Below, piece by piece: positions 1-64,000 of a stretch of 64,000 nucleotides of DNA. Positions within the stretch are counted from its first letter, which is position 1. Each line of letters begins with the position of its first letter. The notes beneath the pieces are model-generated. The model was not told the DNA's origin. It did no database searches and saw nothing but the letters and a program-made list of their open reading frames with translations. A program made the translations under genes and the position numbers. Origin of the DNA: a virus; IMG/VR virus record IMGVR_UViG_3300045988_059857, positions 4,514 to 68,513 of that record, one strand, 5' to 3'.

Positions 1-430
1 CGACATAAGCATATATAATTAAAATGAGTGTAATCAGGAACATATCACAATAGTACATCTCGTTTGTGATAACGATGGAACCATACATAATGTGTATTAC
101 GTTGACTCCTGCTGTATATAAGAGCGGTATTCTCCACTCCACGCACAATCTGTGAAGTACCTGACCTTTCCAAAGAGAAATCGGGTAAAGAATGTAAGTG
201 ATGAAGTAGAAGAACCAGATAGGTTCCTCATTCTCTTCGTACCATAGTGTTATCTCCATTTTGTTGTCATAGAACTGAGATATACCATACCATCTAAAAA
301 GCATGACCAATATAGGGGCATACTTGAAATAGAGTAAATCCGTCTTAATCTTGCTGCGTTCAGGGAGAAGTTTTGTAATCTCTCCAATTAACTTCTTGAC
401 TCGTAGGTCTTCGTCTTCATATTGTTTCAT
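1..430 (-). CDS. hypothetical multi-pass membrane protein (N-terminus in window, 3' end beyond window edge)
   Basis: ATG at 428-430 on the minus strand. My translation is MKQYEDEDLRVKKLIGEITKLLPERSK..., followed by hydrophobic stretches (WFFYFITYILYPISLW, LITLILIIYAYV). It is absent from the supplied track because it is truncated by the window edge. Confidence 0.45.
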   Translation of the reverse strand, partial: MKQYEDEDLRVKKLIGEITKLLPERSKIKTDLLYFKYAPILVMLFRWYGISQFYDNKMEITLWYEENEEPIWFFYFITYILYPISLWKGQVLHRLCVEWRIPLLYTAGVNVIHIMYGSIVITNEMYYCDMFLITLILIIYAYV

Positions 431-513
431 AAGCCTTCATTTTTTAAGTTTATAATGATTTGATATTCTTTTGCTGATGTAATCACCTGAGATTCAGATA
501 TTCTTAGATGATG

Positions 514-521
514 CAAATATA
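514..521 (-). promoter_or_regulatory. Bacteroidota-type -7 box TATATTTG
   Basis: The reverse complement of caaatata matches TAnnTTTG. It lies about 85 nt upstream of the ATG at 430. Confidence 0.3.
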
Positions 522-641
522 AAAAGAAATAATTGGAACATAACAATTTAGGATATTTTTAATAGTTAAAATTCACAAATACTTACAGATTGATAAATTA
601 CTACAAGAAATAGAGGCAAAAAGTTTCAGATTGAAAGCAAT

Positions 642-674
642 TATCCCCCGAAAGCCTAGCACTTTCAGGGGATA
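642..674 (-). terminator. hairpin terminator downstream of the giant ORF
   Basis: The stem is 7 bp plus 5 bp with one C.A mismatch (tatcccc-c-gaaag / ctttc-a-ggggata) and a 7-nt loop. It starts 13 nt past the stop codon at 687-689 and is followed on the minus strand by a T-rich tract. Confidence 0.55.
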
Positions 675-686
675 GTCATATATGTA

Positions 687-3600
687 TTACTTCTCAGTCT
701 TCGCCTTCTGGTTAGCCACAACTACCTTGTTAGCATTTTCCAGCACGGCAAGAATCTTCTTTCTCAGTTCACGAATCTGTTTCATGTCCTCAGCGTTGTA
801 GGCATCCTTGCCATCATCCAAGAAACCTTTCTTCAACTCGGAAATCTCCTGCTTATCAAGGGAAATCTCGTCAATGGCATCAATGGCAGCCTTGTTGGTG
901 TTGTAGTAGCCATCGCTCTCATTTGGGGCATTATCTACAATAGCATCATATCTAGTCTTGAATGAGTTTAACTTTTCAAAGAGTTGTTTCAGCTTCATAT
1001 CCTCAAACTCATCCATAGGGGTAGCATGATTATTATAGATGTCCTCAGCATTAAGTTGGTGTGGTCTGTACTCATCACCGCTCTCCTCCGCACGTTCCTT
1101 CTTTCTTGCCTCATTGTAATCTTTTACATCTTTCTCATACAACTTGTAAGTCTTGTATTCCTCAGAGCCATAGAAACGTTCAAGCAGGGAATAATCGCCA
1201 TCAATCTTAGCTTGTTTCTTCAACTTGCTAATTGTGTTGGAAGCACGGTCGTAGTATTCCTTCTTATCCCAGAACTCATCTCCCTGCTTTTTGCTGACTG
1301 GTCTATCATCAGGGTTGCTGACAAACTTGCTTACCAATGGAATATCAGCAACCTTGATTTCCTTCCGGTCATTTAGCGACTTGGTAAGCAAACCGAGTAC
1401 CTGGCTGCCCATGGTGTAAGCACCACCGAGATAAGAAGACAAAACATGGTCAACCACGGCAGGGTTATTCAGGTTGTATCTTGGGTTACCCAAAGCATCC
1501 CATTTGTTCTGCTGCACATCAGGATAGTCGTTTCCGATTGAGTTAACCATCCTAGATGCACGTACCAACCAATCAGGAGTGCCCACGTATGCCTTGGTAA
1601 AGTTAGGGTCATACTTGTTATACTCTGTGTCCTTGAATAATGGCTTGCCAGTGAAGTCAACATTAAAAGCCAACTCAAAAACTGGGCGAATAGCATTCGG
1701 CATCAGACTGACTGCAATATTTCCGTCATATCCAGTAGGGTCGAGCGGAAGCATATCCACCACCTGACCGAGCAAGTCTTCTGCATACTGGCTCCAACTT
1801 TCCTCAGCCAACTCTCCACCCATCATCTTGGATGCAATCATATCGCCTACTCCATAGAAGGCACGGAACTCCTGAGCAAGCGGAATCTTCACATACTCAT
1901 GAGTAAACGGAACCCACATAATCAGGTTGTTTCGTCTATCCCACTTGGTGAACTGCCAGTACTTATCCTTATCATCATCACCGCCCAACAGACTCATCAG
2001 GGCAGCGTTGACGATAGGAACCAGCACACCACTCGCCAACCACGATGCAGTAACAGCCGTGAACTTGAACGGATGATGTTTGGCAAGCGCACCCAATGTC
2101 TGTAAACTCTGTACTGCTGGGTTGATGAAGAGATAGAGGTTTCTAATCATCTGCCAGCCATATTCGCCAGTACCCTTGCGGTTGAAGTTCAATGTTACGT
2201 CCTTGGCATCATTCACAGCCTCATCAATAGAACGTCCATACTGAATAGAGGTCATGTAAACCGCAAATCGGTTACTATCCTCAATCATTCTGTTCAGGAA
2301 CTCGATACTATCCATGATGGTGTGCCCTACCTTTACTGGGTTCGCCTTCCATCTATCCAAATCCTTCAAGTCATTCTTGAATTTCTTCTTCAAGTCTTCC
2401 ACATCAAGCGAAGAGACAAAGCCAGTTTCGCCACCATTCATCATGAAGTCATAGAACATCTGTTCCTTTGGAGTAGCGTTTCCGTTGTTTACCTTATCTC
2501 TCAACTTGCCGTTCTGATAGTCTCTCAGCATGAAACCGAGATTCCAAGAGGTAGCAAGATTCTTTCTTAGCAGATAGTTGTATCTGCCATCCTCACGAAT
2601 AGCGGTAGATGCCAGCGTCATGGTCAGGTCTCGGAAGTAGTTGGAAGGAATGAAGAGAGGTGAAAGACTGGTATAGGCAGCAGCCATCTTTCTGCCCAAC
2701 CAAGCAGCAGCCCTATCCAGTTTGCCGCTCTGAATCTCTCTCACTCGGTGTGCTCTAGTATTGTTCATCGCCTGAGCCAACTGCGGGTCACCATTCACAT
2801 AGATAACATACTCCTCGCCATCCTTCATCACTCTTACCTCATGTTCTCTCTCCTCGCTATGAGTCTGAGGATAGGCTATGTTCAAGCCTTCTCGCTGCTG
2901 GGTAGCATCGCCAGTCTGAGCCATATTCTCCATCTTCTGCTCGAAAGCATCAATGGTAGCCTTCACCTGATTGCTATTCATCTGAGAAGTAATCTGAGGT
3001 GTAGCAGGAATCCACTCCTCGTTGCCGTTGGCATCCGTACTCTTCACGTACCAAGCCTTGCTCAGGGTGAGAAGAGAGGTTGGATGATTCTGAGCCAAGA
3101 GCATCAGGTGTTGCTTCACCCAGTTCTTGTTGTTCAGCAGGATTCCACTCTCTGCCATATTCTCGATGTAAGCGATAGGGTCATCAGCTATAGAGGTACG
3201 TCCGTGTGCGGTCTTCAATGTCTGATTGAACGCACCCTTGCCACCACCTACATAGTCCCATACTTGGTCGGCAGTAGTGCCATCCCATCCACGGAGAGGA
3301 ATATAATGGCTATACATATCACGCACATACAGATAAGTATCTTTGCTCATCATGCCAGCCTTATAGCCATCACGGAGAATCTTCTTTGTAGCCGCATTCG
3401 TAGCATTCCAGAGGTCTTGCACCTCAGCTACATGACTACTCTCAATATCCCTTACCAGTTTGTGGGCAGCTTCCTCAAAGTCTGAGCCACCGAAGAGAGC
3501 CGATAAGCCTGAGTAATCGTAGGCGATACCATTCTCATCATAGCGATAGTCCATATAGGAAGGAGAGTATTTCGTTCTAAGTGCGTTATCTCTCTGTCTC

Positions 3601-6600
3601 CAAGTATTGAAATCCACTCTGCCAAACTCCAAATCGCTATCATTGGTAATACGGTTCATATCGCCCTTGTAAGCCCTGTATGCCGCACTTCTCTGAGCCA
3701 CGTCCTCAAAGTCTGCATCCAGTGACTTCTTGAAAGCCATCTGAGCATCACGCTCCAAGCCATGCTTAGCCATCATGTAGATACGGACATTATCATAGCT
3801 GTCACCCAGTATCTTCTTCATCTGATGATAAGCCTTTCTCAATGGCTGCAAGAACTCATTGTTGTACTCCTCAAACTCGTTCTTTCCTTTGCCGTGACTT
3901 CTGTTCTCGGCAGTATAGGCATCCTCAGCCATATTCAGGCGGTCAACACCCACTTCCTTCATGATAGCTTCCTGAGCCTTGCGGATAGCCAGCATACTAT
4001 CTTGGAAGGCGATACGTTTGAGTACAGAACCACGCTGCAACTCTCGGTTAAACTCTCCAAGGGCAGTATCATCACTCAAAAGATGCTGCTCGTAGGTTGG
4101 AGCAGTCTTCCACAGAGCCATCTGTTTGCGATACTCGTCCACTCTCTTCAGGAAGTCAACGGCACTCTCACCAGCGTTGCGTTGTGGGATGGTTGGTCGC
4201 TGTGCATCCTTTGGCAGGTTGTTATCCTTCTTCCACTGGTTCAGGTCATGCTCAAACTGGTCATAGCGCAAGGAGAATCTGGTATTACCCACGATATTGG
4301 CATTGTTCTCATCGAATATCACGTAGTTGTAATCATCTTTCTTTGCACCTCCAAAGATGGTTCCAGCAGGGTATTTAATACCAACAAAGCCAGCATCACT
4401 TAACAACTTACTAGCTGCTTCTTTAGAACCAAGCATAGAGGAAAGTTCATCGTATAGGTCTTGACCTCTTACCTTACCATCAACACGACTTGGATAAATG
4501 GCCTCAATAGGTTCCTTGCCAATTCTAACCAACTCCTTATTTACCTTGTTCAAATGAGATTTTTTCAATTTATTCTCCCAGTCAAGATAATCTCCATTAT
4601 CATCAGGAATATCCACATCGTAAAGATAAGCAATATCATCAGGAACAGCTATTTCCTCATTCTTCTTTGCAAGAATATCGCTAAGTTCCTTCAAATTATC
4701 ATCATCAGGGAACATTTCTAGAGCAGAAGAAAGGTCTTTTCTCATAGCATCCAATCCCTTATCTACATCTTTATATTTATAGATATAGTGTCTTACCATA
4801 TCTTTGTTATTGGCAGACATATCTGTCACAAATTCAAAACCGCCATTATCTTTCCTTATCTTGGCACGTCTTGTGTAGTCCTCAGCAATATCCTTAGAGT
4901 TGGTAACATAACCACCCCAGCCAAATGCTTGTGAACCTTCGCCTTCACCCATGTGGCTAAAATCGAACTTGTCGAAGCTAGCACCAGTACCATGATAGGT
5001 ACGGATGCTAAACTTAGGGTCAGAGCCAGTAAGCAGAGGAGCAATAACATGCTCGGTCAACTGGGTAGGTATTCCGTTGCCGATGATGGTATGGCTCAGA
5101 TTCTCGGAGAATGGCATCTTGTAATCATCGCTCACTCCTGATACTCTAGCGAGCACTCTTCCCATGGCACGATATACCTTGCCGTCAGGCATCACAATCA
5201 CGTCACCGCTCTTGGTTCTAAGTGTTGGCAGCAGTTCGTCAGCGAAAGCATGAGGAATCTTGCCGTCAGCGTAGGCACTACCCATCACATATAATGGCTT
5301 ATCAATGTTTCGCCAGTCAATACCATCAGCCTTCAAGCGGACATCCATCCAATTAGCAACACCATTCTTCTTCTCGGTTAGGGTCGGGATAATATCAGCC
5401 ACAGCTTCATACCATCCGCTCTTGTGTTCCATCTTCTTTGGCTTAGCAGGGAGTTTACCATCACGAACAGCACGGGCAATCAATCTCTCTCGGTTAGTAT
5501 ATCCGCCAAAGTCAGCAGCGTTATAGACATCTGCATCCCAAGTATATCCGTTGGCATCAAGCGCATCCGTGATAGTCTTCATGGCATCCGAATCCTTATA
5601 TCCCTTCACATTCTCAATAGTCACCACCTTTGGCTTAACCGAATTGATAAACTCCGCTGTACTAGCAGCAGTCTCCTTGTCAAGTTCAACCTCGGCATGG
5701 TTATTCTTCGCCTGAGAGTAGTTCTTGCAGACTGGGCTAGCATGGAAATACTCCACCTCGCCATCAATCTGCTTAACCAATTCCTTAGGGTCAACGTCAC
5801 GGACATCAGCAGTAACGATGTGCTGCCCGAAGTTGTTGCGATAAACACCGCTTATCTTCTCGTCATACTCCACAGCTACCACTGGGTCGATGATACCCTT
5901 CAAGCCTTCCTCAACAAGACCGCCACCGCTAAAGTAGGTTCCAGCCTTAATGAGAGTGCCATCAAGGTTCTTCAATGAGAACTTAGGGTCACGCTCAATA
6001 GCTTCTGCAATATGTATAGCCTTTTTGTTGGCTCGTTTCCATCCCTCTGGTTTCGCCATCATAGATTTCAGAGAGAAACGGATGTCATTATTGTCGGCAG
6101 AGAAATCGCCATTGTTATTCTCGGCAGACTTGATTTGGTTAGATTTGAACACAACGTAATCATCCGTTGTATATTGCATCGAACCGTAATCAACACCATC
6201 TTTGATGTTTTTGAAGATAACTCCATCATATCCATTCTCCTCTGCCCAGTTAGCCCAATCGTATGTGTCCATCGTTTTCCCATCATGTTTAATAGAATTG
6301 TACAAGCTTCCCTTACAATCTATAACAAGTGGATTCTTTGCACTCAGATATACAGCATAGTTATTATAACCATACTCATAGGCATTATCCTCACTACTAT
6401 TAAAGAACAGACCACTATTAGGAAGTCCATCTACCTCTCTTTTGAACACCGTAAACGGCTCATGAGACGTATCATACATTTTAGTCTTTTCATTCCATAC
6501 GCTTGTAGTTTCATCATTTGTTGTTCCATGATAAGCTACAAGAGGTTCACCATTCTCATCTACCACCTTGGAAGCATTCTCAGGGTCATTCTCCCAGTCT

Positions 6601-9600
6601 CCGAACCAGTTCTTGAAGTTGGTAGTACGGACGGTTGCCCATTGTTCTGCATCCAGTTTGGTTTTCTCACCATTAGGAGCTATCATGTATGTTCCGTTTG
6701 CCTTGGCATCAGCCACAATCTTCTCCTTCTCATCTTTCAGCGAGAAGCGGATATTGTCGCTACTATTGATAGCTTCATTGAAGGCACGACTGCGGTCACC
6801 ATCCTTTTTCGGGTCGTAGTCATACATTGGCAAGCCAGCATCCGATATACCCTTACGTACATCATCGCCCAAATTGTTTGGAACTACAGCAGCAGCAAAC
6901 TCGTTGAGACGGAGAGGTCTGTTGTACTTAGTCTCAAAGTACGCACTCTTCAACTCTGTCTGTACTGCATTCTTCAAGGCATCCAGTTTCTTCATAAAGG
7001 TAGGAGTAAGGGTAATGCCATATTCTTTCTTGGCATACTTCTTAGGGTCAGACTGCAATACAATATCGTGAAGTCTCTGCTCGCCATAAAACACATCATT
7101 ATACAAGAACTTGGCAAGGTCATAATAAACCCCATTCCATTTCTCGTAAAACTCTTCCTTATCCTTATTAGAAGACAACTTATCCTTGTTGGCACGCATT
7201 TCGTCTGTAGAATCAACACGACTAGCCAACTTTGCGATAAAGCTACCAAACGAGGTATATTCACTTCCATTGGTCTGCCCATCTGCTTCTTCCCTCATAG
7301 CCTTTGAAACATTTTCAAGAGTCTCAGGCACATACTTTCGGGAACCATCCTTAGTATAGCCACGGAAGATACGGTTCTTCGTTCCGAACTCATCCAGTTT
7401 GTTCTCCTGCCATCTGATGTAATCATCATAAAGACCATTCTTGTTGACGTAATTACTAGCCTTCACCTTAGACAGATAGAAGTCATACTTCTTGGTATCG
7501 TTGTGCTCCTTCACAATATCCCCAACAACCTTCTTCACATCTTTTTTTCTTGGACTGCCGTCCTTGTTAAGCAAGGTTGGCGCATAGTCACGCTCAAAGA
7601 TTTCCTTAGTCTGTTTTCTTACTTGTGGATTGATAGGGCTAGCCTTAACGCCAGTCTCCTTATACATCTTTCTTCTTACCTCCAAAGAAACCTTTTCCCA
7701 AGTAGGATGGATGATGGCATGCTTAGCCAGACTTGTAACCTTTTTATTCAGTTCAGGGTCAGTCTTCATACTATTCAGAATATCCTCAGCAGTAGGATGG
7801 TCACTGATAATCTCTTTCCAGCGATAATCAATTCTAGAATCATACTCCTTAATATCAATACCCTTTTCCTTCAAGTACATCAACTCCCAAGCAGGAGCAT
7901 TATTGTCGCTCAGGGCATCCTTTGCCTGTCTCTCAATCTCAGCCTTAGCTCCACTTGGGTAATCAAGGCTATCAACCCAGTCTTCAAACTTCCGATACCC
8001 TTTTTCACTCATTTCTCGCTCTACGGAAGGATAACGTTGAGTGTAGGCATCAGTTATCCAAGTACCGCCAGTATTGCCAGTACGCTTATCCAAAAGGGCA
8101 GAAGGAGCGATGAAGGAAATCTCTCCAAAGTTGTCGTGAGCAGTCTTGTTGGTATCAATCACAGCCAAAGAAGGATTGGCAAATCCACCCAGCTTCAAAG
8201 CCTTTCTCAGTTTCTCCTCAGTAATGTTATGCACTCCTGCAAGAGTTTTTTCATCCTTCAATGAAAACTTTTCGCCATTTTTCTTGGTAGTTTCAAAACC
8301 TTTTATTATCTTTGCAACCGTAATAGAGTTGTTGGAATTGCGGGGAGAGGTCATAGCTACGTCTCCACTTTGACCGTCCAGCAGCTCTATTTTTGTTGCT
8401 TCATAGCTATATAGCTTTGTTTTTTCGTGTGTTCTTACATTCTCTTTCAAAGTAATCTTTACACCATAGACCTTATCGCCTATATTCACCGCACCATAAC
8501 AACGATGTATCATAACATCAGGATTGACACCAAAATCCTCACTACGTTCATTTCCTACCTTGTTACGGTCAACATGCTGAATAGCATCTACACTCTCACG
8601 AAGTATAGAAGGCAAGACCTTCAAAACGCTCATGTGTACATCTTTGTTTGCACTCTTCTTAACTGCCTTTTCAGACAAATACTTACCAACAGCAGTATTA
8701 CTGATATTAATCTCACCCTTGCCACCAGTTTCTTCATCATTGTAAGTTCTAACAATATTCTTCTTAGCCCATTCTCTTGCCTCAGCATAGTTCTTAAAGC
8801 CATGTTCCTCATCAGCATCAACAATATTTACAGGAGTATTTGCTATCTCAGGAGTCAAGCCATCTTTCTTCAACGAGAACTTGGTATGACTGGTAATCTG
8901 AGCATTGTTCTCATCAAAGATAACATAGTTCATCTTGCCTTCCTTGTTGCCGCCAGTATTACGCTGAGCGATAACCTTCACACCGACAAAGCCAGCCTTG
9001 GAGAGAAATTCGCTTGCAGCCTTGTCGCTACCTAGGGCATTCGTCAAATCTCTATAAAGTTCCTTGCCAGTAGTCAAAGTTGGTTCAAGCCAAACCTCAT
9101 GTTCGTTACCATCAATCTTGTAAGTATCATACATACCAACCTTCTTGTACTCCCAGCCATCAGCCTTGAATACCTTTGGCAGACGCATAATCTTAGCAGC
9201 ACCTAAAGGCTCATCCCAGCCGATGTAGTTGCGACCAGTATCATCAGGAATATCAACAGAGTAGAGGTTGCGTGGTTTCTCCATGGAATCCAACTTCTTC
9301 TGCAAAGCGTCAACCTTAGTTTTTACATCTTTGATGTCACTTTCCTTAGTTTTTATACTCTGCTTATATCTTTTAACCTGTTCGCTATAATACTCAACAT
9401 CAGATTCATACATATCAACACCTAAACCAGTGCCACTTTCCTTTGCCTTTGAAAGTTCTTCCTTAGCCTCATCAAGTCTTGATTGGTACAAATCTACATA
9501 GGATTTTGCATCTTTCAACTCATCCTCCAATAAATCAAGACCAGACTTTGTATCTATCAAATCCTGTGCGACAGTATCATAGTCCTCATTAATCTTGAAG

Positions 9601-12600
9601 TCAGAAGGATTCAAATCTTTCAAAACTTTCAACTCATCTTGAACTTGTTTGGCTTTCATCTTCGCAAATGGGGTGTCGCCAACGGATGCAAGTTTCTTCT
9701 CATCAGCATCTATCATCTTTGATATAGCCTCTTTTGCGGAAATATTAAACTTATCCATATCAAGGGCAACTTGATAGATAATTGATGGAGTTTTATACGT
9801 CATAGGCTTACCTTGATACATCAGTCTTGAAGGCGCATTCTTTTTTGCATTTGCCTTGGCATAAGCCTTGGCGATACCTTCCACTTCGCTCACATAAGTA
9901 CCCCAGCCGTAAGCCTGAGCACCTTCACCGCTACCCATAAAGGAGTGGTCGAACTTGTCAAATGATGCTTGGGAGCCATGATAGGTCTTGATGGAGAACT
10001 TGGTATGTTCTGTAATCTTCATATCCTCAGGTTTGAAGATAACATAGTTGATTTCGTCTCCTTCAACACCGCCCATGATTGTTCCAGCAGGGTACTTGAT
10101 GCCAGTAAAACCAAGAGAAGATAGGAACTGGCTTGCAGCCTTTTGACTGCCCATCCATCTAGATAAACGATTGTACACAAATCGTATATCATCCTCAACA
10201 TTTCCATTGTCATAGGTAGTTTCCCTAGTTAGAGCATGAGTCTTCACAAGGAGTGGAATCATCTGCTCCTTGTCTGCATTCTTGATGTAATCATACAACA
10301 GAGTTCTGAACACAATATCCTTTGATGCCATATCATCAAGGGTCTTAGCATCCAAGCCATAAAGACCTTCAATTATCTTTGTTGCAACCTCATCAGATGG
10401 TTTCTTCTCCCATTCCAGATAGTTACTGCCATTATCCTCAGGAATATCTACCTCATAGAGGTTCTTTCCACTTGGAACGAAATCATCCCAAGAGATACTA
10501 TCCAGTTTAGGCATAGCACCCTCCAATACTTCAATTCTCTTCTTGATACTATTAGAAAGAGGATTGTTCGGATGCTTAGCAATCAATGCCTTTTGTCGCT
10601 CGATAGAACCAGCAACACCTTCCTTGAATGTCCCTTCATGATTCTTGTTGTTCTCAATGAATGAACTCAAAGCAGCCTTTTCCAACTTGGTCAACGGAAT
10701 ATCGCCCTTATATATGTTTCTGCTGCCATAATCTCTTGAAAGATTAGCATAGCTTTTTCCTATCTCTTCCGATGAAGTAACGTAGCCACCCCAACCGAAT
10801 ACTTGGGAGCCAGCACCCTCACCCATGTGGTCGAAGTCAAACTCTGTAAAGTCAGCACCGCTACCATGATATACCTTTAACGAGAACTTAGGAGCATCAG
10901 CTATCTCCTGATTGATGCTGTTCACAACATCATCAGTAACAATATCGCCCTCCTGAATCTGCTGAGGTTCACGACCAGCATTCTTCACAAGTTCCGCTTG
11001 CTCTGCTCTGGTCAAGATACGGTTCACCTTCATCGCACCAGTAATCACCCAAGGGTCAGTCTCAGGGTTCGGGTTTGTACGATACATATAGAAACCATCA
11101 GTAGGCAGATGTTTCAAGCCAGCGAGTGAATGCTGATACTTGCCCGATGGATTGATACCCTCTTGGCGAGCTTCCTCCTGATAATCAACGTCAGCAGCAT
11201 ACTCCACCTCAGCGAAGACAAAGTTCTTAGGGAAGAGAGTCTTGTTGCCCTCAGCATCCTTGCGGTTAAACTGGATAGCATAAGGCACTACACCAAGATG
11301 CCAGCCTGGTCTATAGGCTAACTTACCGCTACCGCCTTGTGTTCCCTTGCCGCCCTGCTTAACCTGAGGTCTTCCAGTCTTGCTTTCTCCTGCAATAGGA
11401 GCCGCATCAGCATCGAGCCACACACCAACTGGAGTAGCAGCACCATTAGGGTTCGATACCATAGGTGGATAGAGTTTGCCATCCTTCAATACGAACACCT
11501 TGTAGCCGATGCCCTTCTTCTTAGGTTCAGGCTTTTGACGGAGAGAGAAGGAAACATCTTCACCAGTCTCGGAGTTTGTCACTTCCCCATTGGCAGTCTT
11601 CACGTAGGCTTGTTCAATGGAGCGGATGATGTTCTTGGTCACATCGCTATACTCTGTACCATAGAAAGCCAACTTAATCTTCAGCAATATCTCATGGATA
11701 GCAGCGAGCAGAGGATGGGACATCTTCATAGCGAGAGTGTGAGCTAAGTTGATGTCACGAATCATTTCGCCTACCGCATCAGCAACAACCTCCTCAGCAT
11801 AGTAATCTCTAGCACGTCCAGAGAATCCAGCATCAGAATATCTCTTCATAGTCTCATCTACCGCCTTGTCGAAGGCATCAGAGCCATAAGAATCAATCAC
11901 AAGCTGAGTCAACTCATTGTATGCAGCAGGGTTCAGGTTCTTGATTTGGTGAGTCATTTCGTGACCGAAGATAAACTGAGCACCTTCCGTGATAGAAGAG
12001 TCAAGAGTGATGAAGATTGTACGATGAACGTTGCCATCGGCATCCTTGGTTTCCTGAATCCAGCCGTTGCCCAACTTATCAGAGTACTGCCATTGAATGT
12101 TAGCACCCATCATCTTAGCCAGTCTCTCGAAAGCCTTGCGAGTCTTCTCGCCCACGATATTGTCAACGACCTTCATATCATCCACCTTATTCTTCTCTAC
12201 GTCAGCAGCACGCTCGGCAGTTGTCTGCTGCTTGCCATTCTCCTTAGCAGAGAAAGGAAGGTCTTCCTCAGGTCTCTGCTCACCGAACACCTTATTCTGC
12301 TCCTCTACCTTCTTGTCAACAAACTCCTTGAACTCTCTAGCAGTATCGCCATCATAGAACATTGCACCTTGTGTCTGCTCATTATCCATATCAGCAGAGT
12401 GTTTAAGGTCACGACCAACATTAAACTCCTCATGCAGCTTCCATAGTTGGTCAAAACCTTGCACGTTATCAGGGAAATAAACTACCTGATTGATAGACTC
12501 ACCCCTATCAGGAACCAACGTACCGACACCGAATCCATCCTTACACATAATAAACAAGTCAGCATAGTTATTCCACTTAGATGTAGGGTCTATCTCTAAG

Positions 12601-15600
12601 CCTTGTTCCTTTGCCCATTCTGCAAGTTCTACGACATATTCATTGATAGGTTCACCTTCCTTGTCAAAAGCAGGGAAACCTAACTTCTCGCCATCTTCCT
12701 TAGCTTTCTGCTGTTCAGGAGTGAGAGTATTTATATTATCATTTATATTGTCATTTATATTCTCATTATCCGATTTATTAGACAAATCATTAGATTCATT
12801 ATCCGATTCATTATCCAACTTCGTCTCTGACTTCGCCTTCAACTCAGCCTTTTCATCCGACTTCGCCTTCAACTCGGCCTCTGACTCAGCCTTGTGCTGC
12901 TCAGCATAGGCTGCATTCTCCTGAGCACGTTTCTGCTCTTCAAGTATGTTCTCTGCCTGAGCAATGCGAATATTTTCAACAAAGTTCCTCGCTTCCGATG
13001 CCTTGAAACCGCTATTGAGTACACCGATAAGTACGTTACGAATATCCTGAGTGTCTAGTGATTCAAGGTTGGATGGACGATTCTCCCACAAGCTATGAAC
13101 GAGCGCATCAATAGTAGTACCCTTGCCATCAGCAGCGAGCAACTGAGTCTTGGCAAAGTCTTCTCTGCTCAATCCAGTCTCTTGCTTAACACCCTTGCTT
13201 GTCTCTGTTCCCTCATAGTTGAGAGAGTGAGCACCGAGGTTGCTAGCCACATACTCCTCAGCAGTAAGCGGAGTTGTGTCAGTCACGTCAATACCAGTAG
13301 AGTCATACAGACGATGAAGGAGAGAACCGATAGTTTCTCTATAGAGTTGTGATACAGCCTCAGCATCATCCTTGACCGCACTCTTCAAGCGAGCGAACTT
13401 TCTTCTTGCCTTCTCAATGAGTTCCTTTCTACCCTCAGCAGTATCTTCCACCTTATCCAGTTGTCGCTCGTTATAAGCATCACGGATAGCGATAGCAGAG
13501 TCATAAGCCGCCTGAGCATCAGCAATCGCCTTCTCCTTGGCATCCTTAGCAGCCTTCTGCTCCACGAAAGTCTTGCCCTTCACGGTCATGTTGCTAGCCT
13601 TATCGAGTGCCTTCTTTGCATCAGACACATATCCAGATACGATACTATCTGCATCCTCACCGAACTGAGTATCATACAACTCAGCAGTCTGTGCGGCAGT
13701 CAGCTTCGAGAAGTCAGGATTGCCATCCTCCAGCATAGGCACGATGGTTCCATCTTCAAGAGTAATGGCAGGAGCAGCAGGAGTCTGTTCTGTTGCAGGA
13801 GTCTCAGCAGATTCAGGAGCAGCAGTCTCGCCCTCTATTGTCGGAGCTTCCACCTCTATCTCACCTCTATTCTCTCCTCTATTATCCTCTATCATTGAGG
13901 TCTCAGCCATCGCTTGCTTGTACTCATCAAGAGACATTGAAGTAATCATGCTTACATTCTTCTTGCTCACAGCATGAGGAACGAGAGAGCCATCACTCTT
14001 CAACTCAACTACCTTAGCTTTAGCACCTGTATCACGAATAAGGAACAATCTAGAGTCAGGATATTTAGTGTTACCATCCTTGTCAAGCACATCAACGAGT
14101 ACAACGTTTCCATCATCATTGAGAATCTGATTGAAATCAAATGAAGGTTGAGTTTCTTCTGTCTCCTGATTCTGCTGGGCAGCACGTTCATTCTCCAACT
14201 GCTCACGCTGAGCCTTGGCAGCTTCCAGTCTCTTCTGGTCTTCCAAGTCTTTCAAGTTCTGCAAGTCTTCAAACGAATAAGGATTCTCCACTACGTTACC
14301 ATCAATAGAGATAGAAGCAGTACCATCACCATAGTCAGCAAGCACCTCATAGGTATGCTCCATACCATCAGCACCAGTCACATTGAACTGGGAACCAACT
14401 TCAACGGTTCCATCAATGATGCCAGCCACTTCCTTGATAGCATTCTCTTTAGCATCAGCTACCGCCTGAGCCTTCACATCATCAGCAGGGAGTTCTTCAC
14501 CCAGTTCAGCGAACATCAACGCATCTGCATGTTCAACGCTATTGGTTGTCGGGTCATAGTATAGAATCATATCATCGCTATTGCTTACATCAATGGAGCC
14601 ATCATCATGAGTAGCAATATTACCACTGATAATATACACACCATAGTCTTCCAAGCCACCTGATGCTTTGATGGTAGAATTACGGACGGAACCACGACTC
14701 TGGTCTGTATACATATCAACTCTCTGTTCTGCCTGATGAGCAGCGAGGTCAACCTTATCTTGTGCATCATCAACCACACCTTGGTATCGGGCAGAAGACA
14801 ACTGGTAGTCATAGATAGCTTGGTCAAGTTTATCATCCTGCCCCGTCAGTGATTCCAGTTCCTCATCACTCATGGCAGATAGCTGCTGCTCAGAGATACC
14901 CAATGCTGCTGCAAGAGTCTTCATCTGGTCTTCCTGCTGAATCTGAATATCATGCTTGTCTGCATCATCGGCATCATGTCCCTCAGAATAAGCATTATCA
15001 ATATCAGTTTGATGCTGCTCCTCAGGAGTTGTAGACTCATTGGTAATCTCCTTGGCATTCATTTCAGCAGTCTTGGCAATATTGTAGCCACGCATCTTCA
15101 TCAGGTTCACACCATAGTTGACAGCAGCATTAATCTGCTCCTTGGTCATGGTATCTCTCTGACGGAGAATATCAGCCAGCACACCGCCCATCTGCTCGTT
15201 GGTTGCATTGTCAATCTTATCCTTGATGTCTGCCCAGTTATCGCCCATAAGGTTCTGTGCATCACTATCAGCCACGTTCACCTTGTTGCGGAATCGGTAG
15301 TACTGAGCACGATTGTAGATACCTTTTACTGGTCGGGAGCCAGCACCCATCGCATACATAGAACCAACAGAGATAGCCATACCACCGATGATGTCGAGTT
15401 GCTGCTTAGCATCAAGGAGGTCGCTCACCTTACCTTCACCATCCAGCAGGGCATGAAGAGGAATACCAATTTCCTCCTCCATCACTTCCTCAGCGAAACC
15501 ATTGATGCCGAACTTCTCCATCCACTTCTTGGAATTGGTATACCATCCACTCTTGCCGATATTCTTGAAGAACTCAGCAGAAGTATTCATACCATGTTTC

Positions 15601-17198
15601 TCCATGAAGTTGACAGCACCCTTCTTGATACCATAGTTATGACCAAACAACTTCTCTGTGTAGTTCTCCACCATGGCAGAAGTCAGACCTTTATAGAGAG
15701 CAGTACCCATAGACTCACCACCCTCATGCAGAAGGTTTCCGTTTTCATCGAATGTACCAAACTTATAATTGCCCTGCTCATCCTGATACAGATTACCCAG
15801 ATGTCGCTGCATGATGTCTGCTCCAGTCTTCAAAGCCTGTTCAGTTCCAGCCATGGCATACGAGCCGATAACATCACCAGCCACGATACCAGTGTTCTTC
15901 AAGATGGCAGCACTCACCTTGCCCATGCCACGCTTAGCAGCAAACTTCAAGGCTCCACGACTGATGCCCTTGGTAATACCACCATAGCCGCCAGTCAGGA
16001 AGAAGTCAGCCATAAATGGGAGACTCTGCCCTGCAATCTTAGTCCAACGATAGACGTTACCCATCTTCTCGTCTTCGAGAGCCGCAGCAGCATCCGCACC
16101 CAGTTTACTCTTCAAGAGCATCTTATCCGAACCAGAAAGAGGAATGTTGTTATCCATCTTTGTCTTGATACGTTCCATCTGCCCCATGGTAGCGAAGTCT
16201 GTCAGACCGAAATCCCATGTCTTGGCAGTAAAGGCAGTATTGTCAAGAGCCTTCAAGGCATCCTCACCCCAGCTACTTGTAGGATATTGTTTCACCGCTT
16301 CAAGCGCACCAATCTGCTCATTAACCAGAGCAAGAGAGGTAGCCAACTTGTTGCTATAGTCACTCTGCTCAGCAGTTCTTCCGTTACTAGCACCAATACT
16401 AGCACCATAAGAGAGAAGAGGATTGCCATGAAGACGATGGTCTTCCGCTATAGCAACTTCAATCTCCTTCTTTCGGGCATAGGCATCAGCCAGTTTCTTG
16501 TCAAACTGCTTTTGAGCACCTTCCTCAGTAAGATAGGTTCCATTCTTATTGATGTTCTCCTGCAAGTCATAGTTACCATTCTTGTCACGAACATCAAAAG
16601 CAGATGGAATCTCACCAGTATCAACCGCATCCTGATAAGCAATATCCTGTGCTTGACTCTGCTCAGCTTCAGGAAGAGAATAAACATTCTCATTGTCCGA
16701 GGTAACGTATGCGCCAGCCTTGCCAGTCTCAGGATTGTAAACGAAATCATCCTTCACCACATTGTTTGCATCACCACCATAAGGAGTCTTGTGTGTACCC
16801 AAGTTCACACGACCGAAATCCTTCTGCTGTTTCTTCTTGCGTTGTTTCAGTCGGTTGTATCTGCCAGCATTGTTCATTGCCTGCTGAGCACTAGCCGATA
16901 TAGCTGCTGCCCCAGCAGAGAAACGAGCACGGTCAGCAGCACTCATAGGAACACTACCGCCCTTCGCTCTTGATGAAGTCCTGCTACGAGGTTCAAAGAG
17001 TGCAGAGTAAAAACGCTCATAAGTAGATGGAACATCAAAGTTCTGAGCCTTCAAGTTCTCATAGATAGCGTGTCTATTATCCGCACCGCCCTTTCCGTCT
17101 CTTGTCAGAGCACTCTCAAACTTATTGTAATCATCAGGCACATCATAGTTCTGTGCTTTCAGATTCTTGTATAAAGTGTATAATGGTCTTTCTGCCAT
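687..17198 (-). CDS. giant multi-domain 'polyvalent' protein (5503 aa): HExxH peptidase motif, four YHG[ST] ART-like modules, C5-cytosine MTase domain, large unassigned N- and C-terminal regions
   Basis: A single uninterrupted ORF with ATG at 17196-17198 and TAA at 687-689. The motifs are listed in the sub-features below. It is the third gene of an operon driven by the late promoter at 19061-19103. Confidence 0.9.
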   Translation of the reverse strand: MAERPLYTLYKNLKAQNYDVPDDYNKFESALTRDGKGGADNRHAIYENLKAQNFDVPSTYERFYSALFEPRSRTSSRAKGGSVPMSAADRARFSAGAAAISASAQQAMNNAGRYNRLKQRKKKQQKDFGRVNLGTHKTPYGGDANNVVKDDFVYNPETGKAGAYVTSDNENVYSLPEAEQSQAQDIAYQDAVDTGEIPSAFDVRDKNGNYDLQENINKNGTYLTEEGAQKQFDKKLADAYARKKEIEVAIAEDHRLHGNPLLSYGASIGASNGRTAEQSDYSNKLATSLALVNEQIGALEAVKQYPTSSWGEDALKALDNTAFTAKTWDFGLTDFATMGQMERIKTKMDNNIPLSGSDKMLLKSKLGADAAAALEDEKMGNVYRWTKIAGQSLPFMADFFLTGGYGGITKGISRGALKFAAKRGMGKVSAAILKNTGIVAGDVIGSYAMAGTEQALKTGADIMQRHLGNLYQDEQGNYKFGTFDENGNLLHEGGESMGTALYKGLTSAMVENYTEKLFGHNYGIKKGAVNFMEKHGMNTSAEFFKNIGKSGWYTNSKKWMEKFGINGFAEEVMEEEIGIPLHALLDGEGKVSDLLDAKQQLDIIGGMAISVGSMYAMGAGSRPVKGIYNRAQYYRFRNKVNVADSDAQNLMGDNWADIKDKIDNATNEQMGGVLADILRQRDTMTKEQINAAVNYGVNLMKMRGYNIAKTAEMNAKEITNESTTPEEQHQTDIDNAYSEGHDADDADKHDIQIQQEDQMKTLAAALGISEQQLSAMSDEELESLTGQDDKLDQAIYDYQLSSARYQGVVDDAQDKVDLAAHQAEQRVDMYTDQSRGSVRNSTIKASGGLEDYGVYIISGNIATHDDGSIDVSNSDDMILYYDPTTNSVEHADALMFAELGEELPADDVKAQAVADAKENAIKEVAGIIDGTVEVGSQFNVTGADGMEHTYEVLADYGDGTASISIDGNVVENPYSFEDLQNLKDLEDQKRLEAAKAQREQLENERAAQQNQETEETQPSFDFNQILNDDGNVVLVDVLDKDGNTKYPDSRLFLIRDTGAKAKVVELKSDGSLVPHAVSKKNVSMITSMSLDEYKQAMAETSMIEDNRGENRGEIEVEAPTIEGETAAPESAETPATEQTPAAPAITLEDGTIVPMLEDGNPDFSKLTAAQTAELYDTQFGEDADSIVSGYVSDAKKALDKASNMTVKGKTFVEQKAAKDAKEKAIADAQAAYDSAIAIRDAYNERQLDKVEDTAEGRKELIEKARRKFARLKSAVKDDAEAVSQLYRETIGSLLHRLYDSTGIDVTDTTPLTAEEYVASNLGAHSLNYEGTETSKGVKQETGLSREDFAKTQLLAADGKGTTIDALVHSLWENRPSNLESLDTQDIRNVLIGVLNSGFKASEARNFVENIRIAQAENILEEQKRAQENAAYAEQHKAESEAELKAKSDEKAELKAKSETKLDNESDNESNDLSNKSDNENINDNINDNINTLTPEQQKAKEDGEKLGFPAFDKEGEPINEYVVELAEWAKEQGLEIDPTSKWNNYADLFIMCKDGFGVGTLVPDRGESINQVVYFPDNVQGFDQLWKLHEEFNVGRDLKHSADMDNEQTQGAMFYDGDTAREFKEFVDKKVEEQNKVFGEQRPEEDLPFSAKENGKQQTTAERAADVEKNKVDDMKVVDNIVGEKTRKAFERLAKMMGANIQWQYSDKLGNGWIQETKDADGNVHRTIFITLDSSITEGAQFIFGHEMTHQIKNLNPAAYNELTQLVIDSYGSDAFDKAVDETMKRYSDAGFSGRARDYYAEEVVADAVGEMIRDINLAHTLAMKMSHPLLAAIHEILLKIKLAFYGTEYSDVTKNIIRSIEQAYVKTANGEVTNSETGEDVSFSLRQKPEPKKKGIGYKVFVLKDGKLYPPMVSNPNGAATPVGVWLDADAAPIAGESKTGRPQVKQGGKGTQGGSGKLAYRPGWHLGVVPYAIQFNRKDAEGNKTLFPKNFVFAEVEYAADVDYQEEARQEGINPSGKYQHSLAGLKHLPTDGFYMYRTNPNPETDPWVITGAMKVNRILTRAEQAELVKNAGREPQQIQEGDIVTDDVVNSINQEIADAPKFSLKVYHGSGADFTEFDFDHMGEGAGSQVFGWGGYVTSSEEIGKSYANLSRDYGSRNIYKGDIPLTKLEKAALSSFIENNKNHEGTFKEGVAGSIERQKALIAKHPNNPLSNSIKKRIEVLEGAMPKLDSISWDDFVPSGKNLYEVDIPEDNGSNYLEWEKKPSDEVATKIIEGLYGLDAKTLDDMASKDIVFRTLLYDYIKNADKEQMIPLLVKTHALTRETTYDNGNVEDDIRFVYNRLSRWMGSQKAASQFLSSLGFTGIKYPAGTIMGGVEGDEINYVIFKPEDMKITEHTKFSIKTYHGSQASFDKFDHSFMGSGEGAQAYGWGTYVSEVEGIAKAYAKANAKKNAPSRLMYQGKPMTYKTPSIIYQVALDMDKFNISAKEAISKMIDADEKKLASVGDTPFAKMKAKQVQDELKVLKDLNPSDFKINEDYDTVAQDLIDTKSGLDLLEDELKDAKSYVDLYQSRLDEAKEELSKAKESGTGLGVDMYESDVEYYSEQVKRYKQSIKTKESDIKDVKTKVDALQKKLDSMEKPRNLYSVDIPDDTGRNYIGWDEPLGAAKIMRLPKVFKADGWEYKKVGMYDTYKIDGNEHEVWLEPTLTTGKELYRDLTNALGSDKAASEFLSKAGFVGVKVIAQRNTGGNKEGKMNYVIFDENNAQITSHTKFSLKKDGLTPEIANTPVNIVDADEEHGFKNYAEAREWAKKNIVRTYNDEETGGKGEINISNTAVGKYLSEKAVKKSANKDVHMSVLKVLPSILRESVDAIQHVDRNKVGNERSEDFGVNPDVMIHRCYGAVNIGDKVYGVKITLKENVRTHEKTKLYSYEATKIELLDGQSGDVAMTSPRNSNNSITVAKIIKGFETTKKNGEKFSLKDEKTLAGVHNITEEKLRKALKLGGFANPSLAVIDTNKTAHDNFGEISFIAPSALLDKRTGNTGGTWITDAYTQRYPSVEREMSEKGYRKFEDWVDSLDYPSGAKAEIERQAKDALSDNNAPAWELMYLKEKGIDIKEYDSRIDYRWKEIISDHPTAEDILNSMKTDPELNKKVTSLAKHAIIHPTWEKVSLEVRRKMYKETGVKASPINPQVRKQTKEIFERDYAPTLLNKDGSPRKKDVKKVVGDIVKEHNDTKKYDFYLSKVKASNYVNKNGLYDDYIRWQENKLDEFGTKNRIFRGYTKDGSRKYVPETLENVSKAMREEADGQTNGSEYTSFGSFIAKLASRVDSTDEMRANKDKLSSNKDKEEFYEKWNGVYYDLAKFLYNDVFYGEQRLHDIVLQSDPKKYAKKEYGITLTPTFMKKLDALKNAVQTELKSAYFETKYNRPLRLNEFAAAVVPNNLGDDVRKGISDAGLPMYDYDPKKDGDRSRAFNEAINSSDNIRFSLKDEKEKIVADAKANGTYMIAPNGEKTKLDAEQWATVRTTNFKNWFGDWENDPENASKVVDENGEPLVAYHGTTNDETTSVWNEKTKMYDTSHEPFTVFKREVDGLPNSGLFFNSSEDNAYEYGYNNYAVYLSAKNPLVIDCKGSLYNSIKHDGKTMDTYDWANWAEENGYDGVIFKNIKDGVDYGSMQYTTDDYVVFKSNQIKSAENNNGDFSADNNDIRFSLKSMMAKPEGWKRANKKAIHIAEAIERDPKFSLKNLDGTLIKAGTYFSGGGLVEEGLKGIIDPVVAVEYDEKISGVYRNNFGQHIVTADVRDVDPKELVKQIDGEVEYFHASPVCKNYSQAKNNHAEVELDKETAASTAEFINSVKPKVVTIENVKGYKDSDAMKTITDALDANGYTWDADVYNAADFGGYTNRERLIARAVRDGKLPAKPKKMEHKSGWYEAVADIIPTLTEKKNGVANWMDVRLKADGIDWRNIDKPLYVMGSAYADGKIPHAFADELLPTLRTKSGDVIVMPDGKVYRAMGRVLARVSGVSDDYKMPFSENLSHTIIGNGIPTQLTEHVIAPLLTGSDPKFSIRTYHGTGASFDKFDFSHMGEGEGSQAFGWGGYVTNSKDIAEDYTRRAKIRKDNGGFEFVTDMSANNKDMVRHYIYKYKDVDKGLDAMRKDLSSALEMFPDDDNLKELSDILAKKNEEIAVPDDIAYLYDVDIPDDNGDYLDWENKLKKSHLNKVNKELVRIGKEPIEAIYPSRVDGKVRGQDLYDELSSMLGSKEAASKLLSDAGFVGIKYPAGTIFGGAKKDDYNYVIFDENNANIVGNTRFSLRYDQFEHDLNQWKKDNNLPKDAQRPTIPQRNAGESAVDFLKRVDEYRKQMALWKTAPTYEQHLLSDDTALGEFNRELQRGSVLKRIAFQDSMLAIRKAQEAIMKEVGVDRLNMAEDAYTAENRSHGKGKNEFEEYNNEFLQPLRKAYHQMKKILGDSYDNVRIYMMAKHGLERDAQMAFKKSLDADFEDVAQRSAAYRAYKGDMNRITNDSDLEFGRVDFNTWRQRDNALRTKYSPSYMDYRYDENGIAYDYSGLSALFGGSDFEEAAHKLVRDIESSHVAEVQDLWNATNAATKKILRDGYKAGMMSKDTYLYVRDMYSHYIPLRGWDGTTADQVWDYVGGGKGAFNQTLKTAHGRTSIADDPIAYIENMAESGILLNNKNWVKQHLMLLAQNHPTSLLTLSKAWYVKSTDANGNEEWIPATPQITSQMNSNQVKATIDAFEQKMENMAQTGDATQQREGLNIAYPQTHSEEREHEVRVMKDGEEYVIYVNGDPQLAQAMNNTRAHRVREIQSGKLDRAAAWLGRKMAAAYTSLSPLFIPSNYFRDLTMTLASTAIREDGRYNYLLRKNLATSWNLGFMLRDYQNGKLRDKVNNGNATPKEQMFYDFMMNGGETGFVSSLDVEDLKKKFKNDLKDLDRWKANPVKVGHTIMDSIEFLNRMIEDSNRFAVYMTSIQYGRSIDEAVNDAKDVTLNFNRKGTGEYGWQMIRNLYLFINPAVQSLQTLGALAKHHPFKFTAVTASWLASGVLVPIVNAALMSLLGGDDDKDKYWQFTKWDRRNNLIMWVPFTHEYVKIPLAQEFRAFYGVGDMIASKMMGGELAEESWSQYAEDLLGQVVDMLPLDPTGYDGNIAVSLMPNAIRPVFELAFNVDFTGKPLFKDTEYNKYDPNFTKAYVGTPDWLVRASRMVNSIGNDYPDVQQNKWDALGNPRYNLNNPAVVDHVLSSYLGGAYTMGSQVLGLLTKSLNDRKEIKVADIPLVSKFVSNPDDRPVSKKQGDEFWDKKEYYDRASNTISKLKKQAKIDGDYSLLERFYGSEEYKTYKLYEKDVKDYNEARKKERAEESGDEYRPHQLNAEDIYNNHATPMDEFEDMKLKQLFEKLNSFKTRYDAIVDNAPNESDGYYNTNKAAIDAIDEISLDKQEISELKKGFLDDGKDAYNAEDMKQIRELRKKILAVLENANKVVVANQKAKTEK
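4281..5015 (-). other. YHGT module 3 (aa 4062-4306), ART-like
   Basis: The module starts KFSIRTYHGTGASFDKFDFSHMGEGEGSQAFGWGGYV and ends AASKLLSDAGFVGIKYPAGTIFGG...YNYVIFDENNANI. Confidence 0.55.
5020..5965 (-). other. C5-cytosine DNA methyltransferase domain embedded in the giant ORF
   Basis: Motif I YFSGGG is at 5919-5936. Motif IV is FHASPVCKNYS, with the Cys codon at 5727-5729 (aa 3824). Motif VI is TIENVKG at about 5601-5621. The motif VIII-like segment is YTNRERL. The C-terminal motif is IIGNGIPTQL at about 5059-5088. Confidence 0.8.
6070..6625 (-). other. fourth, shorter YHGT domain resembling the ART domain common in polyvalent proteins
   Basis: The sequence runs FKNWFGDWENDPENASKVVDENGEPLVAYHGT ... 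GLFFNSSEDNAYEYG ... DDYVVFKSNQIKSAE. The His codon is at 6528-6530 (aa 3557). The family name is recalled from memory and has not been searched. Confidence 0.5.
8883..10001 (-). other. YHGS module 2 (aa 2400-2772), ART-like with coiled-coil insert
   Basis: The module starts KFSIKTYHGSQASFDKFDHSFMGSGEGAQAYGWGTYV and ends AASEFLSKAGFVGVKV...MNYVIFDENNAQI. A central Lys/Glu/Asp-rich insert looks helical. Confidence 0.55.
10002..10889 (-). other. YHGS module 1 (aa 2104-2399), ART-like
   Basis: The module starts KFSLKVYHGSGADFTEFDFDHMGEGAGSQVFGWGGYV and ends AASQFLSSLGFTGIKYPAGTIMGG...INYVIFKPEDMKI. It is paralogous to modules 2 and 3. Confidence 0.55.
11620..12220 (-). other. Zn-metallopeptidase-like domain inside the giant ORF
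   Basis: HEMTH (aa 1746-1750) is encoded at 11949-11963, in the context ITEGAQFIFGHEMTHQIKNL. Domain borders are approximate. Confidence 0.6.
12729..12880 (-). repeat. in-frame tandem DNA repeats / low-complexity acidic segment of the giant ORF
   Basis: There are 3 copies of a 12-bp unit, atttatattNtc, at 12729-12764, encoding NINDNINDNIN. A 17-bp exact repeat, gacttcgccttcaactc, occurs at 12829-12845 and 12859-12875 and encodes AELKAKS twice. Confidence 0.8.
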
Positions 17199-17227
17199 GA
17201 TATATATTTTTTTTGTTACCTTTTCTG

Positions 17228-18352
17228 TTACCAGTTTACACCAGTCTTCTTCTTTCCACCATTGTTGGATGATGATGTATGGTTCTGTTTAGTCTTACCA
17301 TGCTTACGCTGATAGGCTATCTTCTGAGCCTTCTTCCCTGCTGCCGTCTTAGGAGAGTAGCCCATTTTCTTTACTTCCCTTGCAGCCTCAGCCATACCAT
17401 CAGGGTCTTTCTCCATCAAATCCATATACTCATCAACTTCTCCTGAATACGAACCCTTTCTTGAACTGCTACTACCCGACTTGTTCGCACGAATACGACC
17501 AGTTGCAGCGTTAATACGCTGGATAGCTTCTTGTGCTTGCCAATGAGAGATTTGCCCATCAGCCAGAGCCTTCTTGATAGCCAAGATAGACTTCTTGTAG
17601 TCTACATCAGTATCATACTTCATCTTAGACAAATCAAGTCTTCTGTTTCCTTGGTCAATTCTCTGTTGACCTTGGTCGTTCTTCACCTTATTAATGTCGT
17701 TCTGCATATCATGATACCTCATCAGCTCAGCGAGAGTCAGGTTGTTCTTACGAGCTTCCTCATCAAGAGCAAGTGCCCTCTGGTAGCCAGTCTGCCAAGC
17801 CGCCCGATTCTTCTCACGCTGGGCATCCATATAAGCCTTGCGCTTATTCACCGCCTTAGTCATATCCGACTCAGGATTGTGTACCACCTTGGCTCCCTTG
17901 GTAGCGAAGTAGATATTGGAAAGCGCACGAAGACCATCACCCAGCGCAGCGATACGAGCCTTAGTCCGCTCCTTCTTCTCTCTGTTTGCCTTCTGTTCAG
18001 CAGTCTCCGAAATATCAGGATTCAGCATCTTATACATGTCGGCATAGGTCAACTGCTTTTCCTCTGGCTCCTGCTTAGGTTCAGGCTTCGGCTCTTCCTT
18101 CTTCACGATAGGGATAGAGCCATTCAGCATACCTTCGGCAGTCTGCTGGTTCATTCTCACCGCTTGCTCATGGGCATCCTTTGGAGGAGTAAGCTGCTCC
18201 TCCTTACCATGGAGCATAGCTTGTGCAGTGTTCATATTTATCTGTTCAGGAATAGCCTTCTGTGCTGCATCCACACCACTCTGCTGCTTGTTGAGTACAC
18301 TCTGTGTAGTCTTCAAGCCATTATTGTTTCGTAACATATCTGATGCTTTCAT
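17228..18352 (-). CDS. hypothetical Lys/Gln-rich protein, possible internal virion/ejection protein
   Basis: ORF of 374 aa with a low-complexity, basic composition. It lies directly upstream of the giant ORF in the same late operon. Confidence 0.7.
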   Translation of the reverse strand: MKASDMLRNNNGLKTTQSVLNKQQSGVDAAQKAIPEQINMNTAQAMLHGKEEQLTPPKDAHEQAVRMNQQTAEGMLNGSIPIVKKEEPKPEPKQEPEEKQLTYADMYKMLNPDISETAEQKANREKKERTKARIAALGDGLRALSNIYFATKGAKVVHNPESDMTKAVNKRKAYMDAQREKNRAAWQTGYQRALALDEEARKNNLTLAELMRYHDMQNDINKVKNDQGQQRIDQGNRRLDLSKMKYDTDVDYKKSILAIKKALADGQISHWQAQEAIQRINAATGRIRANKSGSSSSRKGSYSGEVDEYMDLMEKDPDGMAEAAREVKKMGYSPKTAAGKKAQKIAYQRKHGKTKQNHTSSSNNGGKKKTGVNW

Positions 18353-18355
18353 AGG

Positions 18356-19030
18356 CTATGCTTTTACTTTCTGTTCCTGCAATTTCGCACCAAGACTATT
18401 CAGCTCACCTTGCGATGGCAGTCCAGTAGTCTTAGCCTTCAAGCCAAGAGTATCGTTTGGATTCTTGTCTATACCATTCAACTGCTCCTTAGTCACATTC
18501 ATATTCGGTGCTTTCTTCACACCACCACCAGCACCACTATCAATCGTTGCAGCGATGTTGGCAGCAGTACCAGCCACACCAGCAACGGCATTGGCGGTAT
18601 CAGCAGCCTTCTCAGCTTCAATACCCATCTGCTGACTATTCAACTGATTCTTGCGCTCTCTATACTGCTGCTCGATGTTATCCTTGCGAGCATCATTTGC
18701 AGCTACAATCTGTGATGTAGTATCTGCAAGAGTCTTGTTGTTCGCTTCCTTAACCGCAGTAGTTGAATCTTCCGTACCGCCCATCACCGCCTGTCTTCCC
18801 TTAGCAGCCTTATTGCGGTTCTTAATCTGCTCCTGCATCTGGGTAAGCAAGCGCACGGTATCAGCACGCTTGGTCGGGTCGGCATTATATGTTCGGTCAT
18901 ACCATGCCTGATTTTCTCTCTGTTGCTGGGCAATCATCTGCTCCTGCTTACGTCTCGCCTTGCGGTTAGCTACACCACCAGCGATACTACTTGCAAGTCC
19001 AAGACCTGCCCCAATTAATGCTCCTAACAT
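18356..19030 (-). CDS. hypothetical protein with Gly-rich hydrophobic N-terminus and Gln-rich body
   Basis: ORF of 224 aa. The N-terminus is MLGALIGAGLGLASSIAGGV. It is the first gene after the late promoter at 19061-19103. Confidence 0.7.
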   Translation of the reverse strand: MLGALIGAGLGLASSIAGGVANRKARRKQEQMIAQQQRENQAWYDRTYNADPTKRADTVRLLTQMQEQIKNRNKAAKGRQAVMGGTEDSTTAVKEANNKTLADTTSQIVAANDARKDNIEQQYRERKNQLNSQQMGIEAEKAADTANAVAGVAGTAANIAATIDSGAGGGVKKAPNMNVTKEQLNGIDKNPNDTLGLKAKTTGLPSQGELNSLGAKLQEQKVKA

Positions 19031-19060
19031 ATATATGTATTTTAATTATTAATAATGTGG

Positions 19061-19103
19061 CAAAGTTAATAATACTAGCCGAAAATCATATTTTATCCGT
19101 TAA
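19061..19103 (-). promoter_or_regulatory. late-type composite promoter: TTAACGGATAAAA-N22-TAACTTTG
   Basis: On the minus strand the motif is at 19091-19103, the spacer is exactly 22 nt, and the -7 box is at 19061-19068. The ATG at 19030 lies 30 nt downstream. Confidence 0.7.
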
Positions 19104-19126
19104 TACTCGTGCTTCTGATTCAATTA

Positions 19127-19169
19127 TTAACGGATAAAACTCGCATATAAATAATAATTAGTAACTTTG
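19127..19169 (+). promoter_or_regulatory. late-type composite promoter: TTAACGGATAAAA-N22-TAACTTTG
   Basis: The motif is at 19127-19139, the spacer is 22 nt, and the box is at 19162-19169. It forms a perfect 15-bp inverted repeat with 19091-19105. Confidence 0.7.
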
Positions 19170-19192
19170 CGGCATTAATAGACAGAAAAAAT

Positions 19193-19501
19193 ATGGCAAC
19201 AGAAAGAAATTCTAGAGGTCAGTTCGAGAAAGGACGAGCAAAGACTGGAGGTAAACAGAAGGGATATGAATCTCCTATCAAGAAGGAGTTTCGTGAACTC
19301 TGTGCCGATTTTTCCAGAGAGGCCTGGGATGATTTTATGGAAGCTTGGTATAAGTGCGAGCCTAAAGACAAGGTATCAACTTTCATCAAAATACTGGAGT
19401 TTAATTGCCCTAAGCTACAGACCGTCACTCTTGACGATAAGCGTGAGGTTCACAATGCGCTTACCGAGAAGTTAAGACAGATGTCAGAAGAGGAAGGATG
19501 A
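19193..19501 (+). CDS. small basic protein, possible DNA-binding / small-terminase-like protein (uncertain)
   Basis: ORF of 102 aa. The N-terminus, NSRGQFEKGRAKTGGKQKG, resembles the basic Gly-rich N-termini of some phage DNA-binding proteins. It is bracketed by its own late promoter and a terminator. Confidence 0.6.
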   Translation: MATERNSRGQFEKGRAKTGGKQKGYESPIKKEFRELCADFSREAWDDFMEAWYKCEPKDKVSTFIKILEFNCPKLQTVTLDDKREVHNALTEKLRQMSEEEG

Positions 19502-19583
19502 TTCTTTTTCGTTTAAATAGTACGATTGTTTTTTCATAGGTTTTAGGTTTAGTGGTTTTAAGATTGTAAGTTAGGATAAGAGT

Positions 19584-19609
19584 AAGGGGAATGCGTGAGC
19601 ACTCCCCTT
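19584..19609 (+). terminator. hairpin with GTGA tetraloop between convergent genes
   Basis: Sequence aagggga-a-tgc-gtga-gca-c-tcccctt, that is 7 bp plus 3 bp with a 1x1 internal loop, followed by cttgttt. Confidence 0.5.
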
Positions 19610-19657
19610 CTTGTTTCCAATTCTTTCCAGTTGTTTCCAAATTGGAAAGATTCACTA

Positions 19658-19936
19658 TCAGCGACCGCCTCTAGCCCTTCTATCCCCAGCCATGTCCGTC
19701 TTGGAACCACGATTCACCGATGATGGCTTATACCTGATTCCTGAACATGTATGGCTAGCATCCATACCCTTGCGAGAAGCTGCCCCATACTTCTTATCGT
19801 GGGCAGCGTTGTGCCGAGCCAATTCCCTACGCTTAGCCTTCTGAGCAGGGGAAGACTCGAACTTAGTATCGTAGGAAGCCTTTCGTGCCCTAGCTGCTGG
19901 GTGAGTTCTATAATAATTTGCTGATTCTGATACCAT
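19658..19936 (-). CDS. hypothetical basic protein
   Basis: ORF of 92 aa with a canonical ATG. It is packed tightly against the next gene. Confidence 0.6.
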   Translation of the reverse strand: MVSESANYYRTHPAARARKASYDTKFESSPAQKAKRRELARHNAAHDKKYGAASRKGMDASHTCSGIRYKPSSVNRGSKTDMAGDRRARGGR

Positions 19937-19938
19937 AG

Positions 19939-20304
19939 TTACTCCTTATCTTTGTCTTCCTTCAACGCATCATCAAGATACTTGTCAAGAGCCTTAATGC
20001 ACTTATCAGGAATCTTATTAGCATCCTTGTTTTCTTTGAGATAATCAATAGTGCCACCTACTCCATAGATGATAAGCAGACTCTTTGTGGAAGGGATGAA
20101 TACACAAATAGTTGCACCAAAAACCAAAGCATATATAGAACACTTAATCTTTCTTTTTATCATTTTAAAAGGTTCTTCATAATCAGAACCGAACGTAATC
20201 GTCCAGAAACCTAAACCAAGTAACACTAAAATAGAAAAAAAAACGACAACTTCACCACAAGCATGCAAGTTGCCCAAAACACCTAACCAATATAATTCAC
20301 TCAT
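19939..20304 (-). CDS. hypothetical membrane protein (about 3 TM)
   Basis: ORF of 121 aa with hydrophobic segments VVVFFSILVLLGLGFW and IYALVFGATICVFI. Confidence 0.65.
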   Translation of the reverse strand: MSELYWLGVLGNLHACGEVVVFFSILVLLGLGFWTITFGSDYEEPFKMIKRKIKCSIYALVFGATICVFIPSTKSLLIIYGVGGTIDYLKENKDANKIPDKCIKALDKYLDDALKEDKDKE

Positions 20305-20328
20305 AATCTTAAATTTAAATTAATATAT

Positions 20329-20709
20329 CTATCTCCAATAAAGTTCACGATGTTCCTTCTTCAACAAATCCCCAGTTCTGCACCACCAGTCATTCGGACT
20401 CGCTTTAAGATACGCTTCCTCCTCAGGGCAGTACTCTTCATGAGTAAGGATAGGATGAGAGGTAGGCTTGAACTGATGCACACACAGCAAGTCTGCATGA
20501 TTGCCACCATAAATTCTTGGTGGCATAACATCTTTCGCCTGATGCCATACCTTGTTGAGGTCAATGAGGTCTGCACCATCCAGTTCCTTCAAAGCATCAT
20601 CAATATAACCCAGCACACGATTCAAGACTTCTGCCCTATCCGTGCCGCCCTTAGCAATTAACCACTTAGCATCACTCAGGGCACTTCTAATCAATTCATT
20701 CAATTCCAT
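20329..20709 (-). CDS. hypothetical protein
   Basis: ORF of 126 aa with an ATG start. Confidence 0.6.
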   Translation of the reverse strand: MELNELIRSALSDAKWLIAKGGTDRAEVLNRVLGYIDDALKELDGADLIDLNKVWHQAKDVMPPRIYGGNHADLLCVHQFKPTSHPILTHEEYCPEEEAYLKASPNDWWCRTGDLLKKEHRELYWR

Positions 20710-20712
20710 AAG

Positions 20713-21162
20713 CTATTTATCTTTAATATTCTGAAATATCTCTTTCAATTTTTCTCTTTGCTTTTCGATTCTATCCCTCTTCTCCTTTTTTGTAAGTTTC
20801 TTAATTGGAGGGTAATCTTTGACAGCTTCAACAAACAAGTTCCTTATATCATCAACAAAAACTTCGGTGTTACTAATACGAAGTGTTTTAATGTTTAAAC
20901 CCAAAAGTTCTTTATCTCTGATTTTGTCTTTTTCTTGTCTGTCAGCATGAGACCACCCATCAACCTCAATAGCGACCTGAATGCTTGGAAGATAAATATC
21001 TATAAAATATACATGGTCGTTAACAACTATAGGATGCTGTATCTTTGCCGACTTTTTATATTTTCGAGGCAACTTCTCTAACAAGAACCTCTCCGCTTTA
21101 GGGCGTGTAGAAATTAATTTTCTACGATTTTCCCTTATCCATATCTCTAATTTTTTATTCAT
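20713..21162 (-). CDS. DUF559 / Vsr-like (PD-(D/E)xK fold) endonuclease-domain protein
   Basis: The pattern YFIDIYLPSIQVAIEVDGWSHADRQEKDKIRDKELLGLNIKTLRISNTEV matches the y.lDf...klaIEvDG..H....D..R...L...G...lR pattern of DUF559 as I recall it. Confidence 0.6.
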   Translation of the reverse strand: MNKKLEIWIRENRRKLISTRPKAERFLLEKLPRKYKKSAKIQHPIVVNDHVYFIDIYLPSIQVAIEVDGWSHADRQEKDKIRDKELLGLNIKTLRISNTEVFVDDIRNLFVEAVKDYPPIKKLTKKEKRDRIEKQREKLKEIFQNIKDK

Positions 21163-21471
21163 ATACTATAAAATTTAAAATGGATAGATTTTTGATTCCT
21201 TTGGATTCTAGGTTCCCCTTAACGCACACGTGTGTGAGCGCATCAGAAAACCTAAGATGTCATGGATGAGTTCCGTCAACCCCCATCATCTGGTCACTTG
21301 ATAATTCTACATCAGTTAACCTAAGCAGCATAAGGAGTAGATTCCCCTCCGCTCGTCTTCTGCTATTAGTTCCTACGATTTGCCATGCGGTCTTCCTTGC
21401 AATTTATAGACTTGATGAATCGGAAGGTATCTAGCCCATAGTCTTCCATCTTGTCTTGTCAAAAACTCTGG

Positions 21472-21578
21472 GATAAAAAAGAGGAATCCCAAGGTCATGT
21501 TGCGCTAACCAAGGGATTCCATATCTCGTAGGCTTAAAGCCTGAAAGGAGGACAAATCTGTATGTGTCAATCGCAACT
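21472..21578 (-). ncRNA. candidate about 105-nt small RNA or terminated leader
   Basis: A canonical promoter (next feature) is followed by an ORF-free transcript. That transcript has a small hairpin (aggct/agcct) and a 12-position stem (8+2 bp, 2 mismatches) at 21481-21518. On the minus strand the stem is followed by tctttttta. The transcript contains CCUCC. Confidence 0.3.
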
Positions 21579-21585
21579 TTGACGA

Positions 21586-21617
21586 TGCAAAGATAGAAAT
21601 AATTTTTGGAACCTCCA
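21586..21617 (-). promoter_or_regulatory. canonical Bacteroidota promoter TTTG-N20-TATCTTTG
   Basis: On the minus strand the -33 TTTG is at 21614-21617, the spacer is 20 nt, and the -7 box is at 21586-21593. Confidence 0.5.
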
Positions 21618-21810
21618 AATGATAAAAAGTGTTGAATATAAAAGAAATCGAAAATAGATATTAGTAGATGTACAATAGGTACACAATAGATGTACAACAG
21701 GTATCAATGTTAATCTAAGTTAAAGTCTTTTTGAAAACTAATTATGAATAAGATTTAATTCTTATATTTGTTGTTGGCAAGTTCGTTACTTTGCAAAGAT
21801 TAACACTTTA

Positions 21811-21831
21811 TTGTTACTATTTTGTTACCCA
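21811..21831 (+). repeat. 21-bp direct repeat copy 1 (TTGTTACTATTTTGTTACCCA)
   Basis: Exact match to 22057-22077. It lies in the ORF-free region upstream of the integrase and is a candidate arm-type site. Confidence 0.8.
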
Positions 21832-21995
21832 CTAAAAACAAAGAAATAAGAAACTATCTATAAACCAGACATTTAGCCAATAAAACAAATCATATTGGAA
21901 TAATAAAGATAGTAAATAGCCTACTTCAAGCCATCTGTTACCTAATGTATATCAAATGTATATCTAAACTTTTAGTTATCAACACTTTACCTTTA

Positions 21996-22013
21996 CGGAA
22001 AATTAATTTTCCG
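21996..22013. repeat. perfect 18-bp palindrome CGGAAAATTAATTTTCCG
   Basis: Read directly from the sequence. It lies about 90 nt upstream of the integrase -7 box. An adjacent tandem AATGTATATC(A) x2 is at 21944-21964. Confidence 0.8.
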
Positions 22014-22056
22014 AAAGATAGATATACATTACCTATACATCAGATACGTGTTAGTT

Positions 22057-22077
22057 TTGTTACTATTTTGTTACCCA
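22057..22077 (+). repeat. 21-bp direct repeat copy 2
   Basis: Exact match to 21811-21831. Confidence 0.8.
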
Positions 22078-22104
22078 AAACTTGCGAGTAACAAAAAAAA
22101 TGCT

Positions 22105-22112
22105 TATCTTTG
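22105..22112 (+). promoter_or_regulatory. -7 box TATCTTTG for the integrase
   Basis: Matches TAnnTTTG and lies 25 nt upstream of the ATG at 22138. Confidence 0.5.
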
Positions 22113-22137
22113 CAGCAGATTTATAAAAGAAAGGCTT

Positions 22138-23301
22138 ATGGGAAGGAAGAAAACAATCGAAAAAGAACCTGTCACTATCAGATTCAAGGAACTTGCCAAC
22201 GGAAACAAGAGTGTCTATCTGGACATCTACAAGGATGGCAAGAGAACCTATGAGTTCCTGAAACTCTACATCGTACCAGATGTGGGTAGAGGTAAGGCAG
22301 AGGCAAGAAGAAAGAATGCTGAAACTATGGCTACCGCCAATGTTATCAAGGCTCAGAGAGTACTGGACATCAAAAACAGCATTTCGGGTATCATATCAGT
22401 CAAGAGCAAGATGAAGCTCATGGATTGGATAGACAACTTCAAGACTTATAAGATGAAGACATCGCAGTCTCCAAGCCGCATCGCAGCACAGATAGAATGC
22501 ACCCGAAAGCAACTCATCGCCTACAAGGGAGATAACATCAAGCTATCCAGCATTGACAAGAAGTATTGTGTGGGATTCATTGAGTTCCTGAACAACACCA
22601 AGAAGAGTAATGGAGAGCCGCTTTCAAGCTACACCAAGATTATGTACTGCAACCACCTCAATGAAATGCTCAGCAGAGCCGTGAAAGGTGGGATGATATA
22701 CAAGAATCCATTCAGCGAGGTGGATAAGCGTGAGAAGCCAAAGAAACCTGAAACTAGCAGGGTTTTCTTGGATATTGAGGAGGTGAAGAAGCTGGCAGAA
22801 ACAGAATGCAAGGTTCCAATTATCAAGCAGGCATTTATGTTCTCCTGCTTTTGCGGTTTGCGTATCTCAGACATCAGGAGACTGAAATGGTCAGACATCA
22901 GGGAAGTGACCAACGAGGATGGAACCAAGTCATGGCATCTGTCTATCATACAGAAGAAGACCAACAAGATGGTTTCCTACAATCTGTCAGGCAAGGCTAT
23001 AGAATGGTTGCCTGAGCAGGACGGAAACGAGTTCATCTTCAATGGTATGGGATGCGAACAGACGGTTCTCACTCACATCAAGGTATGGGCAGCCAATGCA
23101 GGAATCAAGAAGGACATCACCTTCCATACTGCAAGGCATACATTTGGAACCATGATGCTTACACTGGGTGCAGACATCTACACTACCAGTAAGTTGATGG
23201 GGCATACAAGAATCGCCACCACCGAGATTTATGCCAAGATTATAGATAAGAAGAAGAATGATGCAATGGGACTCATTGACAAGTTCTTCGACAAGGAATA
23301 A
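22138..23301 (+). CDS. int: tyrosine recombinase / phage integrase
   Basis: The C-terminal catalytic region is HTARHTFGTMMLTLGADIYTTSKLMGHTRIATTEIYA (R, H-x-x-R, Y). I take the first ATG, at 22138, as the start. The track start at 22048 is a GTG that overlaps the promoter. Confidence 0.92.
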   Translation: MGRKKTIEKEPVTIRFKELANGNKSVYLDIYKDGKRTYEFLKLYIVPDVGRGKAEARRKNAETMATANVIKAQRVLDIKNSISGIISVKSKMKLMDWIDNFKTYKMKTSQSPSRIAAQIECTRKQLIAYKGDNIKLSSIDKKYCVGFIEFLNNTKKSNGEPLSSYTKIMYCNHLNEMLSRAVKGGMIYKNPFSEVDKREKPKKPETSRVFLDIEEVKKLAETECKVPIIKQAFMFSCFCGLRISDIRRLKWSDIREVTNEDGTKSWHLSIIQKKTNKMVSYNLSGKAIEWLPEQDGNEFIFNGMGCEQTVLTHIKVWAANAGIKKDITFHTARHTFGTMMLTLGADIYTTSKLMGHTRIATTEIYAKIIDKKKNDAMGLIDKFFDKE

Positions 23302-23339
23302 AAAATCTCTGTAAGGCAGTCAGCCTTGCAGAGATTTTT
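23301..23339. terminator. bidirectional intrinsic terminator
   Basis: A 17-bp stem with one G.U pair (aaaaatctctgtaaggc / gccttgcagagattttt) and a 5-nt loop. It has an A-tract on one side and a T-tract on the other, and sits between convergent genes. Confidence 0.75.
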
Positions 23340-23358
23340 ATTTTTCTAGTTGGGAAAA

Positions 23359-24336
23359 TTATTTTTCTCCATTGTAATTCTTTAATATTTCGTCAGCTTC
23401 ATACTCGGACTTTGATTTTGCTGCTTTCAATTTTTGCTCCAGTTCTTGTTGCTTACGTTGTAAAGCTAATATCTTATCCTTATATGGCTTGACTCTCATC
23501 ATATACTTCCAAGCCGATTCCCCCTCGTTTCGTTTGATACCAGTTATTTTCTCCCATTTCTGTGCAAATTCCTCGTTAGTTTCTTTCGCAATCTCGGAAA
23601 GCCCAGGCGCAATTTTCTTATGCAGATTAACAAATTTCCAATAATCGTCAGACAACATTTTGCGTATCCTTTGGTCTTCAACTCTTGATGCAAATTGACT
23701 AGAATCCTCATCATCTTTCTTCTTTGGAAAAGGAAAGCTATACACTTTTTCTTTAAGAATTGGTATTGCTTTTTGTGAACTTTCCTTTTTCAGCAACATT
23801 CTATTTTGGAAATAGCTATCCTTAAAGGAAACATGACCTCCATTCTCAACAACATCTTGAAAATACAAATCGGAACCATCCAAAATTCCATCAGGATAAT
23901 ATTGTGGCTTCGTTATACCATCCTCAATAAAATATAGCGTTGAAAAACTTTTCTTGTCACTTTTTCTAATGCCAACCCTATAAATTGGTTTCTCTCCGAA
24001 CAAAGAGCACCAACACTTAGAAACAACAATATAACCAGAGATTCTTTCTCTGCCTATATACATACCATTAATATATTTATTGAAACAAGCATCGTAAATA
24101 CTTGAAATTCGTATAGGATTTGATACATCAAAACCAAAGTGACCAACTGCATTAGCGCATCTACCAAAATCCTGCTTGTTCGGTTCTGGTATTGTGCGAG
24201 GTTCACTATTCCTCATATTTCCTAGTATTTCCTTTGCTCTTTTTTCACTTAGCTCACGATTCACGCTTATTATTCTCTGTACAAATATTATAGCAATAAT
24301 AGCCAAAAGCAACATTATACCAATAAATACTTCCAT
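23359..24336 (-). CDS. N-terminally membrane-anchored protein of unknown function (lysogeny-module cargo)
   Basis: ORF of 325 aa. The TM segment is VFIGIMLLLAIIAIIFV. The C-terminal motif GESAWKYMMRVKPYKDK is shared with the neighbouring gene. Confidence 0.75.
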   Translation of the reverse strand: MEVFIGIMLLLAIIAIIFVQRIISVNRELSEKRAKEILGNMRNSEPRTIPEPNKQDFGRCANAVGHFGFDVSNPIRISSIYDACFNKYINGMYIGRERISGYIVVSKCWCSLFGEKPIYRVGIRKSDKKSFSTLYFIEDGITKPQYYPDGILDGSDLYFQDVVENGGHVSFKDSYFQNRMLLKKESSQKAIPILKEKVYSFPFPKKKDDEDSSQFASRVEDQRIRKMLSDDYWKFVNLHKKIAPGLSEIAKETNEEFAQKWEKITGIKRNEGESAWKYMMRVKPYKDKILALQRKQQELEQKLKAAKSKSEYEADEILKNYNGEK

Positions 24337-24463
24337 TATATTACCCCCATTCTTTTATGAACCAACACTAAGTCATTTCCTTTCATTACCACCAATATCC
24401 AGTTCAGCATTGTACCCAAGATAATAGAAAGTACTATTAACAGAAGAATTAATAAAAACACAT

Positions 24464-24979
24464 TCATACATTATACCATTTACGAGATTTTATCTCTTTC
24501 ATTTTATCACGATATTCATTCACTCTTTTCATGTAGTCTTCCCTGCTTTCACCGAAGTCCTGCATCGGTCTTTCAGGTGTTTTTATGTTTGCTATAACAT
24601 CTTCTTTAATTGACTCAAAAGCAATATATGAACCAATAGGATTTACCAGCAACTTAATAGTCTCTAATATAGTTGCTCGCCCTAAAGTGAAATCTTGGTA
24701 AATTCCCAATATCACACCTATCACAAGAACAATCATCAATAGTAATGCCGTGACACCCTTATATCTTGGAGCAACGTAAGCACCACAATAGACAAATCCA
24801 TATCCAGCAAATCCATTCGCCAATATCGAAACTATAGCACCGACTATATTAATCGTTTCTCCATTAATAGTTACTCCCCATCCAAAGTTCAAATAACCAG
24901 TTAACATAGAAAACAAGTAACATACATACATTCCTACTATAGAAGCAGGAATAACACCAATCCATCTTAATACTTTCAT
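24464..24979 (-). CDS. polytopic membrane protein of unknown function (lysogeny-module cargo)
   Basis: ORF of 171 aa with about 4 TM segments. The C-terminal tail is GESREDYMKRVNEYRDK. Confidence 0.75.
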   Translation of the reverse strand: MKVLRWIGVIPASIVGMYVCYLFSMLTGYLNFGWGVTINGETINIVGAIVSILANGFAGYGFVYCGAYVAPRYKGVTALLLMIVLVIGVILGIYQDFTLGRATILETIKLLVNPIGSYIAFESIKEDVIANIKTPERPMQDFGESREDYMKRVNEYRDKMKEIKSRKWYNV

Positions 24980-24997
24980 TTTTCTACCACATTTTAA

Positions 24998-25396
24998 TTA
25001 CCCTACATTTGCTTGTCTCATGCCACCGCCTAAGATAGATAGTAGCTGGTCGTAGCGTTTCTCCAACTCCTCGTACTTCGCCTTCCAGACGGAATCATCC
25101 TGATGATACTCCTGCTCAGGCATATCATGCTTAGGTTCTTCGGCAACCATATAAGAAGAATCATCCGCATCTTGATTACTATACATAGTACCAACACCAC
25201 GCATCAACCACTCAGCAGACACATCAGGAAAGGCATCCAGTATCTTCGCTACGATATTGGCTGCTAAAGTTCTATCACCTCTTAACTGAGGATTCAGGGT
25301 AGCTTGCGCTACATTAATCTGTTTAGAGAGGGCGTTAACGGAAATAGATTTATCCTCTAAAACCAACTTAACTCTCTGATAAATAGTTACTTCCAT
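24998..25396 (-). CDS. cI-like HTH (XRE-family) repressor
   Basis: The N-terminal HTH is ISVNALSKQINVAQATLNPQLRGDR. It is divergent from a Cro-like gene. Confidence 0.75.
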   Translation of the reverse strand: MEVTIYQRVKLVLEDKSISVNALSKQINVAQATLNPQLRGDRTLAANIVAKILDAFPDVSAEWLMRGVGTMYSNQDADDSSYMVAEEPKHDMPEQEYHQDDSVWKAKYEELEKRYDQLLSILGGGMRQANVG

Positions 25397-25483
25397 ACAT
25401 TTTACATTTATAAATACTAACTAATTAATCTTAAAGGACTAATCTTTTTCGAGAAAATGTTTGGTAGTTTACTCGGAAAAGAG

Positions 25484-25491
25484 TACCTTTG
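25484..25491 (+). promoter_or_regulatory. -7 box TACCTTTG (early rightward promoter)
   Basis: Matches TAnnTTTG and lies 60 nt upstream of the ATG at 25552. Confidence 0.4.
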
Positions 25492-25551
25492 CAACCGTAA
25501 ACAAGTAAGTTGCTATATATTAAAAGCAAAATTACAACAAAAAATTAAGAT

Positions 25552-25749
25552 ATGCAAGTAAAAAAGATAAAAATTATCAAAGTTTCACCTGAAGGACGAA
25601 AAAAACTTGTTGAGCGGTATGGTTGCAGAAAGCAAACAATCTACAACGCTCTAGGTTTTAGAAGTCAGAGCAGTCAAGCCGAAAGCATCAGGCAGGATGC
25701 CTTGAATGAGTTCGGAGGTATAGAAGACGATAAGATAGTGTTCTACTAA
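25552..25749 (+). CDS. Cro-like small HTH protein
   Basis: ORF of 65 aa with the HTH candidate YGCRKQTIYNALG. It is divergent from the repressor gene. Confidence 0.6.
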   Translation: MQVKKIKIIKVSPEGRKKLVERYGCRKQTIYNALGFRSQSSQAESIRQDALNEFGGIEDDKIVFY

Positions 25750-25768
25750 TAATAAAGAAGGAGGTTAT

Positions 25769-26662
25769 ATGACTGGAATCGTTTACCGAGGTAAAAGCAA
25801 CCAACCTCTAACAAATAGCAAACTGGTTGCTGAGGTATTTGAAAAGCCTCATGATAATGTCCTCAAAGCAATAAGAAAGATACTTCAAGGGGGTATCGTT
25901 AAAAATGACGAGACCCCGATGTTTGAGGAAACGACCTACATCAATGAGCAGAACAAACAGAGTTACCCAATGTTCATCATGAACCAAGACGGTTTCACTC
26001 TGCTGGCGATGGGATTTAATGGCAAGAAGGCGATGGAGTTCAAACTGAAATACATAGAAGCCTTCAACGCTATGAAGAGACAGATTGAGCAAACTAAGCC
26101 ATCCGTTCCTCAGAACTATCTCGAAGCTCTCAAATCTCTGGTCAAGTCTGAGGAGGAGAAACAGCAGCTAGCCTTGGAGAACAAGCAGCAGCAAGCAACC
26201 ATCCTCACTATCAGCAAGGAGAACATGGAACTGGGCAACAAGATTACCGAAATGCTGCCGAAGGTCAGCTACTACGACAAAATCTTGCAGAGTAATGCCA
26301 CTATGACCGTCACCCAGATAGCACAAGACTACGGAATGAGTGCCATGAAGCTGAATAAAGAACTGGAAGCGATGAAGATTCAGCATAAGGTTCGAGGTCA
26401 GTGGATATTGTACGGAAAGTTCCTCACTGGTGGTTACGTTCACAGCAGAGCGGTAGATATACTAAGAAGTGATGGTCGGCACGATGTGAAGTACAACACC
26501 GAGTGGACAACAAAAGGAAGAATCTTCCTATATGAATCACTCAAAGCGAAGGGCATTCTCCCCTTAATAGAGCAGGAGAACACTCCCAGCGATAAGGGCA
26601 CTGGTGGAACAGAGCCATCCAAAGCAGCTAGTGCAAGTCAACAAACCCTCAAATTCAACTGA
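25769..26662 (+). CDS. antirepressor: Rha-type N-terminal domain + KilAC-type C-terminal domain
   Basis: The N-terminal segment is NSKLVAEVFEKPHDNVLKAIRKIL. The C-terminal segment is YYDKILQSNATMTVTQIAQDYGMSAMKLNKELEAMKIQ. A GGAGG lies 4 nt before the ATG. Confidence 0.75.
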   Translation: MTGIVYRGKSNQPLTNSKLVAEVFEKPHDNVLKAIRKILQGGIVKNDETPMFEETTYINEQNKQSYPMFIMNQDGFTLLAMGFNGKKAMEFKLKYIEAFNAMKRQIEQTKPSVPQNYLEALKSLVKSEEEKQQLALENKQQQATILTISKENMELGNKITEMLPKVSYYDKILQSNATMTVTQIAQDYGMSAMKLNKELEAMKIQHKVRGQWILYGKFLTGGYVHSRAVDILRSDGRHDVKYNTEWTTKGRIFLYESLKAKGILPLIEQENTPSDKGTGGTEPSKAASASQQTLKFN

Positions 26663-26663
26663 T

Positions 26664-26945
26664 ATGATAGACCCAGAGATTAAGGAGCAGCTAGACCGCA
26701 TCGAGCAGTATTCGCTGATAGCAGCAAAGAATGTTCTCAACATTAAGGAAGCTGCAATCATACTAGGCATGACGGTTCGAGGAGTGAGGGAGAACGTCAG
26801 AAAGCACATACTCCCCTGCTACAAGCCAAACATCAACCTACTCTACTTCAAGAAGAGTGAGTTGGAAGACTGGATGATGCAGAACCGCAGCAAGAGCATG
26901 GCAGAGATAGAATCAGAGGCAGCAGCCTATTGTGTAACCCATTAA
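26664..26945 (+). CDS. excisionase-like / MerR-type HTH DNA-binding protein
   Basis: The pattern LNIKEAAIILGMTVRGVRENVRKHILPCYKP...YFKKSELEDWM is seen. I take the ATG at 26664, immediately after the upstream stop codon, as the start. Confidence 0.6.
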   Translation: MIDPEIKEQLDRIEQYSLIAAKNVLNIKEAAIILGMTVRGVRENVRKHILPCYKPNINLLYFKKSELEDWMMQNRSKSMAEIESEAAAYCVTH

Positions 26946-27249
26946 ACAGATAAACTTATGTTCGCAGATATTATGTTCGTGGCATCTATAGCCATGTTTG
27001 TCCTCTTAATAAAGGAAATGCGCTCCTACTTCAAGGAGGTAGGCAAGTAGATATAAGGAGATTGAACCTCACAAGTTGAATTTAGTATTAAATTATTAAT
27101 TTGTTAAGTCTTGTAATGTTTCAGCCATCGAATTTTCATTCGTAAATAGCAGAGGTTTTTTGGAGTTTGCTACTCCCAGTCTCCACAAGTGATAAATATA
27201 GTCATTTTTTACTCATGTTTTTAAGTTAGTATAAATTGTTGATTAGCCA

Positions 27250-27327
27250 GCGCAAGTAACTCAGTTGGTAGAGTATGAAGGTTCATCCCCTTCGAGGTCG
27301 TGGGTTCGAGTCCCACCTTGCGCCCCA
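27250..27327 (+). tRNA. tRNA with anticodon CAT (Met or Ile2), encoded CCA, atypical 6-bp anticodon stem
   Basis: Hand-folded cloverleaf:
- Acceptor stem gcgcaag/cttgcgc.
- D arm actc-agttggta-gagt.
- Anticodon stem gaagg/ccttc plus an extra U76.G94 pair, with loop ttCATcc.
- Variable loop aggtc.
- T arm gtggg-ttcgagt-cccac.
- Discriminator C, then CCA.
Position 37 is C, which is unusual. Confidence 0.7.
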
Positions 27328-27893
27328 TATAGCCCGATTCCAAGGCTTTATATCGGATAGGATAAACCTTCCTAGAGAGGTACACGTACCCAAAAGGAGC
27401 ATCATTAACCACAGATGATGCTTAGACGTGGAAGTGGCAAGCTAATACATACACCCACTGGGTGGAATTTGGAACGCTTGGAGTTCACTTGTGAAGATGC
27501 AGACCTCATGCCGTGACCCTTAAAGATAAGGTAGCAGAAAGGTAGAAGCGCACAACTACAAATCGGTTCTAATGCAGCCAGCAAGTTGAATTTCTTTTTT
27601 TAATAGTTGATAAATAGTTCTGATTCATAAAGTAAATATATCACAATATGTGCGATTACTAGTGCTGGGAGTTCTAAGCCTCCATAAATGCAGAAGAGAA
27701 CCAAGGAGCGAGTCAGCATCCGGCAAGATTGTATAGATGTCGCTCCACAGAGGTGGCTGTTTTCTCATTACATTTAGCAGCCCCTCCTTTTCTAAAGGAA
27801 ATTGCAAATATTGACATGTTGAAATTTACCATACAAATTACATTGTGAGACGGTAGCGACCGCTCAGGTTATATTAAAATAACGAACACTCGC

Positions 27894-27924
27894 CCCCACC
27901 ATTCGTGAGAATCGTGGGGTTTTT
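27894..27924 (+). terminator. intrinsic terminator with GTGA tetraloop
   Basis: Sequence ccccac-c-attc-gtga-gaat-c-gtgggg followed by ttttt. Confidence 0.7.
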
Positions 27925-27949
27925 AATTTGAACATTTAAACTATACAAT

Positions 27950-28066
27950 ATGAGATATAAAGCAAGCAGTTGTCACGATTGTCTCTTCTTGACCATGTGT
28001 GACAATCCGAAACGTAACCCAGATGGTGGCTACCGATGTAGCCACTATGAATGGAAGTATCAATAA
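27950..28066 (+). CDS. small Cys-rich protein (38 aa), tentative
   Basis: My translation is MRYKASSCHDCLFLTMCDNPKRNPDGGYRCSHYEWKYQ. It is not in the supplied track. Confidence 0.35.
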   Translation: MRYKASSCHDCLFLTMCDNPKRNPDGGYRCSHYEWKYQ

Positions 28067-28087
28067 CAACTTAAATACATAAAAGAT

Positions 28088-28783
28088 ATGGGTAATTTAG
28101 ATTATTACAACAAACTCAAAGTCGTTCCTCAACAGGCACTCAGACAAATTCAGTCAGGAAGACTTAGAGGAAAACACGACATCAACCCAATGTGGCGCAT
28201 CAAGGCTATGACAGAGCAGTTTGGTGTGTGCGGAATCGGTTGGAAGTACGTAATCACCAAGCAGTGGACAGAGACTTTCGGAAGTGAGGTAAAAGCCTAT
28301 TGCAACATCGACCTCTTTATCAAGGTGAACGGAGAATGGTCAGATGCCATCCAAGGAACAGGAGGTTCGTCAGAAGTATCAATGGAAAGCAAGGGTGCAT
28401 ACGTATCTGATGAATGCTACAAGATGGCACTCACAGATGCCTTGTCGGTTGCAATGAAGGCACTTGGTGTAGCAGCAGACGTTTATTTCGAGGCAGGAAA
28501 GGACATCATAGACATTGATAGTAAGTATGGTGCTCAGGATAGTAGAGCAGCGCAGCAGCAGACACAGACTCAGCATCCAACCGCTCAGACAGCACAAGCC
28601 GCCCAGCAGCCAGCAACACCCCAGTATCACACCAATGACTTGAACGAAGGATTGGCATACCTTAGCAGATGTGTCAACAAGGATAATCTGGTATGGGTTG
28701 TTCAGACATACAAGCCGCTCACCGCCAGCCCTCAGTTCATGCAAGCAGTATCAGCTAAGAAGAAAGAATTAGGATTACAATAA
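28088..28783 (+). CDS. Rad52/Sak-like single-strand annealing protein
   Basis: The segments GKHDINPMWRIKAMTEQFGVCGIGWKY and ECYKMALTDALSVAMKALGVAADVY match the Rad52-family pattern as I recall it. The C-terminal tail is Gln-rich. Confidence 0.65.
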   Translation: MGNLDYYNKLKVVPQQALRQIQSGRLRGKHDINPMWRIKAMTEQFGVCGIGWKYVITKQWTETFGSEVKAYCNIDLFIKVNGEWSDAIQGTGGSSEVSMESKGAYVSDECYKMALTDALSVAMKALGVAADVYFEAGKDIIDIDSKYGAQDSRAAQQQTQTQHPTAQTAQAAQQPATPQYHTNDLNEGLAYLSRCVNKDNLVWVVQTYKPLTASPQFMQAVSAKKKELGLQ

Positions 28784-28784
28784 T

Positions 28785-29708
28785 ATGACAGCAGAAACAA
28801 AGAAAATAACCCTGAATGTGCCAAAGGTCACATTCATTGAGGAGTCTCATCAGTACTTCATTGGCAAGAAGGAACTGAAAGGTGTAACTGGAACGCTCAT
28901 CAAGAAAGCATTCCCCGACACCTACAAGAACATTCCTGAATCGGTATTGATGAAGGCAGCAGAGCGAGGAGGTCTTATCCACAATACGTTTGAAACCTTC
29001 TGTTCCATCTTCGATGCAGACCTCAAACAATACCCGAACCCTACGGAAGAGCTTCTTGCCTTCCATAGTATGTTAGTCGCATACGATTTACACTATGTAG
29101 CATCCGAGTATCTTGTTACAGATGGCGAGAACTTCGCTTCTGCCATTGATGGAATCTTTGCCGACAAGGAAGGAAACATCTATCTGGTAGATTACAAGAC
29201 CACAGCCACCCTCCACTACGACAATGTATCGCTCCAACTTTCCATCTATGCCAAATGGTTCGAGGAGCAAAATCCAGACTTGAAGGTGAAGGAGATTGTT
29301 TGTATGTGGTTCAAGAACGGACAGAGCAAATTCCAGCCACTACCTAGGGTAGCTGATTACCAGATTGACGATTTAATCAACGCTTATCTCGCTGATGATA
29401 CCGACTATCAATATAAGGTAGAGGTTCCTGAGCAGTTTTCAGCACTAGAGCAGGAGTACAGACTAGTTTCCGCTCGTATGGATGCCCTAAAGATTAAGCA
29501 GGATGATTTGAAGGAGCAGATGATGAAGATGATGGAAGCCAACAAACAGAAATCCATCAAGACCAATATCGGTTCTTACTCTTATGTTGATAGCACCACT
29601 AAGAGAACGCTCGACATGAAACTCTTCAAAGAGAAATATCCAAATGCTTACGAGAAATTAACAAAAGTCAGTATCTCCAAGCCGTCAATAAGAATCAAAC
29701 TTAATTAA
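28785..29708 (+). CDS. PD-(D/E)xK (RecB/Cas4/YqaJ-like) recombination exonuclease
   Basis: The motif is AIDGIFADKEGNIYLVDYKTTATLHYDNVSLQLSIY. It is adjacent to the annealase and SSB genes. Confidence 0.65.
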   Translation: MTAETKKITLNVPKVTFIEESHQYFIGKKELKGVTGTLIKKAFPDTYKNIPESVLMKAAERGGLIHNTFETFCSIFDADLKQYPNPTEELLAFHSMLVAYDLHYVASEYLVTDGENFASAIDGIFADKEGNIYLVDYKTTATLHYDNVSLQLSIYAKWFEEQNPDLKVKEIVCMWFKNGQSKFQPLPRVADYQIDDLINAYLADDTDYQYKVEVPEQFSALEQEYRLVSARMDALKIKQDDLKEQMMKMMEANKQKSIKTNIGSYSYVDSTTKRTLDMKLFKEKYPNAYEKLTKVSISKPSIRIKLN

Positions 29709-29716
29709 GTAACAAT

Positions 29717-30196
29717 ATGAATGTAAAGTTTACAGGCAAGATTATTGCAGCAGGGCAAGTTCAAATGGGAACTTCCCAAAACGGAACCCAATGGAGTTCC
29801 CAAGAGTATGTTATTGAGGAACTGAATCAGCAGTACCCTTCAAGAGCCGTTATCCAAGTTTACGGTTCTGACAAGATTCAGCAGTTCGGCATTCAGATTG
29901 GTGAAATCATCACCGCAAACATCGGATTGAAGGCACATCAGTCTAGAGACGGACGTTGGTTCAACCAGTTGGACTGCTGGAAGGTGGAGCGACCAAATGC
30001 CCAGCAGCAGGGTCAGATGATGCAGAGCCAAATAGGTCAGGTTCCTCAGCAGCAAGCAGCCAACTATCCACCGCAGCCAGCACCTATTCAGCAGCAGATG
30101 CAGACTTTTCCTCCTCAGGTTAATGCAAGCGGTCAACCTATTCAGCAAAATGCTCAATATGCAGGTGGTCAGCAGAAAAGTGGTCTCCCATTCTAA
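29717..30196 (+). CDS. DUF3127-type single-stranded DNA-binding protein
   Basis: The OB-like N-terminus is KFTGKIIAAGQVQMGTSQNGTQWSSQEYVIEE...SRDGRWFNQLDCWKVE. A Gln/Pro-rich linker follows, and the C-terminal tip SGLPF resembles the SSB IPF tip. Confidence 0.7.
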   Translation: MNVKFTGKIIAAGQVQMGTSQNGTQWSSQEYVIEELNQQYPSRAVIQVYGSDKIQQFGIQIGEIITANIGLKAHQSRDGRWFNQLDCWKVERPNAQQQGQMMQSQIGQVPQQQAANYPPQPAPIQQQMQTFPPQVNASGQPIQQNAQYAGGQQKSGLPF

Positions 30197-30213
30197 ACAT
30201 TAATATATAAGGT

Positions 30214-30651
30214 ATGGAAATCCATCTAGTAAGAACCTCCACTGGTCTTCGCCCATACACGGATGATGATTACGAGGAAATGAAAAAGATAAAGGTTGGT
30301 TCCATCGTCAAGGCGAATATCGTCCGACCACGCAACGTAAAGTTCCATCGTAAGTTCTTCGCCCTTATCAGAGCAGCATGGGATAGTCTCACAGAGCAGC
30401 AGCGCATCAATCTCCGCTCAATAGACACATTCCGTGAGCAGCTTCTGATAACATCAGGATTCAGCGAACCGCTCTACGACCTCAACGGACAGAAGTTCCT
30501 AGAAAGAGCCAAGTCTATCTCCTTCGCCAAGATGGATGAGCCAGCCTTCAATGAAGTATATAGTAGATGTCTTGATACCATCCTAACCATTCTCATGGCT
30601 AATGGTATTACAGAAGACGAGTTTAATAACATTTTACAAAATTATAGTTAG
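30214..30651 (+). CDS. hypothetical protein
   Basis: ORF of 145 aa. Confidence 0.7.
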   Translation: MEIHLVRTSTGLRPYTDDDYEEMKKIKVGSIVKANIVRPRNVKFHRKFFALIRAAWDSLTEQQRINLRSIDTFREQLLITSGFSEPLYDLNGQKFLERAKSISFAKMDEPAFNEVYSRCLDTILTILMANGITEDEFNNILQNYS

Positions 30652-30652
30652 T

Positions 30653-31429
30653 ATGACACGTAGAAACGACAAGCGCAACAACAGACGTAACCGTCAGCGC
30701 AACAACAACCCAGAGTTACCAGAGTTTGCATCAATGCTTTTCGGAGCACTCCTTGGCAAAGGAGTAGATATGATTGCCAAGAAGATGGCAGAGAATGCCG
30801 AGGAAGAGACTCCTGATATTCATGCAGAAGGCATCAGTAATCAGGACGTTACCAACATCAATAACGGAAAGGCGAGTCTCACCAAATGCACTATCCCGAC
30901 GGATGGTACTGCCGTAGAACTTCCTATTCCAGACAACCTTCAAGTCTTCATCAGCGAGGATGGCAAGCCGATGATTCGCAAGAAGATTGAAGGAGAAGAG
31001 AAGAAGACTCCTGATGATAAGGAAGGCAAGCCTATCACTTATGATGATATTTGCAAGGATTTGTTCTATAACAAGGATGCGTACTACCTTAATGAAAGTA
31101 ACAAGGTTTCATCATGGGTAATGACTTCTTCAAATTACAACGACTTCGACAACTGCACATCTATTGCTCAGGCAAAGCGCATGATTGCATTTAACAAGTT
31201 GCAGAATATTGCCAAGTATATCAATTCCAAATTAGATTGGGAACCAAATTTCGATGATGAAACAGAATCCAAATACGTTATCGTAAAGAAAGGTTCGGGA
31301 TATACGGTTAAATATGTAACGAGCACTAATACTGCACAGATATATTTTTTATCATCTGACCATGCCAACGAAGCCATTCGCCTGATGGGTGAAGATTCTC
31401 TCAACGACCTTTTCTCAACAGACTGGTAA
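30653..31429 (+). CDS. hypothetical protein with Arg/Asn-rich N-terminus
   Basis: I take the ATG at 30653, just after the upstream stop codon, as the start. The protein begins MTRRNDKRNNRRNRQRNNN. Confidence 0.7.
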   Translation: MTRRNDKRNNRRNRQRNNNPELPEFASMLFGALLGKGVDMIAKKMAENAEEETPDIHAEGISNQDVTNINNGKASLTKCTIPTDGTAVELPIPDNLQVFISEDGKPMIRKKIEGEEKKTPDDKEGKPITYDDICKDLFYNKDAYYLNESNKVSSWVMTSSNYNDFDNCTSIAQAKRMIAFNKLQNIAKYINSKLDWEPNFDDETESKYVIVKKGSGYTVKYVTSTNTAQIYFLSSDHANEAIRLMGEDSLNDLFSTDW

Positions 31430-31848
31430 TGGCAAGCTACGCTGAAATCAAGGCAAAGCTACAGCAGGAAGGCAAGAAGATACGCAAGCGTTCATCTTAT
31501 GATGAGCACAACTTGCAAGCCGCAGAGGTCAGGTATATCCGTGGGGTATATCCTGACCTTGAAGGTGTCTTCTTTGCCGTTCCTAACGGTGGCAAGCGAA
31601 CTTCTCAACAAGCCGCATGGCTCAAAGAAGAAGGCATGAAGGCAGGAGTATCTGATATGCTGCTCCTGAAGCGCACCTCTCAGTACGGTTTCCTCTGCAT
31701 AGAAAACAAGACACCCAAAGGACAGCAGGAACCCGAACAGAAGGTATTCCAATACGAAGTAGAACGACATGGTGGCAAGTACATCATCGTCCGCTCTATA
31801 GATGAGTTTATGAAAGCAATCGACAATTATTTAAATGGTGAACTATGA
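31429..31848 (+). CDS. VRR-NUC domain nuclease
   Basis: The pattern is FFAVPNGGKRTSQQAAWLKEEGMKAGVSDMLLLKRTSQYGFLCIENKTPKGQQEPEQKVF. Confidence 0.7.
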   Translation: MASYAEIKAKLQQEGKKIRKRSSYDEHNLQAAEVRYIRGVYPDLEGVFFAVPNGGKRTSQQAAWLKEEGMKAGVSDMLLLKRTSQYGFLCIENKTPKGQQEPEQKVFQYEVERHGGKYIIVRSIDEFMKAIDNYLNGEL

Positions 31849-32381
31849 CAGATGAAATCAAACAAGCCATCCAGCTTCTAGAAGAGAATGGCTACAAGGT
31901 AACCGCTCCACCAAAGCAAGTCAAAGACGAATATACCTTTGAACGAGCATGGAACCTTTACGAAAAGAAGGTTGGCTGCAAAGCCAAACTCGAAAAGAAG
32001 TGGAACTCTATGAGCCAGAAAGACCGCAAGGCAGCTATAGAGTATATTCCTCTCTATGTAATATCCCAACCCGACAAGCAGTACAGAAAGAACTTCCAAA
32101 CCTTCCTTAACCAGCGAGGATGGGAAGACGAACTTATCGGAGCAACACCACCGCCAGCAGCCATAAATGAAAAGCCTTCTGAAATGAGTCAGCTCATCGC
32201 TAGAACAAAAGCCGAATTGCAGAATCTTACAGAAGAAGCACAGGACAATAAACTTCGCAAGCGAATATGCGGAATGATTGAAGTCCTAAAGAACGACCCA
32301 CAAAGTTCATGTAGAATCCCATTGGAGATATATCGTGACAACGGAACAATGGAACATTTGGGCATCCAGTGGAATCCGTAA
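31845..32381 (+). CDS. hypothetical protein
   Basis: ORF of 178 aa whose start overlaps the upstream stop (ATGA). Confidence 0.7.
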   Translation: MTDEIKQAIQLLEENGYKVTAPPKQVKDEYTFERAWNLYEKKVGCKAKLEKKWNSMSQKDRKAAIEYIPLYVISQPDKQYRKNFQTFLNQRGWEDELIGATPPPAAINEKPSEMSQLIARTKAELQNLTEEAQDNKLRKRICGMIEVLKNDPQSSCRIPLEIYRDNGTMEHLGIQWNP

Positions 32382-32404
32382 CATCTACGAAACCGTTTAC
32401 CACA

Positions 32405-33163
32405 ATGATACAAATTAGTAAGTACAACAAGCAGCATCCCCTCAGAGTCTTTGAAGCATTCGCTGGGTATGGCAGCCAGAGCCTAGCCTTCAAATACCTC
32501 AAAGAAAAGCATCCTGAGTTCGACTTCAAGGTAGTGGGCTACTCCGAGATTGAACCTTCCGCCATCCAAGCCTATAGACTTCTTCATGGCAGAGAAATCC
32601 CAAACTACGGAAACATCGCCCTTCTTGATTGGAATGAGGTTCCCGACTTCGATTTCATCAGTTGGTCTTCTCCTTGCCAAGACTTTTCAAACGCAGGACT
32701 TCGCAAGGGAGCAGAGGAAGGTAGCGGCACACGTTCTTCTCTTATTTTCCAAGAAAGGAGAATGTTGGAAGCCAAGCATCCTAAATATGTGATGCTCGAA
32801 AACGTGAAAGGTCTTCTATCAAAGTCAATGAGAAAGTACTTCTTCCAATATCTGAAAGACCTCGACTACTTCGGTTACACCTCCTTCTACAAGGTTCTGA
32901 ATGCCAAAGATTACGGAATCCCTCAAAATCGTGAGCGCATCTTTGTCATTTCCATCCTACGCACAGAAGACGAACCGAACCCTGAGTATCACTTCCCTTC
33001 GCCTATCAAGTTAGAAACTACGGTTGAGGACATCTTAGAAGACGATGTATCTCCCGAATATTTCATGTCTCAGCCACTCCTAGAAAAGTATCTCTGTAAA
33101 GCAGACATCAATGAATCAATCGAAAAACTCTACCCCGAAGATTTCAATACCGAAAACGGCTGA
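32405..33163 (+). CDS. C5-cytosine DNA methyltransferase, N-terminal part (motifs I-VIII)
   Basis: Motifs seen are FEAFAGYGS (I), SSPCQDFSNAG (IV), LENVKGL (VI) and QNRERIF (VIII). The ORF ends at a TGA inside the variable region. Confidence 0.85.
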   Translation: MIQISKYNKQHPLRVFEAFAGYGSQSLAFKYLKEKHPEFDFKVVGYSEIEPSAIQAYRLLHGREIPNYGNIALLDWNEVPDFDFISWSSPCQDFSNAGLRKGAEEGSGTRSSLIFQERRMLEAKHPKYVMLENVKGLLSKSMRKYFFQYLKDLDYFGYTSFYKVLNAKDYGIPQNRERIFVISILRTEDEPNPEYHFPSPIKLETTVEDILEDDVSPEYFMSQPLLEKYLCKADINESIEKLYPEDFNTENG

Positions 33164-33433
33164 TGGCTGCTCTGTTGCAGTCACCTCCAATTTTTCTATG
33201 ACCAGCGTAATGAATATGCTAGATACTGGTCATTATCCTAAGGGTGGAGTCTTAATCATCAAGAAATTATAATGTGCGACAAAATTATAAAGCTGGCAAA
33301 CCTCCAAACCAAAGGCAGAATAGAGCAGCAGACCAGAGTCTACTCCACCAAGGGAATCTCTCCTACTCTCAATTCAGCCATGGGTCACGGAGGTAACTGC
33401 ATCCCACTATTCTTAATCGTAAAGGAGATATGA
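33111..33433 (+). pseudogene. two 53-codon ORFs carrying TRD-like segments of the fragmented C5-MTase
   Basis: 33111-33272 (frame +1 relative to the N-terminal part) encodes ...DGCSVAVTSNFS...GGVLIIKKL. 33272-33433 encodes KLANLQTKGRIEQQTRVYSTKGISPTLNSAMGHGGN. The junctions are TAATG and ATGA overlaps. Confidence 0.5.
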
Positions 33434-33882
33434 TAACTGGAGGAAAGAGAATGAAATCCCTGCTCCTATCAGGGAAGGTGAAGCCTGATATGGGGGGGCA
33501 AGTCTTAGACTTATATAATCAGCAAGTATATCAAGGCATCGCCCCTACCATGCTAACCACAATAGATTCATCATCAATGACATTCGTAACAACCATGAGT
33601 AAAGAAATCATTCACACTGCTCCCAACGGAAAGAAATACTCCATCCAAATCAGGAAGTACACTCCAAGAGATTGTTTCCGACTGATGGGAGTCCACGAAG
33701 CTGACATAGACAAACTCCTGAGCAAGGAGAAGACTGGTCAACTTATCATCTGCAAGAGCAAACTCTATGCCCTCGCAGGAAACTCAATAGTAACCAACTG
33801 CCTGACCGCCATGTTCGAGGAACTGATATTCCCTTCTGGGAATCACTACCATGACAAGACTGGTCAGCTATCCCTCTTCTAA
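33430..33882 (+). CDS. C5-cytosine DNA methyltransferase, C-terminal part (second TRD-like segment, motifs IX-X)
   Basis: Segments seen are VYQGIAPTMLTT, RKYTPRDCFRLMGV (IX) and LAGNSIVTNCL (X). A G7 tract lies at 33492-33498. Confidence 0.75.
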   Translation: MITGGKRMKSLLLSGKVKPDMGGQVLDLYNQQVYQGIAPTMLTTIDSSSMTFVTTMSKEIIHTAPNGKKYSIQIRKYTPRDCFRLMGVHEADIDKLLSKEKTGQLIICKSKLYALAGNSIVTNCLTAMFEELIFPSGNHYHDKTGQLSLF

Positions 33883-33883
33883 C

Positions 33884-34138
33884 ATGAACATATTCGGCTA
33901 TATCAAGGTAGACAAGCGAGTAAGCAAAGCCCACCGCCTTCTCTTTGAAGGCAAGACCCTTATCATGTGGTACAAAGAGAAACCTATCATCGGAACCATG
34001 ATAGGTGGAAAATGGTGCTGCATGGACATAAACGGAAATAAGGAAATTCTTATGTATCAGTCTTTAGTCACCCAAGTTTCATTCTTACCTTCACCTCATG
34101 AAGACAGAGAAAGAAAAAATCCTAGCCATCATCGCTGA
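33884..34138 (+). CDS. hypothetical protein
   Basis: The first ATG after the MTase stop codon begins MNIFGYIKVDKRV. Confidence 0.55.
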   Translation: MNIFGYIKVDKRVSKAHRLLFEGKTLIMWYKEKPIIGTMIGGKWCCMDINGNKEILMYQSLVTQVSFLPSPHEDRERKNPSHHR

Positions 34139-34313
34139 GATTCAGGCTGAGCGTGAAGCTGCTCACATCGTGCCGCCCCACGTCCTCACAGCCGAAATCA
34201 TCAACAGAGGATGCCATCAGCCTTATCAAGCCATCAATGAATTATGCGCAGAAGGCAAGGTAAACTGGTGCAGAACCCTCAACGATATGGCATTCACTAT
34301 CAGAAAACAATAA
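34098..34313 (+). CDS. hypothetical small protein (possible winged-helix)
   Basis: ORF of 71 aa. Confidence 0.55.
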   Translation: MKTEKEKILAIIAEIQAEREAAHIVPPHVLTAEIINRGCHQPYQAINELCAEGKVNWCRTLNDMAFTIRKQ

Positions 34314-34326
34314 ATTCAAAAACAAT

Positions 34327-34932
34327 ATGGAAACAACACCATTAACACAACAACTGCTAAAGCAGTTTATGACCAAGGCATACGATAATGCCAAAGTCAA
34401 AGGCTTGTTAAAGCCTGATTTGGACATCAACCAAGAGTTAATGCTCATCATCACAGAAATGAGCGAAACCATCCAAGCTCAACGCCACAGCCGTAACGGA
34501 AGCATTGAAGACTACAACAAGTGGCTGGGAGTATCTGAGGAGCAAGCCTACGAGGAATCCTTGGAAGGAACCGTACAATCTGAGTTTGCAGACATCGCCA
34601 TCCGCATCATGTCGCTTTTGGGATTCTATAACTCTCAGAAGATAATCTGTCTGATGAATGATATTGAACTCAAAAAGACAGAGGAGTATCACAAGGTTGA
34701 GTTCGAGCACGGAACCTACTCCCTTCCTGATGCCATGTACCTCATCATCACTCGCATGACCTACTTCCCTTTCTCCTGCTCGCCAGCATGGATGAACACC
34801 TTGCGATTGCAGGATATTCTTGTTCAGGTCTTCGCCCTAGCACACATAGAAGGCATAGACCTAGTTGAACACATTAAGTTGAAAATGCAGTATAACGAAT
34901 CCCGTCCGTACCTTCACGGATGCTTATATTAG
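34327..34932 (+). CDS. MazG-like nucleoside triphosphate pyrophosphohydrolase
   Basis: Segments seen are ELMLIITEMSETIQAQR, QSEFADIAIRIMSLLGF and IDLVEHIKLKMQYNESRP. Confidence 0.55.
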   Translation: METTPLTQQLLKQFMTKAYDNAKVKGLLKPDLDINQELMLIITEMSETIQAQRHSRNGSIEDYNKWLGVSEEQAYEESLEGTVQSEFADIAIRIMSLLGFYNSQKIICLMNDIELKKTEEYHKVEFEHGTYSLPDAMYLIITRMTYFPFSCSPAWMNTLRLQDILVQVFALAHIEGIDLVEHIKLKMQYNESRPYLHGCLY

Positions 34933-34944
34933 GAGGACAGTAAT

Positions 34945-35145
34945 ATGTTTGGAATAGAAGAAATATCAAGAAGATGCTTAATGACGTTGAGTGATGGTAG
35001 CAAAATCCAAGCTACCATCACCATCCCAAAGCCCACCAAGCCCATCTTCCCTGAGCAGATGGAACGTCAGTTTATAGAGAATTTCAATAATTCGCAACCT
35101 CATCTAGCAAACAAGGTTGTTAAGTGTCACATCATGAGAAATTAA
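34945..35145 (+). CDS. hypothetical small protein
   Basis: ORF of 66 aa. AGGAGG lies at 34931-34936. Confidence 0.6.
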   Translation: MFGIEEISRRCLMTLSDGSKIQATITIPKPTKPIFPEQMERQFIENFNNSQPHLANKVVKCHIMRN

Positions 35146-35150
35146 AGCGT

Positions 35151-35519
35151 ATGATAGACGATAAGAAAATTGATATTGCAGCAAAGACAGAAGTACTTAG
35201 TAAACATGCCAATGAAGCTGCATATTTTCAGCTTAGAAGTATTGGAGATTTCAAAGAAGGTGCTAACTGGGCTATCCACGAGTTTCTAAAGGACTTGTGG
35301 CATCCTGCTAACAAAAAACCTCTACTACGAAATGGAAAATGCTTAGTAGTATACAATAGTGGCAAAGTTGATATATTTAGTATATCTTTTGTTTATGAAA
35401 TGCTTTCCAATTATGGTAAAGATGGTATGGACTGGAAATACTGGGCTTATGTCTCCGATTTGTTTCCAAAGGAAGCAGTTGAGCAGGATGGTTGCATATT
35501 TAAAGAAGTTAAGGAGTGA
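35151..35519 (+). CDS. hypothetical protein
   Basis: I use the first ATG. The track start at 35124 is a GTG that overlaps the upstream gene. Confidence 0.6.
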   Translation: MIDDKKIDIAAKTEVLSKHANEAAYFQLRSIGDFKEGANWAIHEFLKDLWHPANKKPLLRNGKCLVVYNSGKVDIFSISFVYEMLSNYGKDGMDWKYWAYVSDLFPKEAVEQDGCIFKEVKE

Positions 35520-35524
35520 AACGT

Positions 35525-35647
35525 ATGAGCTACGAATCAAGAAGAAAATGTAGAACAAGACAGATTACACCTTGCGGAATTTGTCCTTTGATGTTTAAAT
35601 GTCCTTATGATGAAGACAAGGAAAAGTTTAACAATATTAAAAAGTAA
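35525..35647 (+). CDS. small Cys-rich protein (40 aa), tentative
   Basis: AAGGAG at 35511-35516 precedes the ATG. My translation is MSYESRRKCRTRQITPCGICPLMFKCPYDEDKEKFNNIKK. Confidence 0.45.
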   Translation: MSYESRRKCRTRQITPCGICPLMFKCPYDEDKEKFNNIKK

Positions 35648-35652
35648 AGCGT

Positions 35653-36012
35653 ATGGCGCAGAAATATATAGTTGGTGATATTGTTATGTATAAAAACAGA
35701 ATACATACAATCATAGATACACTTGGACTAAATAATTATGAATTATCTTATGTAAGACATCCTGTAAATCAAGCAGAATTGTCAGGTGGTCCTCTTACCC
35801 CTGAGATTCTAGAAAAGAATGGGTGGAAGAACGATAAAGGAGATTATATAAACGATAGCTATCATCTACATCTATGTGGAAAGTATGATGAATATTCTGT
35901 TTACAGAGTTGTAAACGATAATAATGTAGTTTGGTTAACATGCGTTAGAAATGTATCAGATTTACAGCACCTTTTCTTTGGTCTAGGACTTAACTCAGAA
36001 ATGGAGGTGTAG
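35653..36012 (+). CDS. hypothetical protein
   Basis: ORF of 119 aa. Confidence 0.65.
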   Translation: MAQKYIVGDIVMYKNRIHTIIDTLGLNNYELSYVRHPVNQAELSGGPLTPEILEKNGWKNDKGDYINDSYHLHLCGKYDEYSVYRVVNDNNVVWLTCVRNVSDLQHLFFGLGLNSEMEV

Positions 36013-36173
36013 GTATGAGTGTAGCAACACAAGTAAACCACCATTGTCCTTTCTAGGAAGAAAATGCTACGAATGTGGTTATTGGAATCATAGAGGAAAT
36101 GAGTGTGAGATAATATCTCATAAAGACAGAAAGATTTGATGTTTAACCGCCTTCGGGCATAAATAGAAGTAAT

Positions 36174-36317
36174 ATGAAACATATTAAGTTTACAATAGAT
36201 ATAACATTGCCACCAGATGAAAAGTTTCTTACTAAGGAAGATTTCATGGCGGCAGTATATACTTGTTATGGAAACATTAAAGATGTTCTTCCTTTAGCAA
36301 TAGTAAAGATTGATTAA
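36174..36317 (+). CDS. hypothetical small protein (47 aa), tentative
   Basis: My translation is MKHIKFTIDITLPPDEKFLTKEDFMAAVYTCYGNIKDVLPLAIVKID. It is followed by a 9-bp-stem hairpin at 36324-36349. Confidence 0.4.
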   Translation: MKHIKFTIDITLPPDEKFLTKEDFMAAVYTCYGNIKDVLPLAIVKID

Positions 36318-36363
36318 CTAACCACCCTCTCCTGTAAAAGGGAGAGGGTAAAAAGAAGAGAAT

Positions 36364-36495
36364 ATGGATGCAAGTAAAATAACATTAAGTAGCTATATTG
36401 CATATCTCAAAGGTATGTATAAACGATATGGCAATATAAGTATTACACAACTAAAGCATATAGAAAGAAACAGAAAAAAGGAGGATAAGCGATGA
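36364..36495 (+). CDS. hypothetical small protein (43 aa), tentative
   Basis: My translation starts MDASKITLSSYIAYLKGMYKRYGN. Its stop overlaps the next start (ATGA). Confidence 0.4.
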   Translation: MDASKITLSSYIAYLKGMYKRYGNISITQLKHIERNRKKEDKR

Positions 36496-36857
36496 ACAAA
36501 GTAATACCGATAGACATCTATAACATTGATATGCTTTTCGTGGTAGGTGAAAAAGAAGAATTGAAGTCATCGCTGGAAGAGCATCTGAGCAATGATGATG
36601 CGAATAAAGCATATAACGAAATGTGGAAGGATATTGACGAAGGAAGTATTGGACGGTCAGCCTTACTTAGTAGTGGTCAGGTTGCTTTATGGGTTTCTGA
36701 TGCAAATGACAAAGGGACATTGGCACATGAGATATTCCATTGTGTGTGCTTCATAATGGAAAAGGTAGGCATCTGCCTATGCCACGAAAGTGATGAAGCC
36801 TATGCCTACCTAATTGGATTCATCACCAATAAGGTGAATGATGCACTTAAAGAGTAG
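36492..36857 (+). CDS. small HExxH protein (putative minimal Zn-metallopeptidase)
   Basis: The motif is GTLAHEIFHCVCFIMEKVG...HESDEAYAY. GGAGG lies at 36480-36484. Confidence 0.6.
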   Translation: MNKVIPIDIYNIDMLFVVGEKEELKSSLEEHLSNDDANKAYNEMWKDIDEGSIGRSALLSSGQVALWVSDANDKGTLAHEIFHCVCFIMEKVGICLCHESDEAYAYLIGFITNKVNDALKE

Positions 36858-36869
36858 GAGGATTAGAAT

Positions 36870-36983
36870 ATGAAGAAAAGAAAGATAAGCAAGTGGCGCA
36901 TTAAGCGTGGAGTAAACTTCCATGATGAAATGCGCAAAGGTAAGTATGGGTGGAATGAAGCCGCCCATCTAGGTTGGTTTTAA
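36870..36983 (+). CDS. hypothetical small basic protein (37 aa), tentative
   Basis: GGAGG at 36857-36861 precedes the ATG. The protein begins MKKRKISKWRIKRGVNFHDEMRKGKYGW. Confidence 0.4.
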   Translation: MKKRKISKWRIKRGVNFHDEMRKGKYGWNEAAHLGWF

Positions 36984-36994
36984 TTAATGAGAAT

Positions 36995-37321
36995 ATGGCA
37001 AAGATTATTTATTTAGGTACAAATGGTTGTTCCGGACACTACCCTATTGGTATTGATGAGTCTCTGAATGAGGACGAATACAAAAAATGGTGTGAATGTG
37101 ACAATGAAGCTTGGATAGACAATATCCGAAGTAATCCTGGTCGCCACTTGGTTAAACATCATGGAGAAGTTTACACCAACTATGGCGTTCCATTCTCGGT
37201 AGATGAAGACAGAGTTGGCGACCATACCGAATTATTTTGGAAAGGCATTCATACGGAAGAAGAAATCATAAACTTCATAAAGAGTAATCCGTTTTTATCA
37301 AAGCAATTTAATTTAAAGTAA
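36995..37321 (+). CDS. hypothetical protein
   Basis: The first ATG of the track ORF begins MAKIIYLGTNGCSGHYP. Confidence 0.6.
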   Translation: MAKIIYLGTNGCSGHYPIGIDESLNEDEYKKWCECDNEAWIDNIRSNPGRHLVKHHGEVYTNYGVPFSVDEDRVGDHTELFWKGIHTEEEIINFIKSNPFLSKQFNLK

Positions 37322-37322
37322 G

Positions 37323-37475
37323 ATGAGCAAAGAAAAAGCAATTGAAAACATAAAAGAAGCACTTAAATATACTGCAAAAACATCACTAATTGGAACTTCG
37401 CCAGCAGAAGTAGCATCTGCTGTTTCTTGGGCAGAAATTTTATTATTAAGAGCACTTAAAGAGTTGGAGGACTAG
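37323..37475 (+). CDS. hypothetical small protein (50 aa), tentative
   Basis: Tightly packed against its neighbours. The protein begins MSKEKAIENIKEALKY. Confidence 0.45.
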   Translation: MSKEKAIENIKEALKYTAKTSLIGTSPAEVASAVSWAEILLLRALKELED

Positions 37476-37478
37476 AAT

Positions 37479-37634
37479 ATGACAAAATTTAAGGTAGTTA
37501 GATATTGGGACACATATCCCGATAGAGTTGTGGCAACTTGTGATACACAGGAAGAGGCAGAAAAGATATGTAAAGAATATCTTAAAAAACGCAAGCCTAT
37601 GTACGACTATTTAGTCAGAAAGGAAAATGAGTAA
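37479..37634 (+). CDS. hypothetical small protein (51 aa), tentative
   Basis: GGAGG at 37466-37470 precedes the ATG. The protein begins MTKFKVVRYWDTYPDRVVATCDTQEEAEK. Confidence 0.5.
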   Translation: MTKFKVVRYWDTYPDRVVATCDTQEEAEKICKEYLKKRKPMYDYLVRKENE

Positions 37635-37801
37635 TGACTAGAGAAGAGTTGAGAAATAATTATGGTAATGAAATCTGTGAGTTATGCTGTCAAGAGTATT
37701 TTACTAACAGAGCATATCCTGAATCACTTTGTGAGGGTAAGTATTGTGAGGATGCAGAAGATAGTTTCGCAGATGAACATAATATAAAATTGGAGGATTG
37801 A
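37634..37801 (+). CDS. hypothetical small Cys-rich acidic protein (55 aa), tentative
   Basis: The start overlaps the upstream stop (TAATG). The protein begins MTREELRNNYGNEICELCCQEYF. Confidence 0.45.
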   Translation: MTREELRNNYGNEICELCCQEYFTNRAYPESLCEGKYCEDAEDSFADEHNIKLED

Positions 37802-37803
37802 GT

Positions 37804-38205
37804 ATGAATAGAGAAAGTGTTAAAAAGAATATGGATATTATCTCTGCCTTTGCAGAAGGTAAGGTCATTCAAGTTTTAAATGAAAGAGACAATTGGGTTG
37901 ACCTAACAGAAAGAGAAGGTTTACCAATGGGAACTTTGGAAGATGCACCTGATATGTTTCGCATCAAGCCAGAACCAAAGTGTCGCCCATTCAAGGACGC
38001 AGAAGAGTGCTGGAATGAAATGCGAAAGCATTATCCATTTGGGTGGGTGAAGCTGAAAGCTACTGGAAAATATTTTATTCAAAAAGCTGTAGGTGATTTC
38101 TTAGCTGTAGTTGGTATTGATGATAGACCAACTAGTTATGATAAATTATTCGAGGAATACACCTTTGCCGACGGAGTTTCGTTTGGCGTAAAAGTGGAGG
38201 AATAG
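37804..38205 (+). CDS. hypothetical protein
   Basis: GGAGG at 37792-37796 precedes the ATG at 37804. The protein begins MNRESVKKNMDII. Confidence 0.7.
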   Translation: MNRESVKKNMDIISAFAEGKVIQVLNERDNWVDLTEREGLPMGTLEDAPDMFRIKPEPKCRPFKDAEECWNEMRKHYPFGWVKLKATGKYFIQKAVGDFLAVVGIDDRPTSYDKLFEEYTFADGVSFGVKVEE

Positions 38206-38207
38206 TT

Positions 38208-38489
38208 ATGGTTAAACCTTACAGAATTAAACATAAGGCTAGTGGATTGTACTACCAGCCTGCAAGAAATCATAGTAATCTTTCCAATAATGGCAAGGTG
38301 TATATGACAAACAATTCACCATTACTAATAAATGATGGATATGATTATGTATCTATTAGTGTTAGAAAAGGCACGAAGGTACATAATATTTTAGAAAAGA
38401 TAATGCCCTTAAAAGGCGTAGAAGAATTCTTTGGAAAAGCAGTTTATTATCGTGTTCCAAAAACAGAATTTGAAAAAGAAGAATTATAG
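38208..38489 (+). CDS. hypothetical protein
   Basis: ORF of 93 aa. GGAGG lies at 38196-38200. Confidence 0.65.
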   Translation: MVKPYRIKHKASGLYYQPARNHSNLSNNGKVYMTNNSPLLINDGYDYVSISVRKGTKVHNILEKIMPLKGVEEFFGKAVYYRVPKTEFEKEEL

Positions 38490-38492
38490 CTT

Positions 38493-38882
38493 ATGGAAAT
38501 GAAAAAAATCAAGTTCAAAGCAAAGAGTATTTATAATGGCAAATGGGTCTATGGAGACTTATTGCATAAGTCTGATGGTATTCATATCTATATGGGGAAA
38601 GGTGAAAGTGAGCACATTATATGCCCTAGAGTTGACCCTTCTACGGTCTGTCAGTTTACAGGTGAGAAGGATATGAATGGAACAGAAATTTATATCGGTG
38701 ACATCATTTCCAACCTCGAAACTAGAAGTGCTATTGAGGTAGTATGGAATGACAGATTGAAAAGATTGGATTGCAAATTTATTAGTGGAGCAAATTCTCG
38801 TCTTGATGTTCCATTCGGAATATTTATATCAAGGCATAAGAGAATCATTGTATTAATATCGAAATTTGATAAGGAGGAGTAG
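38493..38882 (+). CDS. YopX-family protein
   Basis: The pattern is KFKAKSIYNGKWVYGDLL...VDPSTVCQFTGEKDMNGTEIYIGDII. Confidence 0.6.
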   Translation: MEMKKIKFKAKSIYNGKWVYGDLLHKSDGIHIYMGKGESEHIICPRVDPSTVCQFTGEKDMNGTEIYIGDIISNLETRSAIEVVWNDRLKRLDCKFISGANSRLDVPFGIFISRHKRIIVLISKFDKEE

Positions 38883-38885
38883 TGT

Positions 38886-39053
38886 ATGAAGAAAATAAGT
38901 TCTAGTTTCAAGTATCTTATAAGAAAATACGATTGGTGCTTTTATCTCATACCGACTTTAGTCGTATGGACTCCCAAAACCTACTTCTATGAAATTAGTA
39001 TAAACTTTTTGTTTTGGGAACTTAATGTTAGAATAAGAACTAAAAAGAAATAA
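38886..39053 (+). CDS. hypothetical small hydrophobic protein (55 aa), tentative
   Basis: AAGGAGG at 38871-38877 precedes the ATG. Confidence 0.45.
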   Translation: MKKISSSFKYLIRKYDWCFYLIPTLVVWTPKTYFYEISINFLFWELNVRIRTKKK

Positions 39054-39055
39054 TT

Positions 39056-39424
39056 ATGAATAAAACAGATTTACATTCATCATTACTCTTCCTAATGATA
39101 AAACTGGAAGAGGCGAAGAGCAACCCGATGCACGACAAAAACTTTGTTTCTGCATTGACGGAAGTGCTCAGATATTTCCGTGATAACGGAGAGTTGAAGA
39201 AAGCCTATGAGCTTCAAAAGGATTCATTGTCAGATATGGCTAATAGCCCTTGGGTGAAAGTACTAAAGGACTATACCTCCTCTATAAAGAAAGAAGACGG
39301 AATAGATGCAGAATTACCAGATATTGATGCCCTTATAAAAGAACTCTCTTCTGGCGAGTTCTTTGAAAAGAAAATAAAGGAAGTTCTTGGTGATGATGTA
39401 GCAGACAAAGAAAATAAAGAATAG
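39056..39424 (+). CDS. hypothetical protein
   Basis: ORF of 122 aa. Confidence 0.65.
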   Translation: MNKTDLHSSLLFLMIKLEEAKSNPMHDKNFVSALTEVLRYFRDNGELKKAYELQKDSLSDMANSPWVKVLKDYTSSIKKEDGIDAELPDIDALIKELSSGEFFEKKIKEVLGDDVADKENKE

Positions 39425-39427
39425 AAT

Positions 39428-39526
39428 ATGTCAGAAGTTATAGTTTTATCTTTAACCTTTATCTGTTATACGATTATGGGTTTTGTGTTAGGTTTCTTAG
39501 CAGGAAAGTACATTGGCAAAGAGTAG
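39428..39526 (+). CDS. single-TM peptide (32 aa), tentative
   Basis: My translation is MSEVIVLSLTFICYTIMGFVLGFLAGKYIGKE. Confidence 0.35.
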   Translation: MSEVIVLSLTFICYTIMGFVLGFLAGKYIGKE

Positions 39527-39531
39527 AAATT

Positions 39532-40107
39532 ATGAAAATAGAAATCAAAAGAGTAACGGACTGGCAGCGTGTAGTGGATGCTGCTCGGTTCACACAAGGT
39601 AAGGAGCCGCTAGGACATGAGCCTAGCGATGAGTTCAAGAAACAGATGATTCTCAGCGAGCATTCACCGCTCAGAGAATTGGAGTTCGATATTAAGATGT
39701 ATGGCATACCATACTGGGTGAGCAATCACTTTGTTCGCCATGTTCACGCACAGCCATTCGTCTCCACATCACGTCCAGATATTACTGGTTCAAAGGTATC
39801 TCGCCACGATATGCGTCAGGATGATTTGGTCAACTTGCAGCTATCCCTCAACGCTCAGGAGATAATCAATATCTCCAAACTTAGACTATGTAACAAGGCA
39901 TCAAAGGAGACAAGAGAGATATGGTATAAGGTACTTGACGAGTTAGCTTGTATAGAACCTTTGCTTGCATCCGCTTGTGTTCCTCAATGCGTATATAGAG
40001 GATTCTGCCCTGAGCCGAAATCATGCGGATGGAGTAATTCTTCATCCTATGGAATGCTCAGAAGAGCGTACGAAAAACTCAATTTATATCCATTAGAACG
40101 AGTATGA
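39532..40107 (+). CDS. hypothetical protein with weak ThyX-like motif (uncertain)
   Basis: The segment SEHSPLRELEFDIKMYGIPYWVSNHFVRHVHAQPFVSTS only partly matches the ThyX RHRxxxxxxxS signature, because the second Arg is absent. Confidence 0.65.
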   Translation: MKIEIKRVTDWQRVVDAARFTQGKEPLGHEPSDEFKKQMILSEHSPLRELEFDIKMYGIPYWVSNHFVRHVHAQPFVSTSRPDITGSKVSRHDMRQDDLVNLQLSLNAQEIINISKLRLCNKASKETREIWYKVLDELACIEPLLASACVPQCVYRGFCPEPKSCGWSNSSSYGMLRRAYEKLNLYPLERV

Positions 40108-40295
40108 AATATCCCAAATATAATCTCAACGAATATGTCGGTGGGCACTTCGAGTACACCACCCCCTGCCCATTCGGTATATACGGCAAGTACACAGGAG
40201 AAATCCTGATGGTTGGTAGCCTTGCTTGCCAGCGATGCGAACACTTCCGAGGAATCAACAAAGAAGATGGCATCGTATATTGTGGAATCGAATAA
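40104..40295 (+). CDS. small Cys-rich protein
   Basis: ORF of 63 aa with the Cys arrangement CP...CQRC...C. Confidence 0.55.
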   Translation: MKYPKYNLNEYVGGHFEYTTPCPFGIYGKYTGEILMVGSLACQRCEHFRGINKEDGIVYCGIE

Positions 40296-40349
40296 TAAAA
40301 AGAGTGCAGCCTATCTGCATTCTTCTTAATAATTTATCAAATTTAATAT

Positions 40350-40646
40350 ATGAATACAAAGAAAATCTCAATTATTCAGCGTATCAAGGAAAAATTCCTT
40401 GGCAAGCAGTTTTTTATTGCAGTTATCGCTAACAAGGGAACTAGTTCCTACTTCGTCAACTCCACCATCTACCGCTCAGAGAAGGAGGTGAAGGCTTACA
40501 AGAAGTACATCACCACAGATGAGCGTATGAAACAGAGCTTCGATTTCGTAGGCTATTATGGTTTCCGCTCCAAGTTCGACTTCCGTATTCCTCTTAGCGG
40601 AAAGCCAGTATCAGTAGAAGAGGCAAAGAAACTGGCAGAGAAGTAG
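40350..40646 (+). CDS. hypothetical protein
   Basis: ORF of 98 aa. Confidence 0.6.
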   Translation: MNTKKISIIQRIKEKFLGKQFFIAVIANKGTSSYFVNSTIYRSEKEVKAYKKYITTDERMKQSFDFVGYYGFRSKFDFRIPLSGKPVSVEEAKKLAEK

Positions 40647-40647
40647 T

Positions 40648-40923
40648 ATGGCTAAGATTAAAGACCTCACTGGGCAAAGGTTTGGCAGACTTGTTGTCTG
40701 CCGCCGTGCCCCTTCTGAAAAGGGAGCAAGAAACGGAGTATATTGGATATGCAAGTGTGATTGTGGCAGAGGAAAGAAAATCCTCAGTTCAGCCCTGCTC
40801 TCAGGATTCACACGCTCTTGCGGTTGTCTCCGTAGCGAGAATGCAAAGAGAACCGTCCGCCTGATGCAAGCCGTCAACAGGAAAAGACGTGAATCATTAA
40901 CAGATAAAGTAAGTATTACATAA
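40648..40923 (+). CDS. Zn-ribbon protein of the widespread LTGQRFGRL...CxCxCG...SCGC type
   Basis: The sequence is LTGQRFGRLVVCRRAP...YWICKCDCGRGKKILSSALLSGFTRSCGC. Confidence 0.6.
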   Translation: MAKIKDLTGQRFGRLVVCRRAPSEKGARNGVYWICKCDCGRGKKILSSALLSGFTRSCGCLRSENAKRTVRLMQAVNRKRRESLTDKVSIT

Positions 40924-40943
40924 ATTCATATTATATTTGCAAA

Positions 40944-41387
40944 ATGAAATTCAAGTATTTAATAGATAAAGTCAATGGTTTCCGACACCGCAACGATTTT
41001 GTGGTACTGGACGGAAGAGCCAACTCGGTAACACTCTCCAAGGGTATCTATGACCACATTATGCGCAAGGAACGTTTAGACACCTCTATCTTCGTATTCA
41101 GATTGTCCGAAAGAGGAACATACGGATTCTGTATGCGTGAGGACTGGGAAGACCTTCGCAAAGCCAACACCGCCTTCACTCAGCTTCAATTCAATCAGAA
41201 GTATAAGAAGGTAGGTTTCAGGAGCGACTACCCTTCCATCACCGCCATCCTTGATGAGTACAACCTTCCACTCAACAGAATGGTTCGCCTTACTTGCATC
41301 CCACGCAAGTCACAAAAAGGAGAACCTTATTACGAAATCATGCGACCAAACTCAAATTTAAGCACATGGCAGCAAGACAAGATGTAA
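40944..41387 (+). CDS. hypothetical protein
   Basis: ORF of 147 aa. Confidence 0.65.
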   Translation: MKFKYLIDKVNGFRHRNDFVVLDGRANSVTLSKGIYDHIMRKERLDTSIFVFRLSERGTYGFCMREDWEDLRKANTAFTQLQFNQKYKKVGFRSDYPSITAILDEYNLPLNRMVRLTCIPRKSQKGEPYYEIMRPNSNLSTWQQDKM

Positions 41388-43954
41388 TATTTCAAGGCTT
41401 GACACACTCACCATCCGACTATAATTGTCAGGATGGTGAGTTGGCAACCTGCCTCAACCTCATCAACGAGGATGGGGCACTCCACCCTATTCACCAGCCA
41501 GTGGTAGCTGAGCCGAACATCACGCTGGATGCAGGAGACACCATTGAACTGGTGCATAAGGTAATACACGATGAAGCGAGTCACTCCCACTACATCATCC
41601 GTAAATCAGATGATACTTGGTACTGGATGGAAAAAGGTGGAGACGGAACCAAGAACCCTATCGACTTGAACGGATTCCACGTTAATGCCGTCACAGCAGT
41701 AGGCAATATAGTTAATTTTGTTGGAGAAATATCTATCAAATACTTATATTGGATTGACGATAATTATCAGCTATTTGATAGAGATAACTTTAACTATGGA
41801 ATCAAAATCGGTTTTAAAGAATTTGATTATCAAGGTGGTTCAGCAGAAATCTCGCTAGGTGATGAATTTTGGGACTATGTTACTTATGAAAGCAGTTCTT
41901 CTGGTAGAAAGATAACTGGAATGAATGTAAACCAAGTCTCAAAAGTTTTCAACATGTTTGACGCTGTAATTAATAAGACTTTGTCCGACAAAGGAAAACA
42001 ATGGCAAAAGTATTTTGTGTTTGGAGTAGCAGCCATCAGATTATACGATGGAACTTACTACAGCATTTCCAATATTTTTAAACTTGACTGGAATAGTGCA
42101 ACTTTAGCTTCTGTTAGTGTTGACCCTTATAACAAGAGATTTTGGTCGATTGGACCAGCAATAGCAACTTGGACTATTAGCGCAAACATAGATAACCTTG
42201 ATAAAATATCAAATCTTATACAAGGCATTGATATTTTTTTAAGCAAAGCCGAATCATTCGTTAATTTAGAATCAGCAGCAGCCAAATACGTTGTACCTGA
42301 ACTAAATGATAAAGACCAAGGTGAAATGTTTTTCACAATGATGTCAGGAAAGGAAGCAGCAAATGCTATAGATTCCCTATCATTCTATCATTCACTATTT
42401 ATCAGTAAAGACGAAATTGGCAAAGAACTTCAACTCAAAAGAGTTGAGGGAACGGAAGAGTCTTTATCTTTGGCTAACCTATACCGTTCTGATTTAGGAG
42501 GTAAATGTGCGATTACATACAATAATAGACTTCATGTGGGGAATGTAAAAGAAGGATATAATGTTGATTTGATAAGTAATATCACTCCAGCATTATCAAA
42601 CTTATCAAACGATGCACAATTAAATACAGAAGGAATAGTTAGAGTGAAAGCATCAAACAAAGAATTTTGGTGCAAGGTTGATGATTTAGGTGCAAGACTA
42701 TATTACTTTGTATGTGTACCAATCTTAAATGTATCTGAAATCACATTCTATAAAAAGACTGGAACTTCTGTGTTTGAGAAATCTACGGTAAACTTGCATT
42801 CTTCCGAAACTACAGCATTCTCTTTTTACGTAGAAGGAGAAGGAAAGGAAAACGTACCGCAATTTGCTTTACCATGGGAAACCTCATCAGAAGAGGAATG
42901 GAACAATATTGTAAGCAAGTACGAAAACTATAAAACAAACACAAATGCACTTCCATATTCTTCTGTTGTGAAAGTAAGCGAAGCTGAGAATCCTCTAATC
43001 TTCCCTGCAAAGAATAGTGTTCAGGTTGGTTCTTCTATCATAAATACACTTGCCGCTAACACTAGACCAATAAGCGAAGGTCAATTTGGTGATGCTCCTC
43101 TATACGCTTTTACCGATGAAGGTGTATGGGTATTGATGCTTGGAGAAGAAGGAACCTATATTGCCCGACAGCCAGCCAATAGAGATATTTGCTCCAACCC
43201 GAAGGGTATCTTGCAGATTGATGATGCCGTTCTATTCCCTACAGAACGAGGAATCATGATGCAGAGAGGACGAGAATCTGAGTGCATTACCGATGTATTG
43301 GATGATTATCCTTTCTATTTTCCCTCTATTTACTCACATTCAACAAAGGATAAGACCTATCCGAACAAACTCCTTGCACTAGGTAAAATTCCTGAGTCTG
43401 ATGTAAAGTATGTCCATTTCCGTAAGTATATCGAAGAAGCAGATATGATTTACGACTATTATGATAGTCGTATCATCGTCTTTAACCCGAACTATACTTA
43501 TGCTTACGTTTACTCTTTGAAAAGCAAGATGTGGGGAGCCATGCACAATGTCTTCAACAAGCGAGTAAATATATATCCTGAGTCATACGCTACAGACAAA
43601 GCAGGAAACATACTTGATGTGTACGTAAAGGAACCTATAGATAATGTTCCATTCTTCCTTTGCAGCCGACCTTTAACGCTTGGACAAGATGCTTATAAGA
43701 CCATGTTTGATTGTATCACAAGAGGATATTTCAGAATCATTCAGGAAGGAAAGTGTGGAACGGTTCTATTTGGAAGTAATGATTTATCTAATTGGTATTA
43801 CGTTGGTTCGTCTACAAATATGTATCTCAGAAATCTTGTAGGTTCCCCATACAAATATTTCAGGGTCGTGTTCATGGGTAACCTTGCCCCAAACGAATCT
43901 ATCAGCGCACTATCTACAGAGTTCCAATCAAGATTACAAAATAAACTCAGATAA
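41366..43954 (+). CDS. large protein of unknown function (862 aa), possibly virion-associated
   Basis: A long, clean ORF starting at the first ATG (41366). I recognise no enzymatic motif. The composition looks beta-rich. Confidence 0.8.
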   Translation: MAARQDVIFQGLTHSPSDYNCQDGELATCLNLINEDGALHPIHQPVVAEPNITLDAGDTIELVHKVIHDEASHSHYIIRKSDDTWYWMEKGGDGTKNPIDLNGFHVNAVTAVGNIVNFVGEISIKYLYWIDDNYQLFDRDNFNYGIKIGFKEFDYQGGSAEISLGDEFWDYVTYESSSSGRKITGMNVNQVSKVFNMFDAVINKTLSDKGKQWQKYFVFGVAAIRLYDGTYYSISNIFKLDWNSATLASVSVDPYNKRFWSIGPAIATWTISANIDNLDKISNLIQGIDIFLSKAESFVNLESAAAKYVVPELNDKDQGEMFFTMMSGKEAANAIDSLSFYHSLFISKDEIGKELQLKRVEGTEESLSLANLYRSDLGGKCAITYNNRLHVGNVKEGYNVDLISNITPALSNLSNDAQLNTEGIVRVKASNKEFWCKVDDLGARLYYFVCVPILNVSEITFYKKTGTSVFEKSTVNLHSSETTAFSFYVEGEGKENVPQFALPWETSSEEEWNNIVSKYENYKTNTNALPYSSVVKVSEAENPLIFPAKNSVQVGSSIINTLAANTRPISEGQFGDAPLYAFTDEGVWVLMLGEEGTYIARQPANRDICSNPKGILQIDDAVLFPTERGIMMQRGRESECITDVLDDYPFYFPSIYSHSTKDKTYPNKLLALGKIPESDVKYVHFRKYIEEADMIYDYYDSRIIVFNPNYTYAYVYSLKSKMWGAMHNVFNKRVNIYPESYATDKAGNILDVYVKEPIDNVPFFLCSRPLTLGQDAYKTMFDCITRGYFRIIQEGKCGTVLFGSNDLSNWYYVGSSTNMYLRNLVGSPYKYFRVVFMGNLAPNESISALSTEFQSRLQNKLR

Positions 43955-43956
43955 TT

Positions 43957-44853
43957 ATGGCAGAATATACATTATTAGCTTTTGATTCACAGCGTGCACG
44001 AAATGGAGCATCCGTAGGCTATATGGATGCCAACAACAAAGTGCATATAGCTACAGAAATAAAGTTCTATGAAATAAGAAGGTCAGACTACTTCGGCTAC
44101 ATCATGTTAGACGGAAAGCAATATGAGTTTTTAGCAAATGGCTATTTTTATGTAAATGGAGATAAGCAGTTGCTAAAGATAGTAGAATCCTCTATCACAA
44201 AGACAACTGGAACGAAACTTGTCAGAGAAACTTCTTCCGATGGAACATCAAACGCTCGCCCATTCCCTAGAAATGGAATAGCAACCACATCAGAAACAGG
44301 TGGAACAGAGGAAAGTGACAAAACAGAGGAAATCTTCTCAATCGCTACCCTACAGCCTAGAGAAGAAGTAGCAGCAAGTTGCTTGCAGTCTATGCTCCAG
44401 CGGTATACGAATCCGCTCAATATAGACAACACCAAGATTAAGCAACTTGTAAGCAAGTCATTCTTGTTTGCTCAGGAGTTCATCAATCAGGCAGTTCTCT
44501 ATCGTGAGAAGGAGACAACATCGGCAACCGTTGAGAGCAACAAGTACGCATCGGTTGATTCCGATTCTCTCAGCAGCGACACCGATAAACTGCTCTACAA
44601 CATATCTACAGCCATCACGAACTTTATTTCTCAGGATAAGAACCAGTATGCAGACCAGCAGAAGAACGGATTGAAGCTGGCTGCTACAGACGTTAACGTC
44701 AAGACTCTACCTGAGTCTGTCAAGACGGTTGTCAGTGGAAACATTGATGCTGCTGTCACTGGCTCAGTCAGTGCATCGGTAAGCGGCTCTGTTAATGCTA
44801 CTGTCAGCGGTTCCGTTACAACCAAGCAGGAATCCACATCTAGTGGAACATAA
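43957..44853 (+). CDS. hypothetical protein with Ser/Gly/Val-repeat C-terminus
   Basis: ORF of 298 aa with the repeat SGSVSASVSGSVNATVSGSV. Confidence 0.75.
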   Translation: MAEYTLLAFDSQRARNGASVGYMDANNKVHIATEIKFYEIRRSDYFGYIMLDGKQYEFLANGYFYVNGDKQLLKIVESSITKTTGTKLVRETSSDGTSNARPFPRNGIATTSETGGTEESDKTEEIFSIATLQPREEVAASCLQSMLQRYTNPLNIDNTKIKQLVSKSFLFAQEFINQAVLYREKETTSATVESNKYASVDSDSLSSDTDKLLYNISTAITNFISQDKNQYADQQKNGLKLAATDVNVKTLPESVKTVVSGNIDAAVTGSVSASVSGSVNATVSGSVTTKQESTSSGT

Positions 44854-44891
44854 AATTAGAAAAATGTAATTTATTGTCATTTAATACAATA

Positions 44892-44924
44892 AAGGGTAGC
44901 CGTCCGTGATGGATAGCTACCCTT
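44892..44924. terminator. hairpin between convergent transcription units
   Basis: A 9-bp stem (aagggtagc/gctaccctt) with a 15-nt loop. Confidence 0.55.
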
Positions 44925-44954
44925 GCTTTATCTTAGTCTTAAACGACTAATACA

Positions 44955-45509
44955 TTAAAATGGATGCAATGCTATTCTTGCTCTTCCAGCCGAGCGATTG
45001 CTGGCATCCTTAATCTTCTGTTTATTTTCATCGGCAAGTTCCCATAACCTATCAGCACCGTCAGGATATACAAGCATCAACCATTCGTATAAGCAATAAT
45101 ATACAATATAGTTATGGATATATACCATCATGGTATGCACGCTTGTTTTCGAGAATCCACTTGGCATTCTCATGGCTAGATAATAGGCATCCTCATCATT
45201 TGTCGGGGAACCTACGCATTCTTCCCACTCATTGGAATCAAAGCCACCTCCAAGCATTTCCATCTTGGTATATCGGAAAAGCATTTCCTTGCAGTCTTCT
45301 ACCGCTGAGTCAAGAATCCTAGCCAATTTATCCCGATTACAATCCTCGCCCACATCATATACATTATGTATCAGGTGTAGGTCTTCTACAGAACTGGAGA
45401 TGGAATCAGCATAGACATAAGCCGTATTTTTGATGTCAAACACCAGTTCCTTCTTCTGAAGCTCTATCATTACCTTGTAACCAAGATTACATGTTCTGCA
45501 TTCTTTCAT
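44955..45509 (-). CDS. hypothetical protein (connector/neck-size)
   Basis: I take the ATG at 45507-45509 as the start. It is preceded by AAGGAGGTG. The track start is a GTG two codons upstream. Confidence 0.7.
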   Translation of the reverse strand: MKECRTCNLGYKVMIELQKKELVFDIKNTAYVYADSISSSVEDLHLIHNVYDVGEDCNRDKLARILDSAVEDCKEMLFRYTKMEMLGGGFDSNEWEECVGSPTNDEDAYYLAMRMPSGFSKTSVHTMMVYIHNYIVYYCLYEWLMLVYPDGADRLWELADENKQKIKDASNRSAGRARIALHPF

Positions 45510-45523
45510 ACTCACCTCCTTCC

Positions 45524-46027
45524 TTATTCGTTAGGAGCCGTTCTGCTTGGCCTCTCACGTCTGTTAAAGGTCTCATGCAGATTCTTGATGGCAACAACAG
45601 ACAATTCTGAATAAGTCTTCGACTCATTAGGATTGGTAATGATGAACCAATCCATCAAAGCCTTGTTGATGATATAGTCATGGATGGAACTGGTAAGCGC
45701 ATCCTTCAAAGCAAGCGGATAATTGGATGGAAGGGATAGGTTTATGACAATATCGGTATCATCACTTATCAACTCGTTAGACGCAGTAGTACCATTACCT
45801 GTTTGAACCGACTCACTCAACTCTACGAGCAGTTGGCTATACGCATTCTGAATGCTACGCAAAGCCTGATTCTTGTCTTCATCATCATCACTTGCCTGAA
45901 TATTGCTGGCAGCCTCAGCATCCATGTCTGCTGCTCTTCTGCTACGCCCAGTCAGGAATGCCTTGTTCTGAAAGTCATAAATGAGTTCACTCATATACAA
46001 CGTTATCGCTAAATTTTTTCTTGCCAT
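45524..46027 (-). CDS. hypothetical protein (connector/neck-size)
   Basis: I take the ATG at 46025-46027, just downstream of the previous stop codon, as the start. The protein begins MARKNLAITLYMSELIYDF. Confidence 0.7.
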   Translation of the reverse strand: MARKNLAITLYMSELIYDFQNKAFLTGRSRRAADMDAEAASNIQASDDDEDKNQALRSIQNAYSQLLVELSESVQTGNGTTASNELISDDTDIVINLSLPSNYPLALKDALTSSIHDYIINKALMDWFIITNPNESKTYSELSVVAIKNLHETFNRRERPSRTAPNE

Positions 46028-46028
46028 A

Positions 46029-46487
46029 CTATGAAATTTTTGTTCGTGTTGGTTTCTTTTTGAAAAACGCTTTATCCTTGATGTCGAGCAATAATGCAGC
46101 AGCGTTATCAGCATACTCCTTCACCTTGTCAGGTGCAGTAATCTCGCACCATTTCCCGATGATGCTGTTCACGAGGTATGATGTAGCGGAACGGATAATG
46201 GAAGGCTCCATCTTTGTATCAAATCTATCTGATAAGGTCAGCTTCCAGTTGATGTTTCCATCCTCATCATTAATCTCTTCAACAAATTGTTTCAGGAGAT
46301 TCATCAATGTATCAACCGATTCATTATAGAATCGCTCAATCATTGCCAAGTCTGCATCCGTCACAAATACTTGGTCAAATGCCGACTTACCATCCTCCAG
46401 TTTGTTCTTTGCGCCTATATAGGCAGTAGTCTTCGCTACCTCCTCATACACGTCACTTCTCTTGATTGTAATTACTAAGTCTGCCAT
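46029..46487 (-). CDS. hypothetical protein (connector/neck-size)
   Basis: ORF of 152 aa. Confidence 0.7.
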   Translation of the reverse strand: MADLVITIKRSDVYEEVAKTTAYIGAKNKLEDGKSAFDQVFVTDADLAMIERFYNESVDTLMNLLKQFVEEINDEDGNINWKLTLSDRFDTKMEPSIIRSATSYLVNSIIGKWCEITAPDKVKEYADNAAALLLDIKDKAFFKKKPTRTKIS

Positions 46488-46917
46488 TCTTTATCTTTTT
46501 ATATAGTTTATAACCCAAAACGACTAGCAAGACACAGAGTGCTCCAAATGACCAGATAGCGTATTTCAACTGAAACTGCTCCCACTTGGATAACTCCTTC
46601 TCTACTGGATAGGGTACTGGGATAGAATCTCTTTTCAGGAAGGAATCCACCTTCACCTTATACACATTCTTATAGATGGTCTTCTCATGCCATCGGTCAA
46701 GAAAACAAGTATCTCCCTTCTGTCTGAGATATACGGAATCACGCACGAAAACGCTGTCAGAAGTATGCAGCGTATCGTGTTTTACTACGTCCCGACATAT
46801 AACTTTTTCCATCGGGACGTATTTTGTCTTGCATCCCGACAGAAGAAAAGCTATCAGCAACATACCAAAAACATATATCAGGAGTTGCCAGAAATCAGTA
46901 TCGTACCACTTCTTCAT
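46453..46917 (-). CDS. unimolecular spanin candidate (N-terminal lipoprotein signal + C-terminal TM)
   Basis: The lipobox is LLIAFLLSGC. The C-terminal TM segment is YAIWSFGALCVLLVVLGY. It lies directly downstream of the endolysin gene. Confidence 0.6.
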   Translation of the reverse strand: MKKWYDTDFWQLLIYVFGMLLIAFLLSGCKTKYVPMEKVICRDVVKHDTLHTSDSVFVRDSVYLRQKGDTCFLDRWHEKTIYKNVYKVKVDSFLKRDSIPVPYPVEKELSKWEQFQLKYAIWSFGALCVLLVVLGYKLYKKIKNGRLSNYNQEK

Positions 46918-46921
46918 AAGC

Positions 46922-47470
46922 CTACACTTTGAGTGCTACCAATGCCCTCTTCAAGTACTTACGTCTGTTCTCCAAACCATAAGTACCACCATTGATTGTC
47001 TTTGTTATAGCCAGAAAGCTATCACTATCAGCCAGTTTATTCAAGCCGTGTTTCCACCACCACCACATAGCACTCTTTGTAGCATATCTAGGTTGCTCCA
47101 GCAACTCAGGATGCCCCATAATATCCTCAGTAACTTCCTTGCTGTTCTGCAAAGCCTGATAGTTCGCCCTGCCAGTAATCTGAATCAAGCCCCTGCCACG
47201 GTACTTGTAGCCGTCACCATCTTTCAGGTTGCCGAGCATGTTCTTCAACTTGCCCACATCATACTTGTGGAAATAGTTCTTGTTGCCGAGTTCCTTGGTA
47301 TATCTCAGTTCACCGCTCTCATGCGCTATCTGAGCCAAGAAGTGCGCCATGCGCTTAGGAGTGTCTATTTGATACGTATCTGCATAACCATTGATGTAAG
47401 GCAGAAAAGCATCCACTTTAGCCTTCGCATTCGGCATAATCGCCAAAATCTGTTCTCTTGTTACCTTCAT
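46922..47470 (-). CDS. glycoside hydrolase family 19-type endolysin
   Basis: The motif is FLAQIAHESGELRYTKELGN...GDGYKYRGRGLIQITGRANY. Confidence 0.85.
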   Translation of the reverse strand: MKVTREQILAIMPNAKAKVDAFLPYINGYADTYQIDTPKRMAHFLAQIAHESGELRYTKELGNKNYFHKYDVGKLKNMLGNLKDGDGYKYRGRGLIQITGRANYQALQNSKEVTEDIMGHPELLEQPRYATKSAMWWWWKHGLNKLADSDSFLAITKTINGGTYGLENRRKYLKRALVALKV

Positions 47471-47471
47471 A

Positions 47472-47735
47472 TTATTTACTTTCCTTTACTTGTTTCAACA
47501 TACTTGCGAGTTCGTCCTTCACCTTACTCTCAAAATTACCCAACTTGGTCTTAAAATAAACGTTTACTCCGAATATTGCTCCAGAGTAAACCAATGCTTG
47601 GCTGATGTACCAGAGTACACCATCCGAAATCACATAGTTGTTCAAGAAGAATGATAGGAAGGCAAGGACGATGCCGCTCACCACCATTCCAATAGCTGTG
47701 CCATATTGCAATCCTTCACGTACGTTTGGAGTCAT
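47472..47735 (-). CDS. holin candidate (2 TM)
   Basis: ORF of 87 aa with two hydrophobic helices. It lies immediately upstream of the endolysin gene. Confidence 0.65.
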   Translation of the reverse strand: MTPNVREGLQYGTAIGMVVSGIVLAFLSFFLNNYVISDGVLWYISQALVYSGAIFGVNVYFKTKLGNFESKVKDELASMLKQVKESK

Positions 47736-47771
47736 AACTTATCTTTTTATACTATTAACATTAATAATATG

Positions 47772-47814
47772 CAAAGATAAGAAATGATTCCCATATAGTC
47801 ACTTTATCCGTTAA
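47772..47814 (-). promoter_or_regulatory. late-type composite promoter: TTAACGGATAAAG-N22-TATCTTTG
   Basis: On the minus strand the motif is at 47802-47814, the spacer is 22 nt, and the box is at 47772-47779. The holin ATG lies 36 nt downstream. Confidence 0.7.
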
Positions 47815-48289
47815 TAGTATGCCATATTTTGCTTGTTGGATGCAAGCAATCAGGGTCTTGCAGATATTCTATAGCCATCATAACCACCATTTCCTTCAAT
47901 TCGTCTGCATCCTTGCTATATCGCTCCAGCAGCAGATGATGGTCGCTTCTCAGCAGATTCATGGTCACTGCCAAGTCATGTATGGTGTAATCAGAAATAT
48001 CATCCTGATGCTGGTCAAAGGCTTCCCTTATCTCCTCATCCGAGAAGAAAGGAGCCATGTGCTTAGTTCCGTCAGCATCCTCATACCACATCTTGTTGAT
48101 AGCATCATCGGCAAAGTGCTTATCGAAATGCTCTTCGCTCAATACACCATACACCATCGCACAAAGATGATGTACCTCCACATCGCTCAACTTATATGAG
48201 AGATACTTACCCATAGCCTTGGCTATACTCAACATCTGTTCAGGACTCATTTCCTGCTGATACTTATCAACAAATTCTACAAAATCCAT
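47804..48289 (-). CDS. hypothetical acidic protein
   Basis: I take the ATG at 48287-48289 (MDFVEFVDKYQQ) as the start. The track start would lie inside the promoter box. Confidence 0.65.
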   Translation of the reverse strand: MDFVEFVDKYQQEMSPEQMLSIAKAMGKYLSYKLSDVEVHHLCAMVYGVLSEEHFDKHFADDAINKMWYEDADGTKHMAPFFSDEEIREAFDQHQDDISDYTIHDLAVTMNLLRSDHHLLLERYSKDADELKEMVVMMAIEYLQDPDCLHPTSKIWHTING

Positions 48290-48319
48290 AATATATAAAA
48301 TTAAAAGTTTATGATGCTG

Positions 48320-48327
48320 CAAAGATA
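48320..48327 (-). promoter_or_regulatory. -7 box TATCTTTG
   Basis: The reverse complement of caaagata. It lies 30 nt upstream of the ATG at 48289. Confidence 0.4.
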
Positions 48328-48422
48328 CGAATATCTGTAACGCAGCACCATAAACTCGTAGATATTTCTGTATCTATCTGTTTTTCAAATAAATACAGTT
48401 ACGATAAAAACACCTCCTTTCT

Positions 48423-48644
48423 TTATTCGTCCTTAAATTTAGTTCTCTTCTCTCCGCCCCTCGTCCAGATGTCGTTTTTCTTGCGTTTCGACACCTTGCC
48501 GAGCACGTCATTTTCGTAAAGGTCGGGATTGTCTTCCCTCCCTTGGGTCTCCGTAGCAATACCCTTGTTAGGGTTACTACCTTGGCTGGCATCAGGTTTC
48601 CCGTTGCCATACCATTTCTTGTCACTTGGTTTGTCTGCTATCAT
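48423..48644 (-). CDS. small basic protein sharing a C-terminal motif with the scaffold-like protein
   Basis: ORF of 73 aa ending NDIWTRGGEKRTKFKDE. I prefer it to the overlapping frame at 48374-48625. Confidence 0.55.
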   Translation of the reverse strand: MIADKPSDKKWYGNGKPDASQGSNPNKGIATETQGREDNPDLYENDVLGKVSKRKKNDIWTRGGEKRTKFKDE

Positions 48645-48678
48645 AATTATAAATTGTAAATTATAAATTATAAATTAT
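48645..48678. repeat. heptamer tandem repeat (AAATTAT-like, about 5 copies)
   Basis: The sequence is aattat aaattgt aaattat aaattat aaattat. It lies between the portal stop codon and the next start codon. Confidence 0.8.
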
Positions 48679-48681
48679 ACA

Positions 48682-50718
48682 TTATGCTGCTAGCGGTGGA
48701 GTCTGCCCGTCAGGATTCACTCCTTGACCACTCATCATCTGCTGCAACATCGCCTGAGCCTTAGGATTGCTTTGTGATGCCTGAGCCACTTGTGCCTGCA
48801 ACTGAGGAGAGAACCCTTGCGGAACCTCACCATTCTCCATAGCTTGCTGATTGGATGCCACGGATTGCAGCAACTCCTCACCAAAAGGAAAATCGCCCAC
48901 CTGTAACAACTGCTCCAGCGTGATAGCTTGGGCTTGCCACAAGGTCATAAGGAACTCATTTGCCATCTGCCTATAAACAGGTGTAGCCGTACTTTCCGTG
49001 ATATTGATGTCAAACTCAACGTCTCGTATCTTCTTTGGGTCATAGCGAACTATCTGCCCTGCCCTTCCCACAATATTGAAGTTGCGAGCCACATCATAGA
49101 ACTGCTGCATATTCTTCACGGTCTTGTATGCACCATCAATGATAAACTGGCTGAAACTCTCCAAAATATCAAGCAGCGACATGGTGGCATTCTGTGTCTG
49201 CTGGGCATAGAGCGAACCACTCGTTCCTGATACTCCTTGCTTTCCTTGCAGCGCACCATTCACTCCCGAAATATCCTCGAAGAACTTCAACTGATAGCTG
49301 AGCAAATCACCGATACCGATGTTCGTAGAGTTGTTGGCTACTTGCTGAGGAACCTGACCACTCTTGTTTGGCTTGTACCTTACCACACCATTGAACCTAC
49401 TCCACTCATCGCAGAAATCATCCCAACTCATATCGTCAGGCAAGCAATCCTCAGGACAAAGCAGTACACCCTTGGCACTGGCACGCATAATGAAGTCATA
49501 CATCGTGATAAGTCGGTTCACGTATCTCTGTTGGTCAATCACATCTTCCACAAAGCTGTGAATCTCACCATCTATAAACGGATAGAACTTAAAGCAGTAA
49601 GGGTGTTCTCCATGAGCATAAGGAGTTTCACCTTCTCTAAGTATATCACCAAAAGGAGAAAGGTAATAGAAATGCCAGTAATCATCCATAAACCACTCGG
49701 TATCAATCAAAGGAATATCCTCTTCCATCATGCCAGCAGCAATACCTCGCCTGATTCTGTCTTTGTTCTCTGCGTCTACAATATCAGCCTTATCCTCAAT
49801 ATCGATTTTAAAATCATCTCCGTTATTGTAGTCGTGGCATCGGTATCTAGGCTTACTCTCCTTGCGCCAAACCTCAATCACTCGGCAGAGTGAAGGATTG
49901 GAAGGATTCATAAAGTCAATGGTCTTAGGGTCGAACTCACCAAATCGCTGAGTGCAGTCAGCTATTACGAAATCTCGGTTAGCTGCCAGTCTGTATATTT
50001 CCTTCAACTTCCGAGCCTCAGCAGGAGACTTGGCAAACTCTCGCAGCACGTTGCCGATGGTGATGTCATGCACCTCACCCAAACAACTCACGTCCCAACC
50101 ACGGAAATCCCTCATATTGTTGTCTATGAAGAAATTGTTCGGGTTCACGTAGTCCGTCCAGCAATCCAACCTACCTCTTCGCCATCCATACTTTTTCTTA
50201 TAGATAGCAGCACCGCTTATCAGGAACTCTTCCATGGTACGTGCATCCAACTCCGTCTCTCGGTTCAGTTGTCGGTTACACTGTAGCACCACGCTCATGG
50301 TCTCGCCATATCGCTTTTCATCCTTGTCTCTCGCATTGCAGGTAGGTTCCTTGCTCTGTGAACGATACACACCCAGCACATTCTTCACCAATCTACGGAT
50401 AAGGTTATTCTTCAATGGCTCGCTACCCTGCTCACGGATATAGTCTTCCTCCTTCACACGCTTGGTAAAACCGCATTTGTTCTTGAACTCAATGGTATCG
50501 CCCCACTGGTCTCCGTAGCAGTATCGCTTGTTTCTTTCCCTTCGCTTTCGGAAGTTGTCCATGTTGTTGTAATATCGCTGAGCCTCCTGTAAGATAGCAT
50601 AGGCACGTTCATAAGGTCGGTCAAAGCGTTTCAGAGATTCCTTCACGCTATCCAGTTCGTCCTTATCAATCACCTTGCTCAACGATAGCAATTTAGCTTT
50701 TTCTTTCTTCTTTGCCAT
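48682..50718 (-). CDS. portal protein
   Basis: ORF of 678 aa. The N-terminal region RNKRYCYGDQWGD resembles the portal Y-x-G-x-QW signature. It is located in the head module. Confidence 0.65.
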   Translation of the reverse strand: MAKKKEKAKLLSLSKVIDKDELDSVKESLKRFDRPYERAYAILQEAQRYYNNMDNFRKRRERNKRYCYGDQWGDTIEFKNKCGFTKRVKEEDYIREQGSEPLKNNLIRRLVKNVLGVYRSQSKEPTCNARDKDEKRYGETMSVVLQCNRQLNRETELDARTMEEFLISGAAIYKKKYGWRRGRLDCWTDYVNPNNFFIDNNMRDFRGWDVSCLGEVHDITIGNVLREFAKSPAEARKLKEIYRLAANRDFVIADCTQRFGEFDPKTIDFMNPSNPSLCRVIEVWRKESKPRYRCHDYNNGDDFKIDIEDKADIVDAENKDRIRRGIAAGMMEEDIPLIDTEWFMDDYWHFYYLSPFGDILREGETPYAHGEHPYCFKFYPFIDGEIHSFVEDVIDQQRYVNRLITMYDFIMRASAKGVLLCPEDCLPDDMSWDDFCDEWSRFNGVVRYKPNKSGQVPQQVANNSTNIGIGDLLSYQLKFFEDISGVNGALQGKQGVSGTSGSLYAQQTQNATMSLLDILESFSQFIIDGAYKTVKNMQQFYDVARNFNIVGRAGQIVRYDPKKIRDVEFDINITESTATPVYRQMANEFLMTLWQAQAITLEQLLQVGDFPFGEELLQSVASNQQAMENGEVPQGFSPQLQAQVAQASQSNPKAQAMLQQMMSGQGVNPDGQTPPLAA

Positions 50719-50720
50719 AG

Positions 50721-51380
50721 TTATTGTGTTTCTGTAGGTTCAACAATATGTGCCAGTTTTCTAGCCACACCCAGCAGAGTGCCAGCTGCATCGTTATCGC
50801 CAAGACTAATACAAGTCAGGTAGCCAGCCATATAGGTAATGGAATCCTTCAAGGTATCAGGCAGAGTAATCTTGCCATCCGTCACATAAGGCATACATAC
50901 ACACGATAGAGCCACCTTAGCCTTGTCGTTCCTGCTGGTATATAGTTCAAAGAACCGCTCGCCATCATGATGGATAAGCGCAGCAATAGGTCGCTCATAG
51001 TTACCTCTTACCCCAAACCTACTACCCTGCATCTTGTAGGCATCATCATCCTCTGTGATAATATGAGCCGAACGTTTCCAGTCACTAGCCTTTACACTCA
51101 GTATTCTAATCATATCCGATGGAAGATACATGGTTCCCACATAAGCCCCATACGATTCCTCCCATACCACATCAAGCCCCTCGAATCTCTGTCCGTCAAG
51201 CAAGTGGGCAGGAGCATCCATCAGAATGATTCTTGCTGCATCCACAATCTTACTCTGAATCAACTCACCTTGCGACAAGGTATCAGAATCTGTAGGGGTC
51301 AGCAAGCCAGCAGACTCTTGGTTTCTGTCCAAGAGCACCTTCACTTCTTTCACCAGTTCAGATACAGCATACGTACTCAT
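50721..51380 (-). CDS. hypothetical head-module protein
   Basis: ORF of 219 aa between the capsid and portal genes. Confidence 0.7.
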   Translation of the reverse strand: MSTYAVSELVKEVKVLLDRNQESAGLLTPTDSDTLSQGELIQSKIVDAARIILMDAPAHLLDGQRFEGLDVVWEESYGAYVGTMYLPSDMIRILSVKASDWKRSAHIITEDDDAYKMQGSRFGVRGNYERPIAALIHHDGERFFELYTSRNDKAKVALSCVCMPYVTDGKITLPDTLKDSITYMAGYLTCISLGDNDAAGTLLGVARKLAHIVEPTETQ

Positions 51381-51784
51381 TACTCCAATCCTTCTAGTTC
51401 AACACCCTTTTCCTTGGCAATCGCCAAAATATCGTCCTTGGTCTTCATCTTGGAACGGCTCACACCGAAGGCATCAGCCAGATAGTCCTTGGCATCCTCA
51501 ACATCTGTCACAATGTGGGTCTTCTTCTCGTCAGCCTTTTTCTTGGTCTTTGCAGCAGCCTTCTTCTTTGCTTCAGCAGCTTCCTTCTTCTCGTCAACAG
51601 ATTCCGCCAAGAAGAATTTGTCGTTAAACCAATAATGCGACTCAATAGCCTTCTGCAATTTCGGGTCTCTTGTCATATAGACACTACTACCCATTGTCTT
51701 ACCCTCGAAAACAATTCGCACTCGCTCGTTACCTACCATAACACTGAATGCCAAATCTGTTCCTGCTTGATATGTATTAAACAT
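51380..51784 (-). CDS. hypothetical head-module protein with Lys/Ala-rich central tract
   Basis: ORF of 134 aa with the tract KKEAAEAKKKAAAKTKKKADEKK. Confidence 0.7.
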   Translation of the reverse strand: MFNTYQAGTDLAFSVMVGNERVRIVFEGKTMGSSVYMTRDPKLQKAIESHYWFNDKFFLAESVDEKKEAAEAKKKAAAKTKKKADEKKTHIVTDVEDAKDYLADAFGVSRSKMKTKDDILAIAKEKGVELEGLE

Positions 51785-51880
51785 GATTATACCTTATTAT
51801 ATATGTGTTATTAAAAAAGGGATGGGGCTAGTGCCCACACCCCTCACTATTTAATGAATAATTTGCAATTCAACTCTCTT

Positions 51881-53419
51881 TTAGGCAGCAGCCTTCACCT
51901 CAGAATCGTCTGCCTGAGAAACTTCCTCAGGAACCTTAGCAAGACGCATACGAGCATGAGCCTTAGGGTACTTCAAGTACAGACAAGCTACCTCCTGAAT
52001 AACTACTGCATCGGTGTTACGGATGCCAGCCTTCTTCAAGTCGAGTACGTTTCGTGTCCAAGACAAGTGTACTCGCTTAACCAAGAACTCAGGGTCAAGA
52101 GCAAAGCCGCAGTCACTCATACCGAAGAGGTCAAACAACTCAGAGTGAATCATCAGTACCTCACCGAAGTCTGTCTCCCAACTCTTGAACTTCAATTCCC
52201 AAACCTCAACTGTGTCCTTCAAGCGGAACTTTTCAGATTTAATCTTACTGAATGCACTCACGAAGTCAGAACCAGCGATAATCACCTTGCGCTTGTTGCC
52301 GATACCTGTACCAACAAACAAATCCTTGGAAATGTCAACCAACTCCAAGTCATTAATCACTCGCTCATTCTTGTTGTAGCCAGCCTTAATATCGTCAGCA
52401 GTAGCAACATGTCCTACCTCAATATCCTTACCAGCCATCCACCAGATGCCCTTGGTAAACCACTGGGCAGAACCATTCTTAATCTCGTGGTTAATACAAG
52501 CCATATCACCGAAGAGATAAGTACCCTCCATGGCAAGACGCATATCATAGATACTATCCTCTTCAAGGTCTGAGAAATCCCAATCCACTCGCTTGGCAGC
52601 AATCTTGTCGAAGGTACTCTGCTCTACCTGAATCATAAAGTTTTGGCAATACTGGGTCTCAGCAGCAGGAAGGTTATTGAATCTACCTGTCTGAACATCC
52701 ATTTCACCGCAACTCTTTGCCATACGGATAAGTTTCTGACCCTTCTTCAAGGCAGGAATACCGATTGCCTGCTTATTAATCAAATTACCATTAATGGCAT
52801 ATACAATCGGATAGCCCTCTGTGTCCTTACCGCACACACAAAGCTCCAAATCAGGAGTTGGAGCTTCAGTAATGGTTGAATAAGCTACATTTTTATAGTT
52901 GGTAATTGCCTTCACGCCTACCACTCGGATAGTATCATCCAACGTAAACATTGTAGGGTCTTCCACCTTCAATACCATAGATGTGCCCGTACTTTCGTTT
53001 GTTGCTTCCTTTAAGGTAGTCTTGATAGGACGTGTTCCGATACTCCAATACTCAACTACAAACGAGTCGGCAGACTTGGTTGTAGCATAGCGTGAAATCT
53101 GGTCAACTGGAGTAGCCATCGGACGAATCTTGGTAATCTTCTTATCAATATCGTTCAGATAATACTCCGTGCCGTTCTCGTTATAATGCTCACGACCCTT
53201 AGTTTCTGTCTTGATACCATCATCCTGACGGGCAGCACCGCCATTGCCAGCTTCACCAGCAGCAGGAGCACCACCTGCCTCAGCTGCATGACCACTCTCG
53301 CTAGTACCGCCATCAGGAAGATTCGCCTCAGCCATGAGAACCTGACCATTCACTCCAAAAATAACTGCCATCACCATCAGAAAGATGGAAAGCAGCCGAT
53401 TAAATGTACTTTTCTTCAT
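51881..53419 (-). CDS. major capsid protein candidate
   Basis: ORF of 512 aa immediately downstream of the scaffold-like gene, with a strong late promoter upstream. The call rests on size and position. The N-terminus is unusually hydrophobic. Confidence 0.6.
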   Translation of the reverse strand: MKKSTFNRLLSIFLMVMAVIFGVNGQVLMAEANLPDGGTSESGHAAEAGGAPAAGEAGNGGAARQDDGIKTETKGREHYNENGTEYYLNDIDKKITKIRPMATPVDQISRYATTKSADSFVVEYWSIGTRPIKTTLKEATNESTGTSMVLKVEDPTMFTLDDTIRVVGVKAITNYKNVAYSTITEAPTPDLELCVCGKDTEGYPIVYAINGNLINKQAIGIPALKKGQKLIRMAKSCGEMDVQTGRFNNLPAAETQYCQNFMIQVEQSTFDKIAAKRVDWDFSDLEEDSIYDMRLAMEGTYLFGDMACINHEIKNGSAQWFTKGIWWMAGKDIEVGHVATADDIKAGYNKNERVINDLELVDISKDLFVGTGIGNKRKVIIAGSDFVSAFSKIKSEKFRLKDTVEVWELKFKSWETDFGEVLMIHSELFDLFGMSDCGFALDPEFLVKRVHLSWTRNVLDLKKAGIRNTDAVVIQEVACLYLKYPKAHARMRLAKVPEEVSQADDSEVKAAA

Positions 53420-53475
53420 TGTTATTCTGAATATTAATTAAACATTATAATAATTTATCTTTTTACTTTATAAAA

Positions 53476-54291
53476 TTATCGAATGCGTGTTCTCTTCTCC
53501 ATTCCACGCTCCCAGATGTTACCCCTACGTGATGCTCTTCCAAGCGCACCAAATTCAGGCTGGTTGTCACCCTGCTTAACCTCTGCATTGGCAGAATCAA
53601 GGTCAGCAGTACCATCGCCCTTCTTTCTCAGTTCAAGGTTCTTCATGTGCTTACTGTTCTTGCCACGCACCTCGCCTTCATGTGCTGCATCAGCCACATC
53701 GGTATCATGGTTCTTAGCCTTGATGAAAGCAGTAATCATATCCTCTGTGAAGATACCTTTCACCACATTGTTCATCGTAAGAAAGCACTGGTCGATTGCT
53801 TCATTCACCGCTTCCTCACCATACTTCTCTTCCAACTTGTCGAATACTTCATAGCTGGCTGGCATATTCTTGTCATACTCCTCTTGCAGTTTCTTGCCGT
53901 TGGCAGCATTCTGCAAGAACTCCGACTGAGCCGATGCAATCTCATCCGCATTGTCGGGGTCAGAGTAGTAATCAATGGCATCCTCGCCATGTGTACGAAT
54001 CAACTCGGCATAAGGACTTTTACCTTCCTTCATCGCTTTCAGGAAGGTAGCCGCCTCAGGGTCACTACCCAACCAGTCACCCATTGCCTTCTCATTATCC
54101 TTGTAACCCTGCAAAGCCTTCTGGTCGGCATCATAATCATCGTTGATTGCACCATACATAGCTTCATCATCCGCATACTCCGTGTCGGGGTGGCGGGTCT
54201 TCAAACGCTCCAAAGCCAAGTCTCTCTTGGTCTTCGTTTCCTGCTGCTTGGCAGCACCAGCATTCTGTTCAATATTTGTATTATCTGGCAT
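53476..54291 (-). CDS. scaffolding-like acidic protein
   Basis: I take the ATG at 54289-54291 (MPDNTNIEQ) as the start. The protein is acidic and helical-looking, with a basic C-terminal tail GNIWERGMEKRTRIR. It lies directly upstream of the capsid candidate. Confidence 0.55.
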   Translation of the reverse strand: MPDNTNIEQNAGAAKQQETKTKRDLALERLKTRHPDTEYADDEAMYGAINDDYDADQKALQGYKDNEKAMGDWLGSDPEAATFLKAMKEGKSPYAELIRTHGEDAIDYYSDPDNADEIASAQSEFLQNAANGKKLQEEYDKNMPASYEVFDKLEEKYGEEAVNEAIDQCFLTMNNVVKGIFTEDMITAFIKAKNHDTDVADAAHEGEVRGKNSKHMKNLELRKKGDGTADLDSANAEVKQGDNQPEFGALGRASRRGNIWERGMEKRTRIR

Positions 54292-54322
54292 ATATATATG
54301 TATTAATTGATAAATCAATGCC

Positions 54323-54365
54323 CAAAATTAATGCTTTTTCGGCTAATTTCTACTTTATCCGTTAA
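54323..54365 (-). promoter_or_regulatory. late-type composite promoter: TTAACGGATAAAG-N22-TAATTTTG
   Basis: On the minus strand the motif is at 54353-54365, the spacer is 22 nt, and the box is at 54323-54330. The ATG at 54291 lies 31 nt downstream. Confidence 0.7.
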
Positions 54366-54404
54366 TTATCGTTATTCTAATACGACTAATTCGATTATTT
54401 TTTG

Positions 54405-54412
54405 TATATTTG
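54405..54412 (+). promoter_or_regulatory. -7 box TATATTTG for the terminase operon (no 13-nt late element)
   Basis: Matches TAnnTTTG and lies 11 nt upstream of the ATG at 54424. Confidence 0.4.
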
Positions 54413-54423
54413 CAGCGTCAGAT

Positions 54424-54879
54424 ATGAAATATAAGGATTCACGGTGTGATTTTAAAGAAGAACGTGATGCTGATATATTGAGGGCTTATCGTGAGATACT
54501 TACGACAGGAGACAATATAACACTCTCAGATATTGAGGAAAAGCTATCCCAGTATCCGAGCAGTAGATTTTGGGTATCAGAAGACCGTGCTTATATAGTC
54601 ATATTAGACTTATTGTTGGGAAAATCCATTGATTATATGATACCAACCCGAAGGGCAATGTATCAGGAGATTTTCAGAAGATTCAAGAATTACAGAAGGC
54701 AATATCCACACTTGTCCAAGATGGATATTATCAAACGTGTATGCTACGAGCCAGCACCCAGCTTCTATCTTACTCCGCAAACCATGCACGTTATACTTTA
54801 TAGGGTGAGAAAGGAGGAGAAGAAAAGATGCAACGAGGAGCGAAAGAGAAGATTGCGCTTTATGCAGGGTACATTATAA
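54424..54879 (+). CDS. hypothetical protein in small-terminase position
   Basis: ORF of 151 aa from the first ATG. It is basic at the C-terminus and lies upstream of TerL. The assignment is positional only. Confidence 0.65.
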   Translation: MKYKDSRCDFKEERDADILRAYREILTTGDNITLSDIEEKLSQYPSSRFWVSEDRAYIVILDLLLGKSIDYMIPTRRAMYQEIFRRFKNYRRQYPHLSKMDIIKRVCYEPAPSFYLTPQTMHVILYRVRKEEKKRCNEERKRRLRFMQGTL

Positions 54880-55307
54880 TAATGTGTATCACTTTTCTAG
54901 GCTATGATGGTATGGGCTTGTCGGATGGCTGCACTCTTTGGCAGCGCATCAGTTATCCGTTCTTTCACCAGAACGTCTTCCATGCCGCCATCAACCTTTA
55001 TGTTTTCCATCAGTGTTATCGAGCCATACCTTGTGGCATCGGTCACATGGTCGCATTCTATCTTATCGCTATCAGCTATCCATCCCAATCCTCCGTACCA
55101 ATCATTGGTCTCAGCGGTTTTATCTATGCTTATATGGGGTTCATCGCCCCTTACGTCAATAAAAAGGTAAGATACAATACCATCATCTTACTCTATATCA
55201 GTATCGGAATCTTCATTCCCTGCATGGCTGTTGGAGTCCACATCTACTGCTATGTACTAGGTTTGTTGTGGGGTTATCTAAATGCACCGCTATGCCAAGA
55301 CAAGTAA
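54828..55307 (+). CDS. compact rhomboid-family intramembrane serine protease
   Basis: Three motifs are seen: WQRISYPFFHQNVFHAAINL (H-x4-H-x3-N), IIGLSGFIYAYMG (GxSG) and AVGVHIYCYVLGLLWG (catalytic His helix). There are about 6 hydrophobic helices in 159 aa. The start is uncertain, either 54828 or 54882. Confidence 0.7.
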   Translation: MQRGAKEKIALYAGYIIIMCITFLGYDGMGLSDGCTLWQRISYPFFHQNVFHAAINLYVFHQCYRAIPCGIGHMVAFYLIAISYPSQSSVPIIGLSGFIYAYMGFIAPYVNKKVRYNTIILLYISIGIFIPCMAVGVHIYCYVLGLLWGYLNAPLCQDK

Positions 55308-57445
55308 CCGCCACCAAGCCAGTAACCGATGCACTAGCCAAGCACTACAAATCCATCCTTACGGAGAACGAGAAACGCATCAAGGAAATCAACACACCTT
55401 TCAATCCTGTCAAGGGTGAAGGTTGTGGAGATAAGCGATTCCTGCTCTTCCTGCCCGATTACCCGATTCAGAAACAGTATCTTCCAGTTTCAATGAAGAA
55501 GATTCCGCTCGTCAAAATGCTCATCGAGTTCGGTAACTGCAAGGCGGTAATCGAGGAACTGCACAAGGATATAGATGAGCCGTACAACGAGGAGGAGGAA
55601 ATGGAACAACTGGTGGAGCAGTTTACTCGCATCAGAATGAAACATGACCCATTCTTCTTCTTTGCCGTATTCATCTATATCAAGCCGAAAGGTGGAGGTC
55701 TTCCCTTCCGCTTTGTGCTCAGAAGACCACAGCGCAGACTGCTCAGGTGGCTGGAGGAGCGAAGAAAGAAGAATCGCCCTATCCGTCTCATCCTGCTGAA
55801 AGCCCGACAATGGGGAGGTTCTACGGTCATTCAGATGTATATGCTCTGGCTGCAACTCATGTGGCAGAAGGGTCTCAACTCACTCATCGTGGCTCAGGTC
55901 AAGGACACAGCAGAGACCATCCGAGGAATGTTTGATGAAGCGTTGAAGGAATTTCCAACCAAGTTCCTGCACGAAATGGGAGAAGCATATACCGAGAACG
56001 AGCCTAAGTTTGTAGGATTCGGAACATCAGGTAACGTAAAGAAGGTTCCTCAGCGATTCTGTAAAATCAAGGTGGGTTCTATGCAGAAACCTACTTCTGC
56101 CAATGGTGAAGACTACAACCTTATCCATTGTTCTGAGGTGGGATTGTGGGAGAAGACAGAAGGCAAGTCTCCTGAGGAGGTTGTACAGAATGCAACCAAT
56201 GGTGTGCTCTACAGACCATACACCATGATTGTATATGAATCAACCGCCAATGGTACTGGTAATTTCTTTCATCAGGAGTGGCTGGCAGCAGAAGCAGGAG
56301 AATCGGTATTTGAGCCGTTCTTTGTTCCTTGGTTCGAGATTTACGACCTATACCATCTTGACTTCGAGAGTAAGAAACAGAAAGAGGAGTTCGCAAAATG
56401 GTTATACGATAACCGAAACAACACCAACACGATGTCTAATCGTGAGGAGCCAGTTACCTATCTTTGGAAGTTGTGGCAGATGGGAGCACCTTTGGAAGCT
56501 ATCAACTGGTATATCACGGAGCGCAAAAAGTTCACTGACCATGGTGATATGGCTAGCGGATTCCCTTCTGACCCAGTAGAGGCCTTCAAGCACTCAGGAG
56601 CCAAGGTATTTGCAGAAGAGAAGGTTGACCAGTTCAAGAAAGGTTGCCGAGCACCTAAGTTCATCGGTGATGTTTACGGAGACGGATATAAGGGAAAGAA
56701 GTGCCTACAGAATGTTCGATTCACAGAAGACAAGACAGGGCAGTTGTGGATATGGAGCAAGCCAGAGTACTTTGACGATTGCAAGGTCACAAACCGCTAT
56801 CTAGTTGTCGTGGATATTGGCGGTAGAGGTAGTAAGGCAGACTGGTCTGTTATCTGTGTCTTCGACCGATATTGGATGATGGAAGGTGGTAAGCCATACG
56901 TGGTAGCCCAATGGTACGGACACATAGATATGGACTTGCTGGCATGGAAGGCAGCACAGATAGCCAAGTACTACGACAATGCCCTATTAGTGATTGAATC
57001 CAACACCTTGGAGACGAAAGACAAGGAGCACATCTTGGAAGGTGGTGACCAGTCTGAGTTCATCCTGAATCAAATAAAGGATGAGTACGATAATCTCTAT
57101 GCACGCAAACAGAGCGAAGCAGACATCAAGGAAGGTCTTCCACGCAAGTACGGATTCCATACCAATGTGGCAACCAAGCCAATGGTTATCTCTGTTTTGG
57201 TTCAGGTAGTCAGAGAGCATCTATACGTTGAGCGTGACCAACGATGCCTGAATGAGTTCCTGACCTACGAGCGTAAGAAGAATGGAGCATACGGAGCCAT
57301 TGACGGAAAGCACGATGATTTGCTCATGACCAGAGCAATCGGACTCCACATCTGTTTCAATGAAATGGAAATGCCTAAGATGATACAGAATCAGGCAAGA
57401 GTAATGAGAAGAAAGGTTTCTGTTTCGGCAGCAACCATCATATAG
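55292..57445 (+). CDS. terL: terminase large subunit
   Basis: The Walker A-like segment is LLKARQWGGSTV. The nuclease-like acidic motifs are VVVDIGGRGSKADWSVI and HDDLLMTRAIG. I use the first ATG, at 55292. Confidence 0.88.
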   Translation: MPRQVTATKPVTDALAKHYKSILTENEKRIKEINTPFNPVKGEGCGDKRFLLFLPDYPIQKQYLPVSMKKIPLVKMLIEFGNCKAVIEELHKDIDEPYNEEEEMEQLVEQFTRIRMKHDPFFFFAVFIYIKPKGGGLPFRFVLRRPQRRLLRWLEERRKKNRPIRLILLKARQWGGSTVIQMYMLWLQLMWQKGLNSLIVAQVKDTAETIRGMFDEALKEFPTKFLHEMGEAYTENEPKFVGFGTSGNVKKVPQRFCKIKVGSMQKPTSANGEDYNLIHCSEVGLWEKTEGKSPEEVVQNATNGVLYRPYTMIVYESTANGTGNFFHQEWLAAEAGESVFEPFFVPWFEIYDLYHLDFESKKQKEEFAKWLYDNRNNTNTMSNREEPVTYLWKLWQMGAPLEAINWYITERKKFTDHGDMASGFPSDPVEAFKHSGAKVFAEEKVDQFKKGCRAPKFIGDVYGDGYKGKKCLQNVRFTEDKTGQLWIWSKPEYFDDCKVTNRYLVVVDIGGRGSKADWSVICVFDRYWMMEGGKPYVVAQWYGHIDMDLLAWKAAQIAKYYDNALLVIESNTLETKDKEHILEGGDQSEFILNQIKDEYDNLYARKQSEADIKEGLPRKYGFHTNVATKPMVISVLVQVVREHLYVERDQRCLNEFLTYERKKNGAYGAIDGKHDDLLMTRAIGLHICFNEMEMPKMIQNQARVMRRKVSVSAATII

Positions 57446-57468
57446 TTTCAAATTAAATAATTACGATT

Positions 57469-57774
57469 ATGAAAGTAACAAAGATTTTCAAGCGCATCAA
57501 GTGCGAAATCATGTATCGCCAAGCTACGGCTAAGGCTGACCTCGCAGCAAAGAAGAACCACGGTGACATCTTCTATGTCCTTCCTACGCAGAAAGGCAAC
57601 TTGATGATTATGAACCGCTTCTATTTTGAGGCGTTCAAGAAGACAAAGTTGGTAGATAAAGACATGAAGGCTAGAGACCTCTTCCGTGATTGTGTCTATC
57701 ATACCAACTGCAAGAGCAAGAAGGGAAAACTCAGCAGAAAGCGCAAATTCCTACGCTGGAAAGGCTTAATCTAA
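57469..57774 (+). CDS. hypothetical basic protein
   Basis: ORF of 101 aa. Confidence 0.6.
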   Translation: MKVTKIFKRIKCEIMYRQATAKADLAAKKNHGDIFYVLPTQKGNLMIMNRFYFEAFKKTKLVDKDMKARDLFRDCVYHTNCKSKKGKLSRKRKFLRWKGLI

Positions 57775-57792
57775 AGTTTTTCAGTTCAAGTG

Positions 57793-57835
57793 TTAACGGA
57801 TAAAGGATAGGTAGAGAAAATTCTGCCTATCTTTG
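57793..57835 (+). promoter_or_regulatory. late-type composite promoter: TTAACGGATAAAG-N22-TATCTTTG
   Basis: The motif is at 57793-57805, the spacer is 22 nt, and the box is at 57828-57835. The ATG at 57865 lies 29 nt downstream. Confidence 0.7.
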
Positions 57836-57864
57836 CGCTATATTATTAATAATGTGTATCAAAT

Positions 57865-58779
57865 ATGATTTATAAAATAGTACAAGGCAACGCTTTCAAT
57901 CTCCATATCTTGGTAAGGAAGATGGATATGTCTAAGGAGTTCAATCGGCTGGTTGACTTCGATATGACTCAGGCATCTGACATCAAGGTGGAACTGCAAT
58001 GCTGTTTCGATGATTCCATCATCGTGCCAACGTCCATCGGTGGTATCGAGCATAATGTGCTTGTATGCAATATCCCAGCCACCCTAGGAGTAGGCAACTA
58101 CAATGTAGCCGTTTCATGGACTTATGAGGGTTATGCGATGAAGAGTGTTGAGCGAAACATCTTGCAGATTATTGAGACCAACAAAAGGGTGAAGGTTCCT
58201 TGTGGAGTCTTTCAGGGCGAGACGGTTGGCATGTTCGACCTTCGCTACTACATGGTCACAAAGAATCAGTCTGATTGCACCTTCGTTTATTCTCTTGACG
58301 ATATTACACTCTCCAACACTCCAGCTACATTGAAGTTGGGTGAGAAGTTCGAGACAACGCTTACTCCAGCCGAAGGTTTCAATATCGGAATGGTTAAGGT
58401 AGTCATGGATGGTGTTGACGTCACAAGAGACGTTTACAAGGACGGAAAGATTGAGATTCCAGCCGTGTCAGGTTACGTCAGCATTATGGCTAACGGTGAC
58501 GATAACATCTACTATTGTGGAGCCACCGCTGCAAAGAACATGTGCCAGTTCAACATTGAAGACATTGAAAAGGTTGAAGGAGATATTGTAGATAAGTCTA
58601 TCAATATCACAACGACAAAGGAAAAGCCATACATCTGGTTCGCCAGCCGTGTTCCAGTAGAGTTCTATCTGTCAGGACTCACCGCATCCCTCTACTCCAC
58701 CAAGGTAGGCGATATTTACTATTACTGGACTGATGAGTTGAAAGCAGGAGAATATACGTATAACGCTAAATTAAAATAA
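57865..58779 (+). CDS. virion/tail-associated protein candidate
   Basis: ORF of 304 aa and the first gene of the late tail operon. The composition looks beta-rich. Confidence 0.7.
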   Translation: MIYKIVQGNAFNLHILVRKMDMSKEFNRLVDFDMTQASDIKVELQCCFDDSIIVPTSIGGIEHNVLVCNIPATLGVGNYNVAVSWTYEGYAMKSVERNILQIIETNKRVKVPCGVFQGETVGMFDLRYYMVTKNQSDCTFVYSLDDITLSNTPATLKLGEKFETTLTPAEGFNIGMVKVVMDGVDVTRDVYKDGKIEIPAVSGYVSIMANGDDNIYYCGATAAKNMCQFNIEDIEKVEGDIVDKSINITTTKEKPYIWFASRVPVEFYLSGLTASLYSTKVGDIYYYWTDELKAGEYTYNAKLK

Positions 58780-58780
58780 T

Positions 58781-59941
58781 ATGGCAAAAGAAGTAACATA
58801 CAACAACACGCTCGTAAGCGGAACTGCCGATGAGACCTTGACATATACCAGATATATCAAGGATGAAAGTTCGGGTAAATCCGTCAAAGAGTCTCTTGAC
58901 GAGAAGGTCAATAAGTCTGACCAACTCGGTACTACGCAAATTGCCGACAATGCTATCACCAATGAGAAATTGGCAGAACACTCTGTAGATAATTCCAAAC
59001 TATCTCAGGATTCCGTTTCCTACGACAAAATCCTGAATGGTGCTGTTATAACTGAAAAGATTCAGGATGGAGCCGTAACTACAGAGAAGGTTGAAGAGAA
59101 GGCTGTAACCAATCCGAAGCTGGGTGACCAGTCTGTAGATGGTAGAGTTGTTCGTGATGCATCCTTGGAATCCAAGCATTTCGCCAACGAATCTGTAACT
59201 ACAGAAAAGGTAGCAAGGAAGTCTATCACGAACGATAAGATTGCTGACGGAACGTTGAAAAAGGAAAAACTAGACCCTGAGCTTCGTAAGGCGATAGAAT
59301 CTGCAACTGGTCTTCCTGATGAACTTGTAGAAATGATTCAGGACGTTGATGAGAATCTAGCCAAGCTGAATGATACGGTATATCCAATCATCTTAGGCTT
59401 CACCATCACCCCGAATGTAGGTACGATGCAGACAGAGGTTCGCTATTCTGTTTCAAGCGACAACAAGCCCCTTGTACCTGATACTTCCATCATCAGTAAG
59501 CAGATTAACGACAATGCCGCAAAGAATATCTCAACCACTCCATCATCAGGTGGAACCCTATCCACCCCAATCGAAGGAGCAAGAGAAATCTTCAAGTTTG
59601 CAGTAACCAAGAAAGGCAGAACTGGCAAGAGTACATCACAGACTTGCTATCTCTGCTACTTTGGAGGGAACCCAGCATCCACCATGACCGCAGAAATCCT
59701 CAATACGCTCAACAAGGTATCAGCTACAGGAGTATCATTCAACCCAAAAGTAACTACCAAGGATAATGATTACATCTGGCTAGTAGTACCTAGCTATCTC
59801 TCAATCAGCCGTGTAACCAGTGCAGGATTTGACGTAACCCTTGCTGCTTCTCAGACTATCACAAATAATCTAGGCAGTTTCAAGGCATACAGAACTGCCA
59901 ATCCTCTCACCGCAGCTACATGGAATTTAGTAATATCATAA
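58781..59941 (+). CDS. tail fibre-like protein with about 11-aa repeats
   Basis: The repeated unit is xAVTxEKxxxx, seen as NAITNEKLAEH, GAVITEKIQDG, AVTTEKVEEK, AVTNPKLGDQ and SVTTEKVARK. Confidence 0.7.
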   Translation: MAKEVTYNNTLVSGTADETLTYTRYIKDESSGKSVKESLDEKVNKSDQLGTTQIADNAITNEKLAEHSVDNSKLSQDSVSYDKILNGAVITEKIQDGAVTTEKVEEKAVTNPKLGDQSVDGRVVRDASLESKHFANESVTTEKVARKSITNDKIADGTLKKEKLDPELRKAIESATGLPDELVEMIQDVDENLAKLNDTVYPIILGFTITPNVGTMQTEVRYSVSSDNKPLVPDTSIISKQINDNAAKNISTTPSSGGTLSTPIEGAREIFKFAVTKKGRTGKSTSQTCYLCYFGGNPASTMTAEILNTLNKVSATGVSFNPKVTTKDNDYIWLVVPSYLSISRVTSAGFDVTLAASQTITNNLGSFKAYRTANPLTAATWNLVIS

Positions 59942-59961
59942 ACGTATAAAGATTATATAAT

Positions 59962-62900
59962 ATGAGTATAAATTTAACAGACGAGCTTCTAGCCAAGACC
60001 AAGAAGGGTAAGATTGCCTCTGCAAAGCAAGTGTTTCTTGAAGGAGACAAAGAGAACTTGCAGCAGATAGGAGACAAAACCCATCAGTTGGAGGATGCTA
60101 TCAAAGACATCACCGTCTCAGGTGGAGCATCAACTGCAAATGCTGTCTCTTATAACAACGAGACTAGTGGCATGACTGCAATCACTGCCCAAGGAGCCAT
60201 TGATGAACTTGCAGCTAAGAACAAAGCGCAGGATACCACTATTGGTACTAAAGCTGAGAAGTCAGAGGTAGCTACTGAACTTGATAAGAAATTCGACAAG
60301 GAAAATATTGCCCAAGAGTTCGGTGAATCAAAAGATAAGGTAGTTTCTCAGTTTGCTCTTCCTTTCCGAGAAATAGAGTCTCCAGAGTTCATCAAGACAA
60401 TAGTAGATGCAGAAGACCACTTCCTTTTTGGTATTCAGCTTGATGGTTCTATTGAATGGGGCAAAGGTATTCCTGCACCAATAAAAGCAAAGTTGCAGGA
60501 AATTGTCAACCAGTGTCAGCAGGATAAGACAGATGTTCTTGAAGCTATTAATGCTGTCAAGGAAGAATTATCTGCAAACATCACAGCGTTGCAGGAAGGT
60601 AAGGTGGACAAAGAGGAAGGTAAGTCTCTCATCGAAGATGAAGTAAAGGAGTGCTTTAGGGTAATCGAGAATGAAGAGTTTATCAAGGCTGTTGTTGACT
60701 CAGATGATAGGGTTCTCTATGGTATCTACAGAGATACAGGCAAGCCCTACTTGCCTCAGAATGACATGTACCACATTTCTCAAAGTGAGGAGTTTCTTTG
60801 GGTTATTCTTGATGCAGCTAATCATCCTTTACTTGGTATTCTGCAAGATGGTACTTGTTGGGCAGCTAAGGCTCAGTGGCTTGATGATATTAAGGCTATC
60901 AAGGAAGCTCTTTCAAGTATTGATGAAATCCTTAAAACCTTCCAGCTAAAGGAAGATGGTAAGGGCTTGATAAATCTTGATGTTGCTAACAGCTTCTTCT
61001 ATATCTCTAATGATGAATACATCATTGCAGTGGTAGATGCAGAAGACAGAGTTCTTGCAGGAATTAAGTATGATGCACAACCATACTTTCCTAACCATGA
61101 AATGTACTCTGTAATAACCAATGAGGAATGGCTTTATGCTATCATTGATGCAGAAGACAAGGTTCTTGGCGGCTTCAGTGCAGATGATGGTCACATGATT
61201 GTTGGTGGTATTGATATTAGTACCTTTATTGCTAATGCTATTGTTGATGTAGCAGACATCAAAGAGCGTACTACTCATCTTTCTACAATAAACAATAATG
61301 AATATCTAGCAGTAGAAACTGATTCAGAGGGTAAGGTAATTGGGTATATTACTCCTGATGGTAGCCATTATCTCTATAAGGTAAAGTCAGAGACCATCCC
61401 AGAAGAGTTTGAGCATATTGAAGACCCAGAGGGAAGGACTGAGATTACAACTGATGCAGATGGTAAAACAATGTCATATCGTGATGCAAATGGAGTCAAA
61501 AATGAACTGGCTGGTTTTAACTCTTCACAGTACTATCAAAATAACGTAAAGAAAGAATGGATAGAAGAGAAAAATGTCCTTCCTATCGTAAAAAAATCTA
61601 ATGGAGATATACCTTTGAATATCATGGGTGGAATAACAGACCATAATACAATCAATTTGCTTGTTCCTTCCGAAATACAGAAAACATTCAGTGATGGAGT
61701 AAATAGCTTCTCTCCACCTAATGCAGGCTATGAACTCTCAAACAGAATTGAATGTAAGGCAGGAGACTGGTTTTCTCGTACTGGTACAGCAACAGGTATG
61801 ATTATTGTCACAGATGCTAATGATAAAAATGGAAAGAGATTATTCAATTCTGATGGTTCAACTCTAGGCAGCACCTTTCAGATTCCAGATAATCTTACAG
61901 ATGTCAAATACATACGTATGGCTGTTGATGCAGAAGCTGCCAAGGCAGGTAATGTTGCTATATGTAAAGGTAAGAATGCTTTTGAAGGTGAACAGAAGGG
62001 AGACTTCTTGACAATAGATAAGTTAAGGGTGACTTCATCTAATATGCCAAAGGATTTGAAATTCATTAAAACATCAAATGGAGATTACTATGAACTGTAT
62101 ATTGATGAATCTGATTTCTCGGTCAAGGCTAGGAAAATAGACCCATCCGTGATTACGGAATTACCTGATGATTTCCCAGTGTTTAATTGCAGTGGAGATT
62201 TCACTACGTATTTCAATTCATGGGTAGCAATGGTTGATAACAAATATTTGGTAGAGAGAAACCAGAATGGAGTTACAAATTATCTGAAATTAGGAGCAAA
62301 TGCGTATGGCTATGCTGAGTTCAGAAAAGAAACAACCTCTGGTGGAATACATCGTTATGTGGCAATGTTCCCATACGGCTCTTACGCCGGCTTAAAGGGA
62401 GAAAAGGGATTAACCATTTACGATAAAGACTTTAATGTGATAGATACAAACATAAAGGTTAATAATACTCCCGACGCTCATGATTTTATATATTTTGATG
62501 ATAATCACTTAATCGTTTGTAGCTACATCAATAGAACAAATATTACTATAAATCATAGTAGTGGGTCTTTTACAAGTCCTACATACAGAATTTGTATTCA
62601 GGAAATAAAAAAGATAAATGGCACATGGAAAGAGATTGCATCATTCGATACTAATGATTATCCTCTCCTTCTCACTGATGGAATATATACAAAAAGTCCA
62701 CTTATAATGCTGCATTGGAATACAATCCAACTGGATTATGATGGTAATCTTATTGTCAATATGCGAGACATGAACTGCTTTTGGAAAATTAAGAGAACGG
62801 TTGATTCTGAAGGCAATGTTGTAATAGGCTCCAAAACAAAAGATTATAACGAGGCAGTTATTGGACGAGTTGGAGGTACATATAATTCTGCTTATATAGA

Positions 62901-63489
62901 TTCAAAGCGAGTACTTGAAGAAGGATTTAGGTTTATTGATGTACCTTCATCATTAACTGATATTTCTTCTGATGAGATACCTTTGTGGAAATTCTATCAT
63001 GAGCACGATGTTACATATTGGGGAAAGAAGGAGATTGAGGGTAAGGAATACCCAACCTACACTCTTTTTGACAATAATATGTGGACAGGAGAAACTCCTA
63101 CTGCTAATTATTATGATAAAAATCCAAGGAATAACTACGAGAACAATCCTAAGGGTAATAATGATCTATGTTTTATTAATAGTAAATCTGATGGTGGTAC
63201 TTACGATGAAAGAATGGTTTCTCGCGTTGTTCAGCTAAGTATAGACTGGGATAATCATCTTATCAAGGACTATAAAGTATATGAGATTCCTAAGAAATAT
63301 TCTTATACTCGAAGCTCTGTGCAGATGTTTGACGAAGGAGTTCTTTTTATTTCTTGGGCTGACCAAAACTTCTGTGGGGTATTTGACTTCAATGACCAGC
63401 AAACTGTTGTTGATGGCAAACTTTACAAGAATGGAAAGATGCTATTCTCGTCACGGAAAGCATCTTATAGAGTGCATGGATATAAATAA
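59962..63489 (+). CDS. large tail fibre / receptor-binding protein with internal repeats and a C-terminal ASST-like beta-propeller-like region
   Basis: There are at least 6 copies of E(E/F)hhxhhDAEDxxLxGI. The C-terminal segments DAHDFIYFDDNHLIV and MLHWNTIQLDYDGNLIVNMRDMNCFWKIKR resemble arylsulfotransferase-type propellers as I recall them. Confidence 0.75.
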   Translation: MSINLTDELLAKTKKGKIASAKQVFLEGDKENLQQIGDKTHQLEDAIKDITVSGGASTANAVSYNNETSGMTAITAQGAIDELAAKNKAQDTTIGTKAEKSEVATELDKKFDKENIAQEFGESKDKVVSQFALPFREIESPEFIKTIVDAEDHFLFGIQLDGSIEWGKGIPAPIKAKLQEIVNQCQQDKTDVLEAINAVKEELSANITALQEGKVDKEEGKSLIEDEVKECFRVIENEEFIKAVVDSDDRVLYGIYRDTGKPYLPQNDMYHISQSEEFLWVILDAANHPLLGILQDGTCWAAKAQWLDDIKAIKEALSSIDEILKTFQLKEDGKGLINLDVANSFFYISNDEYIIAVVDAEDRVLAGIKYDAQPYFPNHEMYSVITNEEWLYAIIDAEDKVLGGFSADDGHMIVGGIDISTFIANAIVDVADIKERTTHLSTINNNEYLAVETDSEGKVIGYITPDGSHYLYKVKSETIPEEFEHIEDPEGRTEITTDADGKTMSYRDANGVKNELAGFNSSQYYQNNVKKEWIEEKNVLPIVKKSNGDIPLNIMGGITDHNTINLLVPSEIQKTFSDGVNSFSPPNAGYELSNRIECKAGDWFSRTGTATGMIIVTDANDKNGKRLFNSDGSTLGSTFQIPDNLTDVKYIRMAVDAEAAKAGNVAICKGKNAFEGEQKGDFLTIDKLRVTSSNMPKDLKFIKTSNGDYYELYIDESDFSVKARKIDPSVITELPDDFPVFNCSGDFTTYFNSWVAMVDNKYLVERNQNGVTNYLKLGANAYGYAEFRKETTSGGIHRYVAMFPYGSYAGLKGEKGLTIYDKDFNVIDTNIKVNNTPDAHDFIYFDDNHLIVCSYINRTNITINHSSGSFTSPTYRICIQEIKKINGTWKEIASFDTNDYPLLLTDGIYTKSPLIMLHWNTIQLDYDGNLIVNMRDMNCFWKIKRTVDSEGNVVIGSKTKDYNEAVIGRVGGTYNSAYIDSKRVLEEGFRFIDVPSSLTDISSDEIPLWKFYHEHDVTYWGKKEIEGKEYPTYTLFDNNMWTGETPTANYYDKNPRNNYENNPKGNNDLCFINSKSDGGTYDERMVSRVVQLSIDWDNHLIKDYKVYEIPKKYSYTRSSVQMFDEGVLFISWADQNFCGVFDFNDQQTVVDGKLYKNGKMLFSSRKASYRVHGYK

Positions 63490-63514
63490 TAATATTAATT
63501 AAAATATAACAATT

Positions 63515-64000
63515 ATGAATAAATGTTTGATTACCAAACTTAATGGTTCTTGCAATAACGCAAGCTTATTGAGAATCGGAGAAATGCGAGTACATTTTGC
63601 AAAATCAGAGTCTCCAACTGCTTCTACACAAGGCAAGACAATAACTTTTACTAAAGATGCAGAATTGGAAATTATAGGTGATGCTTATTTTACAGATAAA
63701 ACTTTATCTGAAAACAAAGGCAAGAAGATTACTATTCCAGCAGAAAGTACTCAGGGGTTCTTTGTTTCTAATGCGGACTGCGATATAGCTATCTTGGACA
63801 AGTATTCTTTATTAAGAATATGCAATTGGGCATATGCTGTACCTTCATACGGCAAGAATGTTTCATTCAGTTTAGATGATTTAAAGTATTCCACAAAATT
63901 GAAAGAGTTAAACTATTCAAGTTCACAAGTTAGTGGTGATATTGCTAGTTTGAAGAATCTTACTGCATTGACAACTATAAATTTGGCTAGTTCACAAGTT
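63515..64000 (+). CDS. leucine-rich-repeat-like tail/receptor-binding protein (5' part; continues beyond window)
   Basis: ATG at 63515. The sequence DDLKYSTKLKELNYSSSQVSGDIASLKNLTALTTINLASSQV is LRR-like. Confidence 0.6.
   Translation, partial: MNKCLITKLNGSCNNASLLRIGEMRVHFAKSESPTASTQGKTITFTKDAELEIIGDAYFTDKTLSENKGKKITIPAESTQGFFVSNADCDIAILDKYSLLRICNWAYAVPSYGKNVSFSLDDLKYSTKLKELNYSSSQVSGDIASLKNLTALTTINLASSQV

Follow-up and report, generated by a model that had tools for sequence, protein, structure and literature searches.

One gene in the 64,000-nucleotide stretch of IMG/VR virus record IMGVR_UViG_3300045988_059857 analyzed here (positions 4,514 to 68,513, "the window") takes up about a quarter of the phage genome and encodes a giant polyvalent protein. 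New here are its conserved scaffolds, a predicted gluzincin-type domain, a nine-cassette array with a short motif at the borders, and the turnover of those cassettes between relatives. With somewhat better than even confidence, we regard the product as a virion protein of the ejection type; it would deliver an effector array that is reshuffled rapidly and would probably be cut into units by its own zincin. A role in counter-defense or host takeover is probable. According to a 2017 prediction, polyvalent proteins are injected alongside the DNA and split into functional units by peptidases that they contain (PMC5512222). Our literature search found no cleavage signal or dedicated protease-site pair for such proteins, and no earlier description of the giant gene or its motif in Bacteroidales phages. 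The giant-protein locus supplies a specific pair that can be put to the test: a conserved catalytic signature and, at each domain border, a short site that can be counted.

The giant gene and its phage

The first-pass annotation described a single, stop-free 16.5-kb ORF, which is what we find (Table 1), and that the ORF is no artifact is borne out by the portal, SU10-type capsid protein, and terminase genes in the window and by intact copies in dozens of independent assemblies. Public contigs frequently terminate within the giant gene, and its internal paralogous modules could mislead assemblers, as might be expected if several genes had been joined into a chimera. The chance of this is negligible: the frame is unbroken across the full 10-kb upstream flank in 75 of 80 independent related IMG/VR viral contigs, full-length proteins of 5068 to 5882 aa in other data sets have the same N-terminus, zincin, and C-terminus, and the isolated Bacteroides phages BKO1-TP3 and BS-TP4 encode counterparts of 5553 and 5391 aa. 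Full-length relatives in public data span 5068 to 6212 aa, the longest being metagenomic, so the placement of this protein at the extreme end for a phage holds only in part.

The window also encodes tail-fiber-like proteins and a Bacteroidota-type integrase. It has no DNA-level similarity to known phages (megablast), and its relatives are found at the protein level only. The three-gene module that includes the giant gene, together with the capsid protein, is common to BKO1-TP3 and BS-TP4, and the source is best read as a temperate Bacteroidales phage infecting Prevotella/Segatella in the gut. The locus comes from an abundant phage group (195 related viral contigs) of a major human gut genus.

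BKO1-TP3 gp55 and BS-TP4 gp3 (PQ571269/PQ571277) belong to the same phage group, with a capsid protein 60% identical to that of the window, and their giant genes adjoin the portal gene. These giants have homologous N- and C-terminal scaffolds; their middles are unrelated and lack both a zincin of the window family and the motif array. The BKO1-TP3 giant is annotated as DarB-like; the paper on the two phages leaves the giant gene undiscussed and the morphology of the group unreported (PMC12694917).

Table 1. Features of the giant gene and its module in the window (aa numbering of the giant protein)
Feature	Residues	Coordinates	Strand	Basis or remark
Giant ORF, 617 kDa, pI 5.2	5503 aa	687..17198	-	ATG start, no internal stop
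First module gene, Gly-rich hydrophobic N-terminus	224 aa	18356..19030	-	Pfam PF24072 T7_gp14
Second module gene, Lys/Ala/Gln-rich, gp15 position	374 aa	17228..18352	-	Position
Bacteroidota-type -7 box TAACTTTG, candidate promoter		19061..19068	-	Sequence reading; 31 nt upstream of first module gene
N-terminal tandem pair of ~25-aa units	7-31 + 44-67	16998..17180	-	Consensus LYxxLxxxxYDVPxxYxxF
N-terminal scaffold	~240-1280	13359..16481	-	~25% identity to BKO1-TP3 gp55/BS-TP4 gp3 N-terminal regions, E 3e-49
Acidic low-complexity linker	~1290-1648	12255..13331	-	12-nt tandem repeats coding DNIN/SDNE
Variant junction PFSAK	1648-1652	12243..12257	-	97 residues before catalytic His
Gluzincin-type metallopeptidase-like domain (predicted)	1649-1883	11550..12254	-	Family conservation, AF2 topology
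HEMTH	1746-1750	11949-11963	-	
Third-ligand candidate	E1803	11790-11792	-	
Cassette "C", begins SFSLR	1884-2104	10887..11549	-	phrog_30118, E 2e-33
Two paralogous YHGS cassettes "A", ART-PolyVal/DUF3990-like	2105-2400 + 2401-2773	8880..10886	-	
LPD3 cassette	2774-2977	8268..8879	-	Pfam LPD3, E 2e-10
PBECR5 cassette (predicted RNase)	2978-3484	6747..8267	-	Pfam PBECR5, E 6.5e-19
ART-PolyVal cassette	3485-3707	6078..6746	-	Pfam ART-PolyVal, E 3e-21
Spacer cassette between two motifs, 32 aa	3708-3739	5982..6077	-	
C5 cytosine DNA methyltransferase cassette	3740-4062	5013..5981	-	DNA_methylase E 1e-28; PDB M.HhaI E 2e-5
Third "A" cassette, YHGT	4063-4307	4278..5012	-	Paralogy to other "A" cassettes
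C-terminal scaffold, all-alpha, begins RFSLR	4308-5503	690..4277	-	Pfam LPD38, phrog_14770
Single hydrophobic helix	5045-5072	1983-2066	-	
LPD38	5078-5289	1332-1967	-	Pfam E 1e-22

The three-gene module

As had been proposed, the giant gene is third in its operon, behind two smaller genes (gaps of 3 and 29 nt). The products of these had been called Gly/Gln-rich; both are rich in Ala, Gly, Lys, Gln, and Asn, and neither is specifically Gly/Gln-rich. The description of the operon as virion-type gains support from its first gene, which matches T7_gp14, an internal virion protein family (E = 3e-6 over profile positions 5 to 178 of 187; a borderline 27.7 bits against a cut-off of 27.0). Its counterpart in BKO1-TP3 (gp57, 52% identical) likewise matches T7_gp14, below the cut-off (E = 6e-5), and BLASTP finds no pairwise similarity between the 224-aa protein and T7 gp14 itself. 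The 374-aa protein has no Pfam or PHROG match and no BLASTP similarity to T7 gp15; it is 31 to 33% identical to BKO1-TP3 gp56 and BS-TP4 gp2, both in the same position. The late promoter that had been placed at 19061-19103 is no more than a candidate: the -7 box is there, but no clean -33 TTTG accompanies it, and a sigma-70 scan was at chance level.

Conserved scaffolds at both ends

Both flanks of the giant protein had been suggested as delivery parts, and this agrees with what relatives share: only residues ~240-1280 and ~4360-5375 align with the BKO1-TP3 and BS-TP4 giants, and the ~3000-aa middle is unrelated. The N-terminal duplicated unit that had been noted is present, and the tandem pair is kept in distant relatives whose sequence has otherwise diverged, including BKO1-TP3. 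As no other protein in the window carries a copy, we rejected the unit as a shared capsid-targeting element. The N-terminal scaffold is kept in P0085-P0106, and its sole Pfam match is a sub-threshold one to LPD14; tiles of the N-terminal 1650 aa, the zincin, and cassette "C" yielded nothing above the Pfam threshold.

The C-terminal 1200 aa had been described as devoid of motifs, which is incorrect, since they match LPD38 and phrog_14770 (E = 1e-141). The hydrophobic helices reported there correspond to one helix, the sole strongly hydrophobic stretch of the giant protein. The C-terminal scaffold occurs in 338 phage records, among them Stx-converting, Vibrio, Ralstonia, and Burkholderia phages. 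Its AF2 model (pLDDT = 75) has 71 matches in BFVD, each match to a giant being to one numbered part of that protein: these are C-terminal parts of giant phage proteins, including giants annotated with LT_GEWL, RelA/SpoT, or methylase domains, and some stand-alone proteins, such as a 955-aa C-module in a podovirus. No significant PDB fold match was found for the C-module, and PDB sequence searches of the N- and C-terminal regions were empty. The scaffolds may help the protein to enter the head and later to leave by way of the tail and the cell envelope.

Probable packaging and ejection

The C-module is homologous to the C-terminus of Burkholderia podophage JC1 gp69 (E = 5.5e-32), which was detected in CsCl-purified virions with 51 peptides, as were the two proteins encoded directly upstream of it (PMC9144972). 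The discovery in virions of a protein sharing this C-module strengthens the case for packaging and injection. JC1 gp69 starts with an SLT lytic transglycosylase, like T7 gp16. In short-tailed phages, the capsid generally contains three ejection proteins, and a giant of the "beads-on-a-string" type can be among them (PMC13434306). The three consecutive genes of rising size in T7 (gp14/gp15/gp16) and N4 (gp52/gp51/gp50) are matched in the window by products of 224 (T7_gp14 family), 374, and 5503 aa, and the 3500-aa N4 virion RNA polymerase is a comparable giant multidomain last protein (PMC13434306). Unlike the T7 and N4 proteins, the giant has no lytic transglycosylase (no Pfam match to SLT or lysozyme) or RNA polymerase domain and carries an array of exchangeable effectors as its cargo.

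Homology to the T7 ejectosome itself was rejected. The window proteins have no detectable homology to gp15 or gp16; hhalign of the C-module profile against the first 1302 of the 1318 residues of T7 gp16 gave a probability of 0.7%, and BLASTP of the neighbors against gp14 and gp15 was negative. What supports the ejection-protein reading is thus the Pfam gp14 profile, together with the gene order and the JC1 data. From these, we consider packaging and ejection of the giant protein likely. Alternatively, it might be absent from the virion and instead be made and act inside the cell during infection or lysogeny, with superinfection exclusion or inter-phage conflict as possible roles. Its virion location in the source phage is itself inferred, and Iyer et al. 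mention a class of polyvalent proteins of no clear context that may be used defensively (PMC5512222). This is very unlikely given the T7_gp14-family gene in the same operon, the adjacent portal gene in BKO1-TP3 and BS-TP4, the JC1 homologue in virions, and the restriction of the C-module to phage genomes of similar layout.

A predicted gluzincin-type domain

The HEMTH peptidase motif lies exactly where it had been reported. The domain around it has 160 homologues among 1.84 billion representatives, mostly giants of 2500 to 6200 aa. H1746, E1747, H1750, and E1803 do not vary across 104 sequences, and 96% of these have D1807 as well. The AF2 model (pLDDT = 83) places a three-strand sheet before the HExxH helix, followed by a Glu-bearing helix. 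The arrangement of HExxH helix after β-sheet, downstream Glu ligand, and family-wide conservation is that of a gluzincin. The domain matches no Pfam peptidase model at E ≤ 1, MPTase-PolyVal included; family members match M13, M48, eCIS_core, and DUF6782 below threshold only. A PDB sequence search was empty, and Foldseek against PDB gave nothing significant (best E = 0.4). Conservation and modeled topology together suggest a new gluzincin-type domain.

Effector cassettes and their border motif

Nine cassettes follow directly after the zincin: three ART-like YHG[ST] modules, a canonical ART-PolyVal, LPD3, PBECR5, a C5 DNA methylase, cassette "C," and a 32-aa spacer. Profile searches uphold the classification as a polyvalent protein: ART-PolyVal (twice), PBECR5, LPD3, DNA_methylase, and LPD38, five Pfam families specific to or typical of such proteins, pass curated cut-offs, so that disparate effector domains, PolyVal-specific ones among them, occur in a phage with a portal-terminase system. 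The domain calls made from motifs alone were equally sound. The three YHG[ST] modules are paralogous (31 to 62% pairwise identity, E down to 3e-25), the fourth YHGT, at aa 3556, belongs to the canonical ART-PolyVal domain, and the methylase has PDB matches to M.HhaI/HaeIII and the C5 motifs I, IV, VI, VIII, and X, readable as YFSGGG, SPVC, ENV, RER, and GNGIP. Cassette "C" has no Pfam or PDB match.

Missed in the first pass was a junction motif, [KR]-F-S-[LI]-[KR], at every cassette border. FS[LI][KR] occurs 10 times, all within aa 1884-4308, against a mean of 0.15 and a maximum of 2 in 2000 shuffles. The remaining 14,900 residues encoded in the window, those of the two co-operonic proteins among them, contain almost no copies. 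Homology blocks start within 12 aa of a motif in 76% of cases and end there in 64%, versus 9% by chance. Across 324 distinct motif contexts, conservation is limited to positions -1 to +3. The motif is coded by all six Ser codons and eight Leu/Ile codons, and this synonymous variety indicates selection on the peptide. A DNA-level recombination signal was rejected because the codons are highly degenerate and conservation does not extend beyond 15 nt.

The motif also follows the zincin family. In 43 of 89 family members, 16 of them without any array, [FY]S[LIVM] peaks sharply 120 to 160 aa after the catalytic His and is almost absent around and inside the domain, and in 11 of the 89, [FY]S[LIVMA][KRQ] peaks near -100, the region of the variant junction PFSAK in the window protein. 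Five LPD38 giants without this zincin have 0 or 1 motif each. Counting against the preferred explanation, the motif is missing from its expected position in 46 of the 89 zincin-bearing relatives. A reduced-alphabet k-mer search of distant zincin-bearing giants found no alternative recurrent motif.

Proposed processing of the giant protein

Our preferred explanation is that the giant protein is the largest of three virion-internal ejection-type proteins, packaged and then expelled into the host before or with the DNA. There, the zincin would cut at the motifs, most plausibly before Phe, and the separate enzymes so released would modify host proteins, RNA, and incoming DNA, blunting defenses. 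Iyer et al. suggested that polyvalent proteins are broken up into units by their peptidase domains (PMC5512222). That the embedded zincin cleaves at the motif is plausible, at slightly less than an even chance.

An alternative hypothesis, which we consider unlikely, is that the packaged protein is never cleaved, FS[LI][KR] being a structural connector, a β-strand cap starting each domain, and the zincin an effector on host proteins, a role that Iyer et al. also consider for peptidase domains (PMC5512222). The domains would stay independently foldable "beads on a string" and the chain would thread through the tail, much as N4 vRNAP is thought to traverse it uncut, as loosely folded subdomains (PMC13434306). 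In the "A" cassettes, the first ART-fold strand starts immediately after the motif (FSLKxYHG), which could therefore be a structural element there, and F-S-L-K alternates hydrophobic and polar residues as in a strand. However, such a cap is unexpected before folds as unrelated as methylase, RNase, ART, a 32-aa spacer, and an all-helical C-scaffold, with no other flanking residue conserved, and at a fixed distance after the zincin in array-less relatives. Model confidence is also low for residues beside two junctions, both at the ends of modeled fragments.

It is more doubtful still that another protease cuts at the motif, either a host enzyme or an unrecognized phage head-maturation one, inside the procapsid as for the inner-body proteins of phiKZ-type phages. 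Head-protease processing of packaged proteins is established in SPN3US and phiKZ-type phages (PMC10052503 and PMC5694885), and for several genes lying between those for capsid and portal, the only matches are to PHROGs of unknown function. Against this, no prohead protease or other protease family was detected in the structural module, and in both position and distribution the motif goes with the zincin family, and it is essentially absent from the remaining window proteins.

Comparison with known systems

Like the polyvalent proteins of Iyer, Burroughs, Anand, de Souza, and Aravind (2017), the giant protein carries many unrelated enzymatic heads on one polypeptide, shares with them ART-PolyVal, PBECR, LPD3, LPD38, DNA methylase, and a zincin-type peptidase, and sits in a portal/terminase phage context, with DNA co-delivery and embedded-peptidase processing likewise predicted (PMC5512222). 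With nine cassettes, a zincin, and two scaffolds, it stands near the top of their range of 2 to 15 domains. Its peptidase differs from MPTase-PolyVal in not matching that model. In the part of PMC5512222 covered here, neither a recurrent junction motif nor a fixed scaffold-zincin-array grammar nor turnover of cassettes at the population level turned up.

A homologous C-terminal LPD38 module occurs in JC1 gp69 and Bcep22 gp75 of Bcep22-like podophages and in P1 DarB. DarB-like giants are likewise encoded by the third and last gene of a set, whose products in JC1 are all virion-associated, and these genes fill roughly a fifth to a quarter of their genomes. Neither the N-terminal SLT nor the N6-adenine methylase-helicase dyad of JC1 gp69 is present in the window protein; gp69 in turn lacks a zincin of this gluzincin-type family and the motif array. 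The window protein is not of the P1 DarB type: it has no match to LPD36, N6-adenine methylase, or SF2 helicase, and its sole methylase is of the C5 type.

The resemblance to MARTX toxins of Vibrio is organizational and functional rather than one of family, as there is no homology. These toxins are also ~5000 aa long, with conserved regions at both ends that are believed to carry out translocation, central modular effectors that vary by strain, and an embedded protease that cuts between effectors (PMC5218395, PMC4453568, PMC6315884). Bacteria secrete MARTX toxins to attack eukaryotic cells, whereas the giant would be delivered by a virion. RTX-type repeats are present in the toxins, and their InsP6-activated cysteine protease lies after the effectors, whereas the zincin precedes the array. 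Pfam, PHROG, and PDB-sequence searches of the giant found no RTX-type repeats, InsP6-dependent cysteine protease, or type I secretion domains.

Cassette reshuffling among relatives

The motif could act as a universal adaptor, so that any cassette bearing it could be swapped in, and such swapping would explain very fast reshuffling of arrays between otherwise near-identical phages. A bolder and more tentative form of this reading is that the protein is a virion-delivered polyprotein, a counterpart of MARTX, in which an undescribed gluzincin family recognizes [KR]FS[LI][KR], frees itself, and then releases the downstream cassettes inside the host, while the adaptor lets gut Prevotella phages trade anti-defense effectors faster than the scaffold gains point mutations. 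Should the proposed adaptor function hold up, phage particles could be equipped through it with selected proteins to be delivered into gut bacteria.

Among 70 close relatives with complete arrays, we found 63 different cassette orders, a natural record of an arms race, and only 2 of 37 pairs with C-scaffolds at least 98% identical have the same order. The 28 motif-bounded cassette types form a catalogue of candidate counter-defense effectors, several of no known function. Cassettes of other kinds that relatives bear are InPase, LPD13, PBECR1, MuF_C, and LPD23. Cassette "C" is the first after the zincin in nearly all relatives.

A giant gene built of ordered parts

The minus strand of the window carries, at 687-17198, a single uninterrupted open reading frame with an ATG start, confirming the 16.5-kb gene proposed in the first-pass annotation and encoding a protein of 5503 aa (617 kDa, pI 5.2). 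An assembly artefact is effectively excluded by independent data. When IMG/VR was scanned with the C-terminal 1196 aa (195 relatives; 80 loci retained, with 88 to 99% identity over the match), the frame was open through the whole 10-kb upstream flank in 75 of the 80 loci. HMMER, run in full against 1.84 billion representative proteins, recovered full-length relatives of 5068 to 6212 aa, the closest of which share the N terminus, zincin, and C terminus of the window protein, and the isolated Bacteroides temperate phages BKO1-TP3 and BS-TP4 encode counterparts of similar size (5553 and 5391 aa). The paper describing these two phages does not discuss the giant gene. Public contigs often start or stop inside it (e.g., ENA contig SRR2193542...k127_5200), and its database entries, including many of the relatives P0001 to P0084, are fragments of at most 2090 aa; the full-length protein is therefore systematically under-represented in catalogues.

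Only aa ~240 to 1280 and ~4360 to 5375 could be aligned to the counterparts in BKO1-TP3 and BS-TP4; the region in between is unrelated. As only these two end regions align, we read the protein from its sequence as ordered, separate parts: an N-terminal tandem unit, an N-scaffold, an acidic low-complexity linker, a zincin, an array of cassettes, and a C-scaffold (hereafter the C-module). The duplicated N-terminal unit noticed in the first pass is present, with no further copies elsewhere in the window, and is kept in otherwise diverged giant proteins, including BKO1-TP3 gp55. On the strength of this retention, it is a candidate signal for head incorporation or portal binding.

The enzymatic motifs reported earlier were borne out. 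The HEMTH peptidase motif is present, the three paralogous YHG[ST] modules were found (E values down to 3e-25), the fourth YHGT falls within a canonical ART-PolyVal domain, and the C5-MTase is matched by Pfam (E = 1e-28) and by M.HhaI in the PDB. Profile searches, a check the annotation had proposed, added PBECR5, LPD3, and LPD38 to the domain list. The C-terminal hydrophobic helix was also located. The C terminus, in which the first pass had recognized no motif, matches phage family phrog_14770 at E = 1e-141, and also LPD38.

Coordinates of features of the giant protein
Feature	Window position (nt)	Residues (aa)	Remark
N-terminal tandem unit, LYxxLxxxxYDVPxxYxxF twice	16998-17180	7-67	read from sequence
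12-nt tandem repeats encoding DNIN/SDNE low-complexity stretch	12729-12816	~1461-1490	acidic linker, N-scaffold to zincin
Variant site PFSAK		1648-1652	ahead of zincin
HEMTH motif	11949-11963	1746-1750	within zincin
FS[LI][KR], ten copies		1884, 2105, 2401, 2774, 2978, 3485, 3708, 3740, 4063, 4308	junction motif
Cassette C	10887-11549	1884-2104	first after zincin
Paralogous YHG[ST] modules (A)		2105-2400, 2401-2773, 4063-4307	ART-like
Hydrophobic helix		5045-5072	C-terminal

A junction motif borders exchangeable cassettes

The 10 copies of FS[LI][KR] compare with 0.15 expected in shuffled sequences. Every copy sits exactly on a domain border, and the motif is nearly missing from the ~14,900 other residues that the window encodes. 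In relatives, 324 distinct junction contexts were compared, and conservation is confined to positions -1 to +3, giving [KR]-F-S-[LI]-[KR]. The underlying codons are highly varied (both TCN and AGY for serine, and eight for Leu/Ile), so it is the peptide and not the DNA that is under selection.

Grouping the segments between motifs gave 28 types. The window array reads C-A-A-LPD3-PBECR5-ART-spacer-MTase-A, and relatives carry additional InPase, LPD13, PBECR1, MuF_C, and LPD23 cassettes. Among 70 relatives with complete arrays, we found 63 different orders of 3 to 10 cassettes each. The nearest relative of the window protein has a C-scaffold 99.3% identical and a different cassette order; where C-scaffolds were at least 98% identical, the order was the same in only 2 of 37 pairs. 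When the window protein is aligned to its relatives, 76% of homology blocks start and 64% end within 12 aa of a motif, compared to 9% expected. Cassette C, which matched phrog_30118 and nothing in Pfam or the PDB, lies directly after the zincin in nearly all relatives, including a distant one (P0115), and may be functionally coupled to the peptidase instead of being a free effector.

A gluzincin-like domain tied to the motif

Residues 1601 to 1884, with no match in Pfam or the PDB, define a family of 160 proteins, mostly giants. Across 104 aligned sequences, H1746, E1747, H1750, and E1803 never vary and D1807 is present in 96%, which is the gluzincin signature. The AF2 model of the domain (pLDDT 83, pTM 0.77) comprises a three-strand sheet, followed by the HExxH helix and a Glu-bearing helix; Foldseek gave no significant PDB neighbor. 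In 43 of 89 family members, [FY]S[LIVM] forms a sharp peak 120 to 160 aa past the first His and a second peak one cassette further downstream; the domain and its surroundings are almost free of it. The array is absent in 16 of these 43, so the zincin-adjacent site is the conserved core. In the close subfamily, a variant site also precedes the zincin. Motifs number zero or one in five LPD38 giants that lack this zincin, namely those of JC1, Gerry (a Ralstonia phage), phi349 (Stx-type), BKO1-TP3, and BS-TP4.

We propose that the giant protein holds a zincin and an exchangeable effector array between two delivery scaffolds, and that units would be freed by the zincin cutting at the adaptor motif. 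Cleavage by the embedded zincin is a serious possibility that we place just short of even. Chief among the rivals is a "beads-on-a-string" protein that stays uncleaved, with the motif as a structural element. Another protease might instead cleave at the motif; none was found in the structural genes of the window. If the zincin does cut, the site would most plausibly lie before the Phe, because many zincins favor a large hydrophobic P1' residue and the first strand of the ART would stay intact.

Packaging and the C-terminal module

As the first pass had placed it, the giant gene is third in its operon, the last of three closely packed genes. Of the late promoter assigned to this operon there remains a Bacteroidota-type -7 box (TAACTTTG) at 19068-19061; a sigma-70 scan was at chance level. 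The first gene product (224 aa) scores narrowly above the Pfam cut-off for T7_gp14, a family of internal virion proteins (27.7 versus 27.0 bits), and is 52% identical to BKO1-TP3 gp57, which likewise matches this family. The second (374 aa) has same-position counterparts in BKO1-TP3 and BS-TP4 and received no assignment in family searches. The giant protein shares the gene position of T7 gp16, but no homology to T7 gp15 or gp16 was detectable.

The C-module was found in 338 phage records, with carriers among Stx-converting (Sepvirinae), Vibrio, Ralstonia (Cimandefvirus), and Burkholderia (Lessievirus) phages and a Methanosarcina virus. Its AF2 model is all-helical (pLDDT 75), with no match in the PDB; the 71 matches in BFVD comprise the C-terminal portions of giant phage proteins, together with some stand-alone proteins. 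The best-studied carrier is Burkholderia podophage JC1, whose gp69 (4515 aa) has an SLT lytic transglycosylase at its start, as T7 gp16 does, has LPD38 at its end, and aligns to aa 4615 to 5317 of the window protein (E = 5.5e-32). In CsCl-purified JC1 virions, gp69 was detected by 51 unique peptides, along with the two proteins encoded directly upstream (PMC9144972). As a rule, short-tailed phages carry three ejection proteins in the virion, and the largest can be a multi-domain giant, as in N4 (PMC13434306). The three module products would most likely be internal virion proteins, and we consider packaging of the giant protein highly probable; a rival reading is an intracellular, non-virion role.

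In Escherichia phage phi349 (Sepvirinae; locus 5799-14217), the C-module forms the end of a 1797-aa protein, after a 952-aa ORF and directly before the integrase; a smaller relative of the same delivery module, annotated to date as hypothetical, is thus present in these well-studied Stx-type phages. In many distant homologues of the C-module (alignment A1, e.g., P0040 to P0075), the module is directly preceded by another conserved block, of HExxAH type (consensus TLHExVAHxGLR), possibly a second peptidase-like domain that is unrelated but occupies the same position.

Comparison with known systems

The window protein belongs to the polyvalent protein class, for which an early counter-defense or takeover role has already been proposed (PMC5512222). 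The array effectors (ADP-ribosyltransferases, RNase, C5 methylase, and unknowns) are predicted, with reasonable confidence, to act likewise in early counter-defense and host takeover. DarB-like giant virion proteins of Bcep22-like podophages have a related C-module, but the cargo of the window protein is not DarB-like. MARTX toxins are similarly organized (PMC5218395, PMC4453568): their two ends are conserved, the effector region between them varies, and a processing protease is embedded in the chain. They lack homology to the window protein. In the literature searched, no description was found of the zincin family, the universal junction motif linked to it, or the measured cassette turnover.

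Phage and host

The window represents a temperate tailed phage, with a P22-type portal, SU10-type capsid protein, terminase, tail-fiber-like proteins, endolysin, and Bacteroidota-type integrase. Judging by genome matches, the host is probably Prevotella/Segatella copri. In the complete Segatella copri HDE04 chromosome (NZ_CP152346.1), the match is limited to the first 198 C-module residues (95% identity), and the prophage copy there may be truncated or interrupted. Two large plus-strand ORFs, 41294-43954 (886 aa; sole match phrog_32516, unknown function) and 59962-63489 (1175 aa; without any match), probably encode tail or receptor-binding proteins. One tRNA-Met gene (27250-27327, plus strand) lies in the early/regulatory region. 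Directly downstream of the endolysin gene (46922-47470) are two adjoining paralogous minus-strand genes (44955-45515 and 45524-46114), both assigned to phrog_19255 (unknown function).

Follow-up and report, generated by a model that had tools for sequence, protein, structure and literature searches.

Every swappable enzyme module of a giant phage protein encoded in the window analysed here (the whole 64,000-nucleotide stretch of viral DNA) starts with the same short motif, [KR/S]-F-S-[LI]-[KR]. We propose, as a reading that is plausible if somewhat short of probable, that its copies are candidate sites at which a phage polyprotein would be recognised and cut, freeing effectors from an ejection-protein chassis. 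No better candidate for the cutting sites of such giant proteins has so far been put forward. Polyvalent proteins as such are known; new are the layout of chassis and cargo, the delimiting motif and the combinatorics at cassette level.

Translation of minus-strand positions 687–17198 gave a protein of 5,503 amino acids (aa), in which [KR]FS[LI][KR] occurs nine times (Phe at aa 2105, 2401, 2774, 2978, 3485, 3708, 3740, 4063 and 4308). The initial annotation had reported ten copies of this pattern; all ten of its Phe codon coordinates match, but the pattern fits only nine, since the remaining copy, VSFSLR (Phe 1884), has Ser rather than Lys or Arg at position −1. Three of the ten are exactly RFSLK. 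Amino acid composition predicts 0.022 strict copies and 0.17 copies of FS[LI][KR] by chance, and 20,000 shuffles of the protein, a control proposed in the annotation, never exceeded two and three copies, respectively (Poisson P ≈ 3 × 10−21 and ≈ 4 × 10−15). The reported block lengths between copies were reproduced (221, 296, 373, 204, 507, 223, 32, 323 and 245 aa), as was the confinement of the motif to the central region: aa 1–1883 and the 1,195 aa past aa 4308 lack even the relaxed form [FYW]S[LIVM][KR], and the motif is absent from all other real open reading frames (ORFs) of the window. The placement of the copies at domain borders also held, with none of the ten inside any Pfam match of the protein (LPD14 (weak), four ART-PolyVal, LPD3, PBECR5, DNA_methylase and LPD38) and with matches beginning 2–62 residues downstream of a copy.

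Nine of the copies each lead a cargo module and the tenth leads the C-terminal segment; the protein reads as an N-terminal chassis, nine cassettes and a C-terminal chassis (all coordinates on the minus strand). The N-terminal chassis (aa 1–1883; 11550–17198) belongs to a segment family that stays whole when proteins are divided at the motif and that forms the N-terminal piece of 37 homologues; it is weakly similar to the N-terminal parts of gp68 of Bacteroides phage BF1-TP2 and gp3 of BS-TP4, and its last part (approximately aa 1600–1883; 11550–12401) is a gluzincin-like putative metallopeptidase region that ends at the first junction site. Cassette 1 (aa 1884–2104, 221 aa; 10887–11552) matches no Pfam family and is led by SFSLR (11538–11552), the first site in 90 homologue copies. 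Cassettes 2 (aa 2105–2400; 9999–10889; KFSLK at 10875–10889), 3 (aa 2401–2773; 8880–10001; KFSIK at 9987–10001) and 9 (aa 4063–4307; 4278–5015; KFSIR at 5001–5015) are YHG-type modules, the first of ART-PolyVal/DUF3990 type and the second with a coiled-coil insert. Cassette 4 (aa 2774–2977; 8268–8882; KFSLK at 8868–8882) carries LPD3 (residues 32–150 of 204), cassette 5 (aa 2978–3484; 6747–8270; KFSLK at 8256–8270) a PBECR5 RNase-like domain (from residue 5) plus a helical region, and cassette 6 (aa 3485–3707; 6078–6749; RFSLK at 6735–6749) an ART-PolyVal domain (residues 63–215 of 223; the other three ART-PolyVal matches start at cassette residues 3, 4 and 4, that of cassette 2 at residue 3). 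Cassette 7 (aa 3708–3739; 5982–6080; RFSLK at 6066–6080) is a mini-cassette between two motif copies, exactly 32 aa long in 73 homologue copies and replaced in other proteins by a 73-aa segment family. Cassette 8 (aa 3740–4062; 5013–5984; KFSLK at 5970–5984) is a C-5 cytosine DNA methyltransferase (DNA_methylase, residues 17–313 of 323, E = 5 × 10−31). The tenth copy, RFSLR (4266–4280), opens the C-terminal chassis (aa 4308–5503; 690–4280), which bears LPD38 (E = 5 × 10−23), is 1195–1211 aa long in 42 homologues, was matched by 5,277 representatives of a 50%-identity library and shares homology with giant proteins of Stx, Bcep22-like, Ralstonia, Vibrio and Bacteroides phages.

Two genes upstream of the giant gene lies a T7 gp14-family internal virion protein (18356–19030, minus strand; Pfam T7_gp14, E = 3 × 10−6, 27.7 bits with the cutoff at 27) that is similar to BF1-TP2 gp70, and between the two lies a 374-aa ORF (17228–18352, minus strand) for which family searches gave no match and which, from gene order, would occupy the slot of a gp15-like ejection protein. 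The giant gene thus follows a gp14-family gene, as in the T7 gp14/gp15/gp16 set of ejection proteins, but its product has no detectable similarity to gp16 and lacks a lytic transglycosylase domain. A head-maturation (prohead) protease was looked for in the window and not found, and the genes for capsid and ejection proteins look like those of SU10 and T7, a type from which, to our knowledge, such a protease is normally absent; the suggestion that a head protease processes the protein is not supported. LPD38-bearing giants with a homologous C-terminal region have been found in virions by mass spectrometry, namely phi24B gp47 (bioRxiv 10.64898/2026.04.10.717836) and the DarB-like gp69 of the Bcep22-like phage JC1 (PMC9144972), and the giant protein of this gut phage is probably injected into its host. 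Among giant relatives of this kind, the one checked for the junction motif, BS-TP4 gp3 from a Bacteroides phage, lacks it. The DarB-like giants contain large helicase and methylase blocks.

In more than 100 homologous polyvalent proteins, whose modules come in shuffled order, the motif again follows the junctions, as the homologue alignment proposed in the annotation was meant to reveal. When 120 homologues were cut at their 706 motif copies, approximately 80 segment families of near-constant length emerged, which occur in 93 arrangements among 121 proteins; as judged from these sequences, module shuffling is real. More than 40 unrelated segment families begin with the motif, and the modules behind it include ART-PolyVal, DUF3990-like, LPD3, LPD13, LPD23, PBECR1, PBECR5, InPase, MuF_C and DNA_methylase. 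Because these families are unrelated, the motif cannot belong to a single fold and has to serve a need that all the modules share. Its FS[LI][KR] form goes with the downstream module (H(+3|right) = 0.04 bit versus H(+3|left) = 0.40 bit). Among the ten copies, codon sharing is at the level expected by chance (70 observed versus 65.1 expected), the serine is encoded by both TCN and AGC, and the longest shared DNA run is approximately 8 nt, indicating that selection acts on the peptide.

In the proposed polyprotein, the giant gene would encode a polyvalent internal virion (ejection) protein in which two conserved chassis parts (the N-terminal 1,883 and C-terminal 1,195 aa) flank a cargo of ADP-ribosyltransferase-like modules, an RNase-like module, a DNA methyltransferase, LPD3 and others. 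The pentapeptide would be a short linear motif of the inter-module linkers, selected as peptide and read by one common partner, most likely the gluzincin-like domain that ends directly ahead of the first copy. This peptidase would release itself first, at SFSLR; the remaining sites would be cut next, probably at [KR]|F, with the hydrophobic P1′ residue that is usual for many zincins, and the effectors and the C-terminal chassis would be set free, whether still within the capsid or once ejected into the cell. Peptidase activity of the domain, cleavage of the sites, the bond cut and the timing are all inferred.

Two short motifs underlie the putative peptidase assignment: HEMTH (aa 1746–1750; 11949–11963, minus strand), the sole HExxH of the giant protein, and EEVVAD (aa 1802–1807; 11778–11795, minus strand), a candidate third zinc ligand that we take to be an ExxAD as in neprilysin/thermolysin-type gluzincins of clan MA(E). 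In an alignment of divergent homologues, FGHEMTH and EE..AD..G are invariant (E229/E230, A233 and D234 in alignment numbering), and the region has no match in Pfam, including MPTase-PolyVal, or among PDB sequences. HExxH and the first site are 138–139 aa apart in 57 of 70 homologues (138 aa here). Among 270 sequences, 78 combine a HEMTH-type domain with at least three motif copies, one has the domain with fewer copies, 136 have neither and 55 have the motif without HEMTH; the last group consists mostly of N-terminally truncated ORFs, 38 of which start at a Met inside the last helix of the peptidase domain. Since only one clade shows this association, it is phylogenetically confounded. A separate comparison comes from the homologue P0093, in which approximately 80%-identical cassettes sit on a different chassis without HEMTH and the junctions have decayed (PFADR, RFYIK, RFLR, KFAQ and IRFHR). 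In two AF2 models of low quality (mean pLDDT 58 and 52), all eight copies covered lie in stretches of pLDDT <50 between better-predicted cores, that of cassette 5 directly ahead of the first strand. Motif excess and its confinement to the cargo, shuffling, the unrelated module families, peptide-level selection, inheritance with the downstream module, the position of the copies in the models, co-occurrence with HEMTH, the invariance of HEMTH and EE..AD, the P0093 decay, the absence of a prohead protease from the window and the detection of LPD38-bearing relatives in virions all count for the polyprotein reading.

Other observations count against it. Chromosomal 5′-truncated copies without HExxH retain strict motifs, and in the three YHG modules the motif directly adjoins the catalytic YHG, where it may be part of strand 1 and accessible only in the unfolded chain. 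A sister clade carries RFR[DE] at equivalent junctions (59 observed versus 9.4 expected) and often lacks HExxH; its members richest in RFR[DE] (P0225, P0187 and BF1-TP2 gp68) have neither HExxH nor a recognisable peptidase, and the tie between motif and in-chain peptidase therefore does not span the superfamily. The annotation's connection between the motif and the embedded putative HExxH peptidase is consequently supported for the HExxH lineage, with its invariant ExxAD and fixed first site, but does not carry over to the sister clade. Processing of polyvalent proteins by embedded zincin-like peptidases was proposed, with no site named, by Iyer, Burroughs, Anand, de Souza and Aravind in 2017 (PMC5512222), whose proteins likewise combine many unrelated effector domains (ART-PolyVal, PBECR, InPase, MTase and LPD) in one phage-encoded chain predicted to be delivered with DNA; that paper describes no cleavage site or inter-domain motif (the word 'linker' occurs 0 times), and the peptidase-like domain here differs in lacking a Pfam MPTase-PolyVal match. 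The same paper also bears against cleavage, in that N4 vRNAP, ArdC and TraC1 carry MPTase domains yet are delivered unprocessed (PMC5512222).

The arrangement resembles viral polyproteins with protease-defined junctions, such as those cut by picornavirus 3C (Q|G), potyvirus NIa and flavivirus NS3. In both, a short motif that varies by lineage marks each boundary of unrelated mature proteins, the protease (putative here) is embedded in the chain and the first site adjoins it. Those polyproteins belong to RNA viruses of eukaryotes and have a fixed gene order and proven cleavage, whereas here, in a dsDNA phage, the delimiters are confined to the cargo of one presumed virion protein, the modules come in highly variable order and cleavage is putative.

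Of the other readings, a non-cleaved docking tag fares best, and we consider it rather unlikely. Here the motif, as an N-terminal tag on each cargo module, would bind a phage-encoded partner (a chassis domain, the gp14/gp15-like core proteins, the portal or the capsid interior) and would organise or load cargo in the capsid core or guide module-wise unfolding and refolding during ejection. Such a tag fits the peptide-level conservation, the cargo-only location, a common partner for unrelated folds and the clade-specific motif types, and it accounts for the junction motif in the truncated chromosomal copies and in the HExxH-less RFR[DE] clade; the position of the gene within a gp14/gp15/gp16-like operon and the relatives that are abundant virion proteins invisible in cryo-EM maps agree with it as well. 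However, no candidate receptor was identified, the fixed distance of the first copy after a conserved HExxH...ExxAD domain and the decay of the strict motif on a chassis without HEMTH are left unexplained, and enzymes for DNA, RNA, NAD+ and pyrophosphate would remain tethered to a 600-kDa chain.

Alternatively, the motif could be a plain linker with no trans partner, a standard in-frame seam at which modules are swapped without harm to their neighbours and which persists since all exchange partners of the gene pool share it. The extreme cassette turnover favours this, as do homology breakpoints: 48% of BLAST HSP ends lie within 15 aa of a motif, versus 12% under uniform placement; in two alleles of a single Prevotella locus, DNA homology stops precisely at the final codon of KFSVK; and cross-clade HSPs end within 2–13 aa of the motif (0–2 aa at five of six ends). 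VENN and His-box delimiters offer a precedent. Recombination needs DNA, yet the motif adds no DNA homology beyond its amino acid constraint and is therefore itself unlikely to be the recombination substrate, the longest shared run being too short for homologous exchange. Several breakpoints fall in flanking tails rather than the motif (18–33 codons upstream of two other copies in the same Prevotella alleles), and a passive seam has no need of an invariant F-S-[LI] with basic flanks over so many module families. We therefore retain the shuffling that the annotation had offered as a second explanation and judge a mere joint improbable. The delimiters of polymorphic toxins (VENN in CdiA, PxxxxDPxGL in Rhs) are likewise short conserved peptides bordering swappable cassettes, in Rhs/Tc also an autoproteolytic site. 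Polymorphic toxins carry one delimiter, ahead of a single C-terminal toxin, whereas giant phage proteins carry up to 10–13, one per internal module, with another sequence and another putative protease.

Binding of a host factor is very unlikely. The motif fits the APIM consensus, [KR]-[FYW]-[LIVA/ST]-[LIVA]-[KR]; RFSLK, a tested clamp-binding variant, binds the E. coli β-clamp as a peptide with KD <50 µM, and its overexpression stopped growth and lowered mutagenesis (PMC7261172). Tags of this kind might direct modules to the replisome or, since the basic-hydrophobic-any-hydrophobic-basic pattern also resembles an Hsp70/DnaK site, recruit chaperones that pull in and refold the ejected chain; the exact RFSLK copies and a J-domain protein gene beside the giant gene of BF1-TP2 point the same way. 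However, the match came from a literature search for the exact pentapeptide and may be coincidence. RFR[DE] and the P0093 variants, which occupy the same junctions, violate the consensus; the motif clade never varies Ser at +1, a residue that neither clamp pocket nor DnaK would require; and the window has no J-domain gene. APIM, moreover, occurs once per protein in DNA-repair factors and not repeatedly at borders of enzymes with unrelated targets, and clamp targeting is of no obvious use to an RNase or pyrophosphatase.

Least tenable is that the motif is a structural element of the modules (first β-strand or N-cap) or reflects the common descent of duplicated modules. In its favour, three of the cassettes are YHG paralogues in which the motif adjoins YHG, distant YHG modules carry an aromatic or hydrophobic residue 4–5 positions ahead of YHG, and AF2 places L-K-V-Y of cassette 2 in a strand at low confidence; but non-YHG regions of different or no Pfam family follow seven of the ten copies, and the motif falls short of the Pfam matches by 5–60 residues. 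A first β-strand of one repeated fold, which the annotation had named as the outcome that would speak against a junction element, is largely refuted, as the motif precedes at least eight unrelated Pfam families.

The giant gene (687-17198, minus strand) encodes a single 5,503-aa protein in which Pfam recognises four ART-PolyVal domains (three of the 'YHG' type, which also match DUF3990), PBECR5, DNA_methylase (a C-5 DNA methyltransferase), LPD3, LPD38 and, weakly, LPD14. With these disparate effector domains on one phage-encoded polypeptide, it belongs to the polyvalent proteins as defined by Iyer et al. 2017 (PMC5512222), a class carrying 2 to at least 15 such domains and encoded by phages, plasmids or conjugative elements. 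In size, polyvalent proteins rank with the largest that phages encode, and their presumed cargo is enzymes of first-strike counter-defence. The window holds genes for a portal, large terminase subunit, SU10-type capsid protein, tail fibres, endolysin and integrase, and the phage is temperate, given that the integrase is of the tyrosine type (22048-23301, plus strand; phrog_1, E = 6e-55; ~5 kb from the giant-gene operon); an integrase and repressor arranged as in the window also lie near the giant gene of Bacteroides phage BF1-TP2. No near-identical phage genome was found by megablast against 50,697 phage records. Because a T7_gp14-family internal virion protein gene lies two genes upstream, the giant gene stands in the place of a gp16-like ejection protein, an agreement of gene position, with no Pfam match in the protein to T7 gp16 or to an N-terminal lytic transglycosylase. 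Matches to the C-terminal 1,195 aa comprise 5,277 representatives of a 50%-identity library (proteins of up to 7,236 aa), as well as giant proteins of Stx, Bcep22-like, Ralstonia, Vibrio and Bacteroides phages; two of these giant proteins, the LPD38-bearing phi24B gp47 (bioRxiv 10.64898/2026.04.10.717836) and JC1 gp69 (PMC9144972), have been detected in virions by mass spectrometry. Packaging in the virion and entry into the recipient cell with the DNA, as described for the class, would be in keeping with the gene order and with these detections, an indirect line of support.

The pentapeptide [KR]FS[LI][KR] occurs nine times in the translation, and a tenth copy reads VSFSLR. The initial annotation had placed the ten Phe codons between aa 1884 (11547-11549) and aa 4308 (4275-4277), and on retranslation all ten positions proved exact, as did the motif-to-motif blocks of 221, 296, 373, 204, 507, 223, 32, 323 and 245 aa. 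The reported absence of the motif from the first ~1880 and last 1195 aa extends even to relaxed forms (none in aa 1-1883, none after aa 4308), and no genuine ORF elsewhere in the 64-kb window contains the motif. From composition, 0.022 strict copies and 0.17 copies of FS[LI][KR] would be expected; in 20,000 shuffles, a control that the initial annotation had proposed, the maxima were 2 and 3, respectively, against the nine and ten observed.

These copies lie at module borders. All Pfam matches start 2-62 residues after a motif copy and none contains one; for example, the Pfam match takes up residues 17-313 of the 323-residue methyltransferase block, and the motif lies in the ~10-residue tails that are left. 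In AlphaFold2 (AF2) models of low quality, built from shallow custom alignments (aa 2960-4100, mean pLDDT 58; aa 1870-2425, mean pLDDT 52), all eight motif copies covered fall in stretches of pLDDT <50 between better-predicted cores, which lends weak support to a position between structured cores. The shortest block is a 32-aa mini-cassette (FSLKSMMAKPEGWKRANKKAIHIAEAIERDPK; aa 3708-3739, 5982-6077) with a motif copy on each side. In 73 homologue copies it measures 32 aa exactly; other proteins have a 73-aa variant in its place, the two sharing GW.xANKK.IHIA, and the methyltransferase module nearly always follows next after the 32-aa form. If the flanking sites were cleaved, the mini-cassette would come off as a free peptide.

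Homologues, whose alignment had also been suggested, show that the motif tracks the borders of exchangeable cassettes. Prevotella-type phages, prophages and metagenomes supplied the 120 best homologues, in which 706 strict copies occur; cutting each protein before every.FS[LIVM][KR] gave 931 pieces in about 80 families of near-constant length (for example, 32, 73, 221 and 323 aa), found in 93 different arrangements across 121 proteins and meeting at 156 distinct cassette-pair junctions that bear the motif. The families are unrelated to one another (LPD13, InPase, PBECR1, MuF_C, LPD3, LPD23 and several without a Pfam family). An N-terminal family (1,617-2,018 aa) and a C-terminal family (1,195-1,211 aa) are never interrupted by the motif, and the architecture is therefore one of chassis, cargo, chassis, the minimal segment-family order seen being 8-1-4-5, compared with 8-1-0-0-28-4-7-2-3-0-5 in the window protein, in which the motif is present at ten of ten cargo borders. 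Ends of BLAST high-scoring segment pairs (HSPs) fall within 15 aa of a motif in 48% of cases, versus 12% under uniform placement. Even the distant gp68 of BF1-TP2 has ART and PBECR5 modules in common with the window protein, in reversed order, with HSP ends 2-13 aa from junctions in both proteins (0-2 aa at five of six ends).

At the nucleotide level, Ser is encoded across the ten copies by five codons (TCN and AGC), Leu/Ile by five and Lys/Arg by a mixture, and the pairwise codon identity of the copies (70) is close to that expected from the codon usage of the ORF itself (65.1). A DNA repeat or recombination signal of the His-box or VENN-like kind was rejected on these grounds, codon use being as diverse as chance predicts; selection is on the peptide. 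The residue at +3 has a residual entropy of 0.04 bit given the right-hand module versus 0.40 bit given the left-hand one, and the motif, by this measure, belongs to the downstream module. What is naturally exchanged in these proteins is a module with its N-terminal tag. Two alleles of one Prevotella chromosomal locus illustrate this exchange, with DNA homology ending exactly at the last codon of KFSVK, and also lost 18-33 codons upstream of two other motif copies. Taken with the codon diversity, these homology ends indicate that exchange occurs at or near the motif yet is not driven by it. Some proteins of the clade have Tyr or Leu at the aromatic position, which has drifted there (for example, AYSIR, KLSLR, RYSLK twice and KYSLR in homologue P0133).

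The sole HExxH of the giant protein is HEMTH at aa 1746-1750, with the first motif copy 138 aa further on, a distance of 138-139 aa in 57 of 70 homologues. HExxH with ExxAD is the signature of gluzincins, clan MA(E). The putative peptidase region carries both a conserved HExxH and a downstream Glu of the ExxAD type, FGHEMTH and EE..AD..G being invariant, 53 residues apart, in 12 sequences down to 27% identity. No peptidase family in Pfam, MPTase-PolyVal included, matched aa 1-1883 even at E≤1, and neither single-sequence nor profile searches matched the HEMTH region to the PDB. Among 270 sequences, 78 have the HEMTH domain and at least three motif copies, one has the domain with fewer copies, 136 have neither and 55 have motifs only. 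Most of these 55 look N-terminally truncated, with 38 of the ORFs starting at the Met of '...KMSHPLLA...' in the last helix of the putative peptidase domain. In chromosomal copies, upstream homology runs through the ExxAD region and then stops, which implies that their HExxH was deleted; as 5'-truncated remnants starting inside the peptidase domain, motif-bearing proteins without HExxH were rejected as evidence against a peptidase link. Protein P0093, which joins ~80%-identical cassettes to a different chassis without HEMTH, has junctions relaxed to PFADR, RFYIK, RFLR, KFAQ and IRFHR, and one junction without a motif.

The truncated gene occupies one fixed Prevotella chromosomal locus (L001, 9878-17860; L004, 10001-16684; L005; L006), flanked by BipA and a Gp49/HTH (HigBA-like) pair on one side and an OMP/S15 gene on the other, with no phage genes within 10 kb. 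Its ORFs are intact (1,800-3,100 aa), start at a Met in the last helix of the peptidase domain and end in MuF_C; they have kept strict junction motifs and lost HExxH, and their cassette content varies between strains. In the window protein, KMSHP (aa 1825-1829, 11709-11723) lies in AMKMSHPLLA inside the putative peptidase domain, and in some homologues (for example, P0022) a true motif copy (AQKFSLRLNHPVLA) aligns to it, which could be a pseudo-substrate or an internal site.

The motif has a clade-specific form. The FS[LI][KR] type is limited to a clade whose C-terminal chassis is at least 52% identical, and in its strict form is so far known solely from uncultured phages or prophages of Prevotella. 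At 41% identity or less, chassis homologues lack both FS[LI][KR] and the HEMTH domain; this sister clade instead carries RFR[DE] (59 observed versus 9.4 expected) in equivalent structural positions, after the ART-PolyVal tail (DNxGxFDxxNxDIRFRE), directly before VYHGS and before the start of PBECR5. A single motif for the whole superfamily was rejected on these grounds, and BS-TP4 gp3 has neither form. Common to both clades is a basic residue, then Phe or Tyr, ending a polar or acidic linker, with the next 2-3 residues specific to the clade. In the sister clade, RFR[DE] shows no correlation with any HExxH type (HExxH-less proteins are slightly richer in copies): BF1-TP2 gp68 has three IRFRE copies and no HExxH, and the RFR[DE]-rich P0225 and P0187 contain no recognisable peptidase. 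The sister-clade ART-PolyVal module ends in a strongly conserved DNxGxF[DS]xxNxDIR[FY][RQS] (P0121-P0269, representatives of the C-terminal chassis; BF1-TP2 gp68, L002, at 1548, 1754 and 2480). Right after the BF1-TP2 giant gene, and convergent with it, lies gp67 (L002, 18286-18918), encoding a J-domain protein (DnaJ, E = 1e-20) with predicted membrane segments; a chaperone lead from this gene was dropped, the window having no counterpart.

Because unrelated folds carry the motif, it must serve something common to all modules and not the modules themselves, and its clade-specific versions point to a partner that may co-evolve with the phage lineage. A protease fits this role best: the modules stand alone as enzymes and differ in target, the layout resembles that of viral polyproteins, with a short conserved motif at each junction (ten of ten cargo borders and the 156 homologue junctions), a conserved domain, putatively zincin-like, reaches as far as the first site, no further protease gene lies nearby, and processing of polyvalent proteins had already been predicted, without sites (PMC5512222). 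The head protease that the initial annotation had offered as an alternative enzyme found no support, as the window contains no detectable prohead protease. We therefore tentatively favour, with somewhat less than even confidence, the motif as marking putative protease-cut junctions of a phage polyprotein; cleavage is putative, motif and peptidase-like domain go together in one clade only, and no cis peptidase is seen in the sister clade.

An uncleaved docking or packaging tag is the next explanation and an unlikely one, although it too would serve all modules alike. More doubtful is a passive seam left by shuffling: exchange does occur at or near the motif, but DNA-level conservation is absent and the peptide is too strict. 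There is only a slight chance that the motif binds a host factor such as the beta-clamp: RFSLK, the sequence of three of the copies, is a variant of the clamp-binding APIM motif shown to bind the E. coli beta-clamp (PMC7261172), and nine of ten copies fit [KR]-[FYW]-[LIVA/ST]-[LIVA]-[KR], but RFR[DE] misfits APIM at the same junctions, and the RFR[DE], RFHR, KFAQ and PFADR found at equivalent junctions of relatives do not keep it. That the motif is simply a structural strand of the modules is scarcely credible, being refuted for seven of ten copies, although in the YHG module its last two residues do run into the strand carrying the Tyr of YHG (AF2, low quality).

Should the sites of the putative polyprotein be cut, its products might be self-limiting. 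In this long-shot extension, the ~600-kDa protein of a temperate dsDNA phage would, once ejected, cut itself at [KR]|[F/Y/L]-S-[LI]-[KR], releasing at least nine enzymes from a plug-and-play cargo bay, each born with a ClpS-type N-degron. The polyprotein strategy is known from eukaryotic RNA viruses, and in the N-degron (ClpS) pathway of bacteria Phe, Tyr and Leu act as primary destabilising residues. Each released product would begin with one of these residues, so the injected toxins would have a built-in timer and clear soon after acting, a fitting property for a phage that may then enter lysogeny in that cell. The residues found at the aromatic position across the clade (F, Y and L) are consistent with this possibility.

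In the literature searched, the junction motif was absent in this context, the sole relevant match to the pentapeptide being the APIM work (PMC7261172). The protein belongs to a known class, but its delimiter motif, chassis/cargo layout and cassette combinatorics did not turn up there, and the description by Iyer et al. (PMC5512222) includes none of the three. Whether and where polyvalent proteins are processed has been a question since 2017, for which the motif supplies exact candidate sites and a candidate enzyme, so that a prediction of long standing becomes testable at defined sites and through a defined catalytic residue. Treating each module and its N-terminal tag as a unit also allows thousands of giant proteins, many of whose modules have no known family, to be parsed automatically; 5,277 representatives have the C-terminal chassis in common. 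If cleavage proves true, a tailed phage would turn out to use a polyprotein system, one that would also provide a natural scaffold for bringing protein cargo of any kind into gut Bacteroidota.

Two further features of the gene were observed. The N-terminus of the giant protein (aa 1-59, 17022-17198) holds tandem ~35-aa repeats (Y..LKAQN[YF]DVP..Y..F.SAL), and short duplicated motifs also open BF1-TP2 gp68 and BS-TP4 gp3 (GDFS.FE...; GKKY.V...). Two ORFs run antisense inside the giant gene (6012-7307, plus strand, 431 aa; 14952-16973, plus strand, 673 aa) and most likely arise as a side effect of the codon bias and strand skew of that gene.

Follow-up and report, generated by a model that had tools for sequence, protein, structure and literature searches.

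Six promoters in the 64,000-nt stretch of viral DNA analyzed here (the window) share an asymmetric upstream element placed at a fixed distance from a TAnnTTTG -7 box, an arrangement that precedes all virion and lysis operons of this gut phage and of hundreds of relatives. We think it probable that this element defines the upstream portion of late promoters across a large family of temperate podophages of Bacteroidales, and that it is read by a factor the phages encode. Bacteroides, Prevotella, and Segatella are among the most abundant bacteria of the human gut, and to our knowledge almost nothing is known about the timing of gene expression in their temperate phages. Within the literature that can be searched, this would be the first late-promoter architecture defined in a widespread group of phages of this kind. 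It would supply a sequence rule for the annotation of late operons (12-mer, 24 nt, TAnnTTTG), the natural series of specificity variants would offer a route to finding the factor, and the promoters themselves could provide tightly phage-dependent expression for engineering of Bacteroidota.

Results

The sequence TTAACGGATAAAR occurs in five exact copies in the window, against a chance expectation of 0.01 (five or more copies were reached in 0 of 100 shuffles), and the gap from each copy to TAnnTTTG is exactly 22 nt (5/5). A first-pass annotation had reported these five 13-nt copies as intergenic sites driving particular genes; their coordinates, strands, and spacing were reproduced, and all five are indeed intergenic and aimed at the genes it named, whose identities we checked by homology. 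The count itself was one short, since a sixth copy with one mismatch and the same spacing, at P3 (Table 1), had been overlooked ahead of another late-looking operon. The consensus of the element in this phage is RTTAACGGATAAAR. A TAnnTTTG box is present at all six promoters (6/6), the orientation of the element agrees with that of the downstream operon at every site, and the six scattered copies, one per late operon, touch a gene only at the 3′ end of p91. Individual sites are asymmetric on inspection; the elements of P1 and P2, as described earlier, form a perfect 15-bp inverted repeat (19091-19105 vs 19125-19139) whose arms are 19 nt apart. The early repressor/cro region of the window contains no copy.

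The genes downstream of the six promoters are of late type: ejection proteins, capsid, portal, lysis, and tail fiber. Those behind P1 include a member of the T7 gp14 family (PF24072, T7 gp14-like internal virion protein) and a polyvalent giant protein, the endolysin of the P4 operon (46922-47470) matches phrog_181 at 4e-62, the portal matches phrog_156, homologs of the major capsid protein are annotated DUF5309 or DUF2951, and the product of 58781-59941 has tail-fiber PHROG matches. Homology confirmed the identities of the large terminase, integrase, portal, and tail fiber. At P3 the -7 box ends just 4 nt ahead of the p147 ATG (40944); in the same operon, the product of 41384-43954 is 856 aa long when read from ATG, the longest open reading frame (886 aa) beginning at a TTG at 41294.

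Table 1. Element promoters and candidate trans factors in the window
Feature	Position	Strand	Element	-7 box	Downstream genes or context
P1	19061..19103	-	TTAACGGATAAAA 19091-19103	TAACTTTG 19061-19068	Ejection-protein operon: 18356-19030; 17228-18352; giant ORF 687-17198
P2	19127..19169	+	19127-19139	TAACTTTG 19162-19169	Divergent partner of P1; 102-aa gene 19193-19501 (BF1-TP2 homolog annotated DUF5681)
P3	40897..40939	+	TTAACAGATAAAG 40897-40909 (one mismatch)	TATATTTG 40932-40939	p147 40944-41387; 41384-43954; 43957-44853
P4	47772..47814	-	47802-47814	TATCTTTG 47772-47779	Lysis and downstream operon, 47735 to 44955
P5	54323..54365	-	54353-54365	TAATTTTG 54323-54330	Scaffold-like 53476-54291; major capsid 51881-53419; two small genes; portal 48682-50718
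P6	57793..57835	+	57793-57805	TATCTTTG 57828-57835	57865-58779; tail fiber 58781-59941; 59962-63489
p98 (candidate trans factor)	40350..40646	+			Last but one in the early rightward operon; p91 and P3 come next, in that order
p91 (zinc-ribbon protein, weaker candidate)	40648..40923	+			3′ end overlaps the P3 element
p152 (candidate trans factor)	54424..54879	+			First gene of the terminase operon, divergent from P5; promoter without the element
p101 (candidate trans factor)	57469..57774	+			Small basic protein; its gene closes the terminase operon, immediately ahead of P6

Sigma-A promoters of Bacteroides have the consensus -33 TTTG / -7 TAnnTTTG (PMC9330008). In a Bacteroidota promoter of this type the -33 TTTG/TTG is expected about 19-20 nt ahead of the -7 box. 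A TTG located 17-21 nt upstream of the -7 box is found at 0/6 element promoters vs 4/6 element-less intergenic promoters, where the 21.59-kb, integrase, cro-like, and repressor promoters place it exactly 20 nt before the box; among relatives, 1 of 71 distinct spacers contains one. The early promoters of the phage match the full -33/-7 consensus, and their -7 box is indistinguishable from that of the element promoters. Two earlier statements are borne out by this comparison, namely that the integrase, cro-like, terminase, and 21.59-kb promoters have the box and lack the element (the last with a -33 TTG), and that the element appears to stand in place of the -33 contact. Since the terminase-operon promoter (-7 box 54405-54412) and a further promoter (-7 box 48320-48327) have neither the TTG nor the element, absence of the -33 sequence is not in itself proof of activator dependence. 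If transcription starts approximately 4-7 nt past the box, the element would be centered near -41, would span roughly -46 to -36, and would overlap the usual location of the -33 TTG, a placement drawn from the distance to the -7 box and the Bacteroides -33/-7 consensus (PMC9330008).

For a measure of the spacing, loci were retrieved by protein homology and hence were not conditioned on the DNA pattern; in these protein-anchored relatives TAnnTTTG lies exactly 24 nt after GATAA in 62 of 63 distinct copies of TTAACGGATAA, against a background frequency of 0.0004. In an alignment of 40 distinct orthologous intergenic regions containing the scaffold promoter (P5), the element is invariant (40/40), and clades differ in the 15 nt upstream of it and in the initial 12 nt of the spacer. 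P3 is kept in 80/80 relatives as TTAACAGATAA, TCAACGGATAA, or TTAACGGATAA(T), always with GATAA followed by 24 nt, and most of the 80 have the canonical G at the position of the mismatch. There are 41 orthologous instances of P2 in IMG/VR and 19 orthologous instances of P6; a search of IMG/VR with the capsid protein found 488 relatives. Distant prophages of Prevotella, Phocaeicola, and Porphyromonadaceae have the same element and spacing at their orthologous promoters; the large terminase of these prophages is 45-60% and their capsid 22-65% identical to that of the window phage, and their spacers are unrelated in sequence, some of them GC-rich. These comparisons support the conclusion that the element and its spacing are under selection and have been kept across large phage divergence. 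One related prophage, L392, sits in a complete Segatella copri chromosome; together with the host labels of relatives, most of which come from metagenome bins, this makes Segatella/Prevotella the likely host, in place of the Bacteroides host assumed at first.

Other lineages carry variants such as GTAAAAAGATAA and GTTAATAGATAA at an unchanged offset, and the skeleton common to the family is G-T-W-A-A-N-R-R-W-T-A-W, which ends exactly 24 nt from TAnnTTTG. Bacteroides phage BKO1-TP3 has six promoters with GTAAAAAGATAA-type elements and the 24-nt offset, mostly at orthologous positions: the P1 site is at 61033(-), the P4 site (BKO) at 23815(-), and the P3 ortholog, upstream of gp32, reads GTAAAAAGTTAA + 24 nt + TACTTTCG. 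The promoters of one genome have a common variant, the mean Hamming distance being 1.4 within genomes vs 3.28 between lineages (permutation p = 3e-5, the lineages being partly related to one another), and close relatives include at least eight variants, each common to a single genome's promoters. Assemblies from Segatella/Prevotella, Phocaeicola, and Porphyromonadaceae have the canonical form and the Bacteroides phages represent another class, so that the class of element is tied only loosely to host taxon. Lineage-specific variants with so loose a tie fit a phage-encoded factor. The system is not universal among relatives: in BF1-TP2, with a capsid 46% identical, no element recurs at a constant offset.

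Discussion

We favor the view that the asymmetric element substitutes for the -33 contact of the host sigma-A polymerase, and that its reader is a phage-encoded factor that co-evolves with it. Lacking a -33 element, these promoters would be expected to be used poorly by host sigma-A RNA polymerase alone. A phage protein made from early or middle transcripts would bind the element in one orientation and supply the missing upstream contact, by touching sigma region 4 or alpha in the manner of a class II activator or else by remodeling or replacing region 4 (sigma appropriation), and all six virion, ejection-protein, and lysis operons would be turned on together. From the DNA alone we infer where and when transcription starts, that the factor activates and does not repress, that it comes from the phage, and which protein it may be. 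The overall proposal of the first-pass annotation is supported by the comparisons above. Its suggestion of a phage-encoded activator or sigma-like factor fares well as to phage origin, given the lineage variants common within genomes, and less well as to mechanism: a classical sigma is the less likely option because the host-type -7 box is retained and scans of the window revealed no sigma-70-family domain. Because cultured relatives exist, BKO1-TP3 among them (PMC12694917), redirection of the host sigma-A polymerase in Bacteroidota is directly testable.

Several known systems resemble this arrangement. Relative to the canonical Bacteroides sigma-A promoter, the -7 box is identical in form, but the -33 TTG is missing and its place is taken by a 12-bp element whose end lies 24 nt upstream of the box. 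As at the middle promoters of T4, a phage box takes the place of the -35/-33 sequence, the host -10/-7 sequence is unaltered and lies at a constant distance from that box, and an asymmetric element marks many scattered promoters of one, here presumably late, temporal class; in T4 the box is read by phage proteins and transcription continues with the host primary sigma, as may also happen here. The T4 MotA box, however, has a TGCTT core centered near -30, whereas the window element is unrelated in sequence and has its putative center near -41, and Pfam, NCBIfam, and PHROG scans of the window proteins found no MotA or AsiA homolog and no sigma, Mor/C, or Ogr domain. The present phage is also temperate, and its host belongs to the Bacteroidota, with a TAnnTTTG -7 box and an unusual sigma-A. 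Activators at class II promoters bind over the -35 region, at a site centered about -41.5 from the transcription start. Class II promoters served by MarA, SoxS, and Rob likewise have an asymmetric site over the -35 region (the position we predict for the element) with strict orientation and spacing. These proteins are monomeric activators with two HTH motifs, and p152 is predicted to contain two three-helix repeats; but their site is 20 bp, compared with about 12 bp here, no candidate matches an AraC-type double HTH domain in Pfam or NCBIfam, and p152 does not co-vary with the element. Mor/C of Mu, Ogr of P2 with Delta of P4, and lambda CII are small phage activators made from earlier transcripts that serve several promoters without a good -35, as we suppose for our factor. 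The sites of Mor/C and CII overlap or flank the -35 region, and p98 and p91, at the end of the early operon beside the first late promoter, occupy the position of Q or ogr. In contrast to the asymmetric single sites of the window, Mor/C sites are dyads, Ogr recognizes a dyad at -55, and CII recognizes TTGC-N6-TTGC repeats; no Mor, Ogr, or CII homolog was detected in Pfam/NCBIfam family scans. Ogr is a zinc-finger protein, but the zinc-ribbon protein p91 is missing from BKO1-TP3, which has the promoter system.

Strict asymmetry and spacing that is invariant in 62/63 copies are also how bipartite recognition by a sigma factor behaves, and Bacteroidota encode many sigma factors. Even so, it is unlikely that an alternative sigma, phage-encoded or a host factor recruited late, reads the element as a -35-type sequence and has a -10 specificity that happens to coincide with the host -7 box. 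The same box occurs at early promoters with a normal -33, ECF-type promoters combine an AAC-type -35 with a different, CGT-type -10 where the window has the sigma-A -7 box, the element varies with phage lineage and not clearly with host family, and Pfam, NCBIfam, and PHROG scans of approximately 60 window proteins and the giant ORF turned up neither region 2 nor region 4 of sigma-70. A conserved Bacteroidales transcription factor, through which the phages might take late timing from, for example, a stress or growth-phase signal, would account for an identical 11-mer in prophages from several host families, for the failure of window scans to identify a phage factor, and for the lack of co-variation in p152. 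We consider this quite unlikely: element classes differ within one host family (canonical in a Phocaeicola prophage, GTAAAAAGATAA in Bacteroides phages), variants among close relatives are partitioned by genome, all two-copy loci from a genome scan that were compared with window proteins encode phage structural genes, and single-copy matches outside Bacteroidota occur at an estimated frequency close to chance.

The two remaining explanations dispense with activation. A repressor that silences the virion and lysis operons in the lysogen or early in infection could block polymerase by binding over the -33 region, which the element overlaps, and the inverted repeat at 19.1 kb would suit an operator. 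Yet the single sites are asymmetric, the repressor/cro switch region has no copy, these promoters already lack a -33 element, and occlusion would not need single-base phasing to the -7 box across so great a divergence; repression is, in our judgment, very improbable. We give almost no credence to a repeat for packaging, recombination, replication, or methylation that lies near promoters incidentally. The phage does encode several DNA methyltransferases, but constant orientation with the downstream operon, constant distance to TAnnTTTG, and dispersal as one copy per late operon, with p91 the sole gene overlapped, all speak against such a role.

Returning to activation by a phage factor, no DNA- or polymerase-binding protein could be assigned to the role, and the candidates have no recognizable transcription-factor domain or fold match in our scans, in which remote structural similarity was sought for p152 and p98 only. 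The p152 protein is conserved across all lineages examined (gp49 in BKO and gp58 in BF1 among them) and has conserved motifs PSxRFWVSExRA and APxFYLTPxS in the AlphaFold2 model that predicts its two repeats (pLDDT 81); it matches nothing in Pfam, NCBIfam, PDB, or BFVD and has no Foldseek match. Its putative recognition helices fail to track the element variant, which counts against it as the factor, and it may instead be the small terminase. The p101 protein matches phrog_22658 (function not known) and has tblastn homologs in many portal-anchored lineages, with BKO gp52 similar by eye, but it has no match in several lineages that carry the element system. The p91 protein is found in 80/80 window-type relatives at 50-100% identity and in two further relatives (L481 and L483), although BKO1-TP3 gives no tblastn match to it; its domain, a widespread one with 814 homologs, corresponds to part of the HNH-endonuclease family phrog_374.

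We speculate, tentatively and against the odds, that the reader is a new kind of small phage protein without detectable relatives among known transcription factors, with p98 or partner proteins as candidates, and that it replaces or re-targets region 4 of the atypical primary sigma of Bacteroidota. If so, it would be an independently evolved Bacteroidota counterpart of T4 sigma appropriation, spread over hundreds of gut prophages, and each lineage would have adjusted the specificity by way of the element's central bases. The role in trans proposed for p98 is putative; its AlphaFold2 model has an alpha/beta fold (pLDDT 79) with no Foldseek match. In BKO, tblastn at 1e-3 gives no match to p98, but gp31, at the same position, looks by eye like a distant homolog. 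Across 80/80 relatives p98 retains 98-100% amino-acid identity, compared with 90-98% nucleotide identity, and synonymous variants occur in 52 of its codons and non-synonymous variants in 10.

Two Classes of Promoter

The intergenic -7 boxes of the window (TAnnTTTG, the Bacteroidota sigma-A type) fall into two classes, one with an upstream TTG and the other with a short conserved element that lies 5′ of late operons. The 21.59-kb, integrase and cro-like promoters, which the first-pass annotation had described as lacking the element, do lack it and, like the repressor promoter, have a TTG exactly 20 nt before their box; all four agree with the -33/-7 consensus published for Bacteroides (PMC9330008). 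At the six element promoters (P1 to P6), no TTG occurs 17-21 nt upstream of the box, consistent with the proposal that the element replaces the -33 contact. Both the -33 TTG and the late element are missing from the terminase-operon and DUF7841-gene promoters.

As annotated, the window (64 kb) contains exactly five copies of the 13-mer TTAACGGATAAAR (at P1, P2, P4, P5 and P6; approximately 0.01 expected by chance), all five copies are followed by TAnnTTTG after exactly 22 nt, and the pair at 19.1 kb forms a perfect 15-bp inverted repeat (19091-19105 versus 19125-19139, with a 19-nt gap). The total of five holds for exact copies; a one-mismatch search found a sixth site that had been missed, P3, which lies upstream of 40944-41387 and of a gene for 856 aa (41384-43954). 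In all six promoters 23 nt separate the end of the 12-mer, and 24 nt that of the GATAA core, from the box; the element therefore overlaps the -33 position and, if the box is centred at -7, as we infer, would span about -46 to -36. Jointly, the six promoters precede every recognisable virion, ejection-protein and lysis gene, the terminase operon excepted.

Coordinates of promoters, genes and other features in the window
Feature	Position	Strand	Remark
P1	19061-19103	-	giant ORF operon; divergent from P2
P2	19127-19169	+	divergent from P1
P3	40897-40939	+	precedes p147 (40944-41387)
P3 element	40897-40909	+	TTAACAGATAAAG, one mismatch to the 13-mer
P3 -7 box	40932-40939	+	TATATTTG, 22 nt after the P3 element
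P4	47772-47814	-	lysis genes
P5	54323-54365	-	scaffold, capsid and portal genes
P6	57793-57835	+	tail fibre genes
Terminase-operon -7 box	54405-54412	+	
DUF7841 gene	47804-48292		
DUF7841-gene -7 box	48320-48327	-	
Palindrome near P1	19045-19056		ATTATTAATAAT
Palindrome near P6	57842-57853		ATTATTAATAAT
p98	40350-40646	+	98 aa; followed by p91, then by the first late promoter (P3)
p91	40648-40923	+	91-aa zinc-ribbon protein, GxRFGRL...CxCxCG...SCGC
p152	54424-54879	+	two predicted three-helix repeats
p101	57469-57774	+	candidate factor
Giant ORF	687-17198	-	5503 aa, polyvalent protein
tRNA-Met (CAT)	27250-27327	+	within the early region
C5 methyltransferase, first part	32369-33163	+	Pfam DNA_methylase 2-227
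C5 methyltransferase, second part	33430-33882	+	Pfam DNA_methylase 256-322

Some of these promoters have further features. A perfect 12-bp palindrome, ATTATTAATAAT, is present 4-6 nt 3′ of the P1 and P6 -7 boxes, and P4 has a two-mismatch version. These are its only two exact copies, a number reached in 8 of 100 shuffles; the palindrome may be either a further operator or no more than AT-rich leader. At P3, 4 nt separate the -7 box from the ATG of p147 (40932-40946, TATATTTGCAAAATG), and the gap is identical at the gp32 promoter of Bacteroides phage BKO1-TP3 (16232-16246, TACTTTCGTACTATG). With so short a gap, translation of the first gene of the P3 operon would start on an mRNA that is leaderless or close to it. 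The P3 element is itself encoded in the stop region of p91.

Conservation and Divergence of the Element

An exact-pattern scan of IMG/VR yielded at least 116 stretches, and the matches listed include at least 136 instances (97 distinct), of which all but four precede orthologues of the same genes as in the window. Because the motif itself was the criterion of that scan, relatives were also collected by protein (80 capsid-anchored and 80 p147-anchored loci, 160 in all). In the scaffold-promoter region of the capsid-anchored loci, 40/40 distinct sequences have an unchanged TTAACGGATAA; three clades differ in the 15 nt before it and in the first half of the spacer. P3 is kept in 80/80 p147-anchored loci, its element being the canonical TTAACGGATAA in most and otherwise TTAACAGATAA or TCAACGGATAA. 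Across the 160 protein-anchored loci, TAnnTTTG stands exactly 24 nt downstream of 62 of the 63 distinct 11-mer copies, against a background frequency of 0.0004.

Bacterial assemblies extend the pattern to far more distant prophages (large terminase 45-60% and capsid 22-65% identical), in which element and spacing again precede scaffold, portal, ejection-protein and other orthologues, across unrelated and sometimes GC-rich spacers. Among the matches listed from the exact-pattern scan of bacterial contigs, single matches outside Bacteroidota dominate and are about as numerous as estimated for chance, and the scan is informative only for loci that also encode phage proteins; it is not a measure of enrichment outside prophages.

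BKO1-TP3 lacks the canonical 12-mer. In six promoters of that phage, GTAAAAAGATAA-like elements keep the 24-nt offset seen in the window; most of these promoters are at orthologous positions, among them the divergent pair beside the giant gene. The GTAAAAAGATAA-type variant is stable throughout the BKO clade. Portal-anchored loci of other lineages carry GTTAATAGATAA, GTTAATAAATAA, TGAAATAAATAA, GTAAA[CT]GGATAA, ATAAACAGATAA and GTAAAAAGTTAT; the skeleton common to the variants is G-T-W-A-A-N-R-R-W-T-A-W. By their centres, the element classes are CGG, CAG, TGG, AAG, TAG, TAA and TAC. Within each genome, the two promoters observed share their variant (mean Hamming distance 1.4 within genomes versus 3.28 between lineages; p = 3e-5 by permutation, among lineages that are partly related to each other). 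Since assemblies of Prevotellaceae, Phocaeicola and Porphyromonadaceae contain the canonical class and Bacteroides phages another, element class tracks phage lineage more closely than it does host.

In Bacteroides phage BF1-TP2, no element recurs at a fixed offset (offsets 22-26 nt). The orthologous intergenic regions of this phage contain CATAAC[GA]ATAAA motifs (39169, 61010, 61043 and 42166; loci L199/L200), placed just 3′ of -7 boxes or near start codons rather than 24 nt upstream; they are possibly a related element in a different position. In BKO1-TP3, the spacer of the terminase promoter contains the reverse complement of the scaffold element; a factor bound there could turn one promoter off and the other on.

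Mechanism and Candidate Factors

We suggest that the element is a positive-control site that would take the place of the -33 contact, that a co-evolving phage-encoded factor would read it, and that host sigma-A polymerase would keep using the -7 box. The data fit this scheme, in which we infer start sites, timing and activation from sequence. T4 MotA-box promoters and MarA/SoxS class II promoters are alike in asymmetry, single orientation and single-base spacing constraint. The first-pass annotation had envisaged a late activator or a sigma-like factor. An activator would suit the data; a classical alternative sigma is less likely, given that no sigma-70-family domain was found in any scanned protein and that the -7 box of the element promoters matches that of the early promoters. 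Rival explanations considered are repression through an operator, binding of a host factor and roles outside transcription.

If a phage activator reads the element, p98, p152 and p101 are candidates by elimination: each is conserved in BKO1-TP3, is transcribed independently of the element and has no assigned function. Every plausible regulator was searched against Pfam, NCBIfam and PHROG, with no informative result. The p98 protein is 98-100% identical in 80/80 relatives at a nucleotide divergence of 2-10%, with synonymous variants in 52 codons and non-synonymous variants in 10, while its neighbour p91 ranges over 50-100% in the same 80; these figures point to unusually strong purifying selection on p98. 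BKO1-TP3 gp31 resembles a distant p98 counterpart by eye, with no tblastn match, and a Foldseek comparison of the p98 AlphaFold2 model with the PDB gave no match.

The p152 AlphaFold2 model likewise had no match in PDB and BFVD at E <= 0.001 (Foldseek), and a profile search against PDB sequences found nothing. As the specificity determinant, p152 is weakened by two relatives: locus L368 combines a BKO-like p152 with the canonical element, and the putative recognition helices are near-identical in L368 and L514, yet the central triplets are CGG and TAA. Alternatively, p152 may be the small terminase. Absence from BKO1-TP3 weakens the case for the zinc-ribbon protein p91 as the factor. The domain family of p91 is widespread (814 homologues, most of 120-160 aa, some with PF21817), and p91 matches an internal stretch of phrog_374, an HNH-endonuclease family, as well.

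Late promoters that lack a -35 element and depend on a phage factor are a classical kind of system. What is new is the element, its geometry relative to a Bacteroidota -7 box, its phylogenetic spread, the specificity series and the apparent lack of a known activator family; the literature searched contains no description of these promoters and no relevant occurrence of the element sequence.

Phage and Likely Host

The window is a temperate podophage-like genome, in which an integrase, P22-type portal, large terminase, tail-fibre protein, Rha/Ant protein and endolysin were identified. A megablast of window 44-64 kb against INPHARED found no near-identical phage record. By capsid protein, the nearest cultured relatives are the Bacteroides phages BKO1-TP3 and BS-TP4 (60% identical) and BF1-TP2 (46%), described, without promoter analysis, in PMC12694917. 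The host is probably Segatella/Prevotella, Segatella copri rather than Bacteroides, because a near relative lies in the complete Segatella copri HDE04 chromosome (NZ_CP152346, 1472001-1480000; capsid 88%, large terminase 93%) and others lie in Prevotella assemblies, including Prevotella sp. UMGS1787 (L351, L386; capsid 88% and large terminase 93-97% across the set).

The giant ORF adjoins a T7 gp14-family internal virion protein and encodes two ART-PolyVal ADP-ribosyltransferase domains, a C5 DNA methyltransferase, a PBECR5 nuclease, LPD3 and LPD38. Because it is polyvalent and follows an internal virion protein of this family, its product is probably an ejected anti-defence protein. The early region includes a tRNA-Met gene, and a separate C5 cytosine methyltransferase appears to be split, with a gap of 266 nt, for which an intron, an insertion or a disrupted gene are possible causes.
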